DNA from: Candidatus Latescibacterota bacterium
GTDB taxonomy: Bacteria > Latescibacterota > UBA2968 > GCA-2709665
Length of the DNA stretch: 64,000 bases
Assembly: GCA_965116875.1 (NCBI GenBank)
Contig: OZ220733.1
Location: forward strand, 3,456,001-3,520,000
Direction: 5' to 3'
Shown here: in pieces, positions 1-64,000 of the stretch
How the letters are laid out: every line of letters begins with the position of its first letter
Numbering within the stretch: the stretch's first letter is position 1
Made by a program: the position numbers and the translations under genes
Notes under the pieces: model-generated
What the model saw: the letters and a program-made list of their open reading frames with translations, nothing else
The model's database searches: none
What the model was told of the DNA's origin: nothing

Positions 1-10
1 ATTCGATCCT

Positions 11-102
11 TCGCCGGCCCTTCGCCCCTTCGACAGGCTCAGGGACCACAAGCTCAGGGGACGGCTCGGCTTCTGCGATGCCCCCTCAAGGGGGGAGTGA
101 TT
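11..102. repeat. ~90-bp dispersed palindromic repeat (REP/MITE-like, TTCGACAGGCTCAGGG core)
   Basis: Near-identical inverted copy at 48281-48372 and a partial inverted copy at ~48163-48215. Confidence 0.85.
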
Positions 103-216
103 GGTCCATCAAGCCGGCGCATGCGTTTCGTGCCATCCATCTGATCGCGGCTGAGCATAGCGAAGCGGCGCCAGGTACGCCTGAGCTGTAGCTTCACTTT
201 CTCGCGGAGTCTGTCT

Positions 217-1431
217 ATGAAATACAGGTTTTATTTGACGTTCGCGTCTGTACTGTGCTTTTCTTCCGCACACGCGGATTGGCCCCAGTGGCTGGGTCCC
301 GACCGAACGGGGATTTCTACCGAAACGGAATTCCGGAAGACCTGGCCGAAAAACGGCCCTGAGGTCCTGTGGAAGAAGAACCTGGGCGCAGGATTTTCAG
401 GGATCTCGGTGGCGGATGGCCGGGTATTCACCATGTTTGCGGAGGGTGACGATGAGTTCGTCGTCTGTCTGAATGAGGAATCGGGCGATGAAATCTGGCG
501 GTTCAGGACGGGGGGCATGTTCGAGGAGTGGCAGGGTGGCGACGGTCCCCGGTCGCAGCCGACGGTGGACGGAGAACGGGTCTACGTCCTCGGCGCAGAG
601 GGGACGCTGTACGCGCTGACGGCGGCAAACGGCGCAAAGATCTGGACCGTGGACCTGGTCGACGGACTCGGCGGCCGGTTTCCCAGGTTCGGATTTTCGA
701 CTTCGCCGCTGGTGGAAGGCGACTTCCTGTACCTGGAGGCGGCGACGCGCGACGGTACGTTTCTGGCGCTTCAAAGGAAAGACGGCAACGTCGCCTGGGC
801 TTCGCAGAACGACGTGGCTTCGTATTCCTCGCCCATCGCGGTGGATCTGGCCGGCGTGCGTCAGGTGGTCTATTTTTCCGGGGACGCCCTGGTGGGGCTT
901 TCGCCGGCGGACGGGTCCCTTTACTGGAGGTATCCCTGGAAGACGTCGTACGATCTGAACATCGCAACGCCGATCCTCGTGCCGCCGGATCGGGTCTTCA
1001 TTTCCTCGGGCTACGACCATGGCGCCGCGTTGTTGCGAATCGAGGCAGGCAGCGACGGGTTCTCGGCGACTCGGGTCTGGGAGAGCCGGCGGATGAAGAA
1101 CCATTTCGGCACGTCCGTGCTGGTGGGGGACTATCTGTACGGTTTCGATAACGCCATCCTGAAGTGCATCGAAGCACGGACCGGGAAAGAGCAGTGGAAA
1201 CACCGCGGGTATGGCAAGGGGGCGTTGATCTACGCCGACGGCCATCTCCTGCTGATGAGTGACAACGGAAGGCTGGCCCTGGCAACGGCAACGCCGGACG
1301 GATTCGAGGAAAAGGCCGGCGCGCAGGTGCTCGACGGCCGCAGCTGGACGATGCCGACCCTGGCCAACGGCCGCGTGTTCGTCAGGGATATGCGGAAAAT
1401 CGTTTGCCTGGACCTTCGTTCCGGCGGATAG
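217..1431 (+). CDS. Secreted PQQ-binding-like (BamB-type) beta-propeller protein
   Basis: Signal peptide ending SAHA, then DWPQWLGPDRTG; repeated SxP..G and G..xW blade motifs; C-terminal WTMPTLANGRVFVR. Confidence 0.85.
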   Translation: MKYRFYLTFASVLCFSSAHADWPQWLGPDRTGISTETEFRKTWPKNGPEVLWKKNLGAGFSGISVADGRVFTMFAEGDDEFVVCLNEESGDEIWRFRTGGMFEEWQGGDGPRSQPTVDGERVYVLGAEGTLYALTAANGAKIWTVDLVDGLGGRFPRFGFSTSPLVEGDFLYLEAATRDGTFLALQRKDGNVAWASQNDVASYSSPIAVDLAGVRQVVYFSGDALVGLSPADGSLYWRYPWKTSYDLNIATPILVPPDRVFISSGYDHGAALLRIEAGSDGFSATRVWESRRMKNHFGTSVLVGDYLYGFDNAILKCIEARTGKEQWKHRGYGKGALIYADGHLLLMSDNGRLALATATPDGFEEKAGAQVLDGRSWTMPTLANGRVFVRDMRKIVCLDLRSGG

Positions 1432-1449
1432 CGTCTACCATTGAGACTT

Positions 1450-1636
1450 CGAGGAGAGAGGAAAGAGGAGTGAGGAGTGAGTAACGATAAAAAGCAGATC
1501 GGGAAACGCGAAAGGAAAGAGGGGTGAGAGGCCTTTGACTCGCCTTCTCTCTTTTCTCACTACTCTTCACTCTCTCCTCGACTTTTCCCTTCTCTCTTTT
1601 CTCACGTCTCTCCGCTCTCTCCTCTGCTCGTTTCCC
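1450..1636. repeat. Purine-rich heptamer array followed by complementary pyrimidine-rich heptamer array
   Basis: GAGGAGA GAGGAAA GAGGAGT GAGGAGT ... then TTCTCTC TTTTCTC ACTACTC TTCACTC TCTCCTC; CGAGGAGAGAG (1450-1460) is the perfect reverse complement of CTCTCTCCTCG (1570-1580). Confidence 0.75.
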
Positions 1637-1668
1637 TTGTTCCTGCGACGCAAGGTCGGGACGTCCTG

Positions 1669-3801
1669 GTGAAAGGAATTCGAATGATGTTGCATTTTCG
1701 AACGGTTCTACTGGCCGCCATTTTTTCGGGTCTGGCCCTGAACACGGTGTTTGCCGCGGACGACGAGGCGGACGGGGAAGCCGGTGATGATCTTCCCGTT
1801 TACGCCGGCGAAGAGATCGTCGTGACCGAGAGCAAGGAAAAGGTCGCCACGATCGGTTCGGTCGCCAGCAAGATCCCGGTGCCTCTGGGGGAAACGCCCG
1901 CCAGCGTCAGCGTGGTCAACCGCGGGCTGATCGAGCATCAGAGCGGCGTGGTTCTCGGCGACGCCCTTCGCAACGTGAGCGGCGTGAACGTGCAGACGGT
2001 GTTCGGCGTGACGGACTTTTTCGTGATTCGAGGGTTCGATTCGCTGTCGAGCGGGCTGGTGCTGACGGACGGCGCTTCCGAGCCCGAGGCCACGTTCTAC
2101 AATCTCTACAACCTCGACCGTGTGGAGGTGCTGAAGGGCCCCGGCGCGTTTCTCTACGGCGGCAATCCGCTGTCCGGATCCGTGAATCTGAACCGGAAGC
2201 AACCCGTCTTCAAGCGCATCTTTCAGGCCAGGGGCGCTTACGGCCCCTATGGAAGCGTAAGAAGCAGCGTCGACGCCGGCTGGGGGGACCCGGCGCGGGG
2301 CGCGGCCGTGCGTTTCAACGGCCTCCGGCAGGTTTCCGACAACTACCGTGACGACAAGAGCAGTGGCATCTGGGCCCTGAACCCCGCCGTCACCCTGCGA
2401 AACGACAGGACGACGGCCACGGCGAATCTCGAATACGTGACCAGCGAGTACAAGTCCGATTCCGGATTGCCAGTGGCTGGAGGCCAACTGGCCGACGTGC
2501 CGCGAACCCGCTCCTACCAGTCCCCTTTCGATGTTTCGGACCAGGAGATTTATCGGGTGCGGATGGATGTACAGACCCGACTGTCTCCGCGCGTCACGTT
2601 GCGAAACAAGCTGTATTTTACGGATTTTTCCTGGATTTCCAACGGTACGCTGTTCAACGGCGTGTATCCCAACGCCGCGGGAAGCCAGGACCTGGTCAGG
2701 ACGTTGCTGCTTCTCGACGACCGGCAGAAGGTGTTTGGCAATCAGTCTGAGTTTGTGTTCTCGTTCTCCACGGGACGTGCGAATCACACGCTGCTGGCGG
2801 GTCTGGAACTGATGCGGTGGCAGGACAGGTTTACGCTCGACGTTGCGGTCCTGCCGAATATCGATCTGTATTCGCCGGTCGAAACGGCCGCGCTGCCGTA
2901 TTTCGTCGTACCGAATCAATCCCGCGCGGCAGATGCGACGAGCGGCGTGGTTGCGCCGTTTGTCGTCGACCGGATTGTCTTTTCCGATTTTTTCCAGGCG
3001 TTTGTGGGCGCCCGCTTCGACCGGATCCGGTACGACGACCCTGTCACGTCAACGTCGAGGGCGTTTAACGAACTCAGTCCGATGGCGGGCGTGGCGCTGA
3101 ATCCCGCGGAGGACCTGACCCTCTATGCCAGCGCCGGCAAGGCCTTTGCGCCGCCGTCGAGCCTGGTCGCTGGGCCGCGTGACGTTGAATCGGCCACGCA
3201 GTTCGAAGCCGGCGCGAAGAAATTCCTCGTGGACAACCGCCTTCACGCGTCACTGGCTGTCTTCGATCTGCGGAAATACGACATCGGCATCCCGGATGAG
3301 ACCGGCGTGACCAGACAGGACGGGGACCAGCGTTCGCGGGGCATGGAGCTGGAAGTGATGGCGCGTCCCGGCGGCGGTTGCCACGTCTTTCTGACGTACG
3401 CGTATTCCAACGCGGAACTGACACGGTTTACGGAGATGTTGGCCGTACCCACGCCCACCGGGATGCAGTTCCGGCACCTGGACCGGTCCGGCAACAGGCC
3501 GGCCTTCTCGCCGAAACACATACTGAATATCTGGAGCGCACTGGGCTTCGAAAGCGGAATCGAACTGGGACTGGGTGCCAGGTACGTCGGCAGCCAGTTC
3601 ATCGCCGAGGACAATCAGTACCGTATCGGCGGCGTGCTGACGCTTGACGCTTCCGCATCGTACACGTACGGGCACGCGACAATCAGGGTCAATGCCAGGA
3701 ACCTGACCGATCACGAGTACGAGACCCGCGGGTTCGGCGCGATGTCGGTGATTCCGGCGCCGCCTTTCGGCCTGTACGGCGCCATTCAGGTTGACCTGTG
3801 A
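1669..3801 (+). CDS. TonB-dependent outer-membrane receptor (siderophore-receptor-like)
   Basis: Signal peptide, TonB-box-like EEIVVT, plug motifs PASVSVV / DALRNVSGV / RVEVLKGPGAFLYG, C-terminal NLTDHEY barrel motif. Start may be 1684 or 1687. Confidence 0.9.
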   Translation: MKGIRMMLHFRTVLLAAIFSGLALNTVFAADDEADGEAGDDLPVYAGEEIVVTESKEKVATIGSVASKIPVPLGETPASVSVVNRGLIEHQSGVVLGDALRNVSGVNVQTVFGVTDFFVIRGFDSLSSGLVLTDGASEPEATFYNLYNLDRVEVLKGPGAFLYGGNPLSGSVNLNRKQPVFKRIFQARGAYGPYGSVRSSVDAGWGDPARGAAVRFNGLRQVSDNYRDDKSSGIWALNPAVTLRNDRTTATANLEYVTSEYKSDSGLPVAGGQLADVPRTRSYQSPFDVSDQEIYRVRMDVQTRLSPRVTLRNKLYFTDFSWISNGTLFNGVYPNAAGSQDLVRTLLLLDDRQKVFGNQSEFVFSFSTGRANHTLLAGLELMRWQDRFTLDVAVLPNIDLYSPVETAALPYFVVPNQSRAADATSGVVAPFVVDRIVFSDFFQAFVGARFDRIRYDDPVTSTSRAFNELSPMAGVALNPAEDLTLYASAGKAFAPPSSLVAGPRDVESATQFEAGAKKFLVDNRLHASLAVFDLRKYDIGIPDETGVTRQDGDQRSRGMELEVMARPGGGCHVFLTYAYSNAELTRFTEMLAVPTPTGMQFRHLDRSGNRPAFSPKHILNIWSALGFESGIELGLGARYVGSQFIAEDNQYRIGGVLTLDASASYTYGHATIRVNARNLTDHEYETRGFGAMSVIPAPPFGLYGAIQVDL

Positions 3802-5075
3802 GCTCCGTCGGCCTGGAGCGGGACCGACACGTACGGGTCCGGACGCAGTTGCGGCGCCTGAAGGACATGCTCGTCCCCGTCATGCGGGACAACCCGTTTT
3901 ACAGAGATAAGCTGTCCGGGGCCGGATTGTCCTCGCCCGGGGACGTACGGACCCTCGATGATTACAGGCGACTCCCCTTTACAACCAAGGCTGAACTGTC
4001 GGCCGACCAGGACGCGCACCCGCCCTACGGAACCAATCTGACGTATCCTCCGCGGGATTACATCCGGGTCCATCAGACGTCGGGCACGACGGGCAGTCCC
4101 CTGCGCTGGCTGGATACGCGGAAAAGCTGGGACTGGTTCGCAGGCTGCTGGCGCCGGGTTTTCGATGGCGCTGGCGTTACGTCCGAGGACCGGCTGTTTT
4201 TCGCCTTCTCGTTCGGACCGTTCATCGGGTTCTGGACCGCGCACGAAGCCGCCCGGCTGATCGGGGCGATGGCCATTACGGGCGGGTCGATGTCGTCGAC
4301 CCAGCGGCTGCATGCCATCGAGGAACACCGGGCGACGGTTCTGGTCTGCACGCCGACGTACGCGCTGCATCTGGCGGAAGTGGCCGAAACGGAGGGGATC
4401 GACGTCGCGGGTTCCAGCATTCGCGCCACGATTCACGCCGGGGAACCCGGGGCCGGTCTCCCCGCAACGAGACGGCGGATCGAAGAAGCCTGGGGCGCCA
4501 GGTGTTACGACCACGCGGGCGCAACCGAGGCGGGAGCGTGGGGGTTCGAGTGCCGCGCCCGGAACGGCATGCACGTGAACGAAGGCGAGTTCATCTGTGA
4601 AGTGATCGATCCGGATTCCGGGGAGCCGGCCGACGAGGGCGAACTGGTCCTGACGAATCTTGGGCGGGTGGGGATGCCGGTGATCCGTTACCGGACCGGC
4701 GACCGCGTCAGGCGCGCGAAGGGGGCATGCCCATGCGGGTCCGGGTTTCTCCGGCTGGAAAACGGCGTGATCGGCCGCATCGACGGCGGGATCATCATTC
4801 GCGGGATCGTCATCTACCCGAGCGCGGTTGAGAACGTCGTCAGGTCCTTTCCGGAAATAACGGAGTTTGCGGTCGACGTGTACCGGCGTCGTTCCCTGGA
4901 CGAAATGGAGATCCGCGTCGAAGTCAGGGGAAAATCACCGGACGCCGTTGCAGATGACGTGGCGCGGGCAGCGAGGCGGAAGCTGGGGTTCCGTGTCGGG
5001 GTTCGTGCGGTCGGCCCGAACACGCTGCCCAGGTTCGAGCTGAAGGCACAACGGCTTACGGACCATCGGAACTGA
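3798..5075 (+). CDS. Phenylacetate-CoA ligase family (PaaK-like) adenylate-forming enzyme
   Basis: LPFTTKAEL, HQTSGTTGSP, CTPTYALHL, DHAGATE, IRYRTGD and C-terminal LPRFELKAQR motifs; GTGA overlap with receptor stop. Confidence 0.88.
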   Translation: MSSVGLERDRHVRVRTQLRRLKDMLVPVMRDNPFYRDKLSGAGLSSPGDVRTLDDYRRLPFTTKAELSADQDAHPPYGTNLTYPPRDYIRVHQTSGTTGSPLRWLDTRKSWDWFAGCWRRVFDGAGVTSEDRLFFAFSFGPFIGFWTAHEAARLIGAMAITGGSMSSTQRLHAIEEHRATVLVCTPTYALHLAEVAETEGIDVAGSSIRATIHAGEPGAGLPATRRRIEEAWGARCYDHAGATEAGAWGFECRARNGMHVNEGEFICEVIDPDSGEPADEGELVLTNLGRVGMPVIRYRTGDRVRRAKGACPCGSGFLRLENGVIGRIDGGIIIRGIVIYPSAVENVVRSFPEITEFAVDVYRRRSLDEMEIRVEVRGKSPDAVADDVARAARRKLGFRVGVRAVGPNTLPRFELKAQRLTDHRN

Positions 5076-5088
5076 GTTTCCGCGGGAA

Positions 5089-6363
5089 GTGCCAATGGGT
5101 TCAGACTCCTACGATGTCATTGTGATCGGCGGCGGCCCCGCGGGGAGTACCACCGCGGCGCTGGTGGCCGAGTACGGCCATCGCGTGTTGTTGCTCGAGC
5201 GGGAGCGGTTTCCCCGGTTTCAGATCGGCGAGTCGCTGATGCCCGGTACCTACTGGTCGTTCAAACGGCTGGGCGTTCTGGAAAAACTGAAGAAAAGCGC
5301 GTTCGTCAGGAAATACAGCGTGCAGTTCTTCGGTGCGTCGGGAAAAGGATCGGCGCCATTCTATTTTCACCGGCACGACCCGCACGAGAGTTCGGTCACC
5401 TGGCAGGTGTTGCGAAGCGAGTTCGACCGGATGATGCTGGACAACGCCCGCGAGAAAGGGGCGTGCGTGACGCAGGGGACCGCCGTTCAGGAAGTCCTCT
5501 TCGACGGTAGGCGGGCCGTCGGCGTCAGGGCGAAATATAGCGACGGCAGCCTGAACGACCTCCCGGCCCGCGTGGTCGTGGATGCAACGGGCCGCAGCGC
5601 CTTGATTTCCCGCAAGCTGAAAATCAAGGCGGAGGAGCCCACCCTCAAGAAGGCGTCCCTCTTCACGCATTTCGAGAGCGGGTCCAGGGACGAGGGGATC
5701 GACGAGGGGGCGACCCTGATATTGCACACCCGCACGAAGGACGCGTGGTTCTGGTATATCCCGCTGGCCGGCGACGTGGTCAGCGTGGGTGTGGTTGGGG
5801 ATATCGGGTACCTGTTGCAGAAGCGGGAGGGAACGCCCCAGGACATATTCGAAGAGGAATTGGAGAAATGCCGGCCGATGCAGGACCGGCTGGAGCCCGC
5901 CCGGCAGCTGTTTCCCATGAAGGTGACCAGCGATTTCTCCTACCGGGCCCATTCGGTTTCCGGAGATGGCTGGGTGCTGGTTGGCGACGCCTACGGATTT
6001 CTGGATCCCGTCTATTCATCCGGCGTGTTCCTGGCGCTCAAATCCGGCGAAATGGCGGCCGATGCAATTCACGAGGCCTTTCAGAAAGACGATTTTTCCG
6101 CGAAGCGACTCGGTACATGGGGTGAGGAATTCATCCCCGGCATGGAAGCCGTTCGAAAGCTGGTCTACGCGTTCTACACGAAGGAATTCAGTTTCAGCAG
6201 GTTTCTCGACGCCCATCCGGAGTGTCTCGACGGCATCGTGGACATCTTGAGCGGGAAGGTCTATATCAACGACGTCACGCCCATCTTCGGACCGATGGGT
6301 CAGATGTGCGATCTGCCCGAAGACATGGACCACTATGAAAAAGCAATAGAAATTAAGAATTAA
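5089..6363 (+). CDS. FAD-dependent halogenase-like oxidoreductase (Trp-halogenase family, carrier/CoA-tethered-substrate type)
   Basis: GGGPAG FAD motif, FPRFQIGESL, WFWYIP (WxWxIP), GDAYGFLDPVYSSGV. Start 5089 GTG or 5095 ATG. Confidence 0.85.
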   Translation: MPMGSDSYDVIVIGGGPAGSTTAALVAEYGHRVLLLERERFPRFQIGESLMPGTYWSFKRLGVLEKLKKSAFVRKYSVQFFGASGKGSAPFYFHRHDPHESSVTWQVLRSEFDRMMLDNAREKGACVTQGTAVQEVLFDGRRAVGVRAKYSDGSLNDLPARVVVDATGRSALISRKLKIKAEEPTLKKASLFTHFESGSRDEGIDEGATLILHTRTKDAWFWYIPLAGDVVSVGVVGDIGYLLQKREGTPQDIFEEELEKCRPMQDRLEPARQLFPMKVTSDFSYRAHSVSGDGWVLVGDAYGFLDPVYSSGVFLALKSGEMAADAIHEAFQKDDFSAKRLGTWGEEFIPGMEAVRKLVYAFYTKEFSFSRFLDAHPECLDGIVDILSGKVYINDVTPIFGPMGQMCDLPEDMDHYEKAIEIKN

Positions 6364-6713
6364 GAATTGAGAATTAAGAATTGCGTTTGCTGAAAGATAC
6401 CGGCTATCTATCCGAAGACGAATTCGCCAGCATTCATGCCGATGCTGAAGAATTTTGTCGGCTTCTGGCAGCGATTCAGAAGACCGCGAAGGACAAACGC
6501 AGCGCCTGACTCTGATTCTCAATTCTCAATTTTTAATTCTTAATTCTTAATTGATTGTTCCCCATGCAAATTGCCTAATTCGCCGCCGGTTCATTCGCAT
6601 CCATTCCGATGCGGAAGAACTTTGTCGGCTTCTCGCAGCGATTCAGAAGACCGCGAAGGACAAACGCAGCTCCTGACTCTAATTCTTAATTCTCAATTCT
6701 TAATTCTTAATTC
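6351..6713 (+). repeat. Heptamer arrays plus two truncated copies of the four-helix-bundle gene 3' end and a decayed copy of the GT4 start
   Basis: (AATTAAG)n 6351-6382; copy A 6381-6509 and copy B ~6597-6676 match 6981-7105; (TTCTTAA)n at 6514-6553 and 6680-6713; 6551-6589 matches 7308-7346. Confidence 0.85.
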
Positions 6714-6745
6714 GTATGGTGTTGTAGCGAGATTGTGGAGACGAA

Positions 6746-7114
6746 ATGAAGGATGATAACATCGTCCAGGAAAAAGGCTATGGATTTGCAGTTCGAGTGG
6801 TACGGCTCTATCAACACTTGTCAACGGAAAAGAAGGAATTCGTGCTATCAAAGCAATTGTTACGCTCTGGAACCGGTATTGGAGCTAACATCGAAGAGGC
6901 GATTGGTGGTCAGTCCCGTGCAGACTTTGTCAGCAAGATGGCCATCGCCTATAAAGAAGCTCGTGAAAGCAGCTATTGGCTGCGTTTACTGAAAGATACA
7001 GACTATTTGTCCGAAGACGAATTCGCCAGCATTCATTCCGATGCTACAGAACTTTGTCGGCTACTCGCAGCGATTCAGAAGACCGCGAAGGACAAACGTA
7101 CCGCCAAATCCTAA
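6746..7114 (+). CDS. Four-helix-bundle protein (23S rRNA IVP / bAvd-like family)
   Basis: KQLLRSGTGIGANIEEA, SRADFVSKMAIAYKEARESSYWLRLL signature; GGAG RBS; markedly lower GC than neighbours. Confidence 0.9.
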   Translation: MKDDNIVQEKGYGFAVRVVRLYQHLSTEKKEFVLSKQLLRSGTGIGANIEEAIGGQSRADFVSKMAIAYKEARESSYWLRLLKDTDYLSEDEFASIHSDATELCRLLAAIQKTAKDKRTAKS

Positions 7115-7320
7115 TTCGTAACTCTTAATTTGTAATTTTAATCTGTTAATTCCCATGCAAATTGCCTAATTCGCCGCCGGTTCATTCGCATCCACTCCGA
7201 TGCGGAAGATCTTTGTCGGCTTCTCGCAGCGATTCAAAAGACCGCGAAGGACAAACGCAGCGCCTGACTCCGACTCTAATTCTTAATTCGTAATTCTTAA
7301 TTCTCAATTGATTAATCCCC
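7112..7320 (+). repeat. Heptamer array, decayed GT4-start copy, third four-helix-bundle 3' copy and heptamer array
   Basis: 7151-7310 is a ~150-bp direct repeat of 6560-6713. Confidence 0.85.
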
Positions 7321-8613
7321 ATGCGAATTGCTTATATCGCCGCCGGCGCCGCGGGGATGTATTGCGGAAGCTGCATTAACGACAATACGCTGGCCTCGGC
7401 GCTCAGGCGCAAGGGAGTCGACGTGGCGCTGATTCCAACGTACACGCCGCTGCGGACCGATGGTCCGGACGAGAGCATCGACCGTGTGTTCTACGGCGGA
7501 ATCAACGTCTATCTCCAGCAAAAACTGGCGTTCTTTCGTCGCGCGCCGGAATTCGTGGACCGCCTGATGAACGCGCGGACACTCTTGAATTCGCTTTCGT
7601 GGTTCACCGGATCGACGCGTGCGGAGGAGCTGGGGGCGCTCACGGTCTCTATGCTGAAGGGGGAACAGGGTTGCCAGAGGAAGGAGCTGAAAAAGCTGGT
7701 CCGGTGGCTGAAAGACGACCTGCGCCCGGACCTTGTTCATCTGACGAATTCCATGTTTCTCGGCATGGTACGCGAGTTGAAGCGTGAACTGGGCGTTCCC
7801 GTTCTGTGTTCCGTGCAGGGAGAGGAGGTTTTTCTCGACGGGTTGGTCAGACCGTACCGGGACGAGGCGTTGCATGCGATGCGCGACCGGGCGGGCGACG
7901 TGGACGCATTTGTGGCAACGTGCGACTGGTACGCGGCGTCCATGGCCGCGTACCTGAGTGCGCCGCGCGAACGCTTCCGCGTGGTTCCCCTGGGCATCCG
8001 TCTGGATGGCCACGGCGAGGCCGATCGGGTCTTGCCGGAGACGCCGTTTACGATTGGCTACATGGCCCGCATCGCGCCGGAGAAGGGACTGCATCTTCTG
8101 GCGGATGCCGTGGGGCGGCTGGCGGAGCAGGTGGGAAAAGAAAATGTCAGGTTGCTGGCGGCGGGTTATCTGGGCGGGCGTGAGAAGCGCTACTTTCGCG
8201 AGGTCGTCTCGTTGATTGCATCCCGCGGGATTTCCAACGCCTTCGAGTACCGAGGCGAGGTGGACCGGCAGCAGAAAATCGATTTTCTGAACAGCGTCCA
8301 TGTCTTGTCTGTACCCACGCCGTATCGGGAACCGAAGGGGCTCTTCGTATTGGAGGCGCTGGCCAGCGGTACGCCGGTGGTCCAGCCGCGTCACGGCGCG
8401 TTCCCGGAGCTTCTCGAACGCACCGGAGGCGGCATCCTGGTCGATCCGGACTCTCCGGCTGCGCTCGCGGAGGGGCTGTCCCGGATGATGAGCGACAGGG
8501 AGGCCCGGGAAGGCATGGGGAGACGGGGCCGTGCGGCCGTGCTCCGGACGGCCGGCGACGGGTGCATGGCCGACGCCATGCTGGACGTCTATCGACAATT
8601 CGTCCCGGCGTGA
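7321..8613 (+). CDS. Glycosyltransferase family 4 (GT-B) with N-terminal CxxC motif
   Basis: MRIAYIAAGAAGMYCGSC; ARIAPEKGLHLL; EPKGLFVLEALASGTPVV (E-x7-E motif). Confidence 0.9.
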   Translation: MRIAYIAAGAAGMYCGSCINDNTLASALRRKGVDVALIPTYTPLRTDGPDESIDRVFYGGINVYLQQKLAFFRRAPEFVDRLMNARTLLNSLSWFTGSTRAEELGALTVSMLKGEQGCQRKELKKLVRWLKDDLRPDLVHLTNSMFLGMVRELKRELGVPVLCSVQGEEVFLDGLVRPYRDEALHAMRDRAGDVDAFVATCDWYAASMAAYLSAPRERFRVVPLGIRLDGHGEADRVLPETPFTIGYMARIAPEKGLHLLADAVGRLAEQVGKENVRLLAAGYLGGREKRYFREVVSLIASRGISNAFEYRGEVDRQQKIDFLNSVHVLSVPTPYREPKGLFVLEALASGTPVVQPRHGAFPELLERTGGGILVDPDSPAALAEGLSRMMSDREAREGMGRRGRAAVLRTAGDGCMADAMLDVYRQFVPA

Positions 8614-8694
8614 TCCGTCCTCGGACCGAGGTTCCGGCGGCTTGCTCCGGCCCGAAGAGCGACTTTATCAACGGACTGCAAAGGGGGAGAAAAT

Positions 8695-9195
8695 ATGCCG
8701 GCCGAACAGGCAACCACGCCAGGGCTGACCTGGTTGATATTCGCCGCCATGACGGTAGGGGCATGGGGACTGTACGGAATCTTTCTGCATACCGGGCAAA
8801 TTGCAATGGCCGATCCCGTGAACGGACGGTACAAAGCGTTCCTGCTGGTGGGCGTGGCGTATCTGCTGACCGCGGTCATCGGTTCCATGATCGTCCTCTG
8901 GGTGAACGGCTCGGACTGGTCGTTTCCCGTGCGCGGGTTCACGTGGTCTCTGCTTGCAGGCACCGTGGGCGCCATCGGCGCATTCGGCGTCCTGCTCGCG
9001 TTCGGGGCCCGGGGCACGCCTGCCGTTGTGATGTCGATCGTGTTCGCGGGGGCGCCCATTGTCAACGCCGTCGTGTCGATGGCCGTGCACCCGCCCGCCG
9101 GTGGATGGGGCGCGCTGAACTGGCAGTTCGTGCTGGGCATCGTACTCGCGGCGATGGGGGGGTGCCTCGTGACGCTCTTCAAGCCGGCGTCGTGA
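8695..9195 (+). CDS. Small integral membrane protein, DMT/EamA-like
   Basis: About five hydrophobic helices, WGLYGIFLH start, VMSIVFAGAPIVNA motif; GGGAG RBS. Confidence 0.7.
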   Translation: MPAEQATTPGLTWLIFAAMTVGAWGLYGIFLHTGQIAMADPVNGRYKAFLLVGVAYLLTAVIGSMIVLWVNGSDWSFPVRGFTWSLLAGTVGAIGAFGVLLAFGARGTPAVVMSIVFAGAPIVNAVVSMAVHPPAGGWGALNWQFVLGIVLAAMGGCLVTLFKPAS

Positions 9196-9281
9196 CCTCT
9201 CCGCCCGGCCGCTGGCGATACCGTCTGGCGTCTCCCGTCTCCCCCCATTCGGAATCGTTCAATTCGTGGTTGTGTGGTTTT

Positions 9282-9306
9282 GTAGGGGCGTCCCTTGTGG
9301 GCGCCC
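9282..9306 (+). repeat. GTAG-type REP element
   Basis: GTAGGGGCGTCCCTTGTGGGCGCCC; related copies at 24883, 24931 (inverted), 48551 (inverted), 48626, 48839. Confidence 0.8.
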
Positions 9307-9331
9307 GGTGGAATCCCTGAGAGGAAGTCCT

Positions 9332-9772
9332 GTGCCAAGCGAATTCCGGACCACGCGAAGAGTTGAGTTTTCGGATACGGACATGGCCGGGATTGTGCAT
9401 TTTTCCCGGTTTTTCGATTTCATGGAGGCGGCCGAACACGCGTTTCTGCGTTCGATCGGCACGAGCGTGGCGGGCACATGGGAAGGGCGCAGGGTCGGAT
9501 GGCCCCGGGTGGGCGCGTCGTGTGACTATCTGAATCCTGTCCGGTTCGAGGACCGGCTGGATGTGCGGTTGAAAGTGATCCGAAAAGGGACGAGTTCCAT
9601 AACCTACGGTTTTGAGTTCCGGCGTGACAATGTCCTTATCGCCCGCGGCCGGTTGAGCGCGGTGTTCTGCGAGTGCGCCCCGGGAGAGCCGCTCCGTTCC
9701 ATGCCGATACCCGACTTCATCGCCGATCAGATCCAGGAGGCGAAGGATGGAGGGGACGATGCTGAGGGCTGA
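9332..9772 (+). CDS. Acyl-CoA thioesterase (4HBT/YbgC hot-dog fold)
   Basis: RRVEFSDTDMAGIVHFSRFFDFMEAAE motif; GTG at 9332 follows GAGG RBS (track ORF from 9266 runs through the REP). Confidence 0.88.
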   Translation: MPSEFRTTRRVEFSDTDMAGIVHFSRFFDFMEAAEHAFLRSIGTSVAGTWEGRRVGWPRVGASCDYLNPVRFEDRLDVRLKVIRKGTSSITYGFEFRRDNVLIARGRLSAVFCECAPGEPLRSMPIPDFIADQIQEAKDGGDDAEG

Positions 9773-10415
9773 GCGGGTATCGAAGCAGTATGGCGACGTA
9801 TCCGTCTTGCGGAACGTCTCGTTCGAGATGGCGCCCGGTCAGTCGATGGCAGTTGTCGGGCCTTCGGGGTCGGGCAAGAGTACGCTGCTGCACGTGATCG
9901 GCACGCTGGACAGACCGTCCTCCGGCCGGGTGGCGTTCGACGGCCGGGACCCATACGCCCTCTCCGGGAAGGAGCTCGCGCGCTTTCGGAACCAGGGGAT
10001 CGGATTCGTCTTCCAGGACCACCATCTGCTGCCTCAGTTTTCCGTTCTGGAGAACGTGCTTCTGCCGACGCTGGCGTTCCGGGACGAGAAACGGGACGCC
10101 GCTGCAAGGGCGCGGGACCTGATCGAACGGGTCAGTCTCGGGCATCGGACCCACCACCGCCCCGCCGCCCTGTCGGGGGGAGAACGCCAGCGGGTGGCGG
10201 TGGCGCGAGCGCTGGTCAACAGGCCGGCGCTGCTTCTTTGCGATGAGCCGACGGGCAGTCTGGATCGGGCCCGGGCGAATGAGGTCTTCGATCTGCTCTT
10301 CGAGTTGCACGCTCAGGAACAGACCATTCTGATCGGCGTTACGCACAGCCCGGAAATGGCCGCGAGATTCGAGCGCCGGATGTCGCTGCGGGAGGGAACT
10401 TGCGTAGAAGCCTGA
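9759..10415 (+). CDS. ABC transporter ATP-binding protein (LolD/MacB-like)
   Basis: Walker A GPSGSGKST, FVFQDHHLL, LSGGERQRVAVARAL, LLCDEPTGSLD. Confidence 0.92.
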   Translation: MLRAERVSKQYGDVSVLRNVSFEMAPGQSMAVVGPSGSGKSTLLHVIGTLDRPSSGRVAFDGRDPYALSGKELARFRNQGIGFVFQDHHLLPQFSVLENVLLPTLAFRDEKRDAAARARDLIERVSLGHRTHHRPAALSGGERQRVAVARALVNRPALLLCDEPTGSLDRARANEVFDLLFELHAQEQTILIGVTHSPEMAARFERRMSLREGTCVEA

Positions 10416-13400
10416 CGTTCTTCTGGCGAATTCATCTGTCCGTCCTGCTGGGTGTGGCCGTGGCCACGGCTGTGCTCACCGGCGCCCTGCTGGTGGGCGA
10501 TTCGGTGCGCGACAGCCTGACAGACCTGACCCTCGACCGTCTGGGCGAAATCGACCACGCGCTCGTTTCGGAGCGCTTTTTTCGTGCGGGTCTTGCGCGG
10601 GACGTCGAGAGGGCGAGCGATGGACTGACCGTTGTACCGGCGGTGACCCTCGGGGGATCGGCGGTGCATGCAAGCGCCGGGACACGGGCCTCCCGCGTTA
10701 CCATTCTGGGTGTCGATTCCCGGTTCGGGGAGCTGTTCGACGAGGAAATACCCGTCCCGGACCGCCTCGGCGCCGCGACGCCATTCGTCGCCAATGAGTC
10801 GCTGAGGAGCGAACTGAACGCCCGTGTGGGCGACGCGGTCCTGCTTTCGTTCGAGCTTCCTGCCGACGTCCACAGGGAATCGTTGTTTGGGAGGGAAGAG
10901 GTTTCAGAGTCAATACAGACCGTACGTGTGCGGCTCGCGGGCGTCGTGCCGGACCGGGGGATGGGTCGTTTCGGATTGCGCGCGCGGCAGGATGCGCCCC
11001 TCAATGCTTTCGTGTCCCTGCCCGTATTGCAGGAAACGCTGGGGTTGCCCGGCCGGGTGAACATGCTCCTGGTCTCCGCGGATTCGCACGGCCCCGGCGA
11101 TCCGGCGCATGCGCTTTCCCGGGCTGCAACGCTGGATGATCTGGGGCTCACGATGCGGGTGGATGCCGGCTATTTCTCGGTTGAGAGCGCGGGATATCTG
11201 TTGAAGCCCCACGTCGCCCAGGCGGTTCTGGGTGTGGCGGATGGGATTGGGATGCCCCGAATGGCGGTACTGACCTACCTGGCCAATACCCTCCGGGTGG
11301 GGAACCGCGAATTGCCCTATTCGACGATTGCCTCGATGGACGCGGGGGGCGTCGGATCGCTGCGACTGGCGGACGGGCGACCGGCGCCGGTCCCCGGAGA
11401 GGATGAAGTGCTGCTGAATGCCTGGGCGGCGGCGGATCTTCACGCCAGGACCGGAGACACCGTGGACGTGGCCTATTTCGAAGCCGGGCCGAAGGGCGCG
11501 TTGAACACGCGGCGGGTCGCGTTTCGCGTGGCCGGCGTCGTCTCCATGGAGGGATTGGGCGCGGATTCGCTGCTGACGCCGGCGTTTCCGGGACTTCACG
11601 GCGTGGATGACATGCACGCGTGGGACCCGCCCTTCCCGGTGGACCTGAAGCGTATACGGCCCGAGGACGAGGCCTACTGGGACGCTTATCGCGCCGCCCC
11701 CAAGGCCTTCGTGTCGTCCGCCACGGGACAACGACTCTGGCGAAGTCGATTCGGCAGTCTGACCTCCATCCGGTTGGCGCGCGCGCCGGGAATGGACGTC
11801 AGACAATCCGCCGGGCGATTTCGGTCGGGAATCCGGGATGCCCTCACGCCCGAATCCGCCGGATTGGTCTTCCAACCCGTGAGAAAACAGGGTCTGGCCG
11901 CTTCTTCGGGGTCTACGGACTTCGGCGGTCTGTTCGTTGGATTCAGTCTGTTCCTGATTGTCTCGGCGGCGTTGCTCGTTGGCCTCCTCTTCCGGCTCGG
12001 AGTGGAGCAACGCGCAAACGAGGTGGGCGTGCTGATGGCGTCGGGTTTTGCGACAGGCACGATCCGAGGCCGGTTTCTGCGTGAGGCCGTCTGGCTGTCC
12101 GGGTTGGGGGGCGCGATCGGGCTTGCGGGAGGACTGGCGTACGGATGGGTCATGATCACGGGGTTGCGCACCTGGTGGGCCCCGGCCGTCGGAACCGGCG
12201 AACTCTCGCTGCACGTGAACGCGTCCAGTCTGACGGCCGGATTTCTGATTTCGCAGGCTGTGGTCCTGTTCACGATTTTAATGACGGTCCGGCGATTGGG
12301 CGCACTGCCCGTACGCTCTCTGCTGTCCGGTACCGTTCAACAGCCGGACGCCGCCGGCGGGCGCCGGATCAAAGCGTATGCGATCGGAAGCTTCGGACTG
12401 GCGGCGGCCTGCCTCGCAGGCGCGTCAGGCGCTACGCGCGAAGCTGCGATTGCGCTGTTTTTCGGTTGCGGTGCGTTTCTGCTGATATCGGGCATATGTG
12501 TCCTCGCCATCCGGTTGCACGGACGCCGCCGCGCAGCGGAGCCGGGGATCTGGAGTATGGGTGTGCGGAACAGCGCGCGCAATCCGGGGCGAAGCCTCCT
12601 GTGCGCTTCGTTGCTCGCAAGCGCCTGTTTCGTGGTTGTTGCGGTTGGCGCCCATCGCCGTATCGATGCCGGCGCGGATGCGTTGAACAGCCGGACGTCG
12701 GGTGGAGGCGGGTTTCAACTCGTCGCCGAATCGGATGTGCCGCTCTACCACGATATCAATTCGGAGGACGGCCGGTTCGAACTGGGGTTTTCCGTTGAGG
12801 ATGCAGGGATCCTGGACAGCGCGCGGGTCATGGCGTTCCGCGTCCTGCCGGGAGAGGACGTGAGCTGTCTGAATCTCTACAGGCCCCGCCATCCCAGAGT
12901 TCTGGGCGTGCCCGATGCGTTCATACGACGGGGCGGCTTCACCTTCGACCGGCTCCTGGCGGAAACGGAAGAGCCGTGGACTTTATTGACGCGACGACCG
13001 GAACCGGATGTGATACCCGCTTTCGGAGACGCGAACTCGGTGACCTGGATTCTGCACATGAAACTGGGCGACGAGATCCCGATCCGAACGGACACGGGCG
13101 AGGTCGTCAGGCTGCGTCTCGTGGGACTTTTGAAGAACAGTATCTTCCAGAGTGAACTGCTTGTGTCCGAGTCGAATTTCACCGCGCATTTCCCCGAACG
13201 GAGCGGTTATGGGCATTTTCTGATCGAGACCGACCGACCCCGTGAACTGGGGGCGCTGCTGGAGCTGAGGTTACAGGACGCCGGTCTGGATGCCATGACG
13301 GTCTCGGCCAGGCTGGCCCGTTTCCGGACAGTGGAAAATACGTACCTGTCGACGTTTCAGACGCTGGGCGGTCTGGGGGTGCTTCTGGGTACGTTGGGTC

Positions 13401-13720
13401 TTGGGATCGTGATGGTGCGCAACGTCATCGAGCGGCGCACCGAACTGGCGGCGCTGAGGGCGCTCGGGTTTCGCAGGTCGACGATCTCGGTACTTCTGTT
13501 CGTGGAGAACGGATTCCTGATGGCAACGGGCATGGCAATCGGCGTCGTGGCCGCGATCGTGACGGCGATACCCCATGCCTCCGGCGGCGGCCTGCCCTGG
13601 ATGTCCTTAATGGCCACGCTGGGTCTTATACTCGGCGCCGGCCTGGCCGCGGGCGCCGCCGGAATCTTCGCCGCGCTGAAAACCCCGCTGTTGCCGGCGT
13701 TGAAACGGGAAGGAGCATGA
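10400..13720 (+). CDS. Large ABC permease with two FtsX/MacB-type domains
   Basis: N-terminal TM segment, two large periplasmic regions, EQRANEVGVLMASGF and ERRTELAALRALGF motifs; TTG start after GGAGGG. Confidence 0.88.
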   Translation: MRRSLTFFWRIHLSVLLGVAVATAVLTGALLVGDSVRDSLTDLTLDRLGEIDHALVSERFFRAGLARDVERASDGLTVVPAVTLGGSAVHASAGTRASRVTILGVDSRFGELFDEEIPVPDRLGAATPFVANESLRSELNARVGDAVLLSFELPADVHRESLFGREEVSESIQTVRVRLAGVVPDRGMGRFGLRARQDAPLNAFVSLPVLQETLGLPGRVNMLLVSADSHGPGDPAHALSRAATLDDLGLTMRVDAGYFSVESAGYLLKPHVAQAVLGVADGIGMPRMAVLTYLANTLRVGNRELPYSTIASMDAGGVGSLRLADGRPAPVPGEDEVLLNAWAAADLHARTGDTVDVAYFEAGPKGALNTRRVAFRVAGVVSMEGLGADSLLTPAFPGLHGVDDMHAWDPPFPVDLKRIRPEDEAYWDAYRAAPKAFVSSATGQRLWRSRFGSLTSIRLARAPGMDVRQSAGRFRSGIRDALTPESAGLVFQPVRKQGLAASSGSTDFGGLFVGFSLFLIVSAALLVGLLFRLGVEQRANEVGVLMASGFATGTIRGRFLREAVWLSGLGGAIGLAGGLAYGWVMITGLRTWWAPAVGTGELSLHVNASSLTAGFLISQAVVLFTILMTVRRLGALPVRSLLSGTVQQPDAAGGRRIKAYAIGSFGLAAACLAGASGATREAAIALFFGCGAFLLISGICVLAIRLHGRRRAAEPGIWSMGVRNSARNPGRSLLCASLLASACFVVVAVGAHRRIDAGADALNSRTSGGGGFQLVAESDVPLYHDINSEDGRFELGFSVEDAGILDSARVMAFRVLPGEDVSCLNLYRPRHPRVLGVPDAFIRRGGFTFDRLLAETEEPWTLLTRRPEPDVIPAFGDANSVTWILHMKLGDEIPIRTDTGEVVRLRLVGLLKNSIFQSELLVSESNFTAHFPERSGYGHFLIETDRPRELGALLELRLQDAGLDAMTVSARLARFRTVENTYLSTFQTLGGLGVLLGTLGLGIVMVRNVIERRTELAALRALGFRRSTISVLLFVENGFLMATGMAIGVVAAIVTAIPHASGGGLPWMSLMATLGLILGAGLAAGAAGIFAALKTPLLPALKREGA

Positions 13721-13876
13721 ATGCGCTTTCGGCTGTCGAATGGCGGATTTTTCCGGGGCCGGACAACAAGGTTCAGCGGCCAAATTAAGAATACTGTTTT
13801 GGGATCGCAGAGTGTATCTTCAATGAAAGGCACGTAGCAGCACTTCACCGATCATACGTCGTGAAGGGAGCATGAA

Positions 13877-15172
13877 ATGAATCGAATGACTGTGATCCTG
13901 ACCGCTTTCTGTCTGGTGGTTGTCGCCGGACCGGCGGCGTCGAACTGGCCGCATTGGCGCGGTCCGAACCGCAACGGGCTGGTCGACGGGAGTCCGCCCG
14001 TACAGTGGAGCGAACAGAAGAATATCCGATGGAAGGCGCCCATTCCAGGCCTGGGGCACGCAACGCCGATTGTCTGGGGCGACCGTATTTTCGTGCAAAC
14101 CGCGGTGAGGACTGACAAACTTGCTGCGGACACCGGCAAGGGAAGGCGACGCCCGCCACCCAATCTGTTTCAGTACAGGGTCCTGGCGCTGGACCGGCAT
14201 ACCGGGGAAACCGTCTGGGAAAAGACGGTTCGGGAGGCCCGGCCTCACGAGGGAATGCACCGCACGGCATCGTTTGCGTCTCCGTCGGGCATCACGGACG
14301 GAGAGAACCTCTATGCGTATTTCGGATCACAGGGGCTTTATTGCCTCGATATGGACGGCAATCTGAGGTGGGAGAAAGACCTGGGCAAATACTGGAGCAG
14401 AAGCGCCTTCGGCGAGGGGGCTTCGCCGACGATCCACGGCAACGCGCTGTTGATCAACTGGGACCACGAAGGGGACTCGTTCATCGTCGCGCTGGACAAG
14501 AAAACGGGAAGGGAACTCTGGCGCAAGGCTCGAGATGAGGTGACGTCCTGGTCCACGCCGCTGACCGTGGACCGCGGCAAGCAGACCCAGGTGATCGTGA
14601 GTGCGTCGGCCCGCACCCGGAGCTACGACCTGAAAGATGGGGCGCAGATCTGGGAATGCGGCGGCCTGGGGACGAACGTGATACCGACGCCGCTGTATGC
14701 AAACGGGGTGGTGTACGTGGCCAGCGGTCACAGCAGTCCCGCCATGCAGGCCATCTCGCTGGATACGGCAAGGGGCGATATCTCGGATTCGGATTCGGTA
14801 CTCTGGTCGATAACGCGGGATACCCCGTACGTGTCGTCACCGCTGCTCGATGGCGACAGGCTGTTTTTCGTGAAAGGCAGGGGGGCGTTCCTGTCTTGCT
14901 ACAATCCCGCAACGGGCGAACCGCGCTTCGGGCCCATACGTCTGAACGGGATCGGCTTCGTCTACGCGTCTCTGGTTGGCGCGGACGGCCGCGTGTACAT
15001 TTCCGATCTGGACGGGAAGACGCTCGTCATCAGGAACGGCCCTGAATTCGAAATCCTGGCGACGAACACCCTGGATGAAGGGAGCGGGGCGTCCCCTGTG
15101 GTTGTGGGGGACGCGCTCTATCTGAGGGGGCGCAGCCACCTATATTGTATCGCGGAAGACCGGAAGAATTGA
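13877..15172 (+). CDS. Secreted PQQ-binding-like beta-propeller protein
   Basis: Signal peptide, NWPHWRGPNRNG, repeated SP..G/W blades, C-terminal ASPVVVGDALYLRG. Confidence 0.85.
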   Translation: MNRMTVILTAFCLVVVAGPAASNWPHWRGPNRNGLVDGSPPVQWSEQKNIRWKAPIPGLGHATPIVWGDRIFVQTAVRTDKLAADTGKGRRRPPPNLFQYRVLALDRHTGETVWEKTVREARPHEGMHRTASFASPSGITDGENLYAYFGSQGLYCLDMDGNLRWEKDLGKYWSRSAFGEGASPTIHGNALLINWDHEGDSFIVALDKKTGRELWRKARDEVTSWSTPLTVDRGKQTQVIVSASARTRSYDLKDGAQIWECGGLGTNVIPTPLYANGVVYVASGHSSPAMQAISLDTARGDISDSDSVLWSITRDTPYVSSPLLDGDRLFFVKGRGAFLSCYNPATGEPRFGPIRLNGIGFVYASLVGADGRVYISDLDGKTLVIRNGPEFEILATNTLDEGSGASPVVVGDALYLRGRSHLYCIAEDRKN

Positions 15173-15212
15173 CAGACTTGAAACCCGTATCCGAAACGAG
15201 AGAGGAGTTTCG

Positions 15213-16211
15213 ATGAACCGCTTCCTGGCATTGAAACCAGCGTGCGTTGCATCCTTCATCCTCCTGCTGGGTGCGTCCGGGTGCGAAGGGCCGGACGATT
15301 CGCGGGAAACGTCCGCGCCGGAGCGCCGGTTCCTGAGCGTGGGCACCGCGCCCCCCGGCGGCGCGTTCTTCGTGGTTGGCGGGGCGATCGCTCAGGTCGT
15401 GGACGACCACGGAGGAGAGCTGTCCTGGGACGTGACCGCGGAGGCAACCAAGGGGACGCAGGAAAACATCCGGCGCCTCGTGCGCGGCGAACTGGATTTC
15501 GCGCTGGCCAATGCCGCGATTTCGTATTTCGCCGTGAGAGGCGAGGGCGCCTGGGGTGAAAAGCACGAAATCAACGCCGTCATGACGCTGGCGCCGAATA
15601 TCGCCCTGTTCGTTACGCCGGAGGGGTCCGGGGTCCGCGCCATCGACGATCTCAAGGGCAAACGGGTGGTCGTTGGTCCTGCCGGGGCCGGTTTCGAGTA
15701 TTTTCTTGCGCCGATTCTGGAGGCGCACGGCGTCACCTATGATGACTTCAGCCCGTTACACAATACGCAGGCCGGGGCTGTGGATATGCTTGCGGACGGC
15801 TCCGCCGCGGCCGCGTTTCTGGGCGGCGCGGTTCCCACGGCGTCCATCACCCAGGCAAGCGCCTCTCAGGACATTCACTTTATCCCCTTCGGGGTCCCCG
15901 AAAAGGAACGCCTGTTCCGGAACTATCCGTTCTTCAACGCGGCGAGTATTCCCGCGGAAACCTATCGCGGCCAGACCGAAGCCTTCGAAGGGTTGAACGT
16001 GGGCGCGATGCATCTGGTGACACCGGCCGCCCTGGACGAGGAGACCGTGTATCGTTTTACCAGAATCCTGTACGAAAATCGCGCGGACGTGGTCAGGAAG
16101 CACCCCGCGGGCAAAGCGATTCATCCGGCGAACGTGATTCGGGACACGGGGACGCCCTTCCATCCCGGCGCGATCAGGTATTACCGGGAAATCGGGATCT
16201 GGCCCAACTGA
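15213..16211 (+). CDS. TAXI-family TRAP transporter solute-binding lipoprotein
   Basis: Lipobox-like LGASGC, GTAPPGGAFF, C-terminal PFHPGAIRYYREIG. Confidence 0.9.
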   Translation: MNRFLALKPACVASFILLLGASGCEGPDDSRETSAPERRFLSVGTAPPGGAFFVVGGAIAQVVDDHGGELSWDVTAEATKGTQENIRRLVRGELDFALANAAISYFAVRGEGAWGEKHEINAVMTLAPNIALFVTPEGSGVRAIDDLKGKRVVVGPAGAGFEYFLAPILEAHGVTYDDFSPLHNTQAGAVDMLADGSAAAAFLGGAVPTASITQASASQDIHFIPFGVPEKERLFRNYPFFNAASIPAETYRGQTEAFEGLNVGAMHLVTPAALDEETVYRFTRILYENRADVVRKHPAGKAIHPANVIRDTGTPFHPGAIRYYREIGIWPN

Positions 16212-16212
16212 C

Positions 16213-18144
16213 ATGCTCGAATCGTGGTTCTTTCGCATCCTGGCGGCCCTGCTGGGGTTCTTTGTCCTGGCGGAGGTCAACTATCCGGGACTGACGCCTC
16301 AAGCCCAACTGGCATTCTTCGCCATGTTGGGCTTGAGTCTTGTATTCCTGAAGCACCCGTTATGTGCCGGGACCGCCCGGACGCCGCTTCCCCGGATTCT
16401 GGACTATCTGCTCGTCGCGGGTGTTTTCCTCTGTTTCGGTTACGTGCTGGTCCAGACTGAACCGGCGTTCAGAAACTGGTGGCCGGACGGCCGGAGCCTT
16501 GGCAATCGTGCCGGGCTCGAACAACCGCTGGACTGGACAGTGGGTCTTGCCGGCCTGATCCTGGTCCTGGAAGCGACCCGCCGGGCGATCGGCCCGATCC
16601 TTCCCGTGCTCGCCCTCGTCTTCCTGGCATACGCCGCCTTCGGTCACGTCATGCCGGACTGGCTCTTCCCGCACCGGGGCTACGGCTGGGAACGGATCGT
16701 CTCCCAGACTTTTCTGCATTCGCAGGGCGTATTCGGCATTGCGCTGAAGGTGATGTTCACCTACGTGTTTCTCTTTGTGCTGTTCGGCACGGCGCTGGAG
16801 GGGACGGGAGCGACGGGCTACGTGCTGGATGCCGCGCGCCGGTTTTTCGGAAAGCGCACCGGCGGCTCCGCGAAGGTTGCCGTCGTCGCTTCGGGGATCA
16901 TGGGATCGCTTTCCGGAAGTGCGGTCGCCAACACGGCCACAACGGGTACGTTCACGATCCCGATGATGCGTTCGGCAGGATTCCGGCCCGTGACGGCCGG
17001 GGGAGTCGAGGCGGCGGCCAGCTCGGGTGGGGCGCTTGTGCCGCCGATCATGGGAGCCGGCGCCTATATGATGCTGGAGATGGTGGAGCCGGCGGTCACC
17101 TATCTCGAGATCGTAAAAGCGGCCCTCATCCCCGCGGCATTCTACTATACCGCGCTTCTCCTGATCGTCCACTTCCACGCCCGGCGCATCCGGGTTGTCT
17201 CGGGGGATGAAGCGCCCTCGAGTCGTCCGCCGGGCGCCCAGGGCCTTGTCTTTCTGGTGGCCCTCGCGAGCCTCGTCCTGTTGATTGTTGCGGGTTATAC
17301 GCCGTTCCGGGCGGTCAGCATCGCGCTGGCGTGCATGCTCCTGGCGGCCGCGTGGACGCCGTCGACGCGAATGGGGCCGCGCGCGATGCTGCGCGCGGTG
17401 GAGAGCGCGGCTCACGGCGGCGTGTCTCTCATCGCGGCTGCCGCCTGCGTCGGAATCATCATCGGGGTTGTCACGCTGACGGGGATCGGCGCCAAACTGC
17501 CCGGCGCCATTCTGCCGCTGGCGCAGAACAACCTGGTCCTCGCCCTGATTCTGCTGATGGTCTCCACCATCATACTTGGAATGGGCCTGCCTTCGGCCGT
17601 ATGCTATCTCCTCATGGCCACGCTTGTCGGACCCGTCCTGGGCGGGTTGGGCGTTGCGCCCCTGGCGGCGCACATGTTCATCTTCTACTTCGGGATGATG
17701 TCCATGGTGACGCCTCCCGTGGCGCTGGCGGCATACACCGCCGCGGCGATCGCCAGGGCGGACATCATGCGCACCGGCGTCGCCGCGTTTCGATTCGCGC
17801 TGGTCGGCTTCGCCCTTCCCTATGCCTTCGTGCTGCATCCCGAACTGCTTCTCGTCTCCTCCGACGCTGCGTCGACCCTCGTCAACGTGCTTGTTGCCTT
17901 CGCCGGGATTCTACCACTCGCGGTGGCCATATCGGGATTCGGTTTCGGGCCCGTCAATGCGTGGCAACGCGTCATTCTGCTTGTGGCGGCGCTTGTGCTG
18001 TTTCTGACGCCTTCCGGCGCGTATCGGGTCTGGCTGCAGGCATCCGCCCTGCTGGTTTCAGGAATCATCGCATTCGCAAACCGTCAGGCGGCCCGCGGCC
18101 TGTCCTCGTCATCGGACGATCGCGCTGATTCGCCGCACCGGTGA
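16213..18144 (+). CDS. TRAP transporter fused 4TM/12TM permease
   Basis: GGSAKVAVVASGIMGSLSGSAVAN, EAAASSGGALVPPIMGAGAY, LGMGLP, TPPVALAAY. Confidence 0.92.
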   Translation: MLESWFFRILAALLGFFVLAEVNYPGLTPQAQLAFFAMLGLSLVFLKHPLCAGTARTPLPRILDYLLVAGVFLCFGYVLVQTEPAFRNWWPDGRSLGNRAGLEQPLDWTVGLAGLILVLEATRRAIGPILPVLALVFLAYAAFGHVMPDWLFPHRGYGWERIVSQTFLHSQGVFGIALKVMFTYVFLFVLFGTALEGTGATGYVLDAARRFFGKRTGGSAKVAVVASGIMGSLSGSAVANTATTGTFTIPMMRSAGFRPVTAGGVEAAASSGGALVPPIMGAGAYMMLEMVEPAVTYLEIVKAALIPAAFYYTALLLIVHFHARRIRVVSGDEAPSSRPPGAQGLVFLVALASLVLLIVAGYTPFRAVSIALACMLLAAAWTPSTRMGPRAMLRAVESAAHGGVSLIAAAACVGIIIGVVTLTGIGAKLPGAILPLAQNNLVLALILLMVSTIILGMGLPSAVCYLLMATLVGPVLGGLGVAPLAAHMFIFYFGMMSMVTPPVALAAYTAAAIARADIMRTGVAAFRFALVGFALPYAFVLHPELLLVSSDAASTLVNVLVAFAGILPLAVAISGFGFGPVNAWQRVILLVAALVLFLTPSGAYRVWLQASALLVSGIIAFANRQAARGLSSSSDDRADSPHR

Positions 18145-18630
18145 GTGGTATCCCGCACCCGTCATCGCACGAAGGACGTCATCGGCTTCCTGAACCGAAA
18201 GCACGCCATCCAGCACGCAGGCCTTGAGGATTCCGATCGTCCCGGTAACCGCAACCCCGCTGTCGAAGCAACAGTTCCGCGCCGTCCGATCGTCCGTTGC
18301 GACCACGCCAACGCGGGTCTGCGCCAGGGTAACGCAGGACGCCTCTCCCGGCGAGAGGATCCGCAGCCATTCACGATAAATATCGCGTTCTTCGGCAGAA
18401 AAGCTTCCGGCGCCGGTAAATTCCCCTCCGGCGACAGCGTTTTCGACCTCGTGCAACTCTGAATATCCCGCCACGATTCCGTCCGCAATCTCGTCCAGAA
18501 CCTGCGGCGTGATCACTGCGCGCGGGCCGTAACGGTCGATGAGCAGGTCAAGCCGGCCCGAAAGGGCGAAATTGCTCAGGGTTACGGTGTCCATATAGTA
18601 GTCGCAGCCTGTCTCAGGCACGGGCTGCAT
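18109..18630 (-). CDS. PIN-domain toxin-like protein (DUF3368-like)
   Basis: DTVTLSNFA, GEASCVTLA, ATDDRTAR, TGTIGIL acidic PIN motifs; overlaps antitoxin stop. Confidence 0.8.
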   Translation of the reverse strand: MQPVPETGCDYYMDTVTLSNFALSGRLDLLIDRYGPRAVITPQVLDEIADGIVAGYSELHEVENAVAGGEFTGAGSFSAEERDIYREWLRILSPGEASCVTLAQTRVGVVATDDRTARNCCFDSGVAVTGTIGILKACVLDGVLSVQEADDVLRAMTGAGYHSPVRRISAIVR

Positions 18631-18928
18631 CCTCGTCCCCGTAGACGTTGCGCTGGGGGATACCGTGTTCCTCGAGCCACGATCTCAACTGCAATACGTG
18701 CATTCCCATTTCTCTGGCGAGCTTTCCAAGGCTGATGAACCCGCCCTGGTACGCGGCCAGCGCCCGGCTCTGCCGGAGCGGCAACTCGGCGAACGCGGTC
18801 TGGTAGCAGGCCGAAATCGCGTCTCGAACAAGCTGACCCCTGCTTTTTCGACGGATTTCGGAGAGTCTTTTCAACCTCAGGTCCGTTTCGTTGTCGATCT
18901 TGACGTGCAGCGTCTTGTCATTGGCCAT
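18614..18928 (-). CDS. Putative antitoxin, RHH DNA-binding domain fused to UPF0175-like domain
   Basis: MANDKTLHVKID...SRGQLVRDAI (RHH) and YQGGFISLGKLAREMGM (UPF0175-like); GGAGG RBS before ATG at 18928. Confidence 0.75.
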   Translation of the reverse strand: MANDKTLHVKIDNETDLRLKRLSEIRRKSRGQLVRDAISACYQTAFAELPLRQSRALAAYQGGFISLGKLAREMGMHVLQLRSWLEEHGIPQRNVYGDEDAARA

Positions 18929-18954
18929 TCGCGCCTCCACGGGCATATGAAAAT

Positions 18955-18970
18955 TTGTATGAATATACAA
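18955..18970. promoter_or_regulatory. Putative TA autoregulatory operator
   Basis: TTGTAT-gaat-ATACAA inverted repeat in the AT-rich region just upstream of the antitoxin. Confidence 0.5.
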
Positions 18971-19011
18971 CATATTATACATAAATACCAGATTAAGTAC
19001 AATATGGCGCG

Positions 19012-19505
19012 AGACCTACCCCCTGGCTCCCTTCCTGAAGGAAGGGAGAAAAGGAAGAAGGAAGAAGGAAAAAGGAAGAAGTAGCGGTAACTTTGACGTC
19101 TGTCACTTCTGCAATCGGACTCTCGCAAGAATCGAATGGAAGCGGATTGCTGAGGAGAGCGGAAAACCGGCGGCGTTTCCTTGTAAATCAGAGTGTCTAT
19201 CAATAACCGGCACGCGAAACCTGTTTTCCTCCCTCTTTCCTTTAGGAGAGAGGGCCGGGGAGAGAGGTCTGCGGGGCTGGGTGGAGGGGTCGCTTTTGAC
19301 TTTGCCTTTCGCTTTTGGCTGACGGCTGAGAGCTGATTGCTTTGTGAGGGGCCGGGGAGAGAGGTCGCCAAAATGCGGTGAGACGGTAGAGGGTAGACGG
19401 GAGAAGAAATCCTTGCCCTGAATTTTACCCTTTCTCGCCTCCGGCACGAGGAGGAACCTCACAAGGCAGGTAATCTCTCCCGTCTTCCGTCTCCCCTCTC
19501 ACCCT
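19012..19505. repeat. Cluster of short repeat elements (heptamer arrays and CCCTCT/AGAGGG hairpin elements)
   Basis: (GAAGGAA)n ~19048-19081; GGGCCGGGGAGAGAGGTC twice (~19252, ~19349); GGCTGAC/GGCTGAG/AGCTGAT units; purine tract 19380-19409 complementary to pyrimidine tract 19474-19505. Confidence 0.65.
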
Positions 19506-19538
19506 GTGTTCGCGGGGCCGGATGGATGTGCGGCCTGT

Positions 19539-21104
19539 CTACGGAGATACGCCTCTCTTGTCAGTTGGCCCGAGCAGGGCCTGGAGGCGGTTGCGCGTGA
19601 GGGAAATGAAGTTGCAGAGAAAGGGGCGGGTCTCGCGCGGATCGATGATTTCCTCGACCGCAAAGGCTTCCGCGGAGCGAAACGGGGACGCGAACTGTCG
19701 AAGTTCCTCTTCGAGTTCCTTCTCGCGGGCGGCCGGGTCCTCGGAGTTGGCGATATCCCGCCGGTAGGCGGCGGCAACCCCGCCCTCTATGGGCAGCGAG
19801 CCCCACTCACCGGAAGGCCAGGCGATCTTGAAGTCCAGTTCGTCCATGTCGCCGGCGGCCATTCCGGCCATGCCGTAGCATTTCCGGATCACCAGGGTGA
19901 GGATGGGTACCTGGACGCGGTGAATCGCGAACACCGCCTTCATCCCTTCCCGAAGGGTGGCCTCCTGCTCGGCGGCGGTGCCGATCATGAATCCGGGGAT
20001 GTCCACGAAGAAGACCAGCGGAATGTGGAAGCAGTCGCACAGTTCGATGAAGTGGGTCTGCTTTTTCGCTTCGGCGGCGCCCATCGCCCCGCCCGATACC
20101 ATCGGGTTGTTGGCGACGATCCCCACCGGATGGCCGTTGAGCCGCGCGAGGCAGGTGACGAGCGCGCGTCCGAACGACGGCTGAATTTCAAAGATGGAGC
20201 CCTTGTCCACCACCAGTTCGATCAGCCGGTGCATCGAATAGGGGGACGTGCGCTCACGAGGGACGATGGACAGCAGTTCCTCCTCACGCCGGTCCGCCGG
20301 GTCGTCGCTGGACTCGGCAGGGGGCAGCTCCCAGACGTTCTGGGGCATGTAGGAGAGAAAACGTCGTATCATGTAAAAGCACTCGCGTTCGGTTTCCACC
20401 GCGTTGTCGACGGTACCGGCCATGTCGACTGCGATCCCCGACCCGCCAAGGTCGTCCTTTGAGACCTCCACGCCGAGCGCCCGCTTCACGAGAGGCGGCC
20501 CGCCCGAGAAGATCTGGCTTGTGCGCCGTACCATCACGGACCAGTGCGAGAGGATGGCCCGTCCGGCTGGTCCGCCGGCCGCGCTGCCGAGTACGGCGGA
20601 CACGACGGGGACTTCGCCCAGGAGTTGGACGGAGCGGCCGAAACTGCTGACGCCGGGGAAGACGGTATACCCCCGTTTTACGGCGCCGCGGACCGAACCG
20701 CCGGCTCCGTCTGCGAGGTTGATGAGCGGGATGAGATACTTGGACGCGAGGTCTTCGATGAAACCGCCCTGTCCGCCCTTTCGCCGGTGCGTTCCGGGGC
20801 TGCTGCCGCCCCGGACCGTGAAATCTTCTCCGCCGATGGCCACGGGTCTTCCGTTTATGCGGGCAACCCCCATGACGTAGGGGGCCGGCTGTACGTTGAC
20901 GACGTTACCGGCCTCGTCGTATTCGCCCGTACCGCTGAGGCTCCCAACCTCCGTGAACGAGCCGCCGTCCACCAGGGCATCGATGCGTTCGCGAACGGTG
21001 AGCTTTCCCTGTCCGTGGTGGCGTTCGACGTTCTCGGCCCCGCCCATCTTTCTGGACCATGACCTGCGTGCGTCGAGTTCCTCGCTCTCTTTCTGCCAGC
21101 TCAT
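19539..21104 (-). CDS. Acyl-CoA carboxylase carboxyltransferase (beta) subunit
   Basis: GKLTVRERIDALVD, EDFTVRGGS, VDIPGFMIG, IRKCYGMAG, EEIIDPRETR. Confidence 0.9.
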   Translation of the reverse strand: MSWQKESEELDARRSWSRKMGGAENVERHHGQGKLTVRERIDALVDGGSFTEVGSLSGTGEYDEAGNVVNVQPAPYVMGVARINGRPVAIGGEDFTVRGGSSPGTHRRKGGQGGFIEDLASKYLIPLINLADGAGGSVRGAVKRGYTVFPGVSSFGRSVQLLGEVPVVSAVLGSAAGGPAGRAILSHWSVMVRRTSQIFSGGPPLVKRALGVEVSKDDLGGSGIAVDMAGTVDNAVETERECFYMIRRFLSYMPQNVWELPPAESSDDPADRREEELLSIVPRERTSPYSMHRLIELVVDKGSIFEIQPSFGRALVTCLARLNGHPVGIVANNPMVSGGAMGAAEAKKQTHFIELCDCFHIPLVFFVDIPGFMIGTAAEQEATLREGMKAVFAIHRVQVPILTLVIRKCYGMAGMAAGDMDELDFKIAWPSGEWGSLPIEGGVAAAYRRDIANSEDPAAREKELEEELRQFASPFRSAEAFAVEEIIDPRETRPFLCNFISLTRNRLQALLGPTDKRGVSP

Positions 21105-21220
21105 CCGCACCTCCTGTACGACGGTTCGTGCGCCAACCGTTGCCTCCGTTTCCGGGTGATCCGGCGCTCCTGCAGCCGCGCAATTGCCGCCGGTGAATCC
21201 GGAACGGCATTCTCAGATTG

Positions 21221-22432
21221 TCAGCCCTGGTAGACGGTCTCCTGGCCGACCAGTGCGTCAATTTCGTGTGCGTCAAGTCCTGCCACCCGTTCGAGTACGT
21301 CCCGGGTGTCCACACCCACGTCCCGCCCGGCCCAGCGCACGGCGCCCGGCGTTTCCGAGAGTACGGGAACGACGCCCGGCAGCGTGACCGATCCCAGGAC
21401 GTCATCCGGCGTTTTCAACAGCATATCACGCGCTTCGTAGTGTTTATCGGCGAAGATATCCCGCAGCGTAAATATCCGGGCGGCGGGAACGGCGCTCGCG
21501 TCCAGCTTGTTCTCCAGTTCCAATAGCGGATGCCCGGACGTCCAGTCGGCGACGATTTCGTCGATGTCATCCTCGTGACGTGAACGCGCCGTGGGCGTCC
21601 GGAAGCGTTCGTCTTCGGCCAGGTGCGGGGCGCCCATACAGGCCGCAAGACGTTCGAATGTCGCGTTGTTGCCGGCCGTGATGTGGATGAAGTCGCCGTC
21701 CGCCGTGGGATAGAGATTGTTGGGCGTGCTGTTCGGCAGCCGGGACCCGGTGCGCGTGGGCACCGAACCGAGTTCGGCGAATGCCGGAACATGGGGTTCC
21801 ATGAAGCTGAACGCCCCCTCGTACAGCGCCGCGTCGACAACCTGGCCCCTGCCGGTCCGGGTCCGGGAGAAGAGCGCCATGACGGCGCCGAAAGCGGCGT
21901 ACAGCCCGGTGATGCAGTCCGTGAGGGAGATGCTCACACGGCTTGGCGGGCGGTCCGGTTCACCGGTAATCTCCCTCAGGCCGCCCACGGCCTCGCTGGT
22001 AACGCCGTATCCGGGTCGATGCCGGTAGGGTCCCGTCTGTCCGTATCCGCTGATGCGCACGAGGATGATGCCCGGGTTGGCGTCGGAAAGGGCGTCGAAA
22101 CCCAGGTTCCATTCTTCCAGCTTTCCCGGACGGAAGTTCTCGACAACCACGTCGGAGGCGTTCGCCAGCCGCCGGATGACATCCTGCCCGTCGGGTGTTC
22201 TCAGGTCCACCGAGATGAGTTGCTTGTTGCGCAGAATGCTGGCCGCGTAGAGCGAGCGTCCCCGGCTGCGTTTGCCCATCTGGCGTACGGGGTCACCCGT
22301 CGGCGGCTCCACTTTGATGACTTCCGCGCCGAAATCCGCGAGGAGGCGACCGCAGAACGGGCCGGAAACGGTGCTTCCCATTTCCAGTACGCGACATCCG
22401 GAGAGAGGTCCGGCGCTGTGGGACGGTGTCAT
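21221..22432 (-). CDS. CoA transferase family III (CaiB/BaiF)
   Basis: GPLSGCRVLE, LADFGAEVIKVEPPTGD, DVVVENFRPG, ISGYGQTGPY; ATG at 22432 abuts lactonase stop. Confidence 0.9.
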   Translation of the reverse strand: MTPSHSAGPLSGCRVLEMGSTVSGPFCGRLLADFGAEVIKVEPPTGDPVRQMGKRSRGRSLYAASILRNKQLISVDLRTPDGQDVIRRLANASDVVVENFRPGKLEEWNLGFDALSDANPGIILVRISGYGQTGPYRHRPGYGVTSEAVGGLREITGEPDRPPSRVSISLTDCITGLYAAFGAVMALFSRTRTGRGQVVDAALYEGAFSFMEPHVPAFAELGSVPTRTGSRLPNSTPNNLYPTADGDFIHITAGNNATFERLAACMGAPHLAEDERFRTPTARSRHEDDIDEIVADWTSGHPLLELENKLDASAVPAARIFTLRDIFADKHYEARDMLLKTPDDVLGSVTLPGVVPVLSETPGAVRWAGRDVGVDTRDVLERVAGLDAHEIDALVGQETVYQG

Positions 22433-22433
22433 T

Positions 22434-23534
22434 TCAGGAGACGGACGGGGATGGGATGACAACACAGACGGCGCCGGGTACTTCCACGGGACTGCCAACG
22501 GGCTCGAGGGCGCCGGTGTCCGGATCGATCCGAAAACAGGAGACCAGGTTGCCGCGCTGGTTGGCGGCGAGGAGAAATTCTCCCGCGGGGTCGAATTCCA
22601 GGTTCCAGGGCCACGCTCCGCGCGACGGCTCGTGGGAAAGCAGCGTGAGTTCACCCGTTTCTTCGCCGATTGACATGATGACGATGCTGTCGTGTCCCCG
22701 GTTGGAACCGTACAGAAAACGGCCGGATGGATGGACCCGGATGTCGGCGCAGAAATTTTCCCCGCTGTAGCCGCCCGGCAGGGCGGAGAGCGTCTGGCGT
22801 TCAGAGAGGGATCCGGATTCGGCATCGTAGTCGAATACGGCGATGGTGCTGTCGAGTTCGTTGATCACGTAGGCGCGGGTGCCGTCGGGATGGAAGGAGA
22901 CGTGTCTGGGTCCGGCGCCGGCGCGGGTGGAAACGAACCCCTGCCCGGTCGGCTCGATGGTCGCCGAGGATGCATCCAGTTCATAGCACATGACTTTGTC
23001 GATACCCAGGTCCGCGGAAAACGCGAAACGATGGTCCGGCGAGAGGACGATGGAGTGAACGTGCGGCGCCTCCTGACGACCTGAGTCGACGCTGGACCCT
23101 TCGTGCCGGACGACCTGGGCAACCGGTTCGACCCGACCTTCGTCATCGATCGGCAATGTGCTGACGCTACCCGATCCGTAGTTTCCCGAGAGCAGGCAAC
23201 GGCCGGTCCGGTCCACGCTGAGATAGCAGGGAAGGTCTCCGCCTGCGTGCTGTTCATCGAGCAACGCAAGGCTGCCGGACTCCGGATCGATGGAGAACGA
23301 CTTGATACAGCCACCCGGCCTGCCGTCGAATTCGTCCACGGCGCATGCCGCGTACAGGAAACGTGCGCGGGCGTCGGCGGCCAAAAAGAAGGGGTTGTGC
23401 ACGTCCGGCACCTTCGACGTGGCTTCGAGATCGCCGGACGACGTATCCAGTTTGAGTATGTGCAGACCCTCGGTCCGATCGTCTGTATACGTGCCGACGT
23501 AGACCGTAACGTGACCGCCGGACTGATCTGACAT
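22434..23534 (-). CDS. Lactonase family 7-bladed propeller (6-phosphogluconolactonase-like)
   Basis: VYVGTYT, GRQEAPHVHS, DLGIDKV, GAGPRH, YGSNRGHDSI; AGGAG RBS. Confidence 0.9.
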   Translation of the reverse strand: MSDQSGGHVTVYVGTYTDDRTEGLHILKLDTSSGDLEATSKVPDVHNPFFLAADARARFLYAACAVDEFDGRPGGCIKSFSIDPESGSLALLDEQHAGGDLPCYLSVDRTGRCLLSGNYGSGSVSTLPIDDEGRVEPVAQVVRHEGSSVDSGRQEAPHVHSIVLSPDHRFAFSADLGIDKVMCYELDASSATIEPTGQGFVSTRAGAGPRHVSFHPDGTRAYVINELDSTIAVFDYDAESGSLSERQTLSALPGGYSGENFCADIRVHPSGRFLYGSNRGHDSIVIMSIGEETGELTLLSHEPSRGAWPWNLEFDPAGEFLLAANQRGNLVSCFRIDPDTGALEPVGSPVEVPGAVCVVIPSPSVS

Positions 23535-23553
23535 GTGCCTGGCTCCTGTCCTG

Positions 23554-23717
23554 AGAAGCTGTTTTAAAATTACCGGTGCGTTCCCGAGCGCGAGCGAAAA
23601 AGTGGCGGTCAAGGCGGGAGAATCCGCCCATATTTGTCTATACGGGCGGGTTTGACCAACGCCGACCGGCGCTTTTGCAGCCGTGCGAAGACCGCTGGGA
23701 ATTTTAAGACAGCTTCT
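23554..23717. mobile_element. 164-bp MITE-like element
   Basis: 18-bp terminal inverted repeats AGAAGCTGTTTTAAAATT / AATTTTAAGACAGCTTCT (one mismatch); internal hairpin around CAAGGCG...AACGCCG. Confidence 0.7.
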
Positions 23718-24017
23718 TAATACGGATGTTGGGGAGAATTCAGACCTGGATCGTCTTCGATACGGATGTTTTGAATCACGGTTTGCTCGCGTTTCTGAAA
23801 TATAGTCGGAAATGGGACGGAATCAAAATTTTTTCACCGTCTCCCGTGCTGCAGATTGAATTCTACCTTCGAACGGCAATCCGTGTTACGCGTGACACGC
23901 GCCGACACCGCACGTCTTGTTTTTCCGCCGCCGGGGAAGTATCATTAGACGACGGCCGTTCCAACCGTAACGCGAAATGGCATTTCGCGCACCTGTACCA
24001 AACCTGCGAGGTTAACC

Positions 24018-24863
24018 ATGGATACCAAACTGGTTCCCACAACCAACGCGGACGGTCTGCCGGTTGTTCCAATGACCGACGCGCAGAAGTACATCTTCGA
24101 TCTGAAAGGCTGGATCTGCCTCCCGGATCTGTTCGACGAGGAGCAACTCGACCGCATCCGGCGGCATCAGATGGATTTTCTCTACCGGCGTGAATCGCTT
24201 CCGCCTGAGGAACGCGACAACCACGGGGGTCCTTCGCAGGTGCTGCTGGATCATCCGGCCGTCGTCGGCGTGCTCAATGAGATCCTCTCGCATCGCCCGC
24301 TGGCGACGGAAGACTGTTACGGTTTCCGATACGACCACACGTACACCAGTCATCGAAAGGCCGGCCACGACAACTTCCGGCCCCACGGCGGCGGCGCCTA
24401 TTTTTCCTTCTGCGGCAATTCGCACATCTATCAGATGCTCCCCGGGAAGGTCCATTCGGGGCTGACCCGCGTGGTATGGGAGCTCAACGAGGTGGGTCCC
24501 GGCGACGGCGGAACGATGTTTCTGACCGGCAGTCACAAGGCGGCCTTTCCGCGGCCCGAGGAAATCAGCAACAGGGAGAGTCCGCTGTGGGAGACCTATA
24601 CCTGTCCCGCGGGGTCGGCGGTGATTTTCACGGAAGCCCTGTGCCACACGGGCACGCGCTGGAACAACGAGACGCGCGACCGGCTCAGCCTCTTTACCTG
24701 TTACAACACGGTCAACGCCAAGTGGGGCAAGGGCTGCCCGGCGCCCGAGGTGATCGGCGCACTGCCGCCAAAACGACAGACGCTCTTCCGCGGGGTCTGG
24801 CACGGGATGAGAGAAGTGCCCGGCATCAACCAGTACGTTGACGAGGCCAACCGGGCGGTGTGA
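24018..24863 (+). CDS. Phytanoyl-CoA dioxygenase (PhyH) family protein
   Basis: MTDAQKYIFDLKGW, LLDHP, GGTMFLTGSHK, AGSAVIFTEALCHTG. Confidence 0.82.
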   Translation: MDTKLVPTTNADGLPVVPMTDAQKYIFDLKGWICLPDLFDEEQLDRIRRHQMDFLYRRESLPPEERDNHGGPSQVLLDHPAVVGVLNEILSHRPLATEDCYGFRYDHTYTSHRKAGHDNFRPHGGGAYFSFCGNSHIYQMLPGKVHSGLTRVVWELNEVGPGDGGTMFLTGSHKAAFPRPEEISNRESPLWETYTCPAGSAVIFTEALCHTGTRWNNETRDRLSLFTCYNTVNAKWGKGCPAPEVIGALPPKRQTLFRGVWHGMREVPGINQYVDEANRAV

Positions 24864-24882
24864 ATAGGAAAGACCAGTTTTC

Positions 24883-24955
24883 GTAGGGGCGACCGGCCGG
24901 TCGCCCTATGTATGCCATTCGCCAACGCACGGGCGACCACAAGGGGCGCCCCTAC
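24883..24955. repeat. Inverted pair of GTAG REP elements
   Basis: GTAGGGGCGACCGGCCGGTCGCCCTA followed by GGGCGACCACAAGGGGCGCCCCTAC. Confidence 0.8.
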
Positions 24956-24971
24956 GATCGGAGGTACCGCA

Positions 24972-25772
24972 ATGAAAGTCGGCATTTACGCCTCGTATTT
25001 CGGCAAGGACGATCCCAAAACGTTCCCGGACGTCGAGTCTTTTATCGATCTCGCGCGTGAACTGCAGCTGGACGTGATCGACTTCCGGGTGGACGTGGGT
25101 TTCGGCTCCCTGGACCGCGACTATCTTCGGGGTCTGAAGATAAGGTGCCTGAAAGCCGGCCTGCCCATCGGCTATCTCGCCTCCGGCGGCCATTTCGTAG
25201 GCACGGACGAGGAGTTGCGACAGAAGGTGGAGCAGGCGAAGGCAGACGTGGAAGTGGCCGCGTACCTCGGAGCGCCGATGATCCGGCTCTTCTGCGGGGC
25301 GCCGGGGGTGGGGGATGCTGAACGCGAGATCCGTTGCTTTCAGGACGTGTGCGATTTTGCGGCCGATGCCGGGATTATCGTGGGCCTTCAGAATCACCCG
25401 AGCACGGGCGATAACGTGCTGCGCATTCTGCGGGAAACCGACCGCGAGAACTTCACCTTCATCCTGGATACCGGCCAGTGGGTGGGGTCGCCGGGGCTGA
25501 ATCGCGGCGTGGGTGATCCGGACGTGGACATCTACCGCTTCATGGAACAGACCGCGCCACATGCGTCCCACGTCCGTGCCAAGATCTACAAGATCGACAG
25601 CGGGCGGGAGGAGTGGCTGGATTACCCGCGCATCGTCGGCATTCTCAAAACGGTCGGCTTCAACGGTGTGGTTTCGATCACGTTCGAGGGGCAGGACGTC
25701 AACGAATGCGACGACCGGGAAACCTTCCGGCTGGCGGCCCGGCACCTGCGTGATACCATCGCCGCGGCATAG
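24972..25772 (+). CDS. Sugar phosphate isomerase/epimerase (xylose-isomerase-like TIM barrel)
   Basis: LGAPMIRLF, GLQNH, LDTG, HVRAK, LDYPRIV...GFNGVVSITFEG; GGAGG RBS. Confidence 0.82.
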   Translation: MKVGIYASYFGKDDPKTFPDVESFIDLARELQLDVIDFRVDVGFGSLDRDYLRGLKIRCLKAGLPIGYLASGGHFVGTDEELRQKVEQAKADVEVAAYLGAPMIRLFCGAPGVGDAEREIRCFQDVCDFAADAGIIVGLQNHPSTGDNVLRILRETDRENFTFILDTGQWVGSPGLNRGVGDPDVDIYRFMEQTAPHASHVRAKIYKIDSGREEWLDYPRIVGILKTVGFNGVVSITFEGQDVNECDDRETFRLAARHLRDTIAAA

Positions 25773-25812
25773 ACCGGACGCGAAAAGGATCGAAGGAGAT
25801 AGCGACAAGCGA

Positions 25813-26541
25813 ATGCGGCGACTGACCGACTTCCGTGTCCTCACGTTCGACTGCTACGGCACCCTGATCGACTGGGAGTGCGGCATCTGGGACGCATTGC
25901 AGCCGCTGATCATGCGCAACCCGGGCTCGCGCTTCACGAGAGACGACGCGCTGCGCGCCTTCGCCCAATGCGAGAGCCGTCAGGAGCAGGCCACGCCCGG
26001 CCTTCGCTATCCGGAACTGCTCACCCGGGTGCATGGGCGCATCGCAGAAATGTCAGGCCTCAAAACCGACGAGGAACTCAACGCTGCGTTCGGCGCGTCG
26101 TTACCGCATTGGCCCGCGTTCCCCGACACCGCCGACGCGCTGCGAATCCTCAAGCAACACTTCAAGCTGGTGATCCTATCCAACGTCCACCGAGACGGCA
26201 TCGCCGCCTCGAACCGCAAGCTGGGCGTCGAGTTCGACGCCATCTACACTGCGGAAGACATCGGTTCCTACAAGCCCGCCGACGCCAACTTCGAGTACCT
26301 GATCTCCCACCTGAAGTCCGACCTGAGCGTGGAACCCCCGGACGTACTGCACACCGCGCAGAGCCTCTACCACGACCATGTCCCGGCACGGAATTTCGGC
26401 CTGGCTACCGCCTGGATCGACCGGCAGCGCCTGACGGAGGGCGGGAGTTGGGGCGCAACCGAGCGGGTGGAATCGATGCCCGAAACGGACTACGTCTTCT
26501 TCTCCTTCGCCGAAATGGCGGACGCGGTGGCGGGCGCCTGA
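25813..26541 (+). CDS. HAD-superfamily hydrolase (haloacid dehalogenase type II-like)
   Basis: FDCYGTLIDWE motif I, ILSN, YTAEDIGSYKP, HTAQSLYHDHVPA. Confidence 0.9.
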   Translation: MRRLTDFRVLTFDCYGTLIDWECGIWDALQPLIMRNPGSRFTRDDALRAFAQCESRQEQATPGLRYPELLTRVHGRIAEMSGLKTDEELNAAFGASLPHWPAFPDTADALRILKQHFKLVILSNVHRDGIAASNRKLGVEFDAIYTAEDIGSYKPADANFEYLISHLKSDLSVEPPDVLHTAQSLYHDHVPARNFGLATAWIDRQRLTEGGSWGATERVESMPETDYVFFSFAEMADAVAGA

Positions 26542-27014
26542 AGCCGGACGGCTATGTTGTCCTGGAGAGCAGGATCGCGGCTTCCACCCTGGAAGGCCGT
26601 GCCCTTAGCGCTCTTTTTCTACCCTTTTGTTCCCATCCCGAATTCAACTATCAGGCGAACGTACGGTTCAGGCCAGGGATAGAGCCTCAGATTGCGGCTA
26701 TATCTTTCGGTAATCGGAAAACTCACGAAAAATTAATAAAAATCATCAGAAAGGCATAGGAATTTCCAAAATATATGATTATTATCACGATACACAGTTC
26801 ATTCGGCGGCAGACTTTTGGCACCGGCGTATTCTCCGATTCCACCTGATGGGTTCCGCGTGGGAGCAATCGACCCACACGGAGCAGGCGTTGCAAGATCA
26901 GCCACCTAGCCGCACCTCGGCCGACAAATCGGATTGGATTCTGTGCGAATTCATAAGAAAGACGAGGATTCGGAAATGCAAGCCACCGGATATCGCCTCA
27001 GCGGAAGGAAAGGC

Positions 27015-30000
27015 ATGAATGTCTGCATTCTTGCAGTCGTCTCCATTATCCTCACACTGGTGTTTGCTGGCGACGCCTGCCCGCAGGAAACAGGCCACGT
27101 ACCGTTCTGCAAGCCTATCGATCTCTCGCAGGTGCATCCTGAGGGCTCTGAAGCTGCGGGCAAGCGGGCACTCGGTCTGAACACGGGCGATCCACGGACG
27201 GTGCGGGTGATTTACTTCGTACCCAGTGACCGTTCGTTTTCAATCACCGTAGAAGACTCGATACAAAGGGCGGTACGGCAGGTGCGGGCTTTTTTTGCCG
27301 AACATATGAAGGCGCACGGCTTTGACGTCAACGCCATCAACATTGAAACAGCGGACGACGGTGAGCCGCTGATCCATCGTTTCACGGGACAACACCCCAA
27401 CAACCACTACGCCGACGATATGCACTCCGCTGTCTTCAGGGAGGTCCGCCAGGATTACGATACCAATTCGAATACCTATGTCGCCTTCATCGACAATAGC
27501 CGAATCTTTGCAGCGCGCGGAGGCAGAAACGGGAAAACCGGTGGAGAGGCGTCCATGCGCGTGGACGTTGACTGGCAAACGGTGGCGCATGAACTGGGAC
27601 ACGGGTTCGGCTTACACCACGATTTTCGAAACGATGCGTACGTCATGTCATATGGCAATGAACCGGACAGTCTTTCGGCTCTGGCTGCTGAATTCCTTTC
27701 CGTGCATCCATACTTCAATCCCGGGATAACAACCCAATCGACGGCTAGTCCCACCGTCGAACTCATTTCGTCCCGTAAGTTTCCACCGAACGAGGAAGAG
27801 ATCGATGTTCAATTCAAGGTGGCGGATGCAGACGGGCTTCAACAGTTGATTCTGTTTGCGATGACGCCGCCAATTAATTGGGGTGGGGGATTCCCGGAAA
27901 TAAAGGCGTGGCGCGGCATGGCGAAGGAGGTAGATGCCGTCATTGACTTCCAGTACGCACGCGACGCCGTTGGGATAATACAGAACCCCGATGTGGAGAG
28001 AATTCATGTTAATGCGGTAGACACGGATGGAAATGTCGGGCAGGCATGGTTCAATCTCGTGAGTATTTCGCCATATCACTTCGCCTCGCTCAGTGGGCAT
28101 ACGCACGCGGTCTTCAGCGTGTTGTTCTCGCCGGACGGAAAGGTCGTAGCTTCCGGTTCAGACGACGGTACGATTGGGTTATGGGACGTTGCGTCGAGTA
28201 CGAGACTTGCGACCCTTCCGCAACCAGGCGCTATCAATTCGGTGACGTTTTCGCCCGATGGCTCCACCATCGCTTCCGGATCATACGACGGGAATGTCCA
28301 CCTCTGGGCGGTTGCGACCGGACAACTCATTACCACGCTTGAAGCACAGGGCGGTGAAGTGTTGTCCGTGTCGTATTCACCTGATGGTTCGACCCTCGCA
28401 TCCTTGTCATCCGATGGCAAGATCCGTCTTTGGGAAGTCGTAACGAGAAAGACTGACGCAACACTCGTGGGTCCGCCCATCGGTGTCGGGTCGGTTTTCT
28501 TCTCGCCGGACGTGCTGTTCAGCCCTGATGGAACGATTCTTGCGTCCTGGTCGGGAGACAATGCGTTGAGGCTATGGGACGTGGCGACGGGCGCCAGACT
28601 TGCAATCCTGCCGCATTCACAGCTTGTCTCTACGGTGTCGTTTTCGGCCGACGGTTCAACCCTCGCTTCCGGTTCATCCGACGGCAACGTCTGGCTGTGG
28701 ACGGTTGCAGCGGGGGAACAAATCCACACACTGGATGGACATTCTGGGGCGGTCGCGTCGGTGTTGTTTTCACCTGACGGTATGACCCTCGCTTCCGGTT
28801 CATACGACAATACGGTCCGGATTTAGCGAGTCGAAACGGGAGAGGCCGTCACCTCGCTTACAGGACACACGCAGGGTGTCTCATCGGTGTTGTTTTCACC
28901 CGACGGAACCATACTTGCTTCCACTTCACGGGACAATACCGTGAAGTTATGGGACATTGCGACGGGCGCGAGTCTTGCCACCTTTCGGCATGCACACTTT
29001 GCCCCTTCGATGTCATTTTCGCCGGATGGTCGACTCCTCGCTACTTCGGATAACAAAACGGTCGAGTTATGGGACCTGTCCGCGTGGACCCTGCCGCGCG
29101 CGCAGACCGTGACGATCATTTCAGGTGACAACCAGGAAGGCGCACCCGGCGCCGCATTGGCTGATCCGCTGATCGTTGAAATACGAGATCAGTTCGGTGA
29201 ACCCATAGCCGGCGCGCAGGTCACGTTTACGGTCGTTGCAGGCGATGGAAGCCTCACCGGCGGATTCACGACCGAGAATGTCACATCCGGTCCCGACGGC
29301 AGGGCGGAGGTACTCTTCACCCTCGGTCCAAATCCTGGTCCTAGTAACGTCAAGGTATCCATCACCGAACTGGCAATAGAAACCTTCAAAGCCGTGGGCA
29401 TTGGAACCCCGGTTGTAACGGGTGACGCCCGTGATTATCCAACGTGGCATCTGCCACGTGATGCCGCACTGCGCCTGGCCAGGGGTGCCATTGGCGAAAG
29501 CCAAAGGGCGGTTGTCTTCTCGCCTGACGGGAGGTTTGTTGCTGTTGCAAGTGGTATTGGAGTGTGGCTCTACCACGTGGAGAACCCGAAAAGATCCGCT
29601 CTGCTGCCCTCGGGTGTCGTCCATTCGGTGTCTTTTTCGCCGGACGGCAACACGCTTTTCTCATCGGGAGGTTCGGGGAGCGAGGGAGAGGTCATGCTGT
29701 GGGACGTGGCAACGCAAACCCACACCCGCATACCCATTCAAGAGGGTGACTTCGCCAATCTACTGTTATCACCGGATGGAGCCACCCTTGCCTACCATGG
29801 AGGCTATTCGACCCTTAAAATGCGGGATGTGACGTCGGGTGCTGCTGCGTGGACTCTGGGGACGTTTGAAGCGTTTAAGACAGATCCTACATGTCTAACG
29901 TTTTCGCCGGATGGTGCCACCTTCGCTTCCGGGCATTGGGACGGGACCATCCGGCTATGGGACGTGGCATCACGCACGATTGCTACGACCCTGGAGGGGC

Positions 30001-31715
30001 ATCGTCGCTATATCGACTCCGTGTCCTTTTCTCCGGATGGAAGTACCCTGGCGTCGGCTTCCGCTGACGGTACAGTCCAGATATGGGACATCGCGACGGG
30101 CACGTCGACCGTCACCATCCGCGATTGGTCGCAGCCCATTTGTGTGGCGTTTTCGCCAGATGGTGACCGCCTGGCTTCGGGCTGGTGGGATGGGAGCGTT
30201 ACACTGTGGGACATTGCGACACGGCGAAGTCTCGCCAAATATAACGACCATGGTGACAGGGTTCAGGCGGTTTCGTTCTCTCCGCTGGGAAAGACTCTGG
30301 CCACGGCATCTGAAGATGGAACCGTCAAACTCTTCGACCTGGCCAGCGGCAATGCCAATACCCTTTTCGGCCATTCGGGCCCGATTTGGGGTATGGCATT
30401 TTCGCCGGACGGTAGATCACTTGCTTCCCGTTCCGGTACATCCCAGGGAAAGGTCGAAATATGGAACGCTGTTACTGGAAGGATGGTCGCCTCTCTCGGC
30501 GAGCAGAGGTGCTCGCCCGTTAGATCGCTATCCATCTCACCTGACGGGACAACGCTTGCGATCGGATCACAAGATAGTACGGTACGCTTATGGGACCTTG
30601 TCACTCTGACGAATTCCGCCAGACTTGCACACGGAAGTCAGGTTGGGGCGGTTTCGTTTTCACCCGACGGCACTTTACTCGCCTCCTCGGACAAGACGGC
30701 AACGGTAAGCCTGTGGAGCGTCAGGAACGAGAAGATGATCAGGGAGTTTTCGGGCGTACACGATTGGGTCACAATGCTGGTTTTCTCGCCAGATGGATCA
30801 ACTTTGGCGTCAGGATTGCGCAACGGCGAGATCAGGGTGTGGGACGTGACGACGGGCGCTGTCATCCGTGACTTCAAAGGCCATTCTTCGCCGTTAATCT
30901 CCATGGCCTTTGTGCAGGACGGGACAGCGCTTGCTTCCGGCTATTTCGGCGGCGAGATCAGGGTGTGGGACCTGGCGACGGGCTCGCAAGGCGCCACTCC
31001 GAAAGGAACGTGGGGACAATGCCTGGCGTTCTCACCCGACGGCACGATGTTCACCACACGGCAGCATAAAACGGTGATGCTGCGCGACATCTCCACGGGC
31101 GACGATATCGCGACCTATTCGGGGCACAATCACCAGGTCCTTAGCGCAAAATTCACACCGGATGGCAGGACACTCGCGACGGGATCTTATGATGGGACGA
31201 TCCTGCTATGGGATTTGCAACGCCTTCATTCTGTGCCCTTTGATATGAAGAGTGTCTCCGGCATCGAGCAGAAAGCGCCGGCAGGGACAGCGTTAGCCCA
31301 GCCGTTTGTGGTCTCGGTGCGGGACAAAAATGGGGATCCTAACGCCGGCGTCGTCGTCACCTTCGAGGTTACCGCTGGCGGCGGCACGCTTTCGGTAACC
31401 ACCGACACGACCGGCGCCGATGGAAACGCCGCCACGACCCTGACATTGGGTACACAGCCGGGGACAAACACCGTTGTCGCAACGGTCGGTGATCTAAAGC
31501 AAGTGGCTTTTACTGCCATTGGCGAACCGAACCCCGACTTCGATGGCGACGGTAAGGTTGGCTTCGGCGATTTTCTACTATTTGTGGAGAGGTTCGGTCT
31601 CAGTCAGGACGACGACGGATATGAAGTTCGGTACGATCTGGACGGCAACGGCGCGGCGGGATTCTCGGACTTCCTGATATTCGCGGGTAATTTTGGGAAG
31701 AACGCAGCGAATTAG
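27015..31715 (+). pseudogene. Secreted zincin-metallopeptidase / WD40 / Ig (Big_1) / WD40 / Ig / dockerin-like protein interrupted by one in-frame TAG (28824-28826)
   Basis: Track ORFs 26934-28826 and 28887-31715 share a frame; the TAG sits at the Trp of a WD repeat (NTVRI*RVETGEAVTSLTGHT); HELGHGFGLHH zinc motif; C-terminal DFDGDGKVGFGDF..DLDGNG. Confidence 0.8.
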
Positions 31716-31784
31716 GCTGTTGTCAGGCGGGGAACTACGAAACTGGTTGAGGGGTGGTTCGGATACCGCCCTTGCTGCACGCGC

Positions 31785-31964
31785 CCTACACACGCCGACT
31801 CGCTGCGATTCCTCAAGCAGCACTACAAACTCGCAATCCTCACAATCATCCGCGAGGGTATCGCCGCCTCGAACCGCAAGCTGGGCGTAACGTTCGACGC
31901 CATCTATACAGCGGAAGACATCGGCGCCTGCAAGCCGGCCGACGCCAACTTCGAATACCTGTCT
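31785..31964 (+). pseudogene. Diverged internal fragment of the HAD gene (equivalent to ~26121-26305)
   Basis: Reads ADSLRFLKQHYKLAIL...GIAASNRKLGVTFDAIYTAEDIGACKPADANFEYL with a frameshift. Confidence 0.85.
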
Positions 31965-32098
31965 CAAACGAACAGGTACATAACTTGCCTCCTTGATGAA
32001 CGTTATGTGACAACTATCGGAAACCTTACGCGACGAGTATATCGATATTTTCTTACACCGCGCTAAGGGATGTCTTCGCGCGATCTGGTGTTTAGAGA

Positions 32099-35000
32099 AT
32101 GCGTTTCCTTGTCTTTAGACATTCGCTCTCATGGCTACTGCAAACCGTTCGATTCACGCTCGGCGCCTCGGTAATGTTTTGCCTGTTGTTATTCGTTCTA
32201 CCGTGGTCGCCGTCCACGCAGCCCAGCGGGTTTTTCCTCACGCTGGACCTGGACGATGCCGCAGCCGACCAGGCTGTTTCCTCGCTCGACCTCCTTCGCG
32301 ATCAGCCCTTCTCCATCCAGATCTTCGGTAAGGATATTCAGAATGCCACCGGCATTTTCGTGCGCTTGCGTTTCGATGCATCCGAGGTCCTATACGTGGG
32401 CTTCGATCCGGGTGATGTGCTGCCCAGCGTCCAGGCCGCCGTACAGCAGGATTCCACGTCCCTTACCATCGCCGTCTATTCCTCGAGTGGTTCCGCATCG
32501 GTGAACGCGGGTCGGATCGGCACGTTTCGCTTCCGTACGACGGACGCGTTTTCGGACACGGAGGTGTGGTTGGTGGACGCGGGACTTTCCCGCGGCGGGC
32601 AGATCGAGACGATCTCACCTGACATTGGCGTGGCGCTGCACGTGGCCGCGGCTCCATCTCCGGACTTCGACGGCGACGGCGTGGTGGGCTTCTCGGACTT
32701 CGTGGCCTTCGCCGGTGTATTCGGGACAGAGCGTGGCGACAACAGGTACGTGGCGGCGTACGATCTGAACGGCAACGGCGGCATCGGCTTCGATGACTTT
32801 GTGGTCTTCGCCAGCAACTTCGGCAAGAATCCCAATCGCGCTCCCACTTTCGGCGCGGCGCCGCGGGTGACACGTACCTTGGAAGAAAATACGGCTGCCG
32901 GTGAGCCCATCGGGAACCCGGTCACGGCCACGGATGCCGACGGCAATTCCCTGACGTACCGCCTGCGTGGCGTGCACGCGGACAGCTTTGCGATTAAACC
33001 GGGCACGGGTCAGCTTCTCACGAAGGCAGGGATTGCGTACGACCACGAGGCCATGGACAGGTATTCCGTGACGGTACGCGCCAGCGACGCGCAGGGCGGT
33101 CGCGCCACGGTTGTGGTGGGCATCACGGTCACGGATGTGGACGAACCCCCTTCCGCGGCGCCAGATAGCGTGCGGGTCGCTACCCTCGAGGGCGCGCTTG
33201 CCGTGACGTGGACGCCGTCGCTGGACGAGATCGGCAAGCCCACCGTGAGCGGGTACGAGGTGGGGCATAGGCCGGCAGAGGCCCAAGTATGGCGGGAGGG
33301 GCTGCTGGTGGAAGGCCGCACGGATACTGGCGTCACATTGTCAGGTCTGACCAATGATCAGGCGTATCACGTGCGCGTGCGGGCATTGAACGACGAGGGT
33401 GCAAGCCCCTGGTCGGCGCCCGTTGCGGGTGCTCCCACGGCGGGTCCGCGCCCCCGTGGCGTGGTCCGCGACCTGACGGTAAACGTAGACAGCGTCGCGC
33501 AGGTGAACCTCGCCAGCCTGTTCACACGGCCCGCCCTCGGGGCGCTGACCTACGGCGCGACGTCGTCGGACGAGGGGGTTGCCACAGTCACCGTGGCGGA
33601 TACGATGGCGACAGTGTTCGGCGTGGCCACGGGGCGTGCGACCCTCACCGCCACGGCCAGGGACGTGTACGGCGACAGCGCACAGACGAAGTTAGGCGTG
33701 GTCGTAACGACATCGTCAGCGCCACCGCAAAACAACAGGCCACCGTCCTTCGACGACGGATCGGCCACGTCGCGCACCTTGGCGGAGAACACGCCCGCAC
33801 GCCGGCCCATCCAGCATCCGGTGCGCGCCACCGACCCGGACGATGACCTCGTGACGTACAGACTGTCGGGGCCGGACTCCGCCAGTTTCGCCGTTGACAC
33901 AGGTACAGGGCAACTGCGCACGTTGTCGGGCATCACATATGACTTCGAGGACAACGACCGGTATTCCATAATTCTGGAAGGCAGCGATCCTTACGGCGAA
34001 TCCGCCACGATCGGCGTCACGGTACACGTGTCCGACGTGGACGAGCCGCCCGAGATTCCCGCGGCGCCGGTGGTCCAGCCCGCGTCGACGACCAGCCTGG
34101 CGGTCACGTGGGACGCGCCGGACAACACGGGTCCGGATATCACCGACTACGACGTGCAATATCGGAAGAGCGGCAGCTTCATCCCCCATTCACACATAGG
34201 GCCAGGGACGAGTGCGACCATCATCGACCTCGACGTCAACACCCGCTACGAGGTGCAGGTGCGGGCAACGAACGACGAAGGGAACTCCCAATATTCCCGC
34301 TCCGGCTTCGGCGTCACCAGTTCCAACCTCCCGCCGGTGTTCGACGAGGGACAAAGCGCCACGCGCGAGGTGGCAGAAAATACCAGCGGTGTGCAGGACC
34401 TGGGCACGCCCCTGCGCGCGAACGACCCGGAAAACACAGCAGTGACGTACAGCCTTTCCCGCGGCGACACCGGGAGCTTCGACATCGATGAGAATACGGG
34501 GCAGCTGCAGACGAAAACCGGCGTGACCTACGACTTCGAGGCGAAGGACCGCTATTCCGTGACGGTGCAAGCTCAGGACGAACAGAACGGCCGCGCCACC
34601 ATCTCCGTGACCGTCAACGTGACCGACGACGACAGCGAGACGCCGGAGACGCCCGATAAGCCCACGATCACCGCACAGACGCTGAACAGCCTTTCCATAC
34701 GCTGGACGGCGCCTGCCAACACCGGGCCTGCCATCAACGACTACGACGTGCAGTACCGGGAGGGAAGCAGCGGCGCTTTCACCGACTGGCCGCACACGGG
34801 GCCCGGGACGACCACGACCGTCACCGGCCTGAACCCGAACACAGCGTACCAGGTGCAGGTGCTGGCCCGTTCGCCCGAAGGGGAGAGCTCCTGGTCCGCG
34901 TCGGCAGATGCCAGGACCGTGGCCAACCGTGCGCCCACGTTCAACGAGGGCACGAGCACCACGCGCTCATTGGCTGAAAACACCATGGGTACACACGACA

Positions 35001-38000
35001 TCGGCAATCCGCTCACCGCGACGGATACCGACGGAGGCACGCTCACCTACGCCCTCGAAGGCACAGACCGGGCCGCCTTCGCGCACGACGGCAACCAGCT
35101 TCAGACGCTATCGGGACAGACTTACGACTTCGAGGCGAAGCCCCGCTATAAGGTGAAGGTACGCGTCGAAGACGGGCAGGGCGGCAGCAACACGATCGAA
35201 GTTGCCATCAACCTGACGGACCAGCAGGAAACACCCGATACCCCAGACGCGCCCGACGTCTCGGCGGCCTCGTCCACCAGCCTGGAGGTGACGTGGGAAG
35301 AGCCGGAAAACACGGGCCCGGACATCAACGACTACGACGTGCAGTACCGGGAGGGGGACAGCGGCGGCTTCAGCACATGGACACATAACAGCGCACAGCG
35401 CAGTGCAACCATCACGGGCAGGACGCCGGGCACAAGCTACCAGGTGCAGGTGCTGGCGCGGTCTCCCGAAGGCGCCAGCGACTGGTCGGAACCGGGCACG
35501 GGAAGCACGGATGCCAACGCTTTACCCGTGTTTAGCGACGGAGGCAGCGCTACCCGCGCTCTTGATGAGAACACGACGGGCGTGAAGGACGTCGGCGCCC
35601 CGGTCAGTGCGACCGACGCTGAGAAGACCACGCTGACGTACGCGCTTGAAGGCACGCACGCGGACTCCTTCTCCATCGACACCCGCAGCGGCCAGCTCAA
35701 GACCAAGACGGGCAGGACCTACGACTTCGAGGCTCTGTCCCGCTATTCCGTGAACGTGAAGGCCACGGACGGCCACGGCGGCGAGAGTACGATCCCGGTA
35801 TCCATCGACCTGAACGACCTCAACGAGGCCCCGGTCTTCACCAGCGGCAGGGCCTTCGAGGCGGCGGAGAACCAGTCCTTCGCCGGGACGGTCGCCGCCG
35901 CCGACCCGGACCAGGGCGATGCCGTCACAGCCTACACCCTGACCGGCGGCAGCGACCAGGGTCTGTTCGAGATCAACAGCGCCGGGACGCTGTCTTTCAA
36001 GGAGAACCCCGACTTTGAGAGTCCTGCGGACGCGGACAGGAACCGACAGTACAACGTGGCCGTGACCGCAACCGCCGGCGCCGGAGGCCGCGCCTTGACC
36101 GCCCGTCAGTCGATCGCCATCACCCTCACCGACGAGAACGAGCCGCCGGTTTTCACCATTGAAGACACCTTCGAGGTCACCGAGAACACCCGGTTCGTCG
36201 GACGAATGGTGGCCCAGGACGTCGATGCCGGTGATGCCATTACCGGCTACGCTGTCACGGGCGCCGCCGACGGAGACCTGTTCGGGATCGCCAGCACAAA
36301 CCAGCTGCGCTTCAAGGAGGATCCCGACTTCGAGACGCCCGCGGATGCAGGAAGCAACAACGTCTACAGCGTGGTGGTGGAGGCGACCGGCGGCAGCGGC
36401 GCCCGCGAACTGACGGGCGCCAAGAAGGTCGTCGTCCTCGTGAAGGATGACGTGGAACCGCCGGGCAAGCCGGACCCGCCTGCGGTAAGTGAAGAGACCG
36501 AGAGCAGCCTGACCGTGACATGGACGGCGCCGGAAAACACCGGTCCCGTCATAACCAACTACCACGTGCAATACAGGCAAGGCGTCAGCGGGGCCTTCAC
36601 GGATTGGCCCGAGTCCGGCCCGTCCCTGTCTCGCACGATTACCGACGTGAGTTCGGGCAGAGTCTACCGGATCCAGGTACAGGCGCAGAACGACGAAGGG
36701 AAGGGTCCGTGGTCCGACGTGGCCTACGGCCTGATCCTCCCGGCGCCGGTGGTTTCTTCCCCGACCCCGGTCTTCACGCCCGCTCCGGACGAGGACCATG
36801 TCTTCGATCAGCCGGTGACCCATTCCTATAGAGGCGACTACACGAGTAAGCTGGATCCCGGCGACCACACCCGCACCCACGTGAAGTACGACGACGGCAC
36901 GCTCGAGCCGGCAACCGGTACTGCCGGGATCGACATCACCAACAAGAACGCGGGTACCGAATACCACGCGATCACGATAGGCGACAGCGCCGCGATCAAT
37001 GCAAGTGGAAGCGTCGCGGCCAACATCACAGCCGAGGGCAACTCCGGGAACCTTCGGATCCTGAACCGGGGCTCCGTTACTCTCGATAGCGCGGGAATTG
37101 GCATCCGCGCGGTAATGAAGGCCTCCCCCGCCAACATACGCCTCGTGAATGACGGAGACATCACGCTGAACGGTCTCACCGCCGCGCCCGATTCGGCTCA
37201 ATCCAACCATCGTCTTGTGGTCGGGAGCCTCAACAAGGCGGCGGAGCCCCACGACTTTTCAAACTACAGCCACAAGGTCGAGTTGTTCAACATGCCCGGC
37301 GGCCAACTCATTGCCACCGGTCCCTACAACGAACGGGTTGACGGCCTGAAGGCCGAGACCGGGAGCGGACACCTCACACGACTGGTCAACTACGCGGAAG
37401 GCGTGATCCGGATCGAAGGAGAGGGCGCGCGCGGGATCTCGGCTCAGAGTCTCTGGGGAGCGTCACAGGGTCTCAACTTCGGCTCAATCGAAATCAACGG
37501 TTTGTTTGCGATAGGCCTGCACACGGGTAACTGCTCGCCGTGGCCGTTCACGGACAACGGTTGCCATGGGGCCCTGGATGAGATCGTCCCCGACCGGACC
37601 AGCTACGTGCCGGGCGACGTCTACGCGAGGAACTACAGCAATGCCTCCATCACCACGAGGCCGACCACACGCACGGACGACACGCGCCCGCAGCGCCACG
37701 GATACGGAATCAGCGCGAGGACTCAAAATGCCGGCCGGATCTTCGCGATCAACGAAGGGACGATCGACACCGAGGGTAAATGGAGCCATGGTATATATGC
37801 ATACGGTTACCATAATCGCAGAGATCTCGATGACGATAAGTACCCCGATATTCCGGACTACCCTGACACGTGGGAGCACGACGGCGTCTATGTGGTGAAC
37901 ACCGGCACGGTCACCACGGACGGAGAGGCAGCCCACGGTATTCGTGCCGAGCATCACCGAGGCGGCGAGATCAAGGTATTCAACACCGGGAATATCTCAG

Positions 38001-38419
38001 CGACGAGTAAGCACTCGACGAATGCGGAATCTACGTGGTCGGCGGGAATCTCGATTGCGGCGATGGGTGCGGACGTTCCCGGACCGGGATGCGAGACCGC
38101 GGCGGGAGGTCCGGCCGACCCGGACATCGATTGCGCGTCCGTCTACCGTGTGGGCAACGTCCTGGTCCGGAACAGCAGTGACATTGGCGCCCCCGAGGGG
38201 GTCGCGGAGGCTCCCAGCATCGGTATCGACGTGGTGAGCGAGGGCGGGGATATCACGATTATCCACGACGGGAGCATCACGGCCGCCAGGATCGGGATTC
38301 GCGTGAAGACCTCGGGGCAAGGCATGATCACCCTGTACGTAAACGGCGCATTGAACGCGCCGAGGAAGCACCAGGTCATTGGCGGAACGAACAATGACAT
38401 TGTCGTCAACGAGCTTTAG
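32099..38419 (+). CDS. Large secreted/surface protein: cohesin-like, dockerin-like EF-hand pair, alternating cadherin and Fn3 domains, C-terminal beta-helix-like region
   Basis: NRAPTF/ATDAD/DHEA/DVDEPP cadherin motifs; SLAVTWDAP..YDVQYR..YEVQVRATN Fn3 motifs; PDFDGDGVVGFSDF..DLNGNG; C-terminal NxGxI repeats. Confidence 0.88.
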   Translation: MRFLVFRHSLSWLLQTVRFTLGASVMFCLLLFVLPWSPSTQPSGFFLTLDLDDAAADQAVSSLDLLRDQPFSIQIFGKDIQNATGIFVRLRFDASEVLYVGFDPGDVLPSVQAAVQQDSTSLTIAVYSSSGSASVNAGRIGTFRFRTTDAFSDTEVWLVDAGLSRGGQIETISPDIGVALHVAAAPSPDFDGDGVVGFSDFVAFAGVFGTERGDNRYVAAYDLNGNGGIGFDDFVVFASNFGKNPNRAPTFGAAPRVTRTLEENTAAGEPIGNPVTATDADGNSLTYRLRGVHADSFAIKPGTGQLLTKAGIAYDHEAMDRYSVTVRASDAQGGRATVVVGITVTDVDEPPSAAPDSVRVATLEGALAVTWTPSLDEIGKPTVSGYEVGHRPAEAQVWREGLLVEGRTDTGVTLSGLTNDQAYHVRVRALNDEGASPWSAPVAGAPTAGPRPRGVVRDLTVNVDSVAQVNLASLFTRPALGALTYGATSSDEGVATVTVADTMATVFGVATGRATLTATARDVYGDSAQTKLGVVVTTSSAPPQNNRPPSFDDGSATSRTLAENTPARRPIQHPVRATDPDDDLVTYRLSGPDSASFAVDTGTGQLRTLSGITYDFEDNDRYSIILEGSDPYGESATIGVTVHVSDVDEPPEIPAAPVVQPASTTSLAVTWDAPDNTGPDITDYDVQYRKSGSFIPHSHIGPGTSATIIDLDVNTRYEVQVRATNDEGNSQYSRSGFGVTSSNLPPVFDEGQSATREVAENTSGVQDLGTPLRANDPENTAVTYSLSRGDTGSFDIDENTGQLQTKTGVTYDFEAKDRYSVTVQAQDEQNGRATISVTVNVTDDDSETPETPDKPTITAQTLNSLSIRWTAPANTGPAINDYDVQYREGSSGAFTDWPHTGPGTTTTVTGLNPNTAYQVQVLARSPEGESSWSASADARTVANRAPTFNEGTSTTRSLAENTMGTHDIGNPLTATDTDGGTLTYALEGTDRAAFAHDGNQLQTLSGQTYDFEAKPRYKVKVRVEDGQGGSNTIEVAINLTDQQETPDTPDAPDVSAASSTSLEVTWEEPENTGPDINDYDVQYREGDSGGFSTWTHNSAQRSATITGRTPGTSYQVQVLARSPEGASDWSEPGTGSTDANALPVFSDGGSATRALDENTTGVKDVGAPVSATDAEKTTLTYALEGTHADSFSIDTRSGQLKTKTGRTYDFEALSRYSVNVKATDGHGGESTIPVSIDLNDLNEAPVFTSGRAFEAAENQSFAGTVAAADPDQGDAVTAYTLTGGSDQGLFEINSAGTLSFKENPDFESPADADRNRQYNVAVTATAGAGGRALTARQSIAITLTDENEPPVFTIEDTFEVTENTRFVGRMVAQDVDAGDAITGYAVTGAADGDLFGIASTNQLRFKEDPDFETPADAGSNNVYSVVVEATGGSGARELTGAKKVVVLVKDDVEPPGKPDPPAVSEETESSLTVTWTAPENTGPVITNYHVQYRQGVSGAFTDWPESGPSLSRTITDVSSGRVYRIQVQAQNDEGKGPWSDVAYGLILPAPVVSSPTPVFTPAPDEDHVFDQPVTHSYRGDYTSKLDPGDHTRTHVKYDDGTLEPATGTAGIDITNKNAGTEYHAITIGDSAAINASGSVAANITAEGNSGNLRILNRGSVTLDSAGIGIRAVMKASPANIRLVNDGDITLNGLTAAPDSAQSNHRLVVGSLNKAAEPHDFSNYSHKVELFNMPGGQLIATGPYNERVDGLKAETGSGHLTRLVNYAEGVIRIEGEGARGISAQSLWGASQGLNFGSIEINGLFAIGLHTGNCSPWPFTDNGCHGALDEIVPDRTSYVPGDVYARNYSNASITTRPTTRTDDTRPQRHGYGISARTQNAGRIFAINEGTIDTEGKWSHGIYAYGYHNRRDLDDDKYPDIPDYPDTWEHDGVYVVNTGTVTTDGEAAHGIRAEHHRGGEIKVFNTGNISATSKHSTNAESTWSAGISIAAMGADVPGPGCETAAGGPADPDIDCASVYRVGNVLVRNSSDIGAPEGVAEAPSIGIDVVSEGGDITIIHDGSITAARIGIRVKTSGQGMITLYVNGALNAPRKHQVIGGTNNDIVVNEL

Positions 38420-38554
38420 TCTGGTGTTCGCGGGCGGTGGGAGGTGCCTTCTAGATCGTGTCTGCGCAGGGCGTGTTCAGTTGCCAGGACGGAGACATCA
38501 GCGAATAATTCCGCAGGATGCACTTATCACCATCCACAACATCTGCCGACATCT

Positions 38555-38622
38555 CTCGTCCGGAACGCTGACCTACGGCGCGACGTCGTCCAGCGAGGGG
38601 GTTGCCACGGTCACCGTGGCGG
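38555..38622 (+). repeat. Duplicated fragment of the cadherin/Fn3 gene (33535-33599)
   Basis: CGCTGACCTACGGCGCGACGTCGTC..CGAGGGGGTTGCCAC.GTCACCGTGGCGG shared. Confidence 0.8.
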
Positions 38623-38627
38623 TTACA

Positions 38628-38837
38628 ATCCCTCGGACGTGCTGCACACAGCGCAGAGTCAGTACCACGACCACGTACCCGCGAGGAAATTCGGGCTGGT
38701 CACCGCCTGGATCGACCGGCAGCGGCTTTCGGAGGGCGGGTGCTGGGGCGCAACCGATCGGGTGGAAGAGATGCCGAAGACCGACTATGTCTTCTTTTCG
38801 CTTGGCGAGATGGCGGAGGCTGTGGAGGGGGTTTGAA
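38628..38837 (+). pseudogene. Diverged 3' fragment of the HAD gene (equivalent to ~26333-26541)
   Basis: PSDVLHTAQSQYHDHVPARKFGLVTAWIDRQRLSEGGCWGATDRVEEMPKTDYVFFSLGEMAEAVEGV*; the downstream GCGGCTTCCA..CTGGAA.GCC hairpin also matches ~26577-26600. Confidence 0.88.
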
Positions 38838-39156
38838 GCCAATGACCCGGCGTATACCACTGGCAGGGCGGCTTCCAGTCTGGAAAGCCCTCCCGATTAC
38901 GCTTTTTCCGTCCTGATTGGTTCCATCCGGAATATAGCATTCTCATCTAAAATGTGCTTCATGGTCCGAACGGCAACGCCAGTTGGGCCGGTATACCTGG
39001 AGGTTTACAGACAAACCCACTTGCAATCCTTCGCGTCTCAGAAAATCTCATTAGGTTTCTTAATGGATGCGTGTTATCGTAGGTTTACGGTAACATCGCA
39101 TCAAATCTCGGTCTCCGCTGCACGCATCTGGTATCAATCAATCCAGGAGATAGGGC

Positions 39157-42108
39157 ATGAGACAACTAGCTCGTTCGTTCATCCTGATTTTTGTCTTCCT
39201 GCAACCGCTTTTCGCTCAGGATTTTAGCGATCCCAACAGTAATCAGATGCGGCAAGTGCCCGACGGAGCGATTGCACGCCTTGGTAAGGGCGCAATTGGT
39301 GAGAGCGACCGGGCGATCGCTTTTACTCCGGACGGCAGGCTTGTCGCGGTGGCAAGCGGTATTGGCGTATGGCTGTACAATGTGGAGGACCCGGAACAGG
39401 CCACACTGTTTCCCTCCGGCGTTGTCCATTCATTGTCGTTTTCCTCCGATGGCAGCAAGCTTGTCACGGCAAGCGGCCAGTGGAGTGATGGACAGATCAA
39501 GTTATGGGACATGGCGACGGGGACAGGTATTCGCACAGTGCAGGGGTGGACCTTTGGCAGTGCCGCATTTTCTCCTGACGGCAGTACCGTCGCCTACCGC
39601 GCAAGAGATGGCGTGTCTCTTGAACTACGGGATGTAGCCTCATGGATTCCCGCGTCCACCCGTGTCCGCGATGGCGCCAGTTTTCTCCATTGTCTGACGT
39701 TTTCCCCGGATGGCGCGCTCATTGCTACAGGGCACAGTGACGGCACGGTCATTCTGTGGGACGTGGCGACGCGCACCCTTGCCGCCACACTTGCTGGCCA
39801 CAATGGGGAGGTCTACTCCGTAGCTTTCTCACCGGACGGTAGTACCCTTGCCACAGGTGCATCTGACGAAACCGTCAAGCTGTGGGACACTGCAACGCGC
39901 AACAACTTCACGACGCTCGAGGTAAACCAACTTGCGACAACCGTCGCGTTTTCTGCTGACGGATCCCTCATCGCCGCCGGAACATGGTTTCTCAGAGTCA
40001 AACTCTGGAATGCAGCGACAGGTCAAGAATTAAATACATTCAGCGACCATCGCTCTCGGATCCGTGCGGTTTCGTTCTCTCCTGACGGAACGACGCTTGC
40101 CTCTGCTTCCGTCGATGGCACAGTTGTGCTTAGAAATCTGGCTGCTGGAAACACCACCGCCATTGACGGTCATTCGGGGCCGGTTCTGGGTTTAGCATCG
40201 TCACCGGACGGCGGCACACTTGCGTCCTATAACATGTCGTATGGGTCGGGGGTCAAAATATGGGACACGGCAACGCAACGCAAGATCACGACGCTTCGCG
40301 GTCATTATGGTTTACCAATCAAATCGATATCCATTTCACACGACGGAACGACGCTTGCTTCGGCATCCGGCAATAGTGTTATCCTTTGGGACCTGGACAC
40401 ATTTACGGATTTCGCACATCTGAATCACGAGGATCTACCGTATGAGGTCTCGTTTTCACCCGATGGCACTGTTCTGGCCACCGGAGGCTGGCCCGGATGG
40501 GTCAACCTTTGGAATGTGCGAACGCAAGAACAGACCACCCGTGTTACCGGACTGAGCGATGAGGTCAAGGAGCTGGAATTCTCGCCGGACGGAGAATACC
40601 TGGCTTCGGGTCTGAACAACGGTGAGATTAGAACCTGGGACCTGTCCACGGGTGAGACCGCAGCCGTCCTTCAAGGGCTTACCCGTTACGTACTTTCAGT
40701 TGCCTTTTCTTCCGACGTCACAAAGCTGTATGCCGGTTCGTTCAGTGAATCGGTGATGGTATGGGACCTGAAGACAGGCTCGACGATTGAGACACGAAAG
40801 CCAGAGACGTTCGAAAGGGTCGCGTTCTCGCCGGACAGGTCGATGTTTGCCACCGGCTCGCAGGACGGAAACGTAAGGCTCTTCGACATGTCGACGGGAG
40901 AGATCCTATTCACCTTCGAAGGTCATGCGCACTGGGTCAGCAGCCTGTTGTTTTCCACGGACGGTAAGACCCTCGTGTCGGGATCTTATGACGGCACGAT
41001 TCTGTTTTGGGACCTGCAACGCCTTCAATCCGTCCCCTTTGTTTTGAAGGGGGTCTCCGGCATTGAGCAGAAGGCTCCCGCAGGGGCGGTGTTAGCCCAG
41101 CCGTTTGTGGTCTCGGTGAGGGACAAAAATGGGGAACCTCGCGCCGGCGTCGTTGTCACGTTCGAGGTTACCGCCGGCGGCGGCACGCTTTCGGTAACCA
41201 CCGTCACGACCGATGCCAGCGGAAACGCCGCCACGACCCTGACATTGGGGACCCGGCCGGGGACAAACACGGTCGTCGCAACGGTCGCTAATCTCGAGCC
41301 GGTGGCCTTTACTGCCATCGGACAGGCCGTACCCCATGTTTTGCAAGGGGTCTCCGGCATCGAACAGAAAGCGCCGGCAGGGACGGCGTTGGCCCAGCCG
41401 TTCGTGGTCTCGGTGCGGGACAGGAATGGGGAACCCTCCGCCGGTGTCGTTGTCACGTTCGAGGTTACCGCTGGCGGCGGCACGCTTTCGGTAACCACCG
41501 TCACGACCGATGCCAGTGGAAACGCCGCCACGACCCTGACATTGGGGACCCGGCCGGGGACAAACACGGTCGTCGCAACGGTCGCTAATCTCGAGCCGGT
41601 GGCCTTTACTGCCATCGGACAGGCCGTACCCCATGTTTTGCAAGGGGTCTCCGGCATCGAACAGAAAGCGCCGGCAGGGACGGCGTTGGCCCAGCCGTTC
41701 GTGGTCTCGGTGCGGGACAGGAATGGGGAACCCTCCGCCGGTGTCGTTGTCACGTTCGAGGTTACCGCTGGCGGCGGCACGCTTTCGGTAACCACGGACA
41801 CCACCGATGCCAGTGGAAACGCCGCCACGACCATGACATTGGGGCCCCAGCCGGGGACAAACACCGTTGTCGCAACGGTCGCTGATCTCAAGCCAGTGAC
41901 ATTTACTGTCATTGGCGAGGCCAACCCTGACTTTGATGGCGACGGTAAGGTTGGCTTCGGCGATTTTCTACTATTTGTGGAGAGGTTCGGTCTCAGTCAG
42001 GACGACGACGGATATGAAGTTCGGTACGATCTGGACGGCAACGGCGCGGTGGGATTCTCGGACTTCCTGATATTCGCGGGTAATTTCGAGAAGACTGTAG
42101 GTAGTTAG
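39157..42108 (+). CDS. Secreted WD40-repeat protein with three tandem Big_1/invasin-like Ig repeats and C-terminal dockerin-like EF-hand pair
   Basis: Signal peptide QPLFA, PDGAIARLGKG cap, about 14 GH..WD repeats, three 99-aa repeats, DFDGDGKVGFGDF. Confidence 0.9.
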   Translation: MRQLARSFILIFVFLQPLFAQDFSDPNSNQMRQVPDGAIARLGKGAIGESDRAIAFTPDGRLVAVASGIGVWLYNVEDPEQATLFPSGVVHSLSFSSDGSKLVTASGQWSDGQIKLWDMATGTGIRTVQGWTFGSAAFSPDGSTVAYRARDGVSLELRDVASWIPASTRVRDGASFLHCLTFSPDGALIATGHSDGTVILWDVATRTLAATLAGHNGEVYSVAFSPDGSTLATGASDETVKLWDTATRNNFTTLEVNQLATTVAFSADGSLIAAGTWFLRVKLWNAATGQELNTFSDHRSRIRAVSFSPDGTTLASASVDGTVVLRNLAAGNTTAIDGHSGPVLGLASSPDGGTLASYNMSYGSGVKIWDTATQRKITTLRGHYGLPIKSISISHDGTTLASASGNSVILWDLDTFTDFAHLNHEDLPYEVSFSPDGTVLATGGWPGWVNLWNVRTQEQTTRVTGLSDEVKELEFSPDGEYLASGLNNGEIRTWDLSTGETAAVLQGLTRYVLSVAFSSDVTKLYAGSFSESVMVWDLKTGSTIETRKPETFERVAFSPDRSMFATGSQDGNVRLFDMSTGEILFTFEGHAHWVSSLLFSTDGKTLVSGSYDGTILFWDLQRLQSVPFVLKGVSGIEQKAPAGAVLAQPFVVSVRDKNGEPRAGVVVTFEVTAGGGTLSVTTVTTDASGNAATTLTLGTRPGTNTVVATVANLEPVAFTAIGQAVPHVLQGVSGIEQKAPAGTALAQPFVVSVRDRNGEPSAGVVVTFEVTAGGGTLSVTTVTTDASGNAATTLTLGTRPGTNTVVATVANLEPVAFTAIGQAVPHVLQGVSGIEQKAPAGTALAQPFVVSVRDRNGEPSAGVVVTFEVTAGGGTLSVTTDTTDASGNAATTMTLGPQPGTNTVVATVADLKPVTFTVIGEANPDFDGDGKVGFGDFLLFVERFGLSQDDDGYEVRYDLDGNGAVGFSDFLIFAGNFEKTVGS
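41050..41915 (+). repeat. Three tandem 297-bp intragenic repeats (Ig-like domain)
   Basis: GGGGTCTCCGGCAT recurs at 41050, 41347 and 41644; near-identical DNA; homologous single copy at ~31250-31525. Confidence 0.9.
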
Positions 42109-42154
42109 GCCAATTTTGGGTTGGAAATTACCATGTTGGCGGTGGGGTGGTTCG

Positions 42155-42343
42155 GACAGCGCAGAGTCTATACCACGACCACGTACCGGCGAGGAAATTC
42201 GGGCTGGCCACCGCCTGGATCGACCGGCAGCGGCTGTCGGAGGGCGGGAGTTGGGGGCGACCGAGCGGGTGGAAACGACGCCCGAAACGGACTACGTCTT
42301 CTTCTCCCTCGCCGAAATGGCGGACGCAGTAGCGACAGTCTGA
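42155..42343 (+). pseudogene. Diverged 3' fragment of the HAD gene (equivalent to ~26352-26541), frameshifted
   Basis: TAQSLYHDHVPARKFGLATAWIDRQRLSEGGSW / ATERVETTPETDYVFFSLAEMADAVATV*. Confidence 0.88.
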
Positions 42344-42544
42344 AACCGGTCTGCGGCGACGCGCGCCTCCATTTCTCGCGATTTCGAGGAAAATTCGACA
42401 GAAATCCGTTCGAGAGCTTCCACGTTGTCAGTAATCTATTAGGTTTTTTAATAGCGGAATGTTATATTCGTCCTAAGGCAACCTCAAGGTAATCTACGTG
42501 TGCGTTCTTGCACGTCAGGCATCATCCACGAAAGGAGACTGGTG

Positions 42545-44644
42545 ATGAGGCATTTTACCTCCATCATCGTATTGACTGTTGTCTTCCTGCAACCGCTTTT
42601 TGCCCAGGACTTCAGCAATCCCAATGCGTATCGGACGCGGGATCTTCCTGAAGGAGCGATCGCCCGGCTCGGAAAGGGATCCATTGGCCAGGGAGACCGG
42701 TCGATTGCATTTTCGCCGGATGGTGAACTCGTTGCGGTGGCCAGTGGCATAGGTGCATGGCTGTACAATGTTAAGGACCCGGAAACATTCACCTGGTTTC
42801 CCGCCGACGTTGTCCACTCGGTGTCTTTTTCTCCCGACGGGACAAAGCTCGTTACGGCAGGAGGTATGTGGGGGAAGGGTGAGGTGATACTTTGGGACGT
42901 GGCAACGGGAACCCCCAGCCGAATTGAAAGTGGTGGGTCCATCGTCGATGTCTCGTTTTCGCCGGATGGCCGAACTCTCGCATACGCCGCACGTGGAGGG
43001 CCGGTGGTTAAACTCCGGGATGTGTCCTCTCGTACTGTTGTGACCACCGAAGGGAGATATGATTTCCGCGTGGCGTGTCTCGCGTATTCGCCGGATGGCG
43101 CCATCATCGCCACGGGACTTGGGAACGGCACGATCATGCTTTGGGACGTTGCAACGCGCACTCTCGCCGCCACACTTTCCGGCCACAATGGAGAGGTCTA
43201 CTCCGTAGCTTTCTCGCCGAACGGCAACACCCTGGCCTCAGGCGCTTCTGACGAAATCGTCAAACTATGGGACGTTGCATCACGTACGAACTTCGAGACG
43301 CTCGAGGTAAACTCCCCTGTGACGACCGTCGCGTTTTCTTCTGACGGTTCTCTTGTCGCCGCCGGTACATGGTTCCTGAGAGTCAAACTCTGGAACGCAA
43401 CCACGGGTCATGAAGTAGATGCATTCACCGACCATCGCGCTCTGGTCCGCGGGATTTCATTTTCTCCGGACGGGACGACGCTCGCTTCCGTTTCCGAAGA
43501 TGGAGCGGTTGTGCTGAGGGATCTCGCCGCAAAAACCGTGACGACCATTGACGGCCATTCGGCGTCGGTTTTGCGTCTGGCGTTTTCACCGGACGGCGCC
43601 ACGCTGGCGTCCTATAACAGTTCGTATGGGTCAGGAATCAAAATTTGGGATACGGCAACACGACGCAAGATCACGACGCTTCGCGGGCATTATGGCTTAC
43701 CGATCTCATCGATATCCATTTCACACGATGGAAATACCCTCGCTTCGGCATCCGGCAATAAAGTCATCCTTTGGGACCTGGACACGTATACAGATTTCGC
43801 ACATCTGGATCACGAGGATGGGCCATCTGCGGTGTCGTTTTCACCCGATGGCGCGGTTCTGGCCACCGGAGGCTGGCCGGGATGGGTAAGGCTTTGGAAC
43901 GTCCGAACACAAGAACAGACCACTCGTGTGACTGGACTGAGCGACGCTGTCAAGGAGTTGGAATTCTCGTCGGACGGAAAACTTCTGGCTTCGGGTCTGG
44001 ACAACGGTGAGATAAGGACCTGGGACCTGTCCACGGGCAAGACCGCGGCCGTCCTGAACGGGCTTACGAGTTACGTACTCTCAGTTGCCTTCTCTTCCGA
44101 CGTCACAAAGCTTTATGCCGGTTCGTACAGTGAATCGGTGAAGGTATGGAACCTGGAGACTGGCTCGACGATCGTGACGCGAAGCCCGGAGTTGTTTGAA
44201 AGAGTCGCGTTCTCACCGGACAGGACCATGTTCGCCACCGGTTCGCAGGATGGCAATGTAAGGCTCTTCGACATGTCGACGGGGGAGATCGTCTCCACCT
44301 TCGAAGGGCATGCGCACTGGGTCAGCAGCGTGTCGTTCTCCCAGGACGGCGAGACCCTCGCGTCCGGATCTTATGATGGGACGATTCTGTTTTGGGATCT
44401 GACTCAGGTCGACGGGTCTCAAACACCCGGTCCCGATATCGACGGGGCCCGCTTTGGTCCCGATTTCGATGGCGATGGCACCGTTGGCTTTACCGACTTC
44501 GTTCAATTTGCGGCGAATTTCGGGTTAAGTCAGGGCGATCTGGGCTACGACGAACGGTACGATCTGGATGACGACGGGCAGGTAGGTCTTTCGGACTATC
44601 TGATATTTGCGAAGAACTTCGGCCGACAGACGGAATCCAACTAA
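42545..44644 (+). CDS. Secreted WD40-repeat protein with C-terminal dockerin-like EF-hand pair
   Basis: AAGGAG RBS, signal peptide QPLFA, WD repeats, PDFDGDGTVGFTDF..DLDDDG. Confidence 0.9.
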   Translation: MRHFTSIIVLTVVFLQPLFAQDFSNPNAYRTRDLPEGAIARLGKGSIGQGDRSIAFSPDGELVAVASGIGAWLYNVKDPETFTWFPADVVHSVSFSPDGTKLVTAGGMWGKGEVILWDVATGTPSRIESGGSIVDVSFSPDGRTLAYAARGGPVVKLRDVSSRTVVTTEGRYDFRVACLAYSPDGAIIATGLGNGTIMLWDVATRTLAATLSGHNGEVYSVAFSPNGNTLASGASDEIVKLWDVASRTNFETLEVNSPVTTVAFSSDGSLVAAGTWFLRVKLWNATTGHEVDAFTDHRALVRGISFSPDGTTLASVSEDGAVVLRDLAAKTVTTIDGHSASVLRLAFSPDGATLASYNSSYGSGIKIWDTATRRKITTLRGHYGLPISSISISHDGNTLASASGNKVILWDLDTYTDFAHLDHEDGPSAVSFSPDGAVLATGGWPGWVRLWNVRTQEQTTRVTGLSDAVKELEFSSDGKLLASGLDNGEIRTWDLSTGKTAAVLNGLTSYVLSVAFSSDVTKLYAGSYSESVKVWNLETGSTIVTRSPELFERVAFSPDRTMFATGSQDGNVRLFDMSTGEIVSTFEGHAHWVSSVSFSQDGETLASGSYDGTILFWDLTQVDGSQTPGPDIDGARFGPDFDGDGTVGFTDFVQFAANFGLSQGDLGYDERYDLDDDGQVGLSDYLIFAKNFGRQTESN

Positions 44645-44747
44645 AGCAAGATCGAAGGCATAGGATGCTATACACGTCCTGGACGTCCATGTCATACCGT
44701 GTTTCGCAGGCATACGTTCTTTAAGCAATATCGGAAGGAAACCGGGG

Positions 44748-46844
44748 ATGAAGCATTTTACCACCGTCATCGTGCTGACAGTTGTCTTCCTGCAACCGCT
44801 TTTCGCCCAGGACTTCAGTAATCCCAATGCGTATCGGACGCGGGATCTTCCTGAAGGAGCGATCGCCCGACTTGGAAGGGGGGCCATTGGCCACGGAGAC
44901 CGGGCTGTTGCATTTTCACCGGACGGCGAGCTTGTTGCGGTGGCCAGCGGCATTGGCGTCTGGCTGTACAATGTTAAGGACCCGGAAACAGCCACCCGGT
45001 TTCCCGCCGACGTTGTCCATTCGGTGTCTTTTTCGCCCGACGGGACAAAGCTTGTCTCGGCAGGAGGTATGTGGGGGAAGGGCGAGGTGATACTATGGGA
45101 TGTGGCAACGGGGGCCCCCAGCCGGATTGAGAGTGGCGGAGACATTGTCGATGTCTCGTTTTCGCCGGACGGCAGAACCATCGCATACAGTGCACGTGGA
45201 GGGCCGATGGTTAAACTCCGGGATGTGTCCTCGCGGACTGTTGCGACCACCCAGGGGCGGTACGATTTCGGCTTTACCAGTCTGTCGTTTTCACCGGATG
45301 GCGCCCTCATCGCAACGGGACATGAGAACGGCACGGTCATGCTGTGGGATGTGGCAACACGCACGCTTGCCGCCACGCTTGCCGGCCACAGTGGAGAGGT
45401 CTATACCATAGCTTTCTCACCGGACGGCAGTACCCTTGCCTCCGGTGCTTCTGACCAAACCGCCAAACTATGGGACGTTGCAACGCGCACGAATATCTCG
45501 ACGCTCGCGGTAAACAGGCTTGTGACGACCGTGGCGTTTTCTTCCGATGGTTCCCTCATCGCCACAGGAACAAGCTTCCTCAATGTCAAACTCTGGAACG
45601 CAACAACGGGTCGAAATCTGGATACGTTCAACGACCATCGAGCCCTGGTTCGCGCGGTTGCGTTCTCTCCGGACGGAACGACGCTCGCCTCTATTGCCGA
45701 CGATGGCTCGGCTGTGTTGAGGGATCTGACGGCAGGGAACATTACACCCATTGCCGGCCACTGGGGAACGGTTACGGGTATGGCATTTTCACCGGATGGC
45801 GCCACAGTGGCGTTCACTAACGGTTCATATGGGTCGGGGGTCAAAATATGGGACACTGCAACGCGACGCAAGGTCACGACGCTTCGCGGACATTATGGCT
45901 TACCGATCTCATCGATATCCATTTCACACGATGGAACGACCCTTGCGTCGGCGTCCGGCAATAAAGTTATCCTTTGGGACCTGGACACGAATACGGATTT
46001 TGCGCATCTGGATCACGAGGATCTACCATCTGAGGTGTCGTTTTCACCCGATGGCGCTGTTCTGGCCACCGGAGGCTGGCCGGGATGGGTGAACCTCTGG
46101 AACGTCCGAACGCAAGAACAGACCACTCGTGTGACGGAACTGAGCGACGCTGTCAAGGAGTTGGAATTCTCGTCGGACGGAAAACTCCTGGCTTCGGGTC
46201 TGAACAACGGTGAGATAAGGACCTGGGACCTGTCCACGGGCAAGACCGCGGCCGTCCTGAACGGGTTTACGAGTTACGTACTCTCAGTTGCCTTCTCTTC
46301 CGACGTCACAAAGCTATATGCCGGTTCGTACAGAGAATCGGTGAAGGTATGGAACCTGGAGACCGGGACGACAATCACGACACGAAAACCAGAGAGATTC
46401 GCAAAGGTCGCGTTCTCACCGGACAGGACGATGTTCGCTACAGACTCGTGGGAAGGCAACGTAAGGCTCTTCGACATGTCGACGGGAGAGATCCTCTCCA
46501 CCTTCGAAGGGCATGCGCACATCGTCACCAGCCTGATATTCCTACCTGACGGCAAGACCCTCGCGTCGGGATCTGCTGACGGCACGATCCTGTTTTGGGA
46601 TCTGACTCAGGTCGACGGGTCTCAAACACCCGGTCCCGATATCGACGGGGCCCGCTTTGGTCCCGATTTCGATGGCGATGGCACCGTTGGCTTTACCGAC
46701 TTCGTTCAATTTGCGGCGAATTTCGGGTTGAGTCAGGGCGATCTGGGCTACGACGAACGGTACGATCTGGATGACGACGGCCTGGTGGGACTTTCGGACT
46801 ATCTGATATTCGCGAAGAACTTCGGGAAGACCGCTGGGGACTAG
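44748..46844 (+). CDS. Secreted WD40-repeat protein, tandem paralog of 42545-44644
   Basis: Same signal peptide and architecture; 3' ~230 bp nearly identical to the paralog. Confidence 0.9.
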   Translation: MKHFTTVIVLTVVFLQPLFAQDFSNPNAYRTRDLPEGAIARLGRGAIGHGDRAVAFSPDGELVAVASGIGVWLYNVKDPETATRFPADVVHSVSFSPDGTKLVSAGGMWGKGEVILWDVATGAPSRIESGGDIVDVSFSPDGRTIAYSARGGPMVKLRDVSSRTVATTQGRYDFGFTSLSFSPDGALIATGHENGTVMLWDVATRTLAATLAGHSGEVYTIAFSPDGSTLASGASDQTAKLWDVATRTNISTLAVNRLVTTVAFSSDGSLIATGTSFLNVKLWNATTGRNLDTFNDHRALVRAVAFSPDGTTLASIADDGSAVLRDLTAGNITPIAGHWGTVTGMAFSPDGATVAFTNGSYGSGVKIWDTATRRKVTTLRGHYGLPISSISISHDGTTLASASGNKVILWDLDTNTDFAHLDHEDLPSEVSFSPDGAVLATGGWPGWVNLWNVRTQEQTTRVTELSDAVKELEFSSDGKLLASGLNNGEIRTWDLSTGKTAAVLNGFTSYVLSVAFSSDVTKLYAGSYRESVKVWNLETGTTITTRKPERFAKVAFSPDRTMFATDSWEGNVRLFDMSTGEILSTFEGHAHIVTSLIFLPDGKTLASGSADGTILFWDLTQVDGSQTPGPDIDGARFGPDFDGDGTVGFTDFVQFAANFGLSQGDLGYDERYDLDDDGLVGLSDYLIFAKNFGKTAGD

Positions 46845-46954
46845 AAAATTGTGAGGAAGGGAATTGCGATACTTGTGGAGGGGTGTTGCGGACTGCTCAG
46901 GCAGGTCTCTGACGGATCTCGTTTCAGATTGAAAATCCAGTCGGGCACGCGTGA

Positions 46955-47941
46955 TCACGCACACACGGGATCATCCACCTTCCAGCGATTGTACGTGGGA
47001 TCCGCGCTTCTGGCCAGCGTGCTTCTCGCCTCGTGCCACAGCCTCGCCCATTCTTCAGGGTCGTGCAGTTCGCTTTCCGGATTCGAGCGGCTGCGCGCGA
47101 TGAATCCCGGAAATGACCCGCGTCCCGTGGGCTGGCCGATGGGGTTGTAGCGCAGGTCGAAACTCCAGCGGATGTTGTCGCTCTTGTTTGGAAGCGACGA
47201 GTGGCAGTTCAGACGGTGGAAGAACAACACGTCGCCGCGTTTCATGGGAAGCACCACCCCGTCTCCCTGTCGCAGCAACCGGTCCGGAATCTGCAGGCCG
47301 AATCCCCGGGACATCGTCGCGGTTGCGTGGCAGTGATGAAGCAGTCCCTCCCGGTGGCTCCGCGGAATGACCTCCAGGCAGCCGTTCTCGACGGTCGCGT
47401 CCCACAGGCCGAACCACACGGTCAGCATATTCGTCTCATCGGCTTCCGGCCTCACAACGCCCGTATCCTGGTGCCAGGGCGTGGCGCCCAGTTGAACGCG
47501 TCCCGCATCGTTGACGGGACACAGGTGCTCCGGCGGTTTGAGGCGGACGTGCTGCACGGGATTGGAATAGATCTCGGGACCGATCAGGGATTCTACGGCA
47601 TCCAGCAGCTTCTCATTCCGCAATAGCCGGAACACCTCCGGTCCCACCCACATCGGCGTATCCGCACAAACGTTCTTCTGCGGAAGCGAAAAGTCGAAAT
47701 ACTGGGCGTGAACCTTGCCCGACTCCGCGTAAACCTTCGTCAGCCGGTCACCGAACGGAAGATCGTCGTACGTCGAAGCAATGTCTCCGTTTTCGTACAG
47801 TTCGCAGACAAGCCGGTCCAGAACGCCCGCGTACTCCTCGATCACCGGATCCAGGTCCTCTTCAGGGTCAAACAGACCTCTCACGACCAGATACCCCTGC
47901 GCCTCGAACTCCGCGACCTGCGCTTCGGTTAGATGTGCCAT
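46955..47941 (-). CDS. Phytanoyl-CoA dioxygenase (PhyH) family protein
   Basis: HLTEAQVAEFEAQGYL, TPWHQD (HxD), NGCLEVIPRSH, GDVLFFHRLNCHSS, RWSFDLRY. Confidence 0.9.
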   Translation of the reverse strand: MAHLTEAQVAEFEAQGYLVVRGLFDPEEDLDPVIEEYAGVLDRLVCELYENGDIASTYDDLPFGDRLTKVYAESGKVHAQYFDFSLPQKNVCADTPMWVGPEVFRLLRNEKLLDAVESLIGPEIYSNPVQHVRLKPPEHLCPVNDAGRVQLGATPWHQDTGVVRPEADETNMLTVWFGLWDATVENGCLEVIPRSHREGLLHHCHATATMSRGFGLQIPDRLLRQGDGVVLPMKRGDVLFFHRLNCHSSLPNKSDNIRWSFDLRYNPIGQPTGRGSFPGFIARSRSNPESELHDPEEWARLWHEARSTLARSADPTYNRWKVDDPVCA

Positions 47942-48280
47942 CTCTGCAAATCCCTTCAATTCGCTGAACGGCGAACAAATCTCCGCACGTACCCCAACGG
48001 ATACCCCCACCCATTCCGCTATCGAATATACGCCCGTGTCCGTCTTTTGGGAAGATGGAAAATCGACGTACCCGTCGCAAATACCCATTCCATATCTTCG
48101 TCGACCGTCGCGACGTGCGAACGAACGCCTTTCGACATTCTCAGAAACCATTGCTCGAAATCTGAGCCGCTCCCTGAGCTTGTGGTCCCTGAGCCTGTCG
48201 AAGGGTCGGCGAAGGTCATTGATGAGGCCCAAACAGGGAGAAAAGGACTATGGCGTACGATCTAAACGCGAAGCCGTCTC

Positions 48281-48372
48281 AATCACTCCCCCCTTGAGGG
48301 GGAGTCGCAGAAGCCGAGCCGTTCCCTGAGCTTGTGATCCCTGAGCCTGTCGAAGGGTCGAAGGGCCGGCGA
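48281..48372. repeat. Inverted copy of the 11-102 repeat (partial copy at ~48163-48215)
   Basis: Reverse complement aligns to 11-102 with few mismatches. Confidence 0.85.
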
Positions 48373-48550
48373 TAGCTGATGCGGTGGGGGGTGCTGTTGC
48401 TTGCTCCGGCGCGACAGCATTGGAAATTGATGATAGGGCCAAGCTACGAATTCATCGGATCGGTTTGGCATCCGCGTCCAGGTCTATGAGGTCCACAGAC
48501 CGTGCGAGTTACAGTACCTGCTCGTCCACCCGGATGCCTACGTCATGGCA

Positions 48551-48863
48551 GGGCACCCACAAGGGACGCCCCTACAATCTCAATTAATCATCCGACCACA
48601 TAGCGAATTGTTCGCTCGGTACCGTGTAGGGGCGTCCCTTGTGGGCGCCCTGCTTTTCGCCTCTGCTTGCCTGTCCGTTTCCGACATTACGTATTCGTGG
48701 GTCCACGTCTCCCGATACGTCACCGCCTCCCGCCATGGGGCGTTGTAGATCAGTTTCTTCAGTGGCGGCGTGATGCTTGCTGATCCTGGGTCGATAGCTG
48801 GCGGCGATTCATTTCCTGGAACGTCACCCGTTATCAATGTAGGGGCAACCCTTGTGGGCGCCC
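48551..48863. repeat. Three GTAG-type REP elements (48551-48575 inverted, 48626-48650, 48839-48863)
   Basis: GTAGGGGC..CCCTTGTGGG.GCCC consensus shared with 9282. Confidence 0.8.
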
Positions 48864-48944
48864 ATTGTTTTCATCGCTCCACCCTCAAGAGCTTCGGTTT
48901 CTCGAATCACGCTCTGCGCCGGGTGAGGTCGCATTCCAAAACCA

Positions 48945-48978
48945 AAACAGGCTTGCGCGGTGTCGCGCAAGCCTGTTT
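48945..48978 (-). terminator. Intrinsic terminator downstream of tRNA-Ala
   Basis: AAACAGGCTTGCGCG-gtgt-CGCGCAAGCCTGTTT hairpin; T-rich tail on the minus strand. Confidence 0.75.
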
Positions 48979-48988
48979 CCGTATTCAT

Positions 48989-49064
48989 TGGTGGAGCTGA
49001 TCGGGATCGAACCGACGACCTCATGACTGCCAGTCATGCGCTCTCCCAGCTGAGCTACAGCCCC
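48989..49064 (-). tRNA. tRNA-Ala (GGC)
   Basis: GGGGCTGTAGCTCAGCTGGGAGAGCG-CATGA CTGGCAG TCATG-AGGTCGTCGGTTCGATCCCGATCAGCTCCACCA, 76 nt, G3:U70 pair, encoded CCA. Confidence 0.97.
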
Positions 49065-49207
49065 ACCGCTGGGCAATGTGGAGGAAGTGTAACAAAGCGC
49101 CGGTTTTCTGTCAAGCGAAAAGGCTTGAATCGGGCGCGTCGGGAAGGGGAAACCGAGCGCGAGGGTGCACGATTGTTATGCAGGAAAGGCTTCGCGTCAG
49201 GTAGGTG

Positions 49208-51295
<2,088 letters not shown>

Positions 51296-51378
51296 CTAAA
51301 GTGCGCTTATCTTAAGATAATCAATGAGTTGGGTCAAGCGTTAACACGCTTGCGCCGGACTGATTCCGCGAGGAAACA

Positions 51379-52254
51379 TCAAAGCGTACCCGCGAGGATG
51401 GCCAGCAGCCCCAGCATCATTCCCGCCTTCAGAAACCGGTTGCCCCTGCGGAGGCGGTGTGTGTCCGGAACGCGCAGGACAAAGAACACGATACACGCCA
51501 GCATGACGTCGAGCAGGGAAACGAGGATGAGGTAGGGGAGGCCGTAGAGGCCCATGATGTACGGAACCGGGGTGAGCAGGACCAGAAACGCGTAGATCCC
51601 GGCGGCCAGGCGGCAGGAACTGCGCGGCCCCCAGCGAAGGGGCAGGGTTCCGCCGGGCGCGATGCGGTCCCCAGGGATATCCTGAGCGTCTTTGAGGATT
51701 TCCCTCCCAAGATGGTAGACGGTCGCAAACAGGGCGGGTACGGCGGCGGGTACCGGGGCGCCCACGGCGAACCCGCCGTAGACAAAAGCCATGCCGCACA
51801 GGAGACTCACCGCGAGATTGCCGGCAAGTGGAACGTGTTTCAGCCGTCGATTGTATACCACGAGACATCCGCACGCGAAGACCGCGGTCGCGATGGCTTC
51901 GGGCGGCAGAAACAGGCTCAGGCCGAGGCCGAACGCCATGAGGACAACGCATTCAGCGGCGGCGGCTTGGGGGGAAAGGCGGTTGGAAGGAAGGGGCCTG
52001 CGCGGATGGTTGACGCGATCCGTTTCCAGGTCCCACAGGTCGTTGAGCGCGTTGCCTCCGGCCATGACGGCCGCCGCGGAGAACGCGGCGATCCAGAGAT
52101 GCGCGGGCAGCGCGTGTACGCCCAGCCACCCGCCCATCAGCACGGAAGCCAGGGTGATCAGGCAGTTCTGCGGGCGCGTGATCTGAAATACCGCGCGGAA
52201 GGCGTCGGCTACGGAAAGGTCAGACCGGAGCGGCGCCGGATTCCTCGAAGACAT
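51379..52254 (-). CDS. UbiA-family prenyltransferase, DGGGP-synthase-like
   Basis: TRPQNC, NDLWDLETDRVNHPRRPLPS, REILKDAQDIPGD; multiple TM helices. Confidence 0.82.
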   Translation of the reverse strand: MSSRNPAPLRSDLSVADAFRAVFQITRPQNCLITLASVLMGGWLGVHALPAHLWIAAFSAAAVMAGGNALNDLWDLETDRVNHPRRPLPSNRLSPQAAAAECVVLMAFGLGLSLFLPPEAIATAVFACGCLVVYNRRLKHVPLAGNLAVSLLCGMAFVYGGFAVGAPVPAAVPALFATVYHLGREILKDAQDIPGDRIAPGGTLPLRWGPRSSCRLAAGIYAFLVLLTPVPYIMGLYGLPYLILVSLLDVMLACIVFFVLRVPDTHRLRRGNRFLKAGMMLGLLAILAGTL

Positions 52255-53923
52255 CGGCGGCGTCCCGAATGGAATACCGGTAACCCTGTTCGGTAAGAAA
52301 CATCTGGCGCTTGCGGGCGAATTCCAGTTCCCGGGTATCTCGCGTTACCAGGGTGTAGAAGTGGGCCAGGCTGCCATTGGTCTTGGGTCTGAGAATGCGC
52401 CCCAGCCGCTGGGCTTCTTCCTGCCGGGAACCGAAAGTCCCCGAAATTTGGATGGCGACGTTCGCGTCCGGCAGGTCGACGGCGAAGTTGGCCACCTTGG
52501 AGACGACCATCAGCCGGATATCGCCCTGCCGGAAGCGCGCGTACAACACGTCGCGTTCCTCACTCGGGGTCTTGCCGGTGATGACGGGCGCGTTCAGTTC
52601 TCTGGCGAACGCCTCGACCTGGCTGACGTACTTGCCGATGACCAGGATCTGGTCCTGGTCGTGTTTCCGGATGAGTTGTCTGGCCAGTGGAATTTTGGAC
52701 GGGTTTTCCGAGGCGATCCTGAACTTCCCGCGGCCGCCGGCAACGGCGTAGTCCAGGCGCAGGTGCTGGGGTAGCGGGAGGCGGATCTCACGGCACTCCG
52801 CCGTGGCGATCCAGCCCTTGGACTCCAGGTCGCGCCAGGGCACGTCGAAGCGTTTGGGACCGATGAGACTGAAGACGTCCGCTTCCATGCCGTCTTCGCG
52901 CACGAGCGTGGCCGTGAGGCCAAGCCTGCGTCTGGCCTGGAGCTCGGCGGTAAAGCGAAACACGGGCGCGGGCAGCAGGTGCACTTCGTCGTAGATGATG
53001 ATGCCCCAGTTCCCCTGATTGAAAATTGCGAAATGGGGAAACGGGTCGCCCTTTTTCTTTCTGTACGTGAGGATATTGTAGGTGGCGACGGTGATGGGGC
53101 GGATCTCCTTGACCTCTCCCGAATATTCGCCGATCTGGTCCGCCCTCAGGTCCGTCTTGTCCAGGAGTTCAGCCTTCCATTGGCGCGAGGCGGTGATATT
53201 GGTGGTGAGGATGAGCGCCTGCGTCTGCAGACGTTCGATCGCGGCGATACCCACGATGGTCTTGCCTGCGCCGCAGGGCAGAACCACCACCCCGCTGCCG
53301 CCTTCCGGTCCCCCGCCCGCGTGGAAGATCTCCGCGGCCTCCCGCTGGTAGTCGCGCAGCCGGAAGGGCGGGCCGGAGCGGGTGTTCGGAAGCCGCCGAA
53401 GCGTCAGCCGCCGGCCGGGCACGTATCCGGCGAGGTCCTTGACAGGAAAGCCGATTCGGGTGAGCGCCTGCTTCAGGTGGCCGCGGTACAGCAGGTCGAC
53501 TTTGAGGCGCCGCGCGTCAATCCGGCTATTCAAAAATGGCCGCACCGACTTGTGCCGTGAGATTTCCGTGATGAGCAGCGGGTCGTCGGCGGAGAGGATG
53601 AGGTCGTTCCCGGATCGTTCCAGTCGAATTCGACCGTACCGCCCGAGGGTCTCCCGGATTTCAACCGAGACGTTCTGGGGGACGTCGTATTTGCTGAAGG
53701 TTTCGAGAGCGCCGGTAATTTCGTCCGCCGTGATACCCGCGGCTGCGGCGTTCCAGAGCGACAGCGGGCTGATACGGTAGGTATGGATGTATTCCGGGCT
53801 CTTTTCCAGTTCGGCGAAACGTGCCAGTACGTCCCGGGCGGCTTCATAGCGCGGTCCGCCGACCTCCACCAGAACGGTCATGTCGCTCTGCACGATGAGG
53901 GGATTTTGGGAATCGTATGACAT
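52220..53923 (-). CDS. XPB/Ssl2 (Rad25)-like DNA repair helicase
   Basis: N-terminal PLIVQSD..ELEKSPEYIHTYRISPLSLWNA domain, LPCGAGKT, DEVH, GLTAT, QRLGRILR. Confidence 0.92.
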   Translation of the reverse strand: MSYDSQNPLIVQSDMTVLVEVGGPRYEAARDVLARFAELEKSPEYIHTYRISPLSLWNAAAAGITADEITGALETFSKYDVPQNVSVEIRETLGRYGRIRLERSGNDLILSADDPLLITEISRHKSVRPFLNSRIDARRLKVDLLYRGHLKQALTRIGFPVKDLAGYVPGRRLTLRRLPNTRSGPPFRLRDYQREAAEIFHAGGGPEGGSGVVVLPCGAGKTIVGIAAIERLQTQALILTTNITASRQWKAELLDKTDLRADQIGEYSGEVKEIRPITVATYNILTYRKKKGDPFPHFAIFNQGNWGIIIYDEVHLLPAPVFRFTAELQARRRLGLTATLVREDGMEADVFSLIGPKRFDVPWRDLESKGWIATAECREIRLPLPQHLRLDYAVAGGRGKFRIASENPSKIPLARQLIRKHDQDQILVIGKYVSQVEAFARELNAPVITGKTPSEERDVLYARFRQGDIRLMVVSKVANFAVDLPDANVAIQISGTFGSRQEEAQRLGRILRPKTNGSLAHFYTLVTRDTRELEFARKRQMFLTEQGYRYSIRDAADVFEESGAAPV

Positions 53924-54181
53924 AGAGGCTGGAGACGGGCGTGCAGTCTCCGGGAGAAAGCCGGGAAGGTTGGAACGCTGTTCAGGAAGATCTGCGCAAA
54001 CGGGATCGACCGTCCGAAACCGGCGTCCGATCCGCCACCGGACCCGTCCGGATGGAGGTCTTCAGCGACCGGACGTGAACCGGGTCTGCGCCGTGCAAGA
54101 CATACAAGGATACATAGGGGAGGCAAAATTGTCAATTGGTTTCCCGCAGGCCGGAACCACGAGCAGATTAAAGAAAATAAT

Positions 54182-54227
54182 TTGACTTTAAACGCGGGTT
54201 TACATAAAATTAAATGTCTGATAATAT
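54182..54227 (+). promoter_or_regulatory. Two overlapping sigma70-like promoters
   Basis: TTGACT(54182)-17 bp-TAAAAT(54205) and TTTACA(54199)-17 bp-TAATAT(54222) in an AT-rich island. Confidence 0.6.
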
Positions 54228-54362
54228 AAAGTGGGCCAGTGGTTTCCGGCGTCCGTGTTTCGCATGGCCATTGGGTGTCGTCGACCTGTGGAGCAAGGTG
54301 GCGTCGGGTACTTGCAGCGCATTTCGGGAGGAGCCACAATTCCAGTGGAGGGGAGGGTCCGG

Positions 54363-54554
54363 ATGGAGAGTCAATTTCCACAGTGTCTGAAGTGTGATAA
54401 GGGTATTCTGCTTCCTTTGTCAGACTACGGGCGTGACGGCGCGCCCATACATTATAAGGCCTGGGTTTGCAGCAATCCAGACTGCGGGTTCAACCTGCGA
54501 ATCGACAATGGCGAAATCAGCATGGGAAGAAACATCGCCGAGTCGTACAAATAA
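54363..54554 (+). CDS. Small zinc-ribbon-like hypothetical protein (63 aa)
   Basis: GGAGGG RBS; CLKC...CSNPDC Cys pairs. Confidence 0.75.
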   Translation: MESQFPQCLKCDKGILLPLSDYGRDGAPIHYKAWVCSNPDCGFNLRIDNGEISMGRNIAESYK

Positions 54555-54880
54555 CCCTGTAACAGCACGCTGATAAACACGCTCGGCTGGCGAGGTATCG
54601 TGTCCCGTCCCTGATTACGGGCCGGCCGGGGTTCACACCCTGGATCAGAATCGCGCCAGCCGTGCCCCCGCCGGGTATCGATGCAGCCGGTTTCCGTGTG
54701 GTGACCGGAGTCCTTCGCGGCGCCAGACGGTTTCACCCATCGGGTCTCGTATCCTGATTTTGAACGTTTTTTTCAACCGGTCTTGAATTTCTTTCCCGCC
54801 TCGCCCTGGGCCATCCCCTGATCAACGGGGGTGGCGCTTTATTTCCGGCGTCCGCTCCCCTCCGCCTATTAAGCGTCCAT

Positions 54881-55936
54881 ATGTCTCTTCAATCCAGGGA
54901 ATCCGTTCAGCCCGTATGGGATCGTCCTGTACTGGGCATCGAAACGTCGTGCGACGAAACGGCCGCCGCGGTGGTGGCGGGCAACCGTATTCTGTCGAAC
55001 GTGATATTTTCCCAGACGGAGCACAGTCTCTACGGCGGCGTGGTTCCCGAACTGGCGTCGCGGAACCATGTGCGCAAAATCGTGCCGGTGGTGCGAGAGG
55101 CGCTGTCCGGGGCAGGAGTCGGGCTGGATGAACTCGGGGGAATCGCGGTCACCAGCGGTCCCGGCCTTGTCGGGTGCCTGCTCGTGGGTATTTCAACCGC
55201 GAAGGGGCTGGCGTTGGGCAGCGGCCGTCCGCTGATTGGCGTACATCATATCGAGGGACATCTCTTCGCGGGACTGCTTGGCGACGCCAACCTGTGCCCG
55301 CCATTTCTGGCTCTCGTGATTTCCGGCGGCCATACCCAGCTGATCCACGTGCGCCGGTGGGGCCTGTACGAGGTCTGCGGCGAAACACGGGACGACGCGG
55401 CCGGGGAAGCCTTCGACAAGGTGGCGAAGATGCTGGGCGTGCTGAGGAAGGGTGAAACGACCATGGGCGGGCCGGTTATTTCCCGTCTGGCGGAAGACGG
55501 CGACGACCGCGCATTTGCATTTCCGCGGGGACTCCGGCATCAGGACGGGTTCGAATTCAGCTTCAGTGGGATCAAGACAGCGGTCCTGTACCATCTCAAG
55601 AGCCGGTCCGAAGCCGACGTCGCGGAGGAACAGGCGGATATCGCCGCCAGCTTCCAGGCAGCGGTTGTGGATGTGCTTGTGGAAAAGACGATTCAAGCGG
55701 CGGACGCTCTCAACCTGAATCGGATACTGTTGACGGGCGGCGTGGCGGCGAACCGGCGTCTGCGGGAAGAGATGCACGGCGCCGCCGCCGATTCAGGGGT
55801 GGAGGTCTGTTTTCCGCCGCCGGTCCTGTGTACCGACAACGCGGCGATGATCGCGTGCGCCGGGGGCTTCCGGCTTGGCAGGGGTGAGCGATCGGGGCGG
55901 GATCTGGATGCCGATCCGAGAATGAAACTGGCGTGA
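54881..55936 (+). CDS. tsaD: tRNA N6-adenosine threonylcarbamoyltransferase
   Basis: LGIETSCDET, GGVVPELASRNH, HHIEGH, SGGHT, DDAAGEAFDK, TDNAAMIA. Confidence 0.96.
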   Translation: MSLQSRESVQPVWDRPVLGIETSCDETAAAVVAGNRILSNVIFSQTEHSLYGGVVPELASRNHVRKIVPVVREALSGAGVGLDELGGIAVTSGPGLVGCLLVGISTAKGLALGSGRPLIGVHHIEGHLFAGLLGDANLCPPFLALVISGGHTQLIHVRRWGLYEVCGETRDDAAGEAFDKVAKMLGVLRKGETTMGGPVISRLAEDGDDRAFAFPRGLRHQDGFEFSFSGIKTAVLYHLKSRSEADVAEEQADIAASFQAAVVDVLVEKTIQAADALNLNRILLTGGVAANRRLREEMHGAAADSGVEVCFPPPVLCTDNAAMIACAGGFRLGRGERSGRDLDADPRMKLA

Positions 55937-55938
55937 TC

Positions 55939-56105
55939 TAGTGTTCTGTCCCGGAAATAAGTTGCCTAAATTCGGCCGCTGAGTCGCCCGTCTCGCAAGG
56001 CGCCGGAGCGCAGGCGACCTGGGTATGGTCGGCGAGCGAGGGGAACGTAGCGAGACGGGATGAATCGGCGGCCGAATGGTGAGGAATTTTTGGGACAGAA
56101 CACTA
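55939..56105. mobile_element. 167-bp MITE with perfect terminal inverted repeats ending in TA
   Basis: TAGTGTTCTGTCCC ... GGGACAGAACACTA; internal long hairpin (CCCGTCTCGC/GCGAGACGGG) around CAAGGCG...AACGTAG. Confidence 0.8.
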
Positions 56106-58273
56106 TGTTCGAGTTGTCAGATCTGGATCTGAGTTTGCGCGACGGATTGTGGCTGGGTCTGCTCGCGCCGGTCTGCGTTTACCTGGCCTTGCAGGTGTAC
56201 CGTACGCGCAGACACGGATTCCGGTTGGCACGTTGGTTGCTTGTATTCCGGTGCACCGCGTTTCTTTTCTTGCTGGCGCTGATGATGGAGCCCGTCCTGG
56301 CGCTCACGTTGCGCCGTGAGCGGAAGCCGCTCGTGGCCGTCCTGGTGGACGACAGCGAGAGCATGCGCATCGAGGATGACGGGCGGAGACGCGGCGATCT
56401 CGCGATCGACCTCCTCAGGAGCGGCGGATTCGAAGCGCTGGAGTCGCGCGCGCGGATTGCCTGGTATCGCTTCTCCGAGTGGCTGGCGCCCATCCCGGAG
56501 GCGGGCGCGGATTCACTCCGCTTCGACGGGCGGGCCACGGACGTGGCCGCGGCGCTCGATCTGCTCAGGGAGGAAACGGCCGGCGAGGGGCTGGTCGCGG
56601 CGGTGCTGATTTCGGACGGGGCGCACAACCTCGGCGCGAGGCCGGAACGGGCCGCGCTCGCGCTGGGTGCGCCCGTGATTGCGGTCGGCGTGGGAAACCC
56701 GGACGAGCCGAAGGACGTGGCGATCCTTTCGGCCGTATGCGATCCCATGGGGTACGTCGGGCGTCCGCTGTCGATTTCGGTGGGCCTGAAGTCCAGCGGT
56801 TATGGAGGCGCAAGTTCCCTTCTGGTTGTCGAAGAGGAGGGACGCCGGGTGGCGGAGGCGCCGGTGACGCTGACGGACGGCGAGCAGGAGGTCCGGTTTG
56901 CGATGGCTCCGGATCGACCGGGCCGGCGTGTCTATCGGATTCATCTCGCGGCCCGGCCGGGAGAACGTTCTACAGCCAACAATACCGCCGTCGTTTCAAC
57001 GGAGGTTATCGAGAACCGCCTGCGCGTGAGGATTGCAGCGGGCTCCCCGAGTGCGGATCTTGCCTATCTGCGCAGGGTGCTGGATGCCAACGAGAATCTT
57101 CAGGTGGAACTGTTCGTCGCAGGAAAGACGGTCGACTGGCCGAACCGGATGCGGGCCGCACTGGCCGATCCCGACACATCCGGGCTTCTTGTTCTGTTCG
57201 ATCTGCCCGGAGAGATCATTTCAGGGCAATCCGGACGCCGTTTGGTCGAATACGTGGAATCGGGCGGCGCAATGCTCGTCGTTGGCGGTCCGGCTGGATT
57301 CAACGGGGCTTACGCCCGGTCGCCGGTCGCGCGCGTGCTGCCGGTTGCGTGTACCCAGGACGCCGATACATACCGGGAGGCGTCGTTCCGGCTTGAATTG
57401 TCACGGTCGGGACCCGTGCATCCCATTCTTCGGGTCTCGGACGATCCGCTGGCGGACCGGCAGGCCTGGAGCGATCTGCCGCCGCTGCTGGCCTGCAATG
57501 TAAACCGTGGGCTTCAAGGCGATGCGGAAACCCTCATCTATCATCCCGTCGAGCGTGCGGGCGGGGAGAAGATGCCGCTGGTTGCGGTGCGCCGCGTGGG
57601 GACGGGCAAGGTGATGGCCGTGGCGGCAAGGACGTTCTGGCGGCTCGGCCTCATGATGTGGGGTGTGGGTGGGAACGACGAAGTCTCGAATGCATTCTGG
57701 GCAAATTCGGTTCAGTGGCTGGTCAAGCGTGAGGACGTCGGCCGGATTCAGGTGGAGGTGGACAAACCCGTCTATCGCAGCGGCGCGCCGGTAACGTTCC
57801 ACGCCCGTGTCTTCAACGAGTTGCTCCAGCCGCAGGAGGGCGCCCGCGTGGCGGTTTCCGTGGTGGACGAGGGCCGCACGCGCCAGACGATTCTGGACGA
57901 TGAAGGCCAGGGACGTTACCGGGGTCAACTGAAGGCAGGCGCGCAGGGAGAGTACGTGTATGAGGTTCGGGCCCTGGCCGGCGGCGTCGATCTGGGGAGC
58001 GCGACAGGCCGATTCACCGTGGGCCGGTACAGTCTGGAGTTCGAAGACATGCGGCTGAACAGAGAACTTCTTGAATCCGTTGGCGCACAAAGCGGAGGCG
58101 CCTACACGCCGCCCGAACGCCTGCGCGAGGTCCTGGGCGACCTCAACCTGGCGCCACAGGCGGTGGCGGAGTCGCACCGGGCGCGGTTGTGGGGAAAACC
58201 GTGGCCGCTTTTCGTTCTCATCGTACTCCTCGGTGTGGAATGGACCGTCAGGCGCAGGCTGGGAATGATATGA
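56105..58273 (+). CDS. Membrane-anchored VWA-domain protein with glutamine-amidotransferase-like domain
   Basis: N-terminal TMs, VLVDDSESM (MIDAS), ISDGAHN, YVESGGAMLVVGG, C-terminal TM with EWTVRRRLG. Confidence 0.8.
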   Translation: MFELSDLDLSLRDGLWLGLLAPVCVYLALQVYRTRRHGFRLARWLLVFRCTAFLFLLALMMEPVLALTLRRERKPLVAVLVDDSESMRIEDDGRRRGDLAIDLLRSGGFEALESRARIAWYRFSEWLAPIPEAGADSLRFDGRATDVAAALDLLREETAGEGLVAAVLISDGAHNLGARPERAALALGAPVIAVGVGNPDEPKDVAILSAVCDPMGYVGRPLSISVGLKSSGYGGASSLLVVEEEGRRVAEAPVTLTDGEQEVRFAMAPDRPGRRVYRIHLAARPGERSTANNTAVVSTEVIENRLRVRIAAGSPSADLAYLRRVLDANENLQVELFVAGKTVDWPNRMRAALADPDTSGLLVLFDLPGEIISGQSGRRLVEYVESGGAMLVVGGPAGFNGAYARSPVARVLPVACTQDADTYREASFRLELSRSGPVHPILRVSDDPLADRQAWSDLPPLLACNVNRGLQGDAETLIYHPVERAGGEKMPLVAVRRVGTGKVMAVAARTFWRLGLMMWGVGGNDEVSNAFWANSVQWLVKREDVGRIQVEVDKPVYRSGAPVTFHARVFNELLQPQEGARVAVSVVDEGRTRQTILDDEGQGRYRGQLKAGAQGEYVYEVRALAGGVDLGSATGRFTVGRYSLEFEDMRLNRELLESVGAQSGGAYTPPERLREVLGDLNLAPQAVAESHRARLWGKPWPLFVLIVLLGVEWTVRRRLGMI

Positions 58274-59964
58274 GCGGGCTCTCGACCGGTCGGAGTATCA
58301 GGAAACGGGGCAGTGGCGCCAGGCTGGTCGTTGGGGGCGCTGCCTTGCTCCTCGCCGTCATGACGTCCTGTGTCGGGGCGGAGGGGCGCGTGGTGATCAG
58401 CGAGGTCATGTTCGACCCGTCCGGCAGCGAGTTTTACGACGAGTATATAGAGATTCAGAATACGGGCAGCGAACCCGTGGATCTCGCCGGCTGGCTGGCT
58501 GGAGACGGCGACGAAGCGGATGAACTGGTGTTCGAGAACGAGACCGTGCTGCAGCCGGGGGCGTTCGGGCTGATTCTGGATTCCGGGTATTTCGCTCATT
58601 CGACCCGGTACGATCCGCTGCCGCCGTCCGCATTGATCCTCACCGTGGCGGACGCCACAATCGGGAACTCGGGTCTGAGCAATTCAGCCCCGGAACGGAT
58701 TGTACTGGTTTCATCGACCGGCGACACCGTGGGCGCGATGGTCTACACGACGGGAAACAAGCCGGGGTATTCCGAGGAGAAAGTGGACCCTGCCGGGGAC
58801 GACGGACCGGATAACTGGATGGACTCGCGTTGGGAGGGGGGGACGCCGGGACGCGTCAACAGCGTCAGCCCCAAAGACTTCGACCTGGCTCTGGAAAGGG
58901 TTTCGGAGTCGCCGTTTCCGGTTCCGGCGGGCGTCGTGCGTGACTTTGTCCTGCAGGCGGTTAACCGGGGGCGTCGGCCGGCGACGGCGTTTTTCGTGAA
59001 TGTGAAGGGAATTACCGAGTGGCATCGGGATTTCCCGGTCCTCGAGCCCGCCGGGCGTCTCCGGATCGAGGCGCCCATCGGAATCGTACCTGCGGGTCAG
59101 CACGAATACGTGGCCAGGTTGGGCTTCGACGCCGATGAGGACACTTCCAACAATCAGGTCACCTGGACCGTACTCGGCGGCGTCGGGCCCCGGGCGGTAA
59201 TCGTAAACGAAGTCATGTATGCTCCCGATGAGGGTGAGGCGGAGTGGGTGGAACTCCACAACCGTTCCGGGCGGGCGCTGGACGTGATCGCGTGGCGGAT
59301 CCAGGACTCGAAGTCTCCGGGAGATCCGTTCGGAGGCGAGCCCCTGCGACTGCAGAGCGATGGGTACCTGGTGGTTGCCGAGGACGAGGAGCGGTTTTAC
59401 AGCCGGTTCCCCGACCGCACCGTTCAGGTCGTTGCGCCCGGGAAATGGGCCCGTTTGAACAACAGCGGCGACGCCGTCGTCTTGCGCGACGCATCCGGCG
59501 CCGTTGTGGACAGTATGGTTTACGAACCCGTGGCTTTCACCGGGCAGTCGCTCGAACGAATCTCGGGTTCCGGACCGAGCGGCGATCTGCTGAACTGGCT
59601 GGCGAGTACAGACGAGGACGGCGCGACGCCGGGGCGTGAAAACAGCGTGTCGCTGCAACCCGGCATCGATGCCGTTCGCCTGGTGGCCGAGCCCAATCCC
59701 TTCTACGACCGGGTGGAAATCCGCTATCTGCTTCCGGAGCCCCGCGCCCACGTGAACCTGTGGGTGTACGACAGGTCCGGCCATCCGGTAAAGGCGCTCC
59801 TCAATGCCGCTGCCGGAGGCAGCCGGAGACGGGTGGCCTGGGACGGGTCGGATGAAGAAGGCGCACCGTTGAAGCCCGGCATTTATATCTTATTTTTGGA
59901 GACTTCGCTCAAAGGCCGTATCTTTAGGACCAAAGCCCCTGTCGTACTGGCGAGAGGTCTGTAA
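58270..59964 (+). CDS. Lamin-tail-domain (2x LTD) protein with C-terminal FlgD-Ig-like domain
   Basis: VISEVMFDP..EYIEIQN and VNEVMY..EWVELHN LTD motifs, GTPGRVNS/ATPGRENS, PNPF...WDG...PGIY. Confidence 0.82.
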   Translation: MSGLSTGRSIRKRGSGARLVVGGAALLLAVMTSCVGAEGRVVISEVMFDPSGSEFYDEYIEIQNTGSEPVDLAGWLAGDGDEADELVFENETVLQPGAFGLILDSGYFAHSTRYDPLPPSALILTVADATIGNSGLSNSAPERIVLVSSTGDTVGAMVYTTGNKPGYSEEKVDPAGDDGPDNWMDSRWEGGTPGRVNSVSPKDFDLALERVSESPFPVPAGVVRDFVLQAVNRGRRPATAFFVNVKGITEWHRDFPVLEPAGRLRIEAPIGIVPAGQHEYVARLGFDADEDTSNNQVTWTVLGGVGPRAVIVNEVMYAPDEGEAEWVELHNRSGRALDVIAWRIQDSKSPGDPFGGEPLRLQSDGYLVVAEDEERFYSRFPDRTVQVVAPGKWARLNNSGDAVVLRDASGAVVDSMVYEPVAFTGQSLERISGSGPSGDLLNWLASTDEDGATPGRENSVSLQPGIDAVRLVAEPNPFYDRVEIRYLLPEPRAHVNLWVYDRSGHPVKALLNAAAGGSRRRVAWDGSDEEGAPLKPGIYILFLETSLKGRIFRTKAPVVLARGL

Positions 59965-60059
59965 CCCGCAGCGCCGGCGCGTCCCCTGCGCCGGAGATAC
60001 CGTAGAGACCCACGCGTGTACTCTCCCCTTGTATGCATCAAGACAAGGGTGGCTCACTT

Positions 60060-62414
60060 ATGGCAAAGGAACCGCACGAGGCAATAGAGGAACCGCAGAG
60101 CAGACCGGATCTGATCAATCAGGTCTGCGGTGTGTTTTTGTTCGCGGTTGCGCTGTTCATGGCGGTAAGCCTGGTCTCGCATTCTCCGCAGGATCCACCG
60201 AATTCGGGTCGCGCGCCTGAATTGACGGAAAACATGGCGGGGTGGATCGGCAGCCACGTCTCCTACTATCTCCTGTTCTCGGTCGGCCACGGCGCCTACG
60301 TCCTTACGGCCATCGTTCTGATGTGGGGCTGGAATCGCTTCAGAGAACGTCCGGCCCTGCCTCTTGTCTCGCAAAGCCTGGCGTTGCTGGCCCTGGTGGT
60401 GGTGTATAGCGCCGCGGCGTGCGTGCCGTCCCGGGGAGAGACCCATCTGTCGTTTCTGATGGGCGGGTGGCTGGGGGTTACCCTTGCGGGCAGGGTTCTG
60501 GTTCCGTATCTGGGGTTCGTCGGGTCGTACATCCTGTTGTGCGCCCTGTTTGTGGTGTTTTTTATGGTCCTCACCAGCCTGTCTTTTTCACGAATTCCGG
60601 AACTGTGGGCGTCGAGGGCAAAGCGAAATCCGACACCCGTCTCCGGCGCCGCCGCGACCGGGCTTCCGGATCCACCGCGGACCGTGGAGACGCCAGTGCC
60701 GGCGTACACGGAAACGGAACCGCCGGAGGACGAGACGGAATCCGGAAACCACGTCGAGCCGGTTCTTCCGGCTGAACCTGAGGATGCAGTCCCCGAGCCC
60801 TTTCCACTGTACGAAGACGACGCGGACGAGACGGAGGATCAACCGCCGGTTTCGCTCGACCCCGACATCGTGGCGGATCCCGTGGAGATTTCCAGGTCGA
60901 CCGGACGGAAGCCGAACGCGCATGCGCCGGGCGGCGAGGACGTCCGGTACCGGTTGCCGGATCTGGAATTGCTCAATGAGCCCGCACAGAGGGAAGAAGG
61001 GCCGGACCGGTCGGTCCTGCTGGATGGAGCGCAGACCCTTGAGCACAGTCTCAGCAGCTTTGGCATCGAAGGCAAGGTAGTACAGGTCAATCCGGGGCCT
61101 GTCATTACCGGATACGAGGTGCAGCCGCCCCGCGGGGTCAAGGTGAACCGCATCGTCAATCTTTCGGACGACCTCGCTCTGGTGATGAAGGCGAGAAGCA
61201 TCCGCATCCAGGCGCCGATTCCGGGCAAAGCGGCCGTGGGCATCGAAGTGCCGAACGCCAACCCCTCAACCGTCTTCCTGCGGGAGATTCTCGAATCCGA
61301 CGCCTTTCAGGAGGCCGACGACAAGCTGATGCTGGCGCTGGGCAAGTCCGCTACCGGAGAATCCGTCTGCACGAGCCTGGCGTCCATGCCGCACCTGTTG
61401 ATCGCCGGCGCGACGGGGAGCGGGAAATCCGTATGCGTCAATGGGTTGATTACCAGCATCCTGATGCGGTGCGGTCCCGAAGAGGTGCGTTTCATCATGG
61501 TGGACCCGAAAATGCTGGAACTGTCCATCTACAACAGCATTCCGCACCTGCTGGCGCCGGTGGTCACGGAACCGCAGAAGGCCTCGGAAGCGTTGAGGTG
61601 GGCGGTAGCGGAGATGGAAGACCGCTATCGAAACCTGGCGCAGTACAGCGTGAGGAACATCACGGACTTCAACAACAAGCTCGAGAAGATGCGCACGGAG
61701 GCGGAGTCGGAGGACGACCGCGGCGAAGTTCCCCCTCTCCTGCCCTACATCGTGGTTGTGGTCGACGAGCTCGCGGACCTGATGATGACGGCGCCGGCGG
61801 ACATCGAGGATTCGCTGGCGCGGCTTGCGCAGATGGCGCGTGCGGTGGGCATCCATCTGATACTGGCGACCCAGCGGCCGTCGGTGAACGTGATCACGGG
61901 CACGATCAAGGCGAACTTTCCGTCCCGAATCGCGTTTCGTGTGGCGTCGAAAGTGGATTCACGCACAATTCTGGATTGTAACGGCGCCGAGAAGCTTCTG
62001 GGCCGCGGCGATATGCTGTTCATGCCGGCCGGCAAGCCGGAGCCGGTGCGCGTTCACGGTGCGAATATGACAACCGAGGAGACCGAGCGACTGGTGGAAT
62101 GGGTGAGCGGCCAGGGCGTGGAACTGGCGCAGCTGGACCTGGGTGTGGACGAAAACGAACTGATGCTTGCCGAGGGGAACCGCGACCAACGTTTCGATGA
62201 AGCGCTTCGGCTGGTGATTACCCACCAGCAGGGGTCGGCATCGCTGCTTCAGCGCCGCATGAAGGTGGGATATGCCCGTGCCGCGCGCCTCGTGGACGAA
62301 CTGGAACAGGCCGGAATCGTCGGTCCGTCAGACGGGAGCAGCAAGGGCCGCGAGGTGCTTGTCGGCGTCGAGTACCTCGACCGGCACGGAGAGGACGAAC
62401 CGGATGCGTTGTGA
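60060..62414 (+). CDS. ftsK: DNA translocase FtsK
   Basis: N-terminal 4TM domain, PHLLIAGATGSGKS, DPKMLEL, LATQRPSV, gamma domain LQRRMKVGYARAARL. Confidence 0.96.
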   Translation: MAKEPHEAIEEPQSRPDLINQVCGVFLFAVALFMAVSLVSHSPQDPPNSGRAPELTENMAGWIGSHVSYYLLFSVGHGAYVLTAIVLMWGWNRFRERPALPLVSQSLALLALVVVYSAAACVPSRGETHLSFLMGGWLGVTLAGRVLVPYLGFVGSYILLCALFVVFFMVLTSLSFSRIPELWASRAKRNPTPVSGAAATGLPDPPRTVETPVPAYTETEPPEDETESGNHVEPVLPAEPEDAVPEPFPLYEDDADETEDQPPVSLDPDIVADPVEISRSTGRKPNAHAPGGEDVRYRLPDLELLNEPAQREEGPDRSVLLDGAQTLEHSLSSFGIEGKVVQVNPGPVITGYEVQPPRGVKVNRIVNLSDDLALVMKARSIRIQAPIPGKAAVGIEVPNANPSTVFLREILESDAFQEADDKLMLALGKSATGESVCTSLASMPHLLIAGATGSGKSVCVNGLITSILMRCGPEEVRFIMVDPKMLELSIYNSIPHLLAPVVTEPQKASEALRWAVAEMEDRYRNLAQYSVRNITDFNNKLEKMRTEAESEDDRGEVPPLLPYIVVVVDELADLMMTAPADIEDSLARLAQMARAVGIHLILATQRPSVNVITGTIKANFPSRIAFRVASKVDSRTILDCNGAEKLLGRGDMLFMPAGKPEPVRVHGANMTTEETERLVEWVSGQGVELAQLDLGVDENELMLAEGNRDQRFDEALRLVITHQQGSASLLQRRMKVGYARAARLVDELEQAGIVGPSDGSSKGREVLVGVEYLDRHGEDEPDAL

Positions 62415-62495
62415 GTACGGGAAAGACAACGGAGACCGGCGCAATGCGGCCCCGTCGCGGGCGCCCGGGCGACCTTCGCCGGCGGATGACAAGGG

Positions 62496-63164
62496 GTGAG
62501 GCGCATGGCAGCGGGACGACTTTCATTTCTGTTGTTGGCGTGCGGTGTCCTGATACCGGCGGACGTGCCGGGCATCGACGGGCGCGAGGTGATTCGCCGT
62601 CAGCAGCAGCGATATGAAAAGCTCACCAGTATATCCGCCCGGTTCACGAAATCCCACTACTGGAAACTCGTGGACCAGAAGACGCAACTGAGCGGAAACC
62701 TGTACGTGGAGAAACCGAACCGGTTTCGCTTCGAATCACGGGTCCAGACGGTGGTGTCGGACGGAGAAAGCGCATGGAACTACACGCCCGAGAATGAGCA
62801 GGTTCTGCTGAGCGGATACGAGCGAGCGAAGGGAGACCGGAGTTACGAAAAGCTGCTTTTCGACCTCATTCTGCTGGGAGGGTACGAAGACCGCTACGAC
62901 CCCCGGCTCGCCGGAGAGGAAAGAGTGGACGGCAGGCGCTGTTACCGGGTGGAATTGACGGCCCGGCAGGAGGAGAGCTATATCTCCCGGGTCAGGTTGT
63001 GGGTGGACCGAAAGCTCTGGCTGGTCCGGCGTGCGGAATATCTCAATCTGAACGAGGACGTAACCACCTACGATATTTCACGACTGAAAGTGGACGGGAA
63101 ACTGAAACCGGATCTGTTCACTTTCGTGCCGCCGGACGGCGTCGAGGTGATTGACCTCAGGTGA
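62496..63164 (+). CDS. lolA: Outer-membrane lipoprotein carrier LolA-like protein
   Basis: Signal peptide, KPNRFRFE, VSDGESAWNYTP, FTFVPPDGVEVID; follows ftsK. Start may be 62505. Confidence 0.85.
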   Translation: MRRMAAGRLSFLLLACGVLIPADVPGIDGREVIRRQQQRYEKLTSISARFTKSHYWKLVDQKTQLSGNLYVEKPNRFRFESRVQTVVSDGESAWNYTPENEQVLLSGYERAKGDRSYEKLLFDLILLGGYEDRYDPRLAGEERVDGRRCYRVELTARQEESYISRVRLWVDRKLWLVRRAEYLNLNEDVTTYDISRLKVDGKLKPDLFTFVPPDGVEVIDLR

Positions 63165-63240
63165 TCCGGGTCCGGGGAGTCTCAACACAGTTGTCATGCC
63201 GCTTTTGGCAACTGATCTCAGCCACCGAATCTTCTCCGTC

Positions 63241-63288
63241 TCTTCGTAGTCTCGTTTCTTCGTAGTCTCGTATTCTCGTAGTTTCGCC
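63241..63288 (+). repeat. Octamer tandem repeat
   Basis: TCTTCGTA GTCTCGTT TCTTCGTA GTCTCGTA TTCTCGTA GTTTCGCC. Confidence 0.65.
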
Positions 63289-63336
63289 TATTTGTAGTTT
63301 CGCATTCTCAAGGAGTTGGCGTCAATGGCAGTGGAT

Positions 63337-64000
63337 ATGCAGTATACGGACCTGAAATCCGGAATGGCGGGGTGTCGCGATCGGCTGGGGAATCTCCGGA
63401 GGTATCTTTGACCTGGAATCCCGGGAAACCCGGATTGCCGAACTTCAGGGATTGATGGAGCGTCCCGGATTCTGGGACGACAGGGCCCGGGCAAGGCAGA
63501 TCATCGATGAATTGAATGGGCACAAGGATTGGGTTACCGGATGGCAGGACCTGGACGAACGCCTTACGGAACTGGAGGAGTTGTACGAACTTGCCCGGGA
63601 AGAGCAGGACGACGAGACGCTGCAGGATCTCCAGCGGGAACAGCGGGCGCTGGGCGGGTCGCTCGAGGAGCTCGAGTTCCGGCACATGATGGCCGACAAG
63701 GAGGACCGTCTTGATGCGATTCTGACGATTCATCCCGGCGCGGGCGGTACGGAGTCGGCCGACTGGGCGCAGATGCTGATGAGGATGTACACCCGATGGG
63801 CCGAGCGCCGCGGTTTCCAGGCGGACGTGCTGGACCTTCTTCCGGGGGAGACGGCGGGTATCAAGAGCGTGGCCATAGAAATGAAGGGAGAATACGCTTA
63901 CGGTTATCTCAAGTCCGAAATGGGCGTGCATCGGCTGGTCCGGCTGTCTCCGTTCGATTCCGGTCGCAGGCGTCACACGTCGTTCGCGTCGGTCTCAGTG
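63337..64000 (+). CDS. prfB: Peptide chain release factor 2 (programmed +1 frameshift; runs off the window end)
   Basis: MQYTDLK...RRYL then GGAGGTAT CTT TGA C (63398-63412); the +1 frame gives DLESRE..FWDD..HPGAGGTESADWA..GVHRLVRLSPFDS..RHTSFASV. Confidence 0.97.

Follow-up and report, generated by a model that had tools for sequence, protein, structure and literature searches.

The region is a true orphan biosynthetic and transport cluster of approximately 24.5 kb (genome positions 3,449,658–3,474,144), with a gene order common to sponge-associated and other bacteria of several phyla. As a tentative reading, which we rate at slightly under an even chance, the cluster would take up an aromatic acid, halogenate and glycosylate it by a carrier-free route and move the product across the cell envelope.

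Extent and gene content

The window, that is the whole stretch of DNA that was analysed, comprises 64,000 nt (contig OZ220733.1, positions 3,456,001–3,520,000, forward strand). It carries the final 18 kb of the cluster, which starts about 6.3 kb before the window. All cluster genes in the window are co-oriented on the + strand and many overlap, by 4 to 26 nt at the receptor–ligase, thioesterase–ATPase and ATPase–permease junctions. An earlier sequence-only reading had listed this gene set from receptor to TRAP transporter, with its orientation and overlaps, and frame and profile analysis bore it out, with a new frame for the small membrane protein only. The features are as follows.

217–1431, +, BamB/PQQ_2-type β-propeller PQQ1 (Pfam PQQ_2, 156.6 bits)
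1669–3801, +, TonB-dependent receptor, siderophore-receptor subfamily (plug and barrel domains; TIGR01783, 263.7 bits, cut-off 223.5)
3798–5075, +, PaaK-like acid-CoA ligase (AMP-binding and AMP-binding_C_2 domains)
5089–6363, +, flavin-dependent halogenase-like enzyme (Pfam Trp_halogenase, 91.4 bits, cut-off 21)
6364–7320, no strand, low-GC insert (GC dip, PF05635 gene, repeats)
7321–8613, +, GT4 glycosyltransferase (Glycos_transf_1, 95.9 bits)
8695–9195, +, small membrane protein, 166 aa (frame and hydropathy)
9266–9772, +, hot-dog (4HBT/YbgC-type) acyl-CoA thioesterase, start codon uncertain (4HBT_2, 50.4 bits; 4HBT, 41 bits)
9747–10415, +, LolD/YbbA/MacB-type ABC ATPase (ABC_tran, 124.4 bits)
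10400–13720, +, duplicated FtsX-type permease, 1106 aa (two FtsX domains, one MacB_PCD)
13877–15172, +, second BamB/PQQ_2-type propeller PQQ2 (PQQ_2, 118.3 bits)
15213–16211, +, TAXI-family TRAP solute-binding lipoprotein (TIGR02122, 255.4 bits, cut-off 84.35)
16213–18144, +, fused TRAP permease (TIGR02123, 544.6 bits, cut-off 320.65)

The cluster borders given previously were wrong. Five further conserved genes lie outside the window, directly upstream, and encode an EhpF-like adenylating enzyme, an ALDH-fold protein and an Fe-ADH, in that order, as well as a third propeller and a HemN-like radical-SAM enzyme. The EhpF-like gene (365 aa) matches EhpF over its full length with 151 bits. The HemN-like protein scores below the cut-offs of its four top-scoring families and of every other family listed.

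The insert at 6364–7320 is not part of the pathway. The GC content there is 0.519 (6001–8000) versus approximately 0.62–0.65 in the surroundings, and the insert holds a gene for a four-helix bundle of the 23S rRNA IVS protein family (6746–7114; PF05635, 97.6 bits) and four copies of a 171-nt unit. In other loci this position is occupied by a sodium:solute symporter or MFS gene.

Solved relatives of the GT4 cover residues 194–427 only; the N-terminal half is unusual, and a C-G-S/T-C motif is present in 31/31 homologues aligned from residue 1–3. The longest frame between the GT4 and thioesterase genes (8562–9320) was rejected as a gene, its translation being Arg-rich nonsense. The protein re-called at 8695–9195 has about five hydrophobic segments and always adjoins the GT4, with an identity of 65–96% in most loci and 41% in two (L073 and L077). 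It had been described as a DMT protein, a name whose sole ground is that look-alike clusters in the atlas were automatically named DMT permeases. No Pfam or NCBIfam family was found for it.

The ATPase scores 260 bits against the LolD model TIGR02211 (cut-off 307.75) and 197.6 bits against YbbA, and hydropathy gives the permease two large periplasmic stretches. The propellers (400–440 aa) fall far under all PQQ-dehydrogenase cut-offs. Signal-like N-termini were recognized by eye on PQQ1 and PQQ2, and all three propellers and the TAXI protein have export signals. True orthologues of PQQ2 (58–90% identity) occur in the closest loci only. Of the four transport systems three belong to importer families, a finding compatible both with uptake and with recapture. 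RNA-library contigs from a sponge metagenome match parts of six cluster genes (for example, 637 nt with four differences at 14227–14863), a match that does not show transcription.

The halogenase

The flavoprotein has a GxGxxG motif at residue 14, a lysine at 75 and WFWYIP (WxWxIP) at 220. Among the best 80 of 539 relatives these are retained in every locus that covers them (77/77 for GxGxxG, 78/78 for the lysine at the catalytic position and 80/80 for WxWxIP). In phmmer searches it scored 229.5 bits against FasV, 195.2 against PltA, 193.8 against CndH, 187.1 against Mpy16 and 171.5 against CmlS, versus 65.4 bits against geranylgeranyl reductase. The structural model, of moderate confidence (mean pLDDT 76.6), is nearest to FasV, Bmp2 and PltA with TM scores of 0.81–0.83. 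These comparisons support placing the enzyme in the PltA/Bmp2/FasV clade as a predicted halogenase with all sequence features intact. The sequence-only reading had allowed for a flavoprotein of another kind, and here the retained motifs and the clade argue for a halogenase.

The enzyme resembles PltA, Bmp2, Mpy16, CndH and FasV over its full length in sequence and fold, shares their three motifs and is likewise a short protein lacking a large substrate-binding C-terminal module. It differs in its identity to them of only 27–33% and in a cluster with no adjacent carrier protein, PKS or NRPS. The substrates of halogenases of this clade are mostly polyketides or a pyrrole or tyrosine bound to a carrier, so a CoA-tethered substrate has little precedent. 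The family described here is unusually conserved, with 51–94% identity across phylum labels.

Conservation across genomes

A relative is encoded by 539 of 599 candidate stretches (contigs from one genome per species), of which the best 80 were examined; neighbour counts include only loci with a sufficiently long flank. Synteny was observed in records labelled Gemmatimonadota, Latescibacterota, Poribacteria, KSB1, Acidobacteriota and Planctomycetota. Within these best 80 of 539 relatives, the commonest neighbours of the halogenase are the ligase (51/70 loci) and the HemN-like gene (49/67), and the others are the third propeller (42/65), TAXI (40/74), GT4 (29/72), thioesterase (26/65), ATPase (23/64), permease (18/64), TonB-dependent receptor (18/67) and a PQQ1 orthologue of at least 35% identity (24/67 with enough upstream flank). 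Three tested genes downstream of the cluster were found in 0/80 of the same loci and four upstream flanking genes in 0 to 3 of 80.

Among 151 genomes of the same phylum, halogenase and GT4 are present together in 79, the halogenase alone in two, the GT4 alone in two and neither in 68. The four genomes with a single gene are 75–86% complete. These kin are not independent, so the co-occurrence is suggestive and is not a statistical test. Lack of co-conservation had been named beforehand as grounds for abandoning the cluster; linkage instead holds over six phylum labels and at the genome level.

In most Poribacteria loci the TAXI gene directly follows the halogenase, and the GT4, thioesterase and ABC system are not near it. 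In 5/5 Poribacteria genomes the GT4 is retained at another genomic position, the small membrane protein lies beside it in 3/3 GT4 regions fetched, and in one genome the TRAP permease adjoins both. The three 19.9-kb regions surrounding the Poribacteria GT4 yielded no thioesterase, ATPase or permease.

Activation, carrier and substrate

The nearest solved relatives of the ligase are phenylacetate-CoA ligase (PDB entry 4r1l, 219 bits) and 2-hydroxyisobutyryl-CoA synthetase (189 bits); it is below the PaaK equivalog cut-offs (236 versus 700 bits and 207 versus 646.3 bits). The top solved relative of the thioesterase is 5wh9, named as a 4-hydroxybenzoyl-CoA thioesterase. Planctomycetota and Acidobacteriota forms without the ligase still have the thioesterase, and the two are therefore not a strict pair.

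The earlier statement that PKS, NRPS and ACP genes are missing holds: a scan of 39 larger frames of the window revealed no PKS or NRPS, and the nearest of five PP-binding matches in the whole genome is approximately 163 kb from the cluster. The distance to any PP-binding gene, the CoA-ligase relatives and the 4HBT-type thioesterase together support, in outline, a putative carrier-free route.

In six Planctomycetota-labelled loci among the best 80 of 539 relatives a 180-aa protein is encoded directly upstream of the halogenase, and the ligase is present in 0/6. The model of this protein (pLDDT 92.6) matches DUF98 (E = 3e-8) and chorismate lyase (E = 2.6e-5). UTRA ligand-binding domains share the chorismate-lyase fold and score nearly as high, so the protein may bind a ligand instead of catalysing. 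The MFS protein of this variant is nearest to the aromatic-acid/H+ symporter family (91 bits, under the cut-off). The Planctomycetota form thus has a chorismate-lyase-fold protein and an MFS protein in place of the ligase and the other importers, and a protein of this fold at the ligase position points to a hydroxy-aromatic acid substrate. An aromatic acid is also favoured by the solved relatives of the ligase, which are aryl- or small-acid CoA ligases, by the full-length EhpF match and by the name of the top thioesterase relative. Neither the 180-aa profile nor PF04345 had a match in the genome studied here, for which reason import would be needed.

Proposed pathway

In the favoured reading, a hydroxy-aromatic carboxylic acid would be taken up by the TAXI-TRAP transporter; in other lineages it may enter through a sodium:solute symporter or MFS protein or be made from chorismate. 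The PaaK-like ligase would convert it to its CoA thioester, the halogenase would act on the ring with CoA, and not a carrier protein, as the tether, and the 4HBT-type thioesterase would release the halogenated acid. The upstream EhpF-like enzyme, ALDH-fold protein and Fe-ADH may reduce a carboxyl group to an alcohol, their presence fitting an acid-to-aldehyde-to-alcohol sequence, and the HemN-like enzyme could add a methyl group or remove a carboxyl group. The GT4 would glycosylate the product, the small membrane protein and LolD-type ABC system would carry it out of the inner membrane, and the exported propellers and TonB-dependent receptor may bind or recapture it. The sequence-only reading had proposed import, activation, halogenation, release, glycosylation and export. 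Co-conservation, motifs and CoA-ligase relatives favour that outline, whereas its substrate class, step order, direction of transport and product are conjectural.

Alternative explanations

The product may instead stay in the envelope, as a prenylated or lipid-anchored halogenated phenolic glycoside or a quinone-like lipid; we consider this unlikely, but of the alternatives it survives best. The small membrane protein would flip such a product, the LolD-type ABC system would extract it from the inner membrane, and the propellers and outer-membrane barrel would deliver it to the surface. ABC systems of the LolCDE/YbbAP/MacB kind extract molecules from the membrane, and the pair encoded here belongs to them: its periplasmic domains are large, and it lacks a partner of the membrane-fusion or outer-membrane type. 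The tightest pair in the cluster is the GT4 and small membrane protein, and the export signals of the TAXI protein and propellers also fit. The Kuenenia form has polyprenyl synthase and prenyltransferase/cyclase-like genes around the cluster, a hint of a lipid-linked product, but polyprenyl genes occur in two loci only, both Planctomycetota-labelled. Against an envelope lipid, PaaK- and EhpF-type enzymes use small or aromatic acids, the cluster genes in the window include no acyltransferase or prenyltransferase, and the only UbiA gene of the window lies 33 kb off.

Catabolism or salvage, in which aromatic and possibly halogenated acids from host or environment would be imported, CoA-activated, transformed and released, is less likely again. 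The fcb pathway for 4-chlorobenzoate combines a ligase, a dehalogenase, a 4HBT thioesterase and TRAP uptake. The present operon has the same frame, combining an acid-CoA ligase with a step that modifies the CoA ester, a thioesterase of the 4HBT type and an importer of the TRAP family; the TonB-dependent receptor and the sodium:solute symporters of relatives are further importers by family, and the missing chorismate-lyase match in this genome accords with an external substrate. However, the middle enzyme is a halogenase-type flavoprotein and not a crotonase dehalogenase, its lysine and WxWxIP are retained in all covering loci, and we know of no dehalogenating (reverse) role for this flavin halogenase family. 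The GT4, the reductive EhpF-like module and the exporter-type ABC system are anabolic features that the fcb pathway lacks, and the Planctomycetota form seems to produce its substrate itself.

Slightly more doubtful still is that at least two unrelated units lie side by side, one from the EhpF-like gene to the halogenase plus TAXI and the other comprising the GT4, membrane protein, thioesterase and ABC genes. Most Poribacteria loci show no second unit within 10 kb, three genomes have 0.4 to 3.8 Mb between the GT4 and the halogenase, and the HemN-like gene occurs together with GT4 and thioesterase in only 19/59 full-flank loci (best 80 of 539). Yet both units are kept in all five Poribacteria genomes, and the counts in the same phylum, from related genomes, run against separation, the single-gene cases being incomplete genomes.

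A role of the enzymes in making or maturing a cofactor or prosthetic group of the propellers, raised by the sequence-only reading and supported by adjacency alone, or in modifying a ribosomal peptide, is improbable: one to three propellers do lie beside the cluster in most loci, PQQ-like domains are frequent in such clusters according to the accessible part of a preprint (bioRxiv 10.64898/2026.08.03.742642), and the flavoprotein matches the tryptophan-modifying maturases QhpG (137 bits) and LodB (117 bits), but these scores are far under the halogenase scores, the propellers score far under the PQQ-dehydrogenase cut-offs, the enzymes are cytoplasmic whereas the propellers are exported, and no precursor gene was seen among small frames looked at unsystematically.

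Relation to described systems

EhpF and EhpG carry out carboxylate reduction in the biosynthesis of D-alanylgriseoluteic acid, a phenazine of Pantoea agglomerans. The EhpF-like, ALDH-fold and Fe-ADH genes recall that system, a likeness that rests on the EhpF match; phenazine genes are absent here, and the EhpF-like genes sit outside the window. Chorismate lyase is combined with a halogenase or glycosyltransferase in the Bmp6/Bmp5 bromophenol route and in the mycobacterial Rv2949c route to p-hydroxybenzoate glycosides. The Planctomycetota form is similar in having a DUF98-like protein upstream of the halogenase, followed by a glycosyltransferase. It differs in that the halogenase and Bmp5 are of different types and the lyase activity is putative, and the form studied here has a ligase and importers in place of a lyase.

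That no characterised pathway has this gene set, as first remarked from the sequence, agrees with our findings. The architecture itself has already been noted in a 2026 preprint (Loureiro et al., bioRxiv 10.64898/2026.08.03.742642), the accessible part of which describes 'Halo_AMP' clusters of sponge microbiomes with a flavin halogenase and an AMP-binding enzyme, frequently accompanied by PQQ-like domains, TonB-dependent transporters, ABC transporters, thioesterases, glycosyltransferases and rSAM genes. According to that part, their origins include Latescibacterota, Poribacteria and Acidobacteriota, they have no MIBiG match, and their A-domain genes best matched PaaK-type enzymes; the authors' detailed work concerns another type with P450s, and they regard the clusters as sponge-specific peptide-like pathways of unknown product. 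The present cluster shares the halogenase, AMP-ligase, PQQ, TonB, glycosyltransferase, thioesterase and rSAM genes, as matched by description and not by sequence. In contrast to the sponge-specific view given there, the core also occurs in records whose labels point to other habitats, for example Kuenenia, Vicinamibacteria and KSB1.

Extent and gene content of the cluster

The gene cluster noted in the sequence-only reading is confirmed and extended here; it is larger than had been described. ORF listing and family scans recovered the genes read from the DNA, all on the + strand; several overlap by a few bases, and the ligase and halogenase genes are spaced by 14 nt. The source is a single 5.45-Mb contig in which the window starts at genome position 3,456,001, and the 16 kb preceding the window hold five further co-oriented genes of the cluster.

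Genes and elements of the cluster (window coordinates, strand, assignment and its basis)
Upstream of window, co-oriented: adenylating enzyme, EhpF-like, 365 aa (EhpF match of 151 bits, full length)
Upstream of window, co-oriented: ALDH-fold protein
Upstream of window, co-oriented: Fe-ADH
Upstream of window, co-oriented: third propeller
Upstream of window, co-oriented: HemN-like radical-SAM protein, ending 393 nt before the first window gene
217-1431, +: BamB/PQQ_2-type propeller (family scan)
1669-3801, +: TonB-dependent receptor (above the siderophore-receptor subfamily cut-off)
3798-5075, +: PaaK-like ligase (family scan)
5089-6363, +: halogenase-like flavoprotein (family scan)
6364-7320: low-GC insert, 957 nt between halogenase and GT4
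7321-8613, +: GT4 (family scan)
8695-9195, +: small membrane protein, 166 aa (frame and hydropathy, about five hydrophobic segments)
9266-9772, +: hot-dog thioesterase (family scan)
9747-10415, +: LolD-like ATPase (family scan)
10400-13720, +: duplicated FtsX permease, 1106 aa (family scan)
13877-15172, +: second propeller (family scan)
15213-16211, +: TAXI binding protein (above cut-off)
16213-18144, +: fused TRAP permease (above cut-off)

Of 80 related loci, 0 to 3 contain the genes lying further upstream (GFO/IDH/MocA, LarA-like and PcRGLX-like), and 0 contain the three minus-strand genes tested after the TRAP permease. Since the flanking genes are rarely or never found at related loci, the cluster was delimited to approximately 3,449,658 to 3,474,144 in genome coordinates. 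The earlier statement that the window holds no PKS or NRPS agrees with a family scan of the 26 larger frames in the rest of the window, which returned none. PP-binding domains have five matches in the whole genome, the nearest about 163 kb from the cluster.

The gene previously called 'DMT' does encode a membrane protein; the family name rests on automatic cluster names (Atlas look-alikes, score 0.97, with an EamA-bearing cluster at rank 21). The longest frame, 8562-9320, translates to Arg-rich nonsense and was replaced by 8695-9195, whose product matched no Pfam or NCBIfam family at thresholds up to E 10.

The halogenase-like flavoprotein

A GxGxxG motif, a Lys residue and a WxWxIP motif mark flavin-dependent halogenases. 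The flavoprotein has GGGPAG at residue 14, kept in 77 of 77 loci covering the residue, and WFWYIP at residue 220, kept in 80 of 80 (invariant in A1). Lys75 corresponds in the alignment to the Lys within 'RKY' of FasV and 'KKF' of PltA, is kept in all 78 loci covering it, and is taken by us to be the catalytic residue, which bears or directs the halogenating species. The predicted model (mean pLDDT 76.6) superposes on FasV, Bmp2 and PltA with TM 0.81-0.83 and E down to 2e-31. Among solved halogenases the scores are 229.5 (FasV), 195.2 (PltA), 193.8 (CndH), 187.1 (Mpy16) and 171.5 bits (CmlS), and the best-scoring NCBIfam matches are halogenases; the CmlS equivalog NF033113 gave 214.5 bits, short of its cut-off of 900. 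On motifs and predicted fold, the flavoprotein is a putative halogenase. Halogenases of the PltA/Bmp2/FasV clade mostly use carrier-bound or polyketide substrates.

Reading the flavoprotein as a geranylgeranyl reductase was rejected: TIGR02032 scored 139.3 bits against a cut-off of 158.8, and solved reductases reached at most 65 bits (best 65.4) versus 171-230 for halogenases. The family is highly conserved, with 51-94% identity among the relatives listed, and the gene is single-copy in the own-phylum genomes that carry it. Apparent halogenase fusions in one genus (open frames of 800-900 aa) were discarded: these frames extend from stop to stop and cover the upstream ligase gene in a different reading frame. 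In genus g4 of the same phylum, about ten halogenase matches contain a single internal stop (TAA, TGA or TAG), which may reflect a true interruption or a match that continues beyond the normal end of the gene.

Conservation and linkage of the genes

One-genome-per-species contigs yielded 599 candidate stretches, of which 539 encode a relative of the flavoprotein; the best 80 of these 539 were examined. By their record titles, the 80 loci are labelled Gemmatimonadota, Latescibacterota, Poribacteria, KSB1, Acidobacteriota (Vicinamibacteria and Thermoanaerobaculia) and Planctomycetota (including a Kuenenia record), with one Deltaproteobacteria record and several unclassified. Neighbours were counted in loci with enough flank, where a hit covered half of the query or more at an identity of 35% or higher.

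Genes found beside the halogenase (loci with the gene / loci with enough flank)
HemN-like protein: 49/67
Ligase: 51/70
Third propeller: 42/65
Fe-ADH: 31/65
TAXI binding protein: 40/74
GT4: 29/72
Thioesterase: 26/65
Small membrane protein: 23/65
ATPase: 23/64
Permease: 18/64
TonB-dependent receptor: 18/67

In the 59 loci flanked by 9 kb on each side, the HemN-like gene occurs in 42, GT4 with the thioesterase in 21, both in 19 and neither in 15. These counts divide the cluster into two separable blocks, the first from the EhpF-like gene to the halogenase together with TAXI, the second comprising GT4 (in some cases preceded by a symporter), the membrane protein, thioesterase, ATPase and permease. 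The 15 loci with neither (thirteen Poribacteria and two Planctomycetota-labelled) carry the flavoprotein in other contexts. In three Poribacteria loci (L010, L008 and L025), a halogenase of 68-73% identity is isolated between a preceding secretin gene and following TPR and PhyH genes, with no other cluster gene within 10 kb.

Within the phylum of the window, 81 of 151 sampled genomes carry the flavoprotein: 16 of 18, 27 of 30 and 37 of 64 in three families, 0 of 38 in the others and, counted by genus, 16 of 46. A GT4 of at least 45% identity likewise occurs in 81 of the 151, a count that leaves out five matches at 33-37% identity (distant relatives). Both genes occur in 79 genomes and neither in 68; two genomes have the flavoprotein only (75% and 77% complete) and two GT4 only (84% and 86% complete). 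The co-conservation on which the sequence-only reading had staked its proposal is present, with the pair together in 79 and singly in 4 of 151. In five of five Poribacteria genomes that lack the second block at the halogenase locus, one GT4 orthologue (53-60% identity) lies elsewhere. In each of the three such regions fetched, the small membrane protein follows GT4 (72-75% identity) and a TRAP permease was seen once; the thioesterase and ABC pair were not found in these three. Co-occurrence across genomes, related ones among them not being independent, strongly suggests that the two blocks would form one system.

Enzymes, transporters and propellers

The ligase is PaaK-like and, by family scores, would not be PaaK itself: it scored 207 against 646.3 bits for TIGR02155 and 236 against 700 for NF041878, below both cut-offs. 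Its best solved relatives are phenylacetate-CoA ligase (219 bits) and 2-hydroxyisobutyryl-CoA synthetase (189 bits), and that of the thioesterase is named 4-hydroxybenzoyl-CoA thioesterase. A 'LuxE/LuxC' identity for two of the upstream genes was dropped, as Pfam AMP-binding was sub-threshold (26.8 bits), Aldedh was weak and a PDB search led to EhpF. The substrate of EhpF is an aromatic carboxylate. The HemN-like protein fell below the cut-offs for HemN (181.3 versus 324.95), ChuW (179.3 versus 400) and HemW (163.7 versus 205.4) and reached no other curated cut-off, so that its assignment is putative and stays at the level of fold and family. GT4 matches known GT4 structures in the donor-binding half only, and its N-terminal C-G-S/T-C motif is present in 31 of 31 homologues.

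The TonB-dependent receptor, with both plug and barrel domains, exceeded the TIGR01783 cut-off (263.7 versus 223.5 bits) and reached that of no specific receptor equivalog. The TAXI-TRAP pair passed both of its cut-offs (TIGR02122, 255.4 versus 84.35; TIGR02123, 544.6 versus 320.65). The ABC pair is LolD/YbbA-like, with no fusion or outer-membrane partner; the ATPase scored 260 bits for LolD (TIGR02211), below 307.75, and the permease 16 bits for LolC/E versus 362.45. All three propellers and TAXI carry export signals as judged by eye. The best scores of the propellers in PQQ-dependent dehydrogenase families were 25 to 77 bits against cut-offs of at least 480, and they are classed from their repeats as BamB/PQQ_2-type, not as predicted members of the PQQ-enzyme families.

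Substrate and variant forms

The transporter before GT4 is a sodium:solute symporter in Latescibacterota, KSB1 and some Poribacteria loci. In the Planctomycetota form it is an MFS protein, nearest to the aromatic-acid/H+ symporter family (91 bits, below cut-off). Six Planctomycetota-labelled loci encode a 180-aa protein directly upstream of the halogenase, and none of the six has the ligase. Its two most divergent copies share 34% identity. A model from six sequences (pLDDT 92.6) matched DUF98 (E 3e-8, TM 0.68/0.76), the E. coli chorismate lyase UbiC (E 2.6e-5, TM 0.57/0.61) and then the ligand-binding UTRA domains of GntR regulators (TM about 0.5-0.57). The protein has no Pfam or NCBIfam match, and its profile found only DUF98 among PDB sequences (E 0.3). 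The genome of the window (97.7% complete) gave no match to this profile or to Pfam chorismate lyase; for the latter family the control matched in E. coli only. Taken together, the relatives of the ligase, thioesterase and EhpF-like protein, the 180-aa protein, the MFS transporter and the lack of a chorismate lyase match here point, short of proof, to a hydroxy-aromatic acid as the substrate. This organism would import the acid, and Planctomycetota would derive it from chorismate. A specific substrate hypothesis comes from the Planctomycetota form, where the ligase gives way to a protein with a chorismate-lyase fold.

In the Kuenenia-type loci (L075, 1476-9757, and L079), the genes upstream of the halogenase encode a HemN-like radical-SAM protein, a GcvH-like protein, a ferredoxin, a second radical-SAM protein, a cyclase-like protein and a polyprenyl synthase fused to DUF116. 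Between the genes for the thioesterase and ATPase lies a prenyltransferase-like gene, and a 409-aa family-less protein follows the permease.

Interpretation and relation to known work

Import of the substrate, CoA activation, halogenation, release, glycosylation and export is the best available explanation of the cluster, put tentatively at somewhat under an even chance. This was the main proposal of the sequence-only reading; family, linkage and motif evidence support it in outline, and we infer its carrier-free chemistry. A bolder version appears rather unlikely as a whole: one strongly conserved cluster, patchy over at least six phylum labels, would make a halogenated phenolic glycoside by carrier-protein-free, CoA-tethered halogenation, export it and recapture it through its own outer-membrane receptor, its propellers in the periplasm and its TRAP system.

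An envelope-bound product is an unlikely alternative to an exported one. The Kuenenia-type loci speak for the envelope-bound product: there the core lies among polyprenyl synthase, cyclase-like and prenyltransferase-like genes, which keeps a lipid-linked product under consideration. Less probable is catabolism or salvage, in which imported aromatic acids would be activated by the ligase, transformed and released. That the genes are unrelated units that happen to adjoin is more doubtful still, given the co-occurrence of the two blocks across genomes. Maturation of a cofactor or peptide, for which the accompanying propellers could be cited, is very improbable.

Should the make, export and recapture reading be true, the cluster would run a metallophore-like or signal-like loop, and in sponges, simple bromophenolic metabolites credited to the host could come from bacterial symbionts that carry it. 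To our knowledge, the makers of halogenated sponge aromatic metabolites are mostly unknown. With 81 of 151 sampled genomes of one symbiont phylum carrying it, and hundreds of species in all, the cluster is a concrete and testable candidate maker. A carrier-free halogenase of the PltA/Bmp2 clade would also broaden the substrate logic known for such enzymes and would be of use in biocatalysis.

The architecture has already been noted in print (Loureiro et al., 10.64898/2026.08.03.742642). As described there, a search of sponge metagenomes for clusters with a halogenase and an AMP-binding enzyme found 840, with no MIBiG counterpart, with frequent PQQ-like domains, TonB and ABC transporters, and thioesterase, glycosyltransferase and radical-SAM genes, and with origins that include Latescibacterota and Poribacteria. 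By gene content the present cluster shares the feature that defines this 'Halo_AMP' class, a halogenase and an AMP-binding enzyme in one cluster, and by the preprint's description it very likely belongs among them. No characterized pathway with this gene set was found in the literature searched, as the sequence-only reading had anticipated, and the characterized pathways found assign no role to an attached receptor, to propellers or to the unusual GT4 and its membrane partner. The cluster would be a halogenase pathway that uses no carrier protein, PKS or NRPS and is linked to an unusual set of transporters.

Environmental matches and further features of the region

Word matches of the stretch fall mainly in runs labelled sponge or reef metagenome. 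Parts of six genes (those for the TonB-dependent receptor, ligase, GT4, ATPase, permease and second propeller) match contigs from one RNA library, each match of 194-637 nt carrying 2 to 7 differences, which is no proof of transcription; parts of the stretch outside this cover, and runs with small word shares, are uninformative.

The insert at 6364-7320 contains a four-helix-bundle gene (23S rRNA intervening-sequence protein family) together with a 171-nt unit, present four times, in which the 3' end of this gene recurs. Further elements in it are AT-rich AATTCTTAATTC-type inverted repeats and a 69-nt stretch occurring three times, which includes the first bases of the GT4 gene. A copy of 91% identity occupies the same place in one related locus, L009, and in other lineages the symporter gene stands at this site. 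The make-up of the insert suggests that a small mobile unit inserted here repeatedly, directly before GT4.

Window positions 1-180, between the HemN-like gene and the first propeller, are part of a short dispersed repeat that has 41 matches in the 5.45-Mb genome (38-160 nt, 69-95% identity); one of the 41 lies within the window itself, near 48280-48372. In metagenome contigs, numerous alternative joints and loose ends are seen in the spacer between propeller and TonB-dependent receptor (1431-1669), which suggests a variable or repeated element. Directly after the cluster, on the minus strand (19539-23612), lie genes for a carboxyl transferase, a family III CoA-transferase and a 7-bladed lactonase, found in 0 of 80 loci. 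Eukaryote-like repeat proteins of the WD40, fibronectin-III and cadherin kind are often reported in sponge symbionts; window positions 26934-46844 encode five WD40-propeller proteins (630-983 aa) and a 2106-aa fibronectin-III/cadherin protein.

Follow-up and report, generated by a model that had tools for sequence, protein, structure and literature searches.

The rhs loci and the type VI effector "displacement" arrays are the closest known analogue of the locus described here. [quoted passage not shown] 2009, PMC2935791), and for the type VI effector-immunity modules of Vibrio cholerae, sequential displacement by homology-facilitated illegitimate recombination has been described (Kirchberger et al. 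2017, PMC5361080). As set out in the accessible parts of the first of these reports, rhs arrays resemble the locus in that displaced 3' pieces of a gene are lined up behind its intact copy, each piece having a gene downstream, and in that no dedicated recombinase takes part; the rhs alternatives are laterally acquired, as may also hold here. The rhs anchor differs in being a polymorphic toxin whose tips are selected cargo, whereas in the present locus purifying selection acts on the anchor, a gene for an ordinary enzyme; the cargo belongs to an unrelated family of secreted repeat proteins, and many units carry no anchor piece. It also recalls the V. cholerae modules, in which, according to the available sections of PMC5361080, a conserved upstream anchor is one-sided, new modules displace old ones downstream, arrays vary among close relatives, and whole arrays spread by homologous recombination; there, immunity genes are retained under obvious selection, whereas here one-family paralogues are retained and tandem duplication is clear. 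With a tandem paralogue cluster of Staphylococcus aureus (Tsuru and Kobayashi 2008, PMC2568036, cited for the portions at hand), it has in common same-strand paralogues at short spacing, a recombination unit made up of a gene end, a spacer, and the start of the next gene, and variable copy number, but that model, in those portions, has no pieces of a non-family flanking gene and no foreign alleles. Like integron cassettes, the units are ordered, one-directional, and single-gene, and lie beside a fixed gene with older units pushed back; unlike integrons, the locus has no integrase gene, recombination takes place at no fixed site, and each unit brings its own leader.

Eukaryote-like repeat proteins are thought to mediate contact between sponges and their symbionts. 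To our knowledge, little is known about how such repertoires diversify in uncultivated symbionts. WD40 and fn3 proteins have been reported for sponge Latescibacterota (PMC12993501, in the part available).

Layout of the HAD array

The window (the whole stretch of 64,000 nucleotides that was analyzed) comes from a bacterium of the sponge-symbiont type and contains, 3' of an intact haloacid dehalogenase gene (HAD) and on its strand, a run of five genes, 20 kb long, for secreted WD40 and cadherin proteins. The order, with genes annotated by Pfam, is HAD, g1, F1, the cadherin/fn3 gene, F2, g2, F3, g3, g4, and a PhyH gene on the minus strand; F1 to F3 are pieces of HAD, called stubs herein, and the intergenic gaps in the array measure 104 to 738 nt.

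24018..24863, plus strand: PhyH-family dioxygenase gene (Pfam PF05721, E = 5.6e-07); conserved upstream flank, syntenic in relatives
24912..25772, plus strand: xylose-isomerase-like TIM-barrel gene (Pfam PF01261, E = 1.4e-18); conserved upstream flank, syntenic in 14/14 congeners
25813..26541, plus strand: intact HAD, haloacid dehalogenase type II, 242 aa; source family of the stubs
26542..26975, plus strand: post-HAD spacer with a conserved stem-loop immediately 3' of the stop; first ~130 nt repeated after F2; kept behind HAD in relatives' filled arrays (alignment)
26976..31715, plus strand: g1; signal-peptide-like start, reprolysin-like M12 peptidase domain, WD40 propellers, Big_1, dockerin-like tail (Pfam)
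31716..31783, plus strand: g1 3' tail, junction J1; stops just 5' of F1, homologous to the tails after g2 and the terminal g4
31784..31965, plus strand: F1, internal HAD piece, aa 104-164, with a 3-nt deletion
32099..38419, plus strand: cadherin/fibronectin-III/Big_9 repeat gene, 2,106 aa (Pfam)
38420..38629, plus strand: scar region; cadherin tail, a few bases of an older HAD junction common to G010, ~60 nt of other sequence, and a ~60-nt scrap from the cadherin gene interior
38630..38836, plus strand: F2, HAD 3' end, aa 175-242; frame open to the HAD stop codon
38837..39156, plus strand: pre-g2 spacer; stem-loop resembling the post-HAD one, leader motif common to g3
39157..42108, plus strand: g2; signal-peptide-like start, WD40 propellers, three Big_1 repeats, dockerin-like tail (Pfam)
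42109..42155, plus strand: g2 3' tail, junction J2; homologous to J1
42156..42343, plus strand: F3, HAD 3' end from aa ~178, with a 1-nt deletion
42344..42544, plus strand: pre-g3 spacer with the shared leader motif
42545..44644, plus strand: g3, WD40 and dockerin-like, 699 aa (Pfam; family tree)
44748..46844, plus strand: g4, WD40 and dockerin-like, 698 aa, terminal member (Pfam; family tree)
46845..46954, plus strand: terminal gene tail up to the PhyH stop; unbroken version of the J1 and J2 tails
46955..48232, minus strand: second PhyH-family gene (Pfam PF05721, E = 9.6e-24); conserved downstream flank, convergent with HAD

HAD scores as an equivalog of haloacid dehalogenase type II (NCBIfam TIGR01428; 130.6 bits against a cutoff of 125.4, residues 8 to 206) and has orthologues in 13 of 14 congeners at 82 to 88% amino acid identity, with a median omega of 0.12 to 0.19. 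The original prediction that fragments of HAD punctuate the secreted repeat genes was confirmed by a blastn search of the 5.45-Mb genome with HAD and its flank, which found exactly three pieces outside the intact gene, at 81 to 88% identity and all within the array: F1 (31784-31965) aligned with HAD at 26122-26306 (82.8% over 186 nt), F2 (38630-38840) with 26335-26545 (81.0% over 211 nt), and F3 (42156-42349) with 26353-26547 (87.7% over 195 nt). All three had been taken for copies of the HAD 3' end, which is correct for F2 and F3 but not for the internal piece F1. The deletion in F3 was evident both from its two reading frames and from the alignment. F1 shares both junctions with the congener G010 and the 5' one with G013 as well. 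The scrap in front of F2 (window positions 38566-38622) is 93% identical to 33543-33599 in the interior of the cadherin gene.

In g1, Reprolysin_5 was detected at 39.8 bits (Pfam). An in-frame TAG at 28824-28826, covered in two runs by a contig with 0 differences, breaks this gene, and its orthologues are intact in G010, G005, and G013. Dockerin_1 matches in the C-terminal tails scored 21.4 and 19.2 bits, below the Pfam gathering cutoff of 22.9, and the tails are therefore named only dockerin-like or EF-hand-like. The cadherin gene has an orthologue of the same length in G010 (86% amino acid identity; dS, 0.30). A tail common to g1 and g2 and a homologous leader shared by g2 and g3 had been noticed in the sequence, and alignment bore out both: the last ~600 nt of g2 match the end of g1 at 88% identity, as do 31533-31763 and 41926-42156 each other. 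The gene tail breaks at the same base in J1-F1 and in J2-F3. In comparison to G013, J1 lacks ~60 nt that are located between two short direct repeats in G013, and such a deletion partly explains the shared break; the shared base could instead hint at a preferred site. The shared leader may, by inference, be a promoter; a promoter and terminator scan gave counts as in shuffled sequences (8 versus 6.2 ± 2.5 and 21 versus 17.3 ± 4.3). None of the other WD40 arrays in the genome contained pieces of a flanking coding gene; one of them, 12 genes long, has no stub, and only a leader of ~100 nt recurs in it.

No integrase, transposase, excisionase, or recombinase domain was found by Pfam in the window's array, in which two ORFs outside the family gave 0 families, and the claim of a locus without integrase or transposase thus stands. 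Likewise, no domain of the integron integrase IntI was found in the array (Pfam), and no attC-like element came to light, an Rfam scan returning tRNA only. A tRNA-Ala gene lies 2 kb away.

Variation of the HAD-PhyH interval across the genus

A comparison of gene content between HAD and the second PhyH gene, which is present in 15/15 genomes of the genus, revealed hypervariability between species. Among 14 HAD-bearing genomes, the interval is empty in 5 (a spacer of 32 to 57 nt) and filled in 9 (5.1 to 37.5 kb of paralogous genes). In a species tree built on two genes located 2 to 13 kb from the array, sister species contrast with each other: the genome of the window (G000) is filled and G004 is empty, and G010 is filled and G014 is empty. 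At the five exact empty sites, the array would have to have been excised cleanly or an empty allele to have taken its place. Within the species of the window, no polymorphism was seen, a second sample being identical over the parts covered.

The array genes are all on the HAD strand and belong nearly all to two paralogous families. In the window, HAD is followed by the stubs F1, F2, and F3, with the units g2 and g3-g4 behind them; the same pattern is present in G010 and G013, and the order HAD-g1-F1-cadherin-F2 recurs in the assembly of a different species. As in displacement arrays, the anchor is followed by its own 3' fragments heading units, but an anchor fragment does not accompany every added unit: HAD stubs are present in 4 of the 9 filled arrays, the 5 arrays without a stub carry 1 to 6 genes, and no stub lies between g3 and g4 or between several neighbors in G010, G011, and G008. 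Genus-wide, the stub starts are scattered over 400 nt of HAD (at about nt 300, 436 to 441, 527, 541, and 703), with no single constant crossover position. Transposases and group II intron pieces in G013 are separate insertions that are not at unit borders.

A whole-genome search of 15 genus genomes found no HAD pieces outside this locus. When metagenomes were scanned with HAD, the 80 loci kept included only one candidate genus contig (L145; 2,984 nt, 82%), which added no arrays. Of 71 nonsyntenic HAD loci in other phyla, none had an array gene within 2 kb downstream, indicating that the array is specific to the genus locus.

Age of the stubs and exchange between lineages

The bias toward third codon positions that had been described for the stubs relative to the resident HAD was borne out by chi-square tests, with differences at first, second, and third positions of 6/6/27 for F2 (P = 1e-5), 5/3/13 for F3 (P = 0.018), and 6/6/16 for F1 (P = 0.028). 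F2 differs from the resident HAD with a dS of 0.90, a dN of 0.10, and an omega of 0.11 and is closer to the alleles of G006, G010, and G014 (dS, 0.42 to 0.59). In selection tests on 21 to 39 substitutions, for which the omega of a functional HAD was assumed to be 0.15, the nonsynonymous differences of F2 (14/39) and F3 (8/21) from the resident gene fitted a model with both lineages functional (P = 0.73 and 0.64, respectively) and rejected one with one lineage neutral (P = 0.0003 and 0.02), and those of F1 between G000 and G010 (14/22) fitted neutrality (P = 0.21) and rejected functional constraint (P = 0.003). Mainly synonymous sites separate F2 and F3 from every intact allele, and the two therefore look like young stubs that until recently formed the 3' terminus of a working HAD gene. 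F1 (8/5/9 by codon position between G000 and G010; omega, 0.51) looks like an old stub, common to a second species, that has decayed neutrally since the G000/G010 split. The view of the fragments as functional alleles rather than decayed local copies is therefore tenable for F2 and F3 but not throughout, given that F1 is neutral, F3 is frameshifted, and the 5' side of F2 is scrambled.

Phylogenies gave a similarly mixed answer. In a tree of the last 201 nt, which is too short to place F2, F3 grouped with the resident HAD (support, 83/91), and a single clade of F2, F3, and the resident HAD was not rejected (AU P = 0.156), so that the window's stubs may, by phylogeny alone, be of local origin. 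The stub of G013 fell with the other clade's HAD type, the split being supported at 100/98, and keeping it with its own clade's alleles was rejected (AU P = 0.0099); the g1 copy adjoining it also grouped with the other clade (100/100), with the G011 copy excluded. G013 thus carries a foreign-type HAD stub beside a foreign-type cassette, which speaks for lateral acquisition of the stub in that genome and constitutes one transfer between clades.

Several units arose by in-place tandem duplication. The genes g3 and g4 (86.7% nucleotide identity) are sisters in the family tree; in G010, genes gA, gC, and gD make up a single clade, their tails and stubs being identical, and the stubs named F3 and F4 in that genome share identical upstream junctions (95.5% identity). 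As in tandem paralogue clusters, neighbors are closest relatives and junctions are shared. Stubs and the resident HAD also exchange sequence by conversion: F4 of G010 is identical to its resident HAD at 110/110 positions (nt 541 to 650) and 88.4% identical over the next 69 nt, and the last 69 nt of F3 in G000 are 92.8% identical to the resident HAD, whose same stretch is 75 to 84% identical to most intact alleles (88% for G009). This conversion blurs an allele from another lineage as the reason for every stub.

In G005, two genes whose proteins are only 69% alike are separated by a 270-nt piece of the PhyH 3' end (95.8% identity to the resident PhyH) and a HAD end of 27 nt; this marks the insertion of a flank-to-flank segment and not the duplication of one unit. 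The genes that precede the junction of a gene tail with HAD at about nt 300 differ between G000/G010 and G013. The dS values of g1 (0.39, G000-G013) and g4 (0.32 to 0.33, G000-G007/G011) are below those of ftsK, ligA, the TIM-barrel gene, and PhyH (0.50 to 0.84). We dropped dS as a between-gene clock for transfer, since HAD is equally flat in dS with a largely species-like tree, and do not take dS alone as proof of transfer.

Origin of the array

We read the observed anatomy, variability between species, selection signatures, shared junctions, tandem duplication, conversion, and single transfer between clades as those of a paralog array shaped by recombination at a hypervariable hotspot, with stubs that are scars and usable homology but are not needed for growth (probability, about 0.6). 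The convergent HAD-PhyH interval would be a recombination hotspot holding a tandem family of secreted WD40/dockerin-like genes and one cadherin gene, and the general recombination machinery of the cell, with no dedicated integrase, would make the array grow, shrink, and reshuffle. Segments might be duplicated, with unequal crossing-over, or deleted; related ones might be inserted from other lineages, gene conversion might act, and whole units might pass between species by homologous recombination. A duplication or insertion whose left breakpoint lay within HAD would leave a stub ahead of the displaced unit (stub, spacer, gene); the stubs could afterwards serve as added homology for deletion, conversion, and reinsertion, as by-products rather than an obligatory address. 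The order of events, and for each stub an origin by in-place duplication or by foreign insertion, we infer. Weighing against this reading are the unrejected clade of F2, F3, and the resident HAD, the few substitutions and the assumed omega behind the selection tests, the common break of J1-F1 and J2-F3, the five exact empty sites, the absence of polymorphism within the species, and the two-gene basis of the species tree. The original prediction is supported in part; it had made the HAD 3' end the homology anchor of serial capture, an overstatement in that arrays grow without HAD homology: the 5 of 9 filled arrays, the g3/g4 pair, and the 12-gene WD40 array all lack stubs.

A strict serial capture, similar to that of the rhs and type VI arrays, is a possible but less probable origin. 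An incoming circle (stub, spacer, gene, and tail) or a linear piece anchored on one side would pair with the HAD 3' end and bring in a new 3' end and gene, and the old ones would be pushed downstream. F2 and F3 have the character of HAD ends that were functional until recently, F2 being nearer to foreign alleles than to the resident one, and the recurrence of the tail-HAD junction behind different genes is expected of a traveling closed unit; the G013 stub and its neighbor are both of the other clade's type, the G005 insert terminates in a piece of the far flank, and published models offer both circular intermediates (Jackson et al. 2009, PMC2935791) and homology-facilitated illegitimate recombination (Kirchberger et al. 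2017, PMC5361080), as far as the consulted parts of these reports go. Against this stand the stub-free arrays and neighbors, and a tree of intact HAD alleles that largely tracks the local species tree, which indicates that there was no visible swap of the 3' end with each cassette. Moreover, the extreme 3' end of the resident HAD is unlike the alleles of the genomes sharing g1, no circular form was seen among the assembled contigs, and the cargo is almost wholly one paralogous family rather than an assortment of captured genes. A bolder version, which we hold to be slightly more doubtful still, would make the unit of stub, spacer, gene, and tail a self-contained, integrase-free mobile cassette that excises as a circle via its stubs, passes between co-resident sponge symbionts, and reenters at any HAD end; a housekeeping-type 3' end would then be the homology "address" for host-interaction genes, and the stubs would feed the resident HAD by conversion.

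Phages such as 21 and e14 target icd and carry a replacement 3' end, and we regard it as very improbable that the array is the remnant of tandem site-specific elements of this kind at the HAD 3' end whose integrase genes have since been lost. Direct repeats of a target-gene 3' end around cargo are their classic footprint, mostly synonymous differences are as expected for a surrogate gene end, and the tRNA-Ala gene is near, but the window's array has no integrase, excisionase, or transposase domain (Pfam) and gaps too small to hide one, the stub starts do not define one crossover point, each unit holds a single paralogous gene, the mobile-element pieces of G013 are not unit borders, and HAD pieces are found nowhere else in the 15 genus genomes.

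Independent short-read contigs with 0 differences bridge HAD-g1-F1-cadherin and cadherin-F2-g2 (26272-33545 in one run; 26272-31391, 31664-33545, and 35882-40899 in another), which makes a chimeric assembly unlikely at the bridged joints; the g2-F3 joint was bridged by none of these pieces. Candidate joints in Logan contigs, with sides of 20 to 31 nt within WD40 repeats, were read as cross-mapping from other organisms and taken as evidence neither for nor against rearrangement. An artifact of misjoined metagenome repeats, as might be feared with highly repetitive genes onto whose WD40 repeats many short foreign contigs cross-map, is hardly credible in view of the bridging contigs and of the same HAD-to-F2 order in another species' assembly.

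With the array read as driven by general recombination at a hotspot, the stubs of the flanking gene are dated scars that form a readable record of its history. They document turnover of the repertoire between sister species and units that cross species lines with no involvement of mobile-element genes, and they widen the idea of the displacement array from polymorphic toxins to nontoxin surface and secreted proteins anchored at an unrelated enzyme gene.

Layout of the array and support for its assembly

The window's genome (G000) is a single contig of 5.45 Mb with a G+C content of about 62%. Between 24.0 and 48.2 kb, a PhyH-family gene, a xylose-isomerase-like TIM-barrel gene, and a haloacid dehalogenase type II (HAD) gene are followed by five large same-strand genes and a convergent second PhyH gene. 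A blastn search of the whole genome with HAD returned three extra pieces (stubs F1 to F3) and no others.

Features of the locus, by window position
25813-26541, intact HAD gene (TIGR01428 match, 130.6 bits against a cutoff of 125.4)
26976-31715, g1, with a reprolysin-like M12 peptidase domain, WD40 propellers, Big_1, and a dockerin-like tail
31784-31965, F1, HAD amino acids 104-164, 82.8% nucleotide identity (blastn)
32099-38419, cadherin/fibronectin-III gene, 2106 amino acids
38630-38840, F2, HAD amino acids 175-242, 81.0% nucleotide identity (blastn)
39157-42108, g2, WD40 protein, tail as in g1
42156-42349, F3, HAD from amino acid ∼178, 87.7% nucleotide identity (blastn)
42545-44644, g3, WD40 protein, tail as in g1
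44748-46844, g4, WD40 protein, tail as in g1
46955-48232, minus strand, second PhyH gene, convergent with HAD
48989-49064, minus strand, tRNA-Ala(GGC), ∼750 nt beyond PhyH, near the array and not adjoining it

The array is thus punctuated by HAD pieces, as originally predicted from the sequence; F1, which had been taken for a HAD 3' end, is an internal piece. The predicted layout stood, but it had missed a stop codon in g1, deletions in F3 (1 nt) and F1 (3 nt), and a ∼60-nt scrap from the interior of the cadherin gene itself in the scar 5' of F2. Behind F2, the spacer that follows HAD recurs over its first ∼130 nt, stem-loop included. The predicted shared tail of g1 and g2 was recovered (88% identity over the last ∼180 nt plus ∼50 nt past the stops, ending just short of F1 and F3, respectively), as was a leader motif common to g2 and g3. 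The translated N termini of g2, g3, and g4 are near-identical and appear to resemble signal peptides. No insertion was found at the tRNA-Ala(GGC) gene (48989-49064).

The assembly was checked against short-read contigs of two public runs that carry different study codes. Contigs from the first run covered 26272-33545, and those from the second covered 26272-31391, 31664-33545 (one 1-nt gap), and 35882-40899, all with 0 differences; the HAD-g1-F1-cadherin and cadherin-F2-g2 joints and the g1 stop codon are therefore real. No piece bridging the g2-F3 joint was among the contig matches listed. A third run, labelled sponge metagenome, contained a relative at about 91-98% identity. The g1 stop is an in-frame TAG (28824-28826) at the position of a conserved tryptophan codon of the other WD40 repeats; it was matched by contigs of both runs with 0 differences, and the orthologues in three other genomes of the genus (G010, G005, and G013) have no interruption, so that g1 of this genome is probably either a split gene or a pseudogene of recent origin.

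The HAD-PhyH interval across the genus

HAD orthologues (82-88% amino acid identity) were present in 13 of the 14 other genomes of the genus (G001 to G014), and the second PhyH gene was present in 15/15. In G001 (locus L033), HAD is altogether lost and the TIM-barrel gene lies 13 nt from PhyH. Gene content between HAD and PhyH varies across the genus: the interval measures 32-57 nt in five genomes (G003, G004, G006, G009, and G014) and 5.1-37.5 kb in nine (G000, with 20.4 kb, and G002, G005, G007, G008, and G010 to G013). On a tree of ftsK and ligA, which is a local tree because the array is only 2-13 kb away from both, sister species disagree (G000 filled versus G004 empty, and G010 filled versus G014 empty). 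Every array gene is on the HAD strand, nearly all belong to two families (g1-like and g2/g3/g4-like), and the terminal gene of every filled array carries an unbroken version of the g1 and g2 tails.

Besides genes of these families, the largest array, that of G013 (37.5 kb), contains transposase genes, pieces of group II intron reverse transcriptase, and part of a restriction enzyme. The invaders (L023:3220-8421, L024:803-2092, and L024:4982-5893) comprise DDE_Tnp_1_4, Mutator-family, and DDE_3 insertion sequences, group II intron reverse-transcriptase/maturase pieces, and an Mrr/ResIII fragment, and one transposase insertion truncated a g1-like gene.

HAD stubs occurred in 4/9 filled arrays: three in G000, four in G010, one in G013 (amino acids 108-241), and one end piece in G005 (the final 27 nt of HAD plus spacer); the other five yielded no stub by blastn (word size 7, E up to 1e-5). 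G010 and the window are collinear over two blocks, one extending from the TIM-barrel gene to the end of g1 (85%) and the other from F1 to the end of the cadherin gene (88.4%). Both F1 junctions are common to G000 and G010, and the 5' junction also occurs in G013.

Origin and exchange of the HAD stubs

As predicted, the stubs differ from the resident HAD mostly at third codon positions (differences per codon position of 6/6/27 for F2, 5/3/13 for F3, and 6/6/16 for F1). Selection was assessed with Nei-Gojobori counts and binomial tests. Against the resident HAD, F2 had a dS of 0.90, a dN of 0.10, and an omega of 0.11, with 14/39 changes nonsynonymous; a model with both lineages functional fits (p 0.73), whereas one lineage evolving neutrally for the same time was rejected (p 0.0003). 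For F3 (8/21 nonsynonymous), one neutral lineage was likewise rejected (p 0.02) and two functional lineages fit (p 0.64). Intact HAD alleles among themselves had a median omega of 0.12-0.15 over the stub regions, and F2 is closer to the alleles of G006, G010, and G014 (dS 0.42-0.59) than to the resident HAD. These counts suggest that most of the divergence of F2 and F3 accrued inside working HAD genes. F1, compared between G000 and G010, showed differences of 8/5/9 by codon position and an omega of 0.51 (14/22 nonsynonymous); neutrality fits (p 0.21) and constraint was rejected (p 0.003), suggesting an old stub in decay. The proposal that the stubs are pieces of functional alleles rather than decayed copies thus receives support from F2 and F3, but not from F1.

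Exchange between lineages was seen in G013, whose stub clusters with the other clade's HAD alleles (split support 100/98); forcing it with the alleles of its own clade was rejected (AU p 0.0099). The g1 copy directly behind this stub groups with the g1 of the other clade at 100/100, excluding the G011 copy (AU p 0.41 for placement inside versus beside that clade's g1). In G005, the tail of g1 leads into 270 nt of a PhyH 3' end, which shares 95.8% identity with the resident PhyH. Next come small scraps, among them part of the cadherin gene 5' end, then the terminal 27 nt of HAD and the spacer, and finally a gene only 69% identical to g1 in amino acids. We read this order as an inserted segment that would have spanned HAD to PhyH in its donor, and not as a one-unit duplication. 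The stretch separating the PhyH piece from the HAD end (L028:7771-8349) includes a ∼100-nt cadherin gene 5' remnant and a piece like a G013 array-gene end, so this array formerly held more genes, since lost. For the window's own stubs, a weak tree of 201 nt joined F3 to the resident HAD (83/91), marginally rejected F2 as sister of the resident HAD (AU p 0.041), and did not reject F2, F3, and the resident HAD as one clade (AU p 0.156).

Other comparisons point to conversion and duplication. In G010, F4 matches its own resident HAD without a difference over 110 nt and then at only 88.4% across the 69 nt that follow, and F3 and F4 share identical upstream sequence and near-identical preceding genes. 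The last 69 nt of F3 in G000 are 92.8% identical to the resident HAD, whereas the same stretch of the resident HAD shares only 75-84% identity with most intact alleles (88% with that of G009). In the family tree, g3 and g4 group as sisters. Tandem duplication in place and exchange of sequence between stub and resident HAD both take place.

Mechanism and wider context

No recombinase domain was found in the window's array ORFs (Pfam), and the gaps are too short to conceal one, so the predicted absence of an integrase or transposase holds for this array. A site-specific crossover is disfavored by the scattered stub starts, which fall at HAD nt ∼300 (F1 of G000 and G010 and the G013 stub), ∼436-441 (F2, F3, and F4 of G010 and a remnant in G000), 527 (F2 of G000), 541 (F3 of G000), and 703 (G005). 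The data are consistent with general recombination. Illegitimate joints, formed in a duplication or when foreign DNA inserts with HAD homology as its anchor, would set the border of a unit within HAD; stubs, paralogues, and flanks would then recombine homologously, so that units are amplified, deleted, converted, and transferred. The original prediction was stricter, with the HAD 3' end as the anchor for serial capture, and it resembles the rhs model of Jackson et al. 2009 (PMC2935791) and the Vibrio type VI module model of Kirchberger et al. 2017 (PMC5361080). Such capture is possible for individual units but does not hold as a general rule, because 5/9 filled arrays have no stubs, the tree of intact HAD is largely species-like, and other WD40 arrays of the genome, including one of 12 genes, lack flanking-gene pieces.

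That array, outside the window (C1:145436-171796), comprises about 12 same-strand WD40 genes of ∼700 amino acids spaced by 300-400 nt; the sole stretch recurring between its members is a ∼100-nt upstream leader, and no flanking-gene piece was found in it. The dockerin-like/EF-hand-like C-terminal tail gave 38 match clusters genome-wide, many of them tail-sized (∼160-200 nt), in a tblastn search with the last 360 amino acids of g2, a query that also includes Big_1 repeats; the tail appears to be a widespread module of the organism for export or anchoring. The reprolysin-like N-terminal domain was found at 8 sites.

Beyond the genus, HAD homologues with 67-84% protein identity were found in MAGs titled as many phyla (loci L039-L113), among them Vicinamibacterales, Ca. 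Multivorans, Opitutales, Thermoanaerobaculia, Gammaproteobacteria, Nitrospinota, Binatia, and Thermodesulfobacteriota. This identity is far above the expectation for vertical descent, and the gene may pass between members of the symbiont community. At the 71 nonsyntenic loci, no array gene lay within 2 kb downstream of HAD. One unclassified MAG carries a second short HAD-like piece (L085:4112-4192; amino acids 205-231, 78%) 1.4 kb downstream of an intact HAD; stub formation may not be confined to one genus. The locus varies the known theme of displacement and tandem-paralogue arrays, with an unrelated enzyme gene as its anchor and an uncultivated sponge-symbiont lineage as its host.
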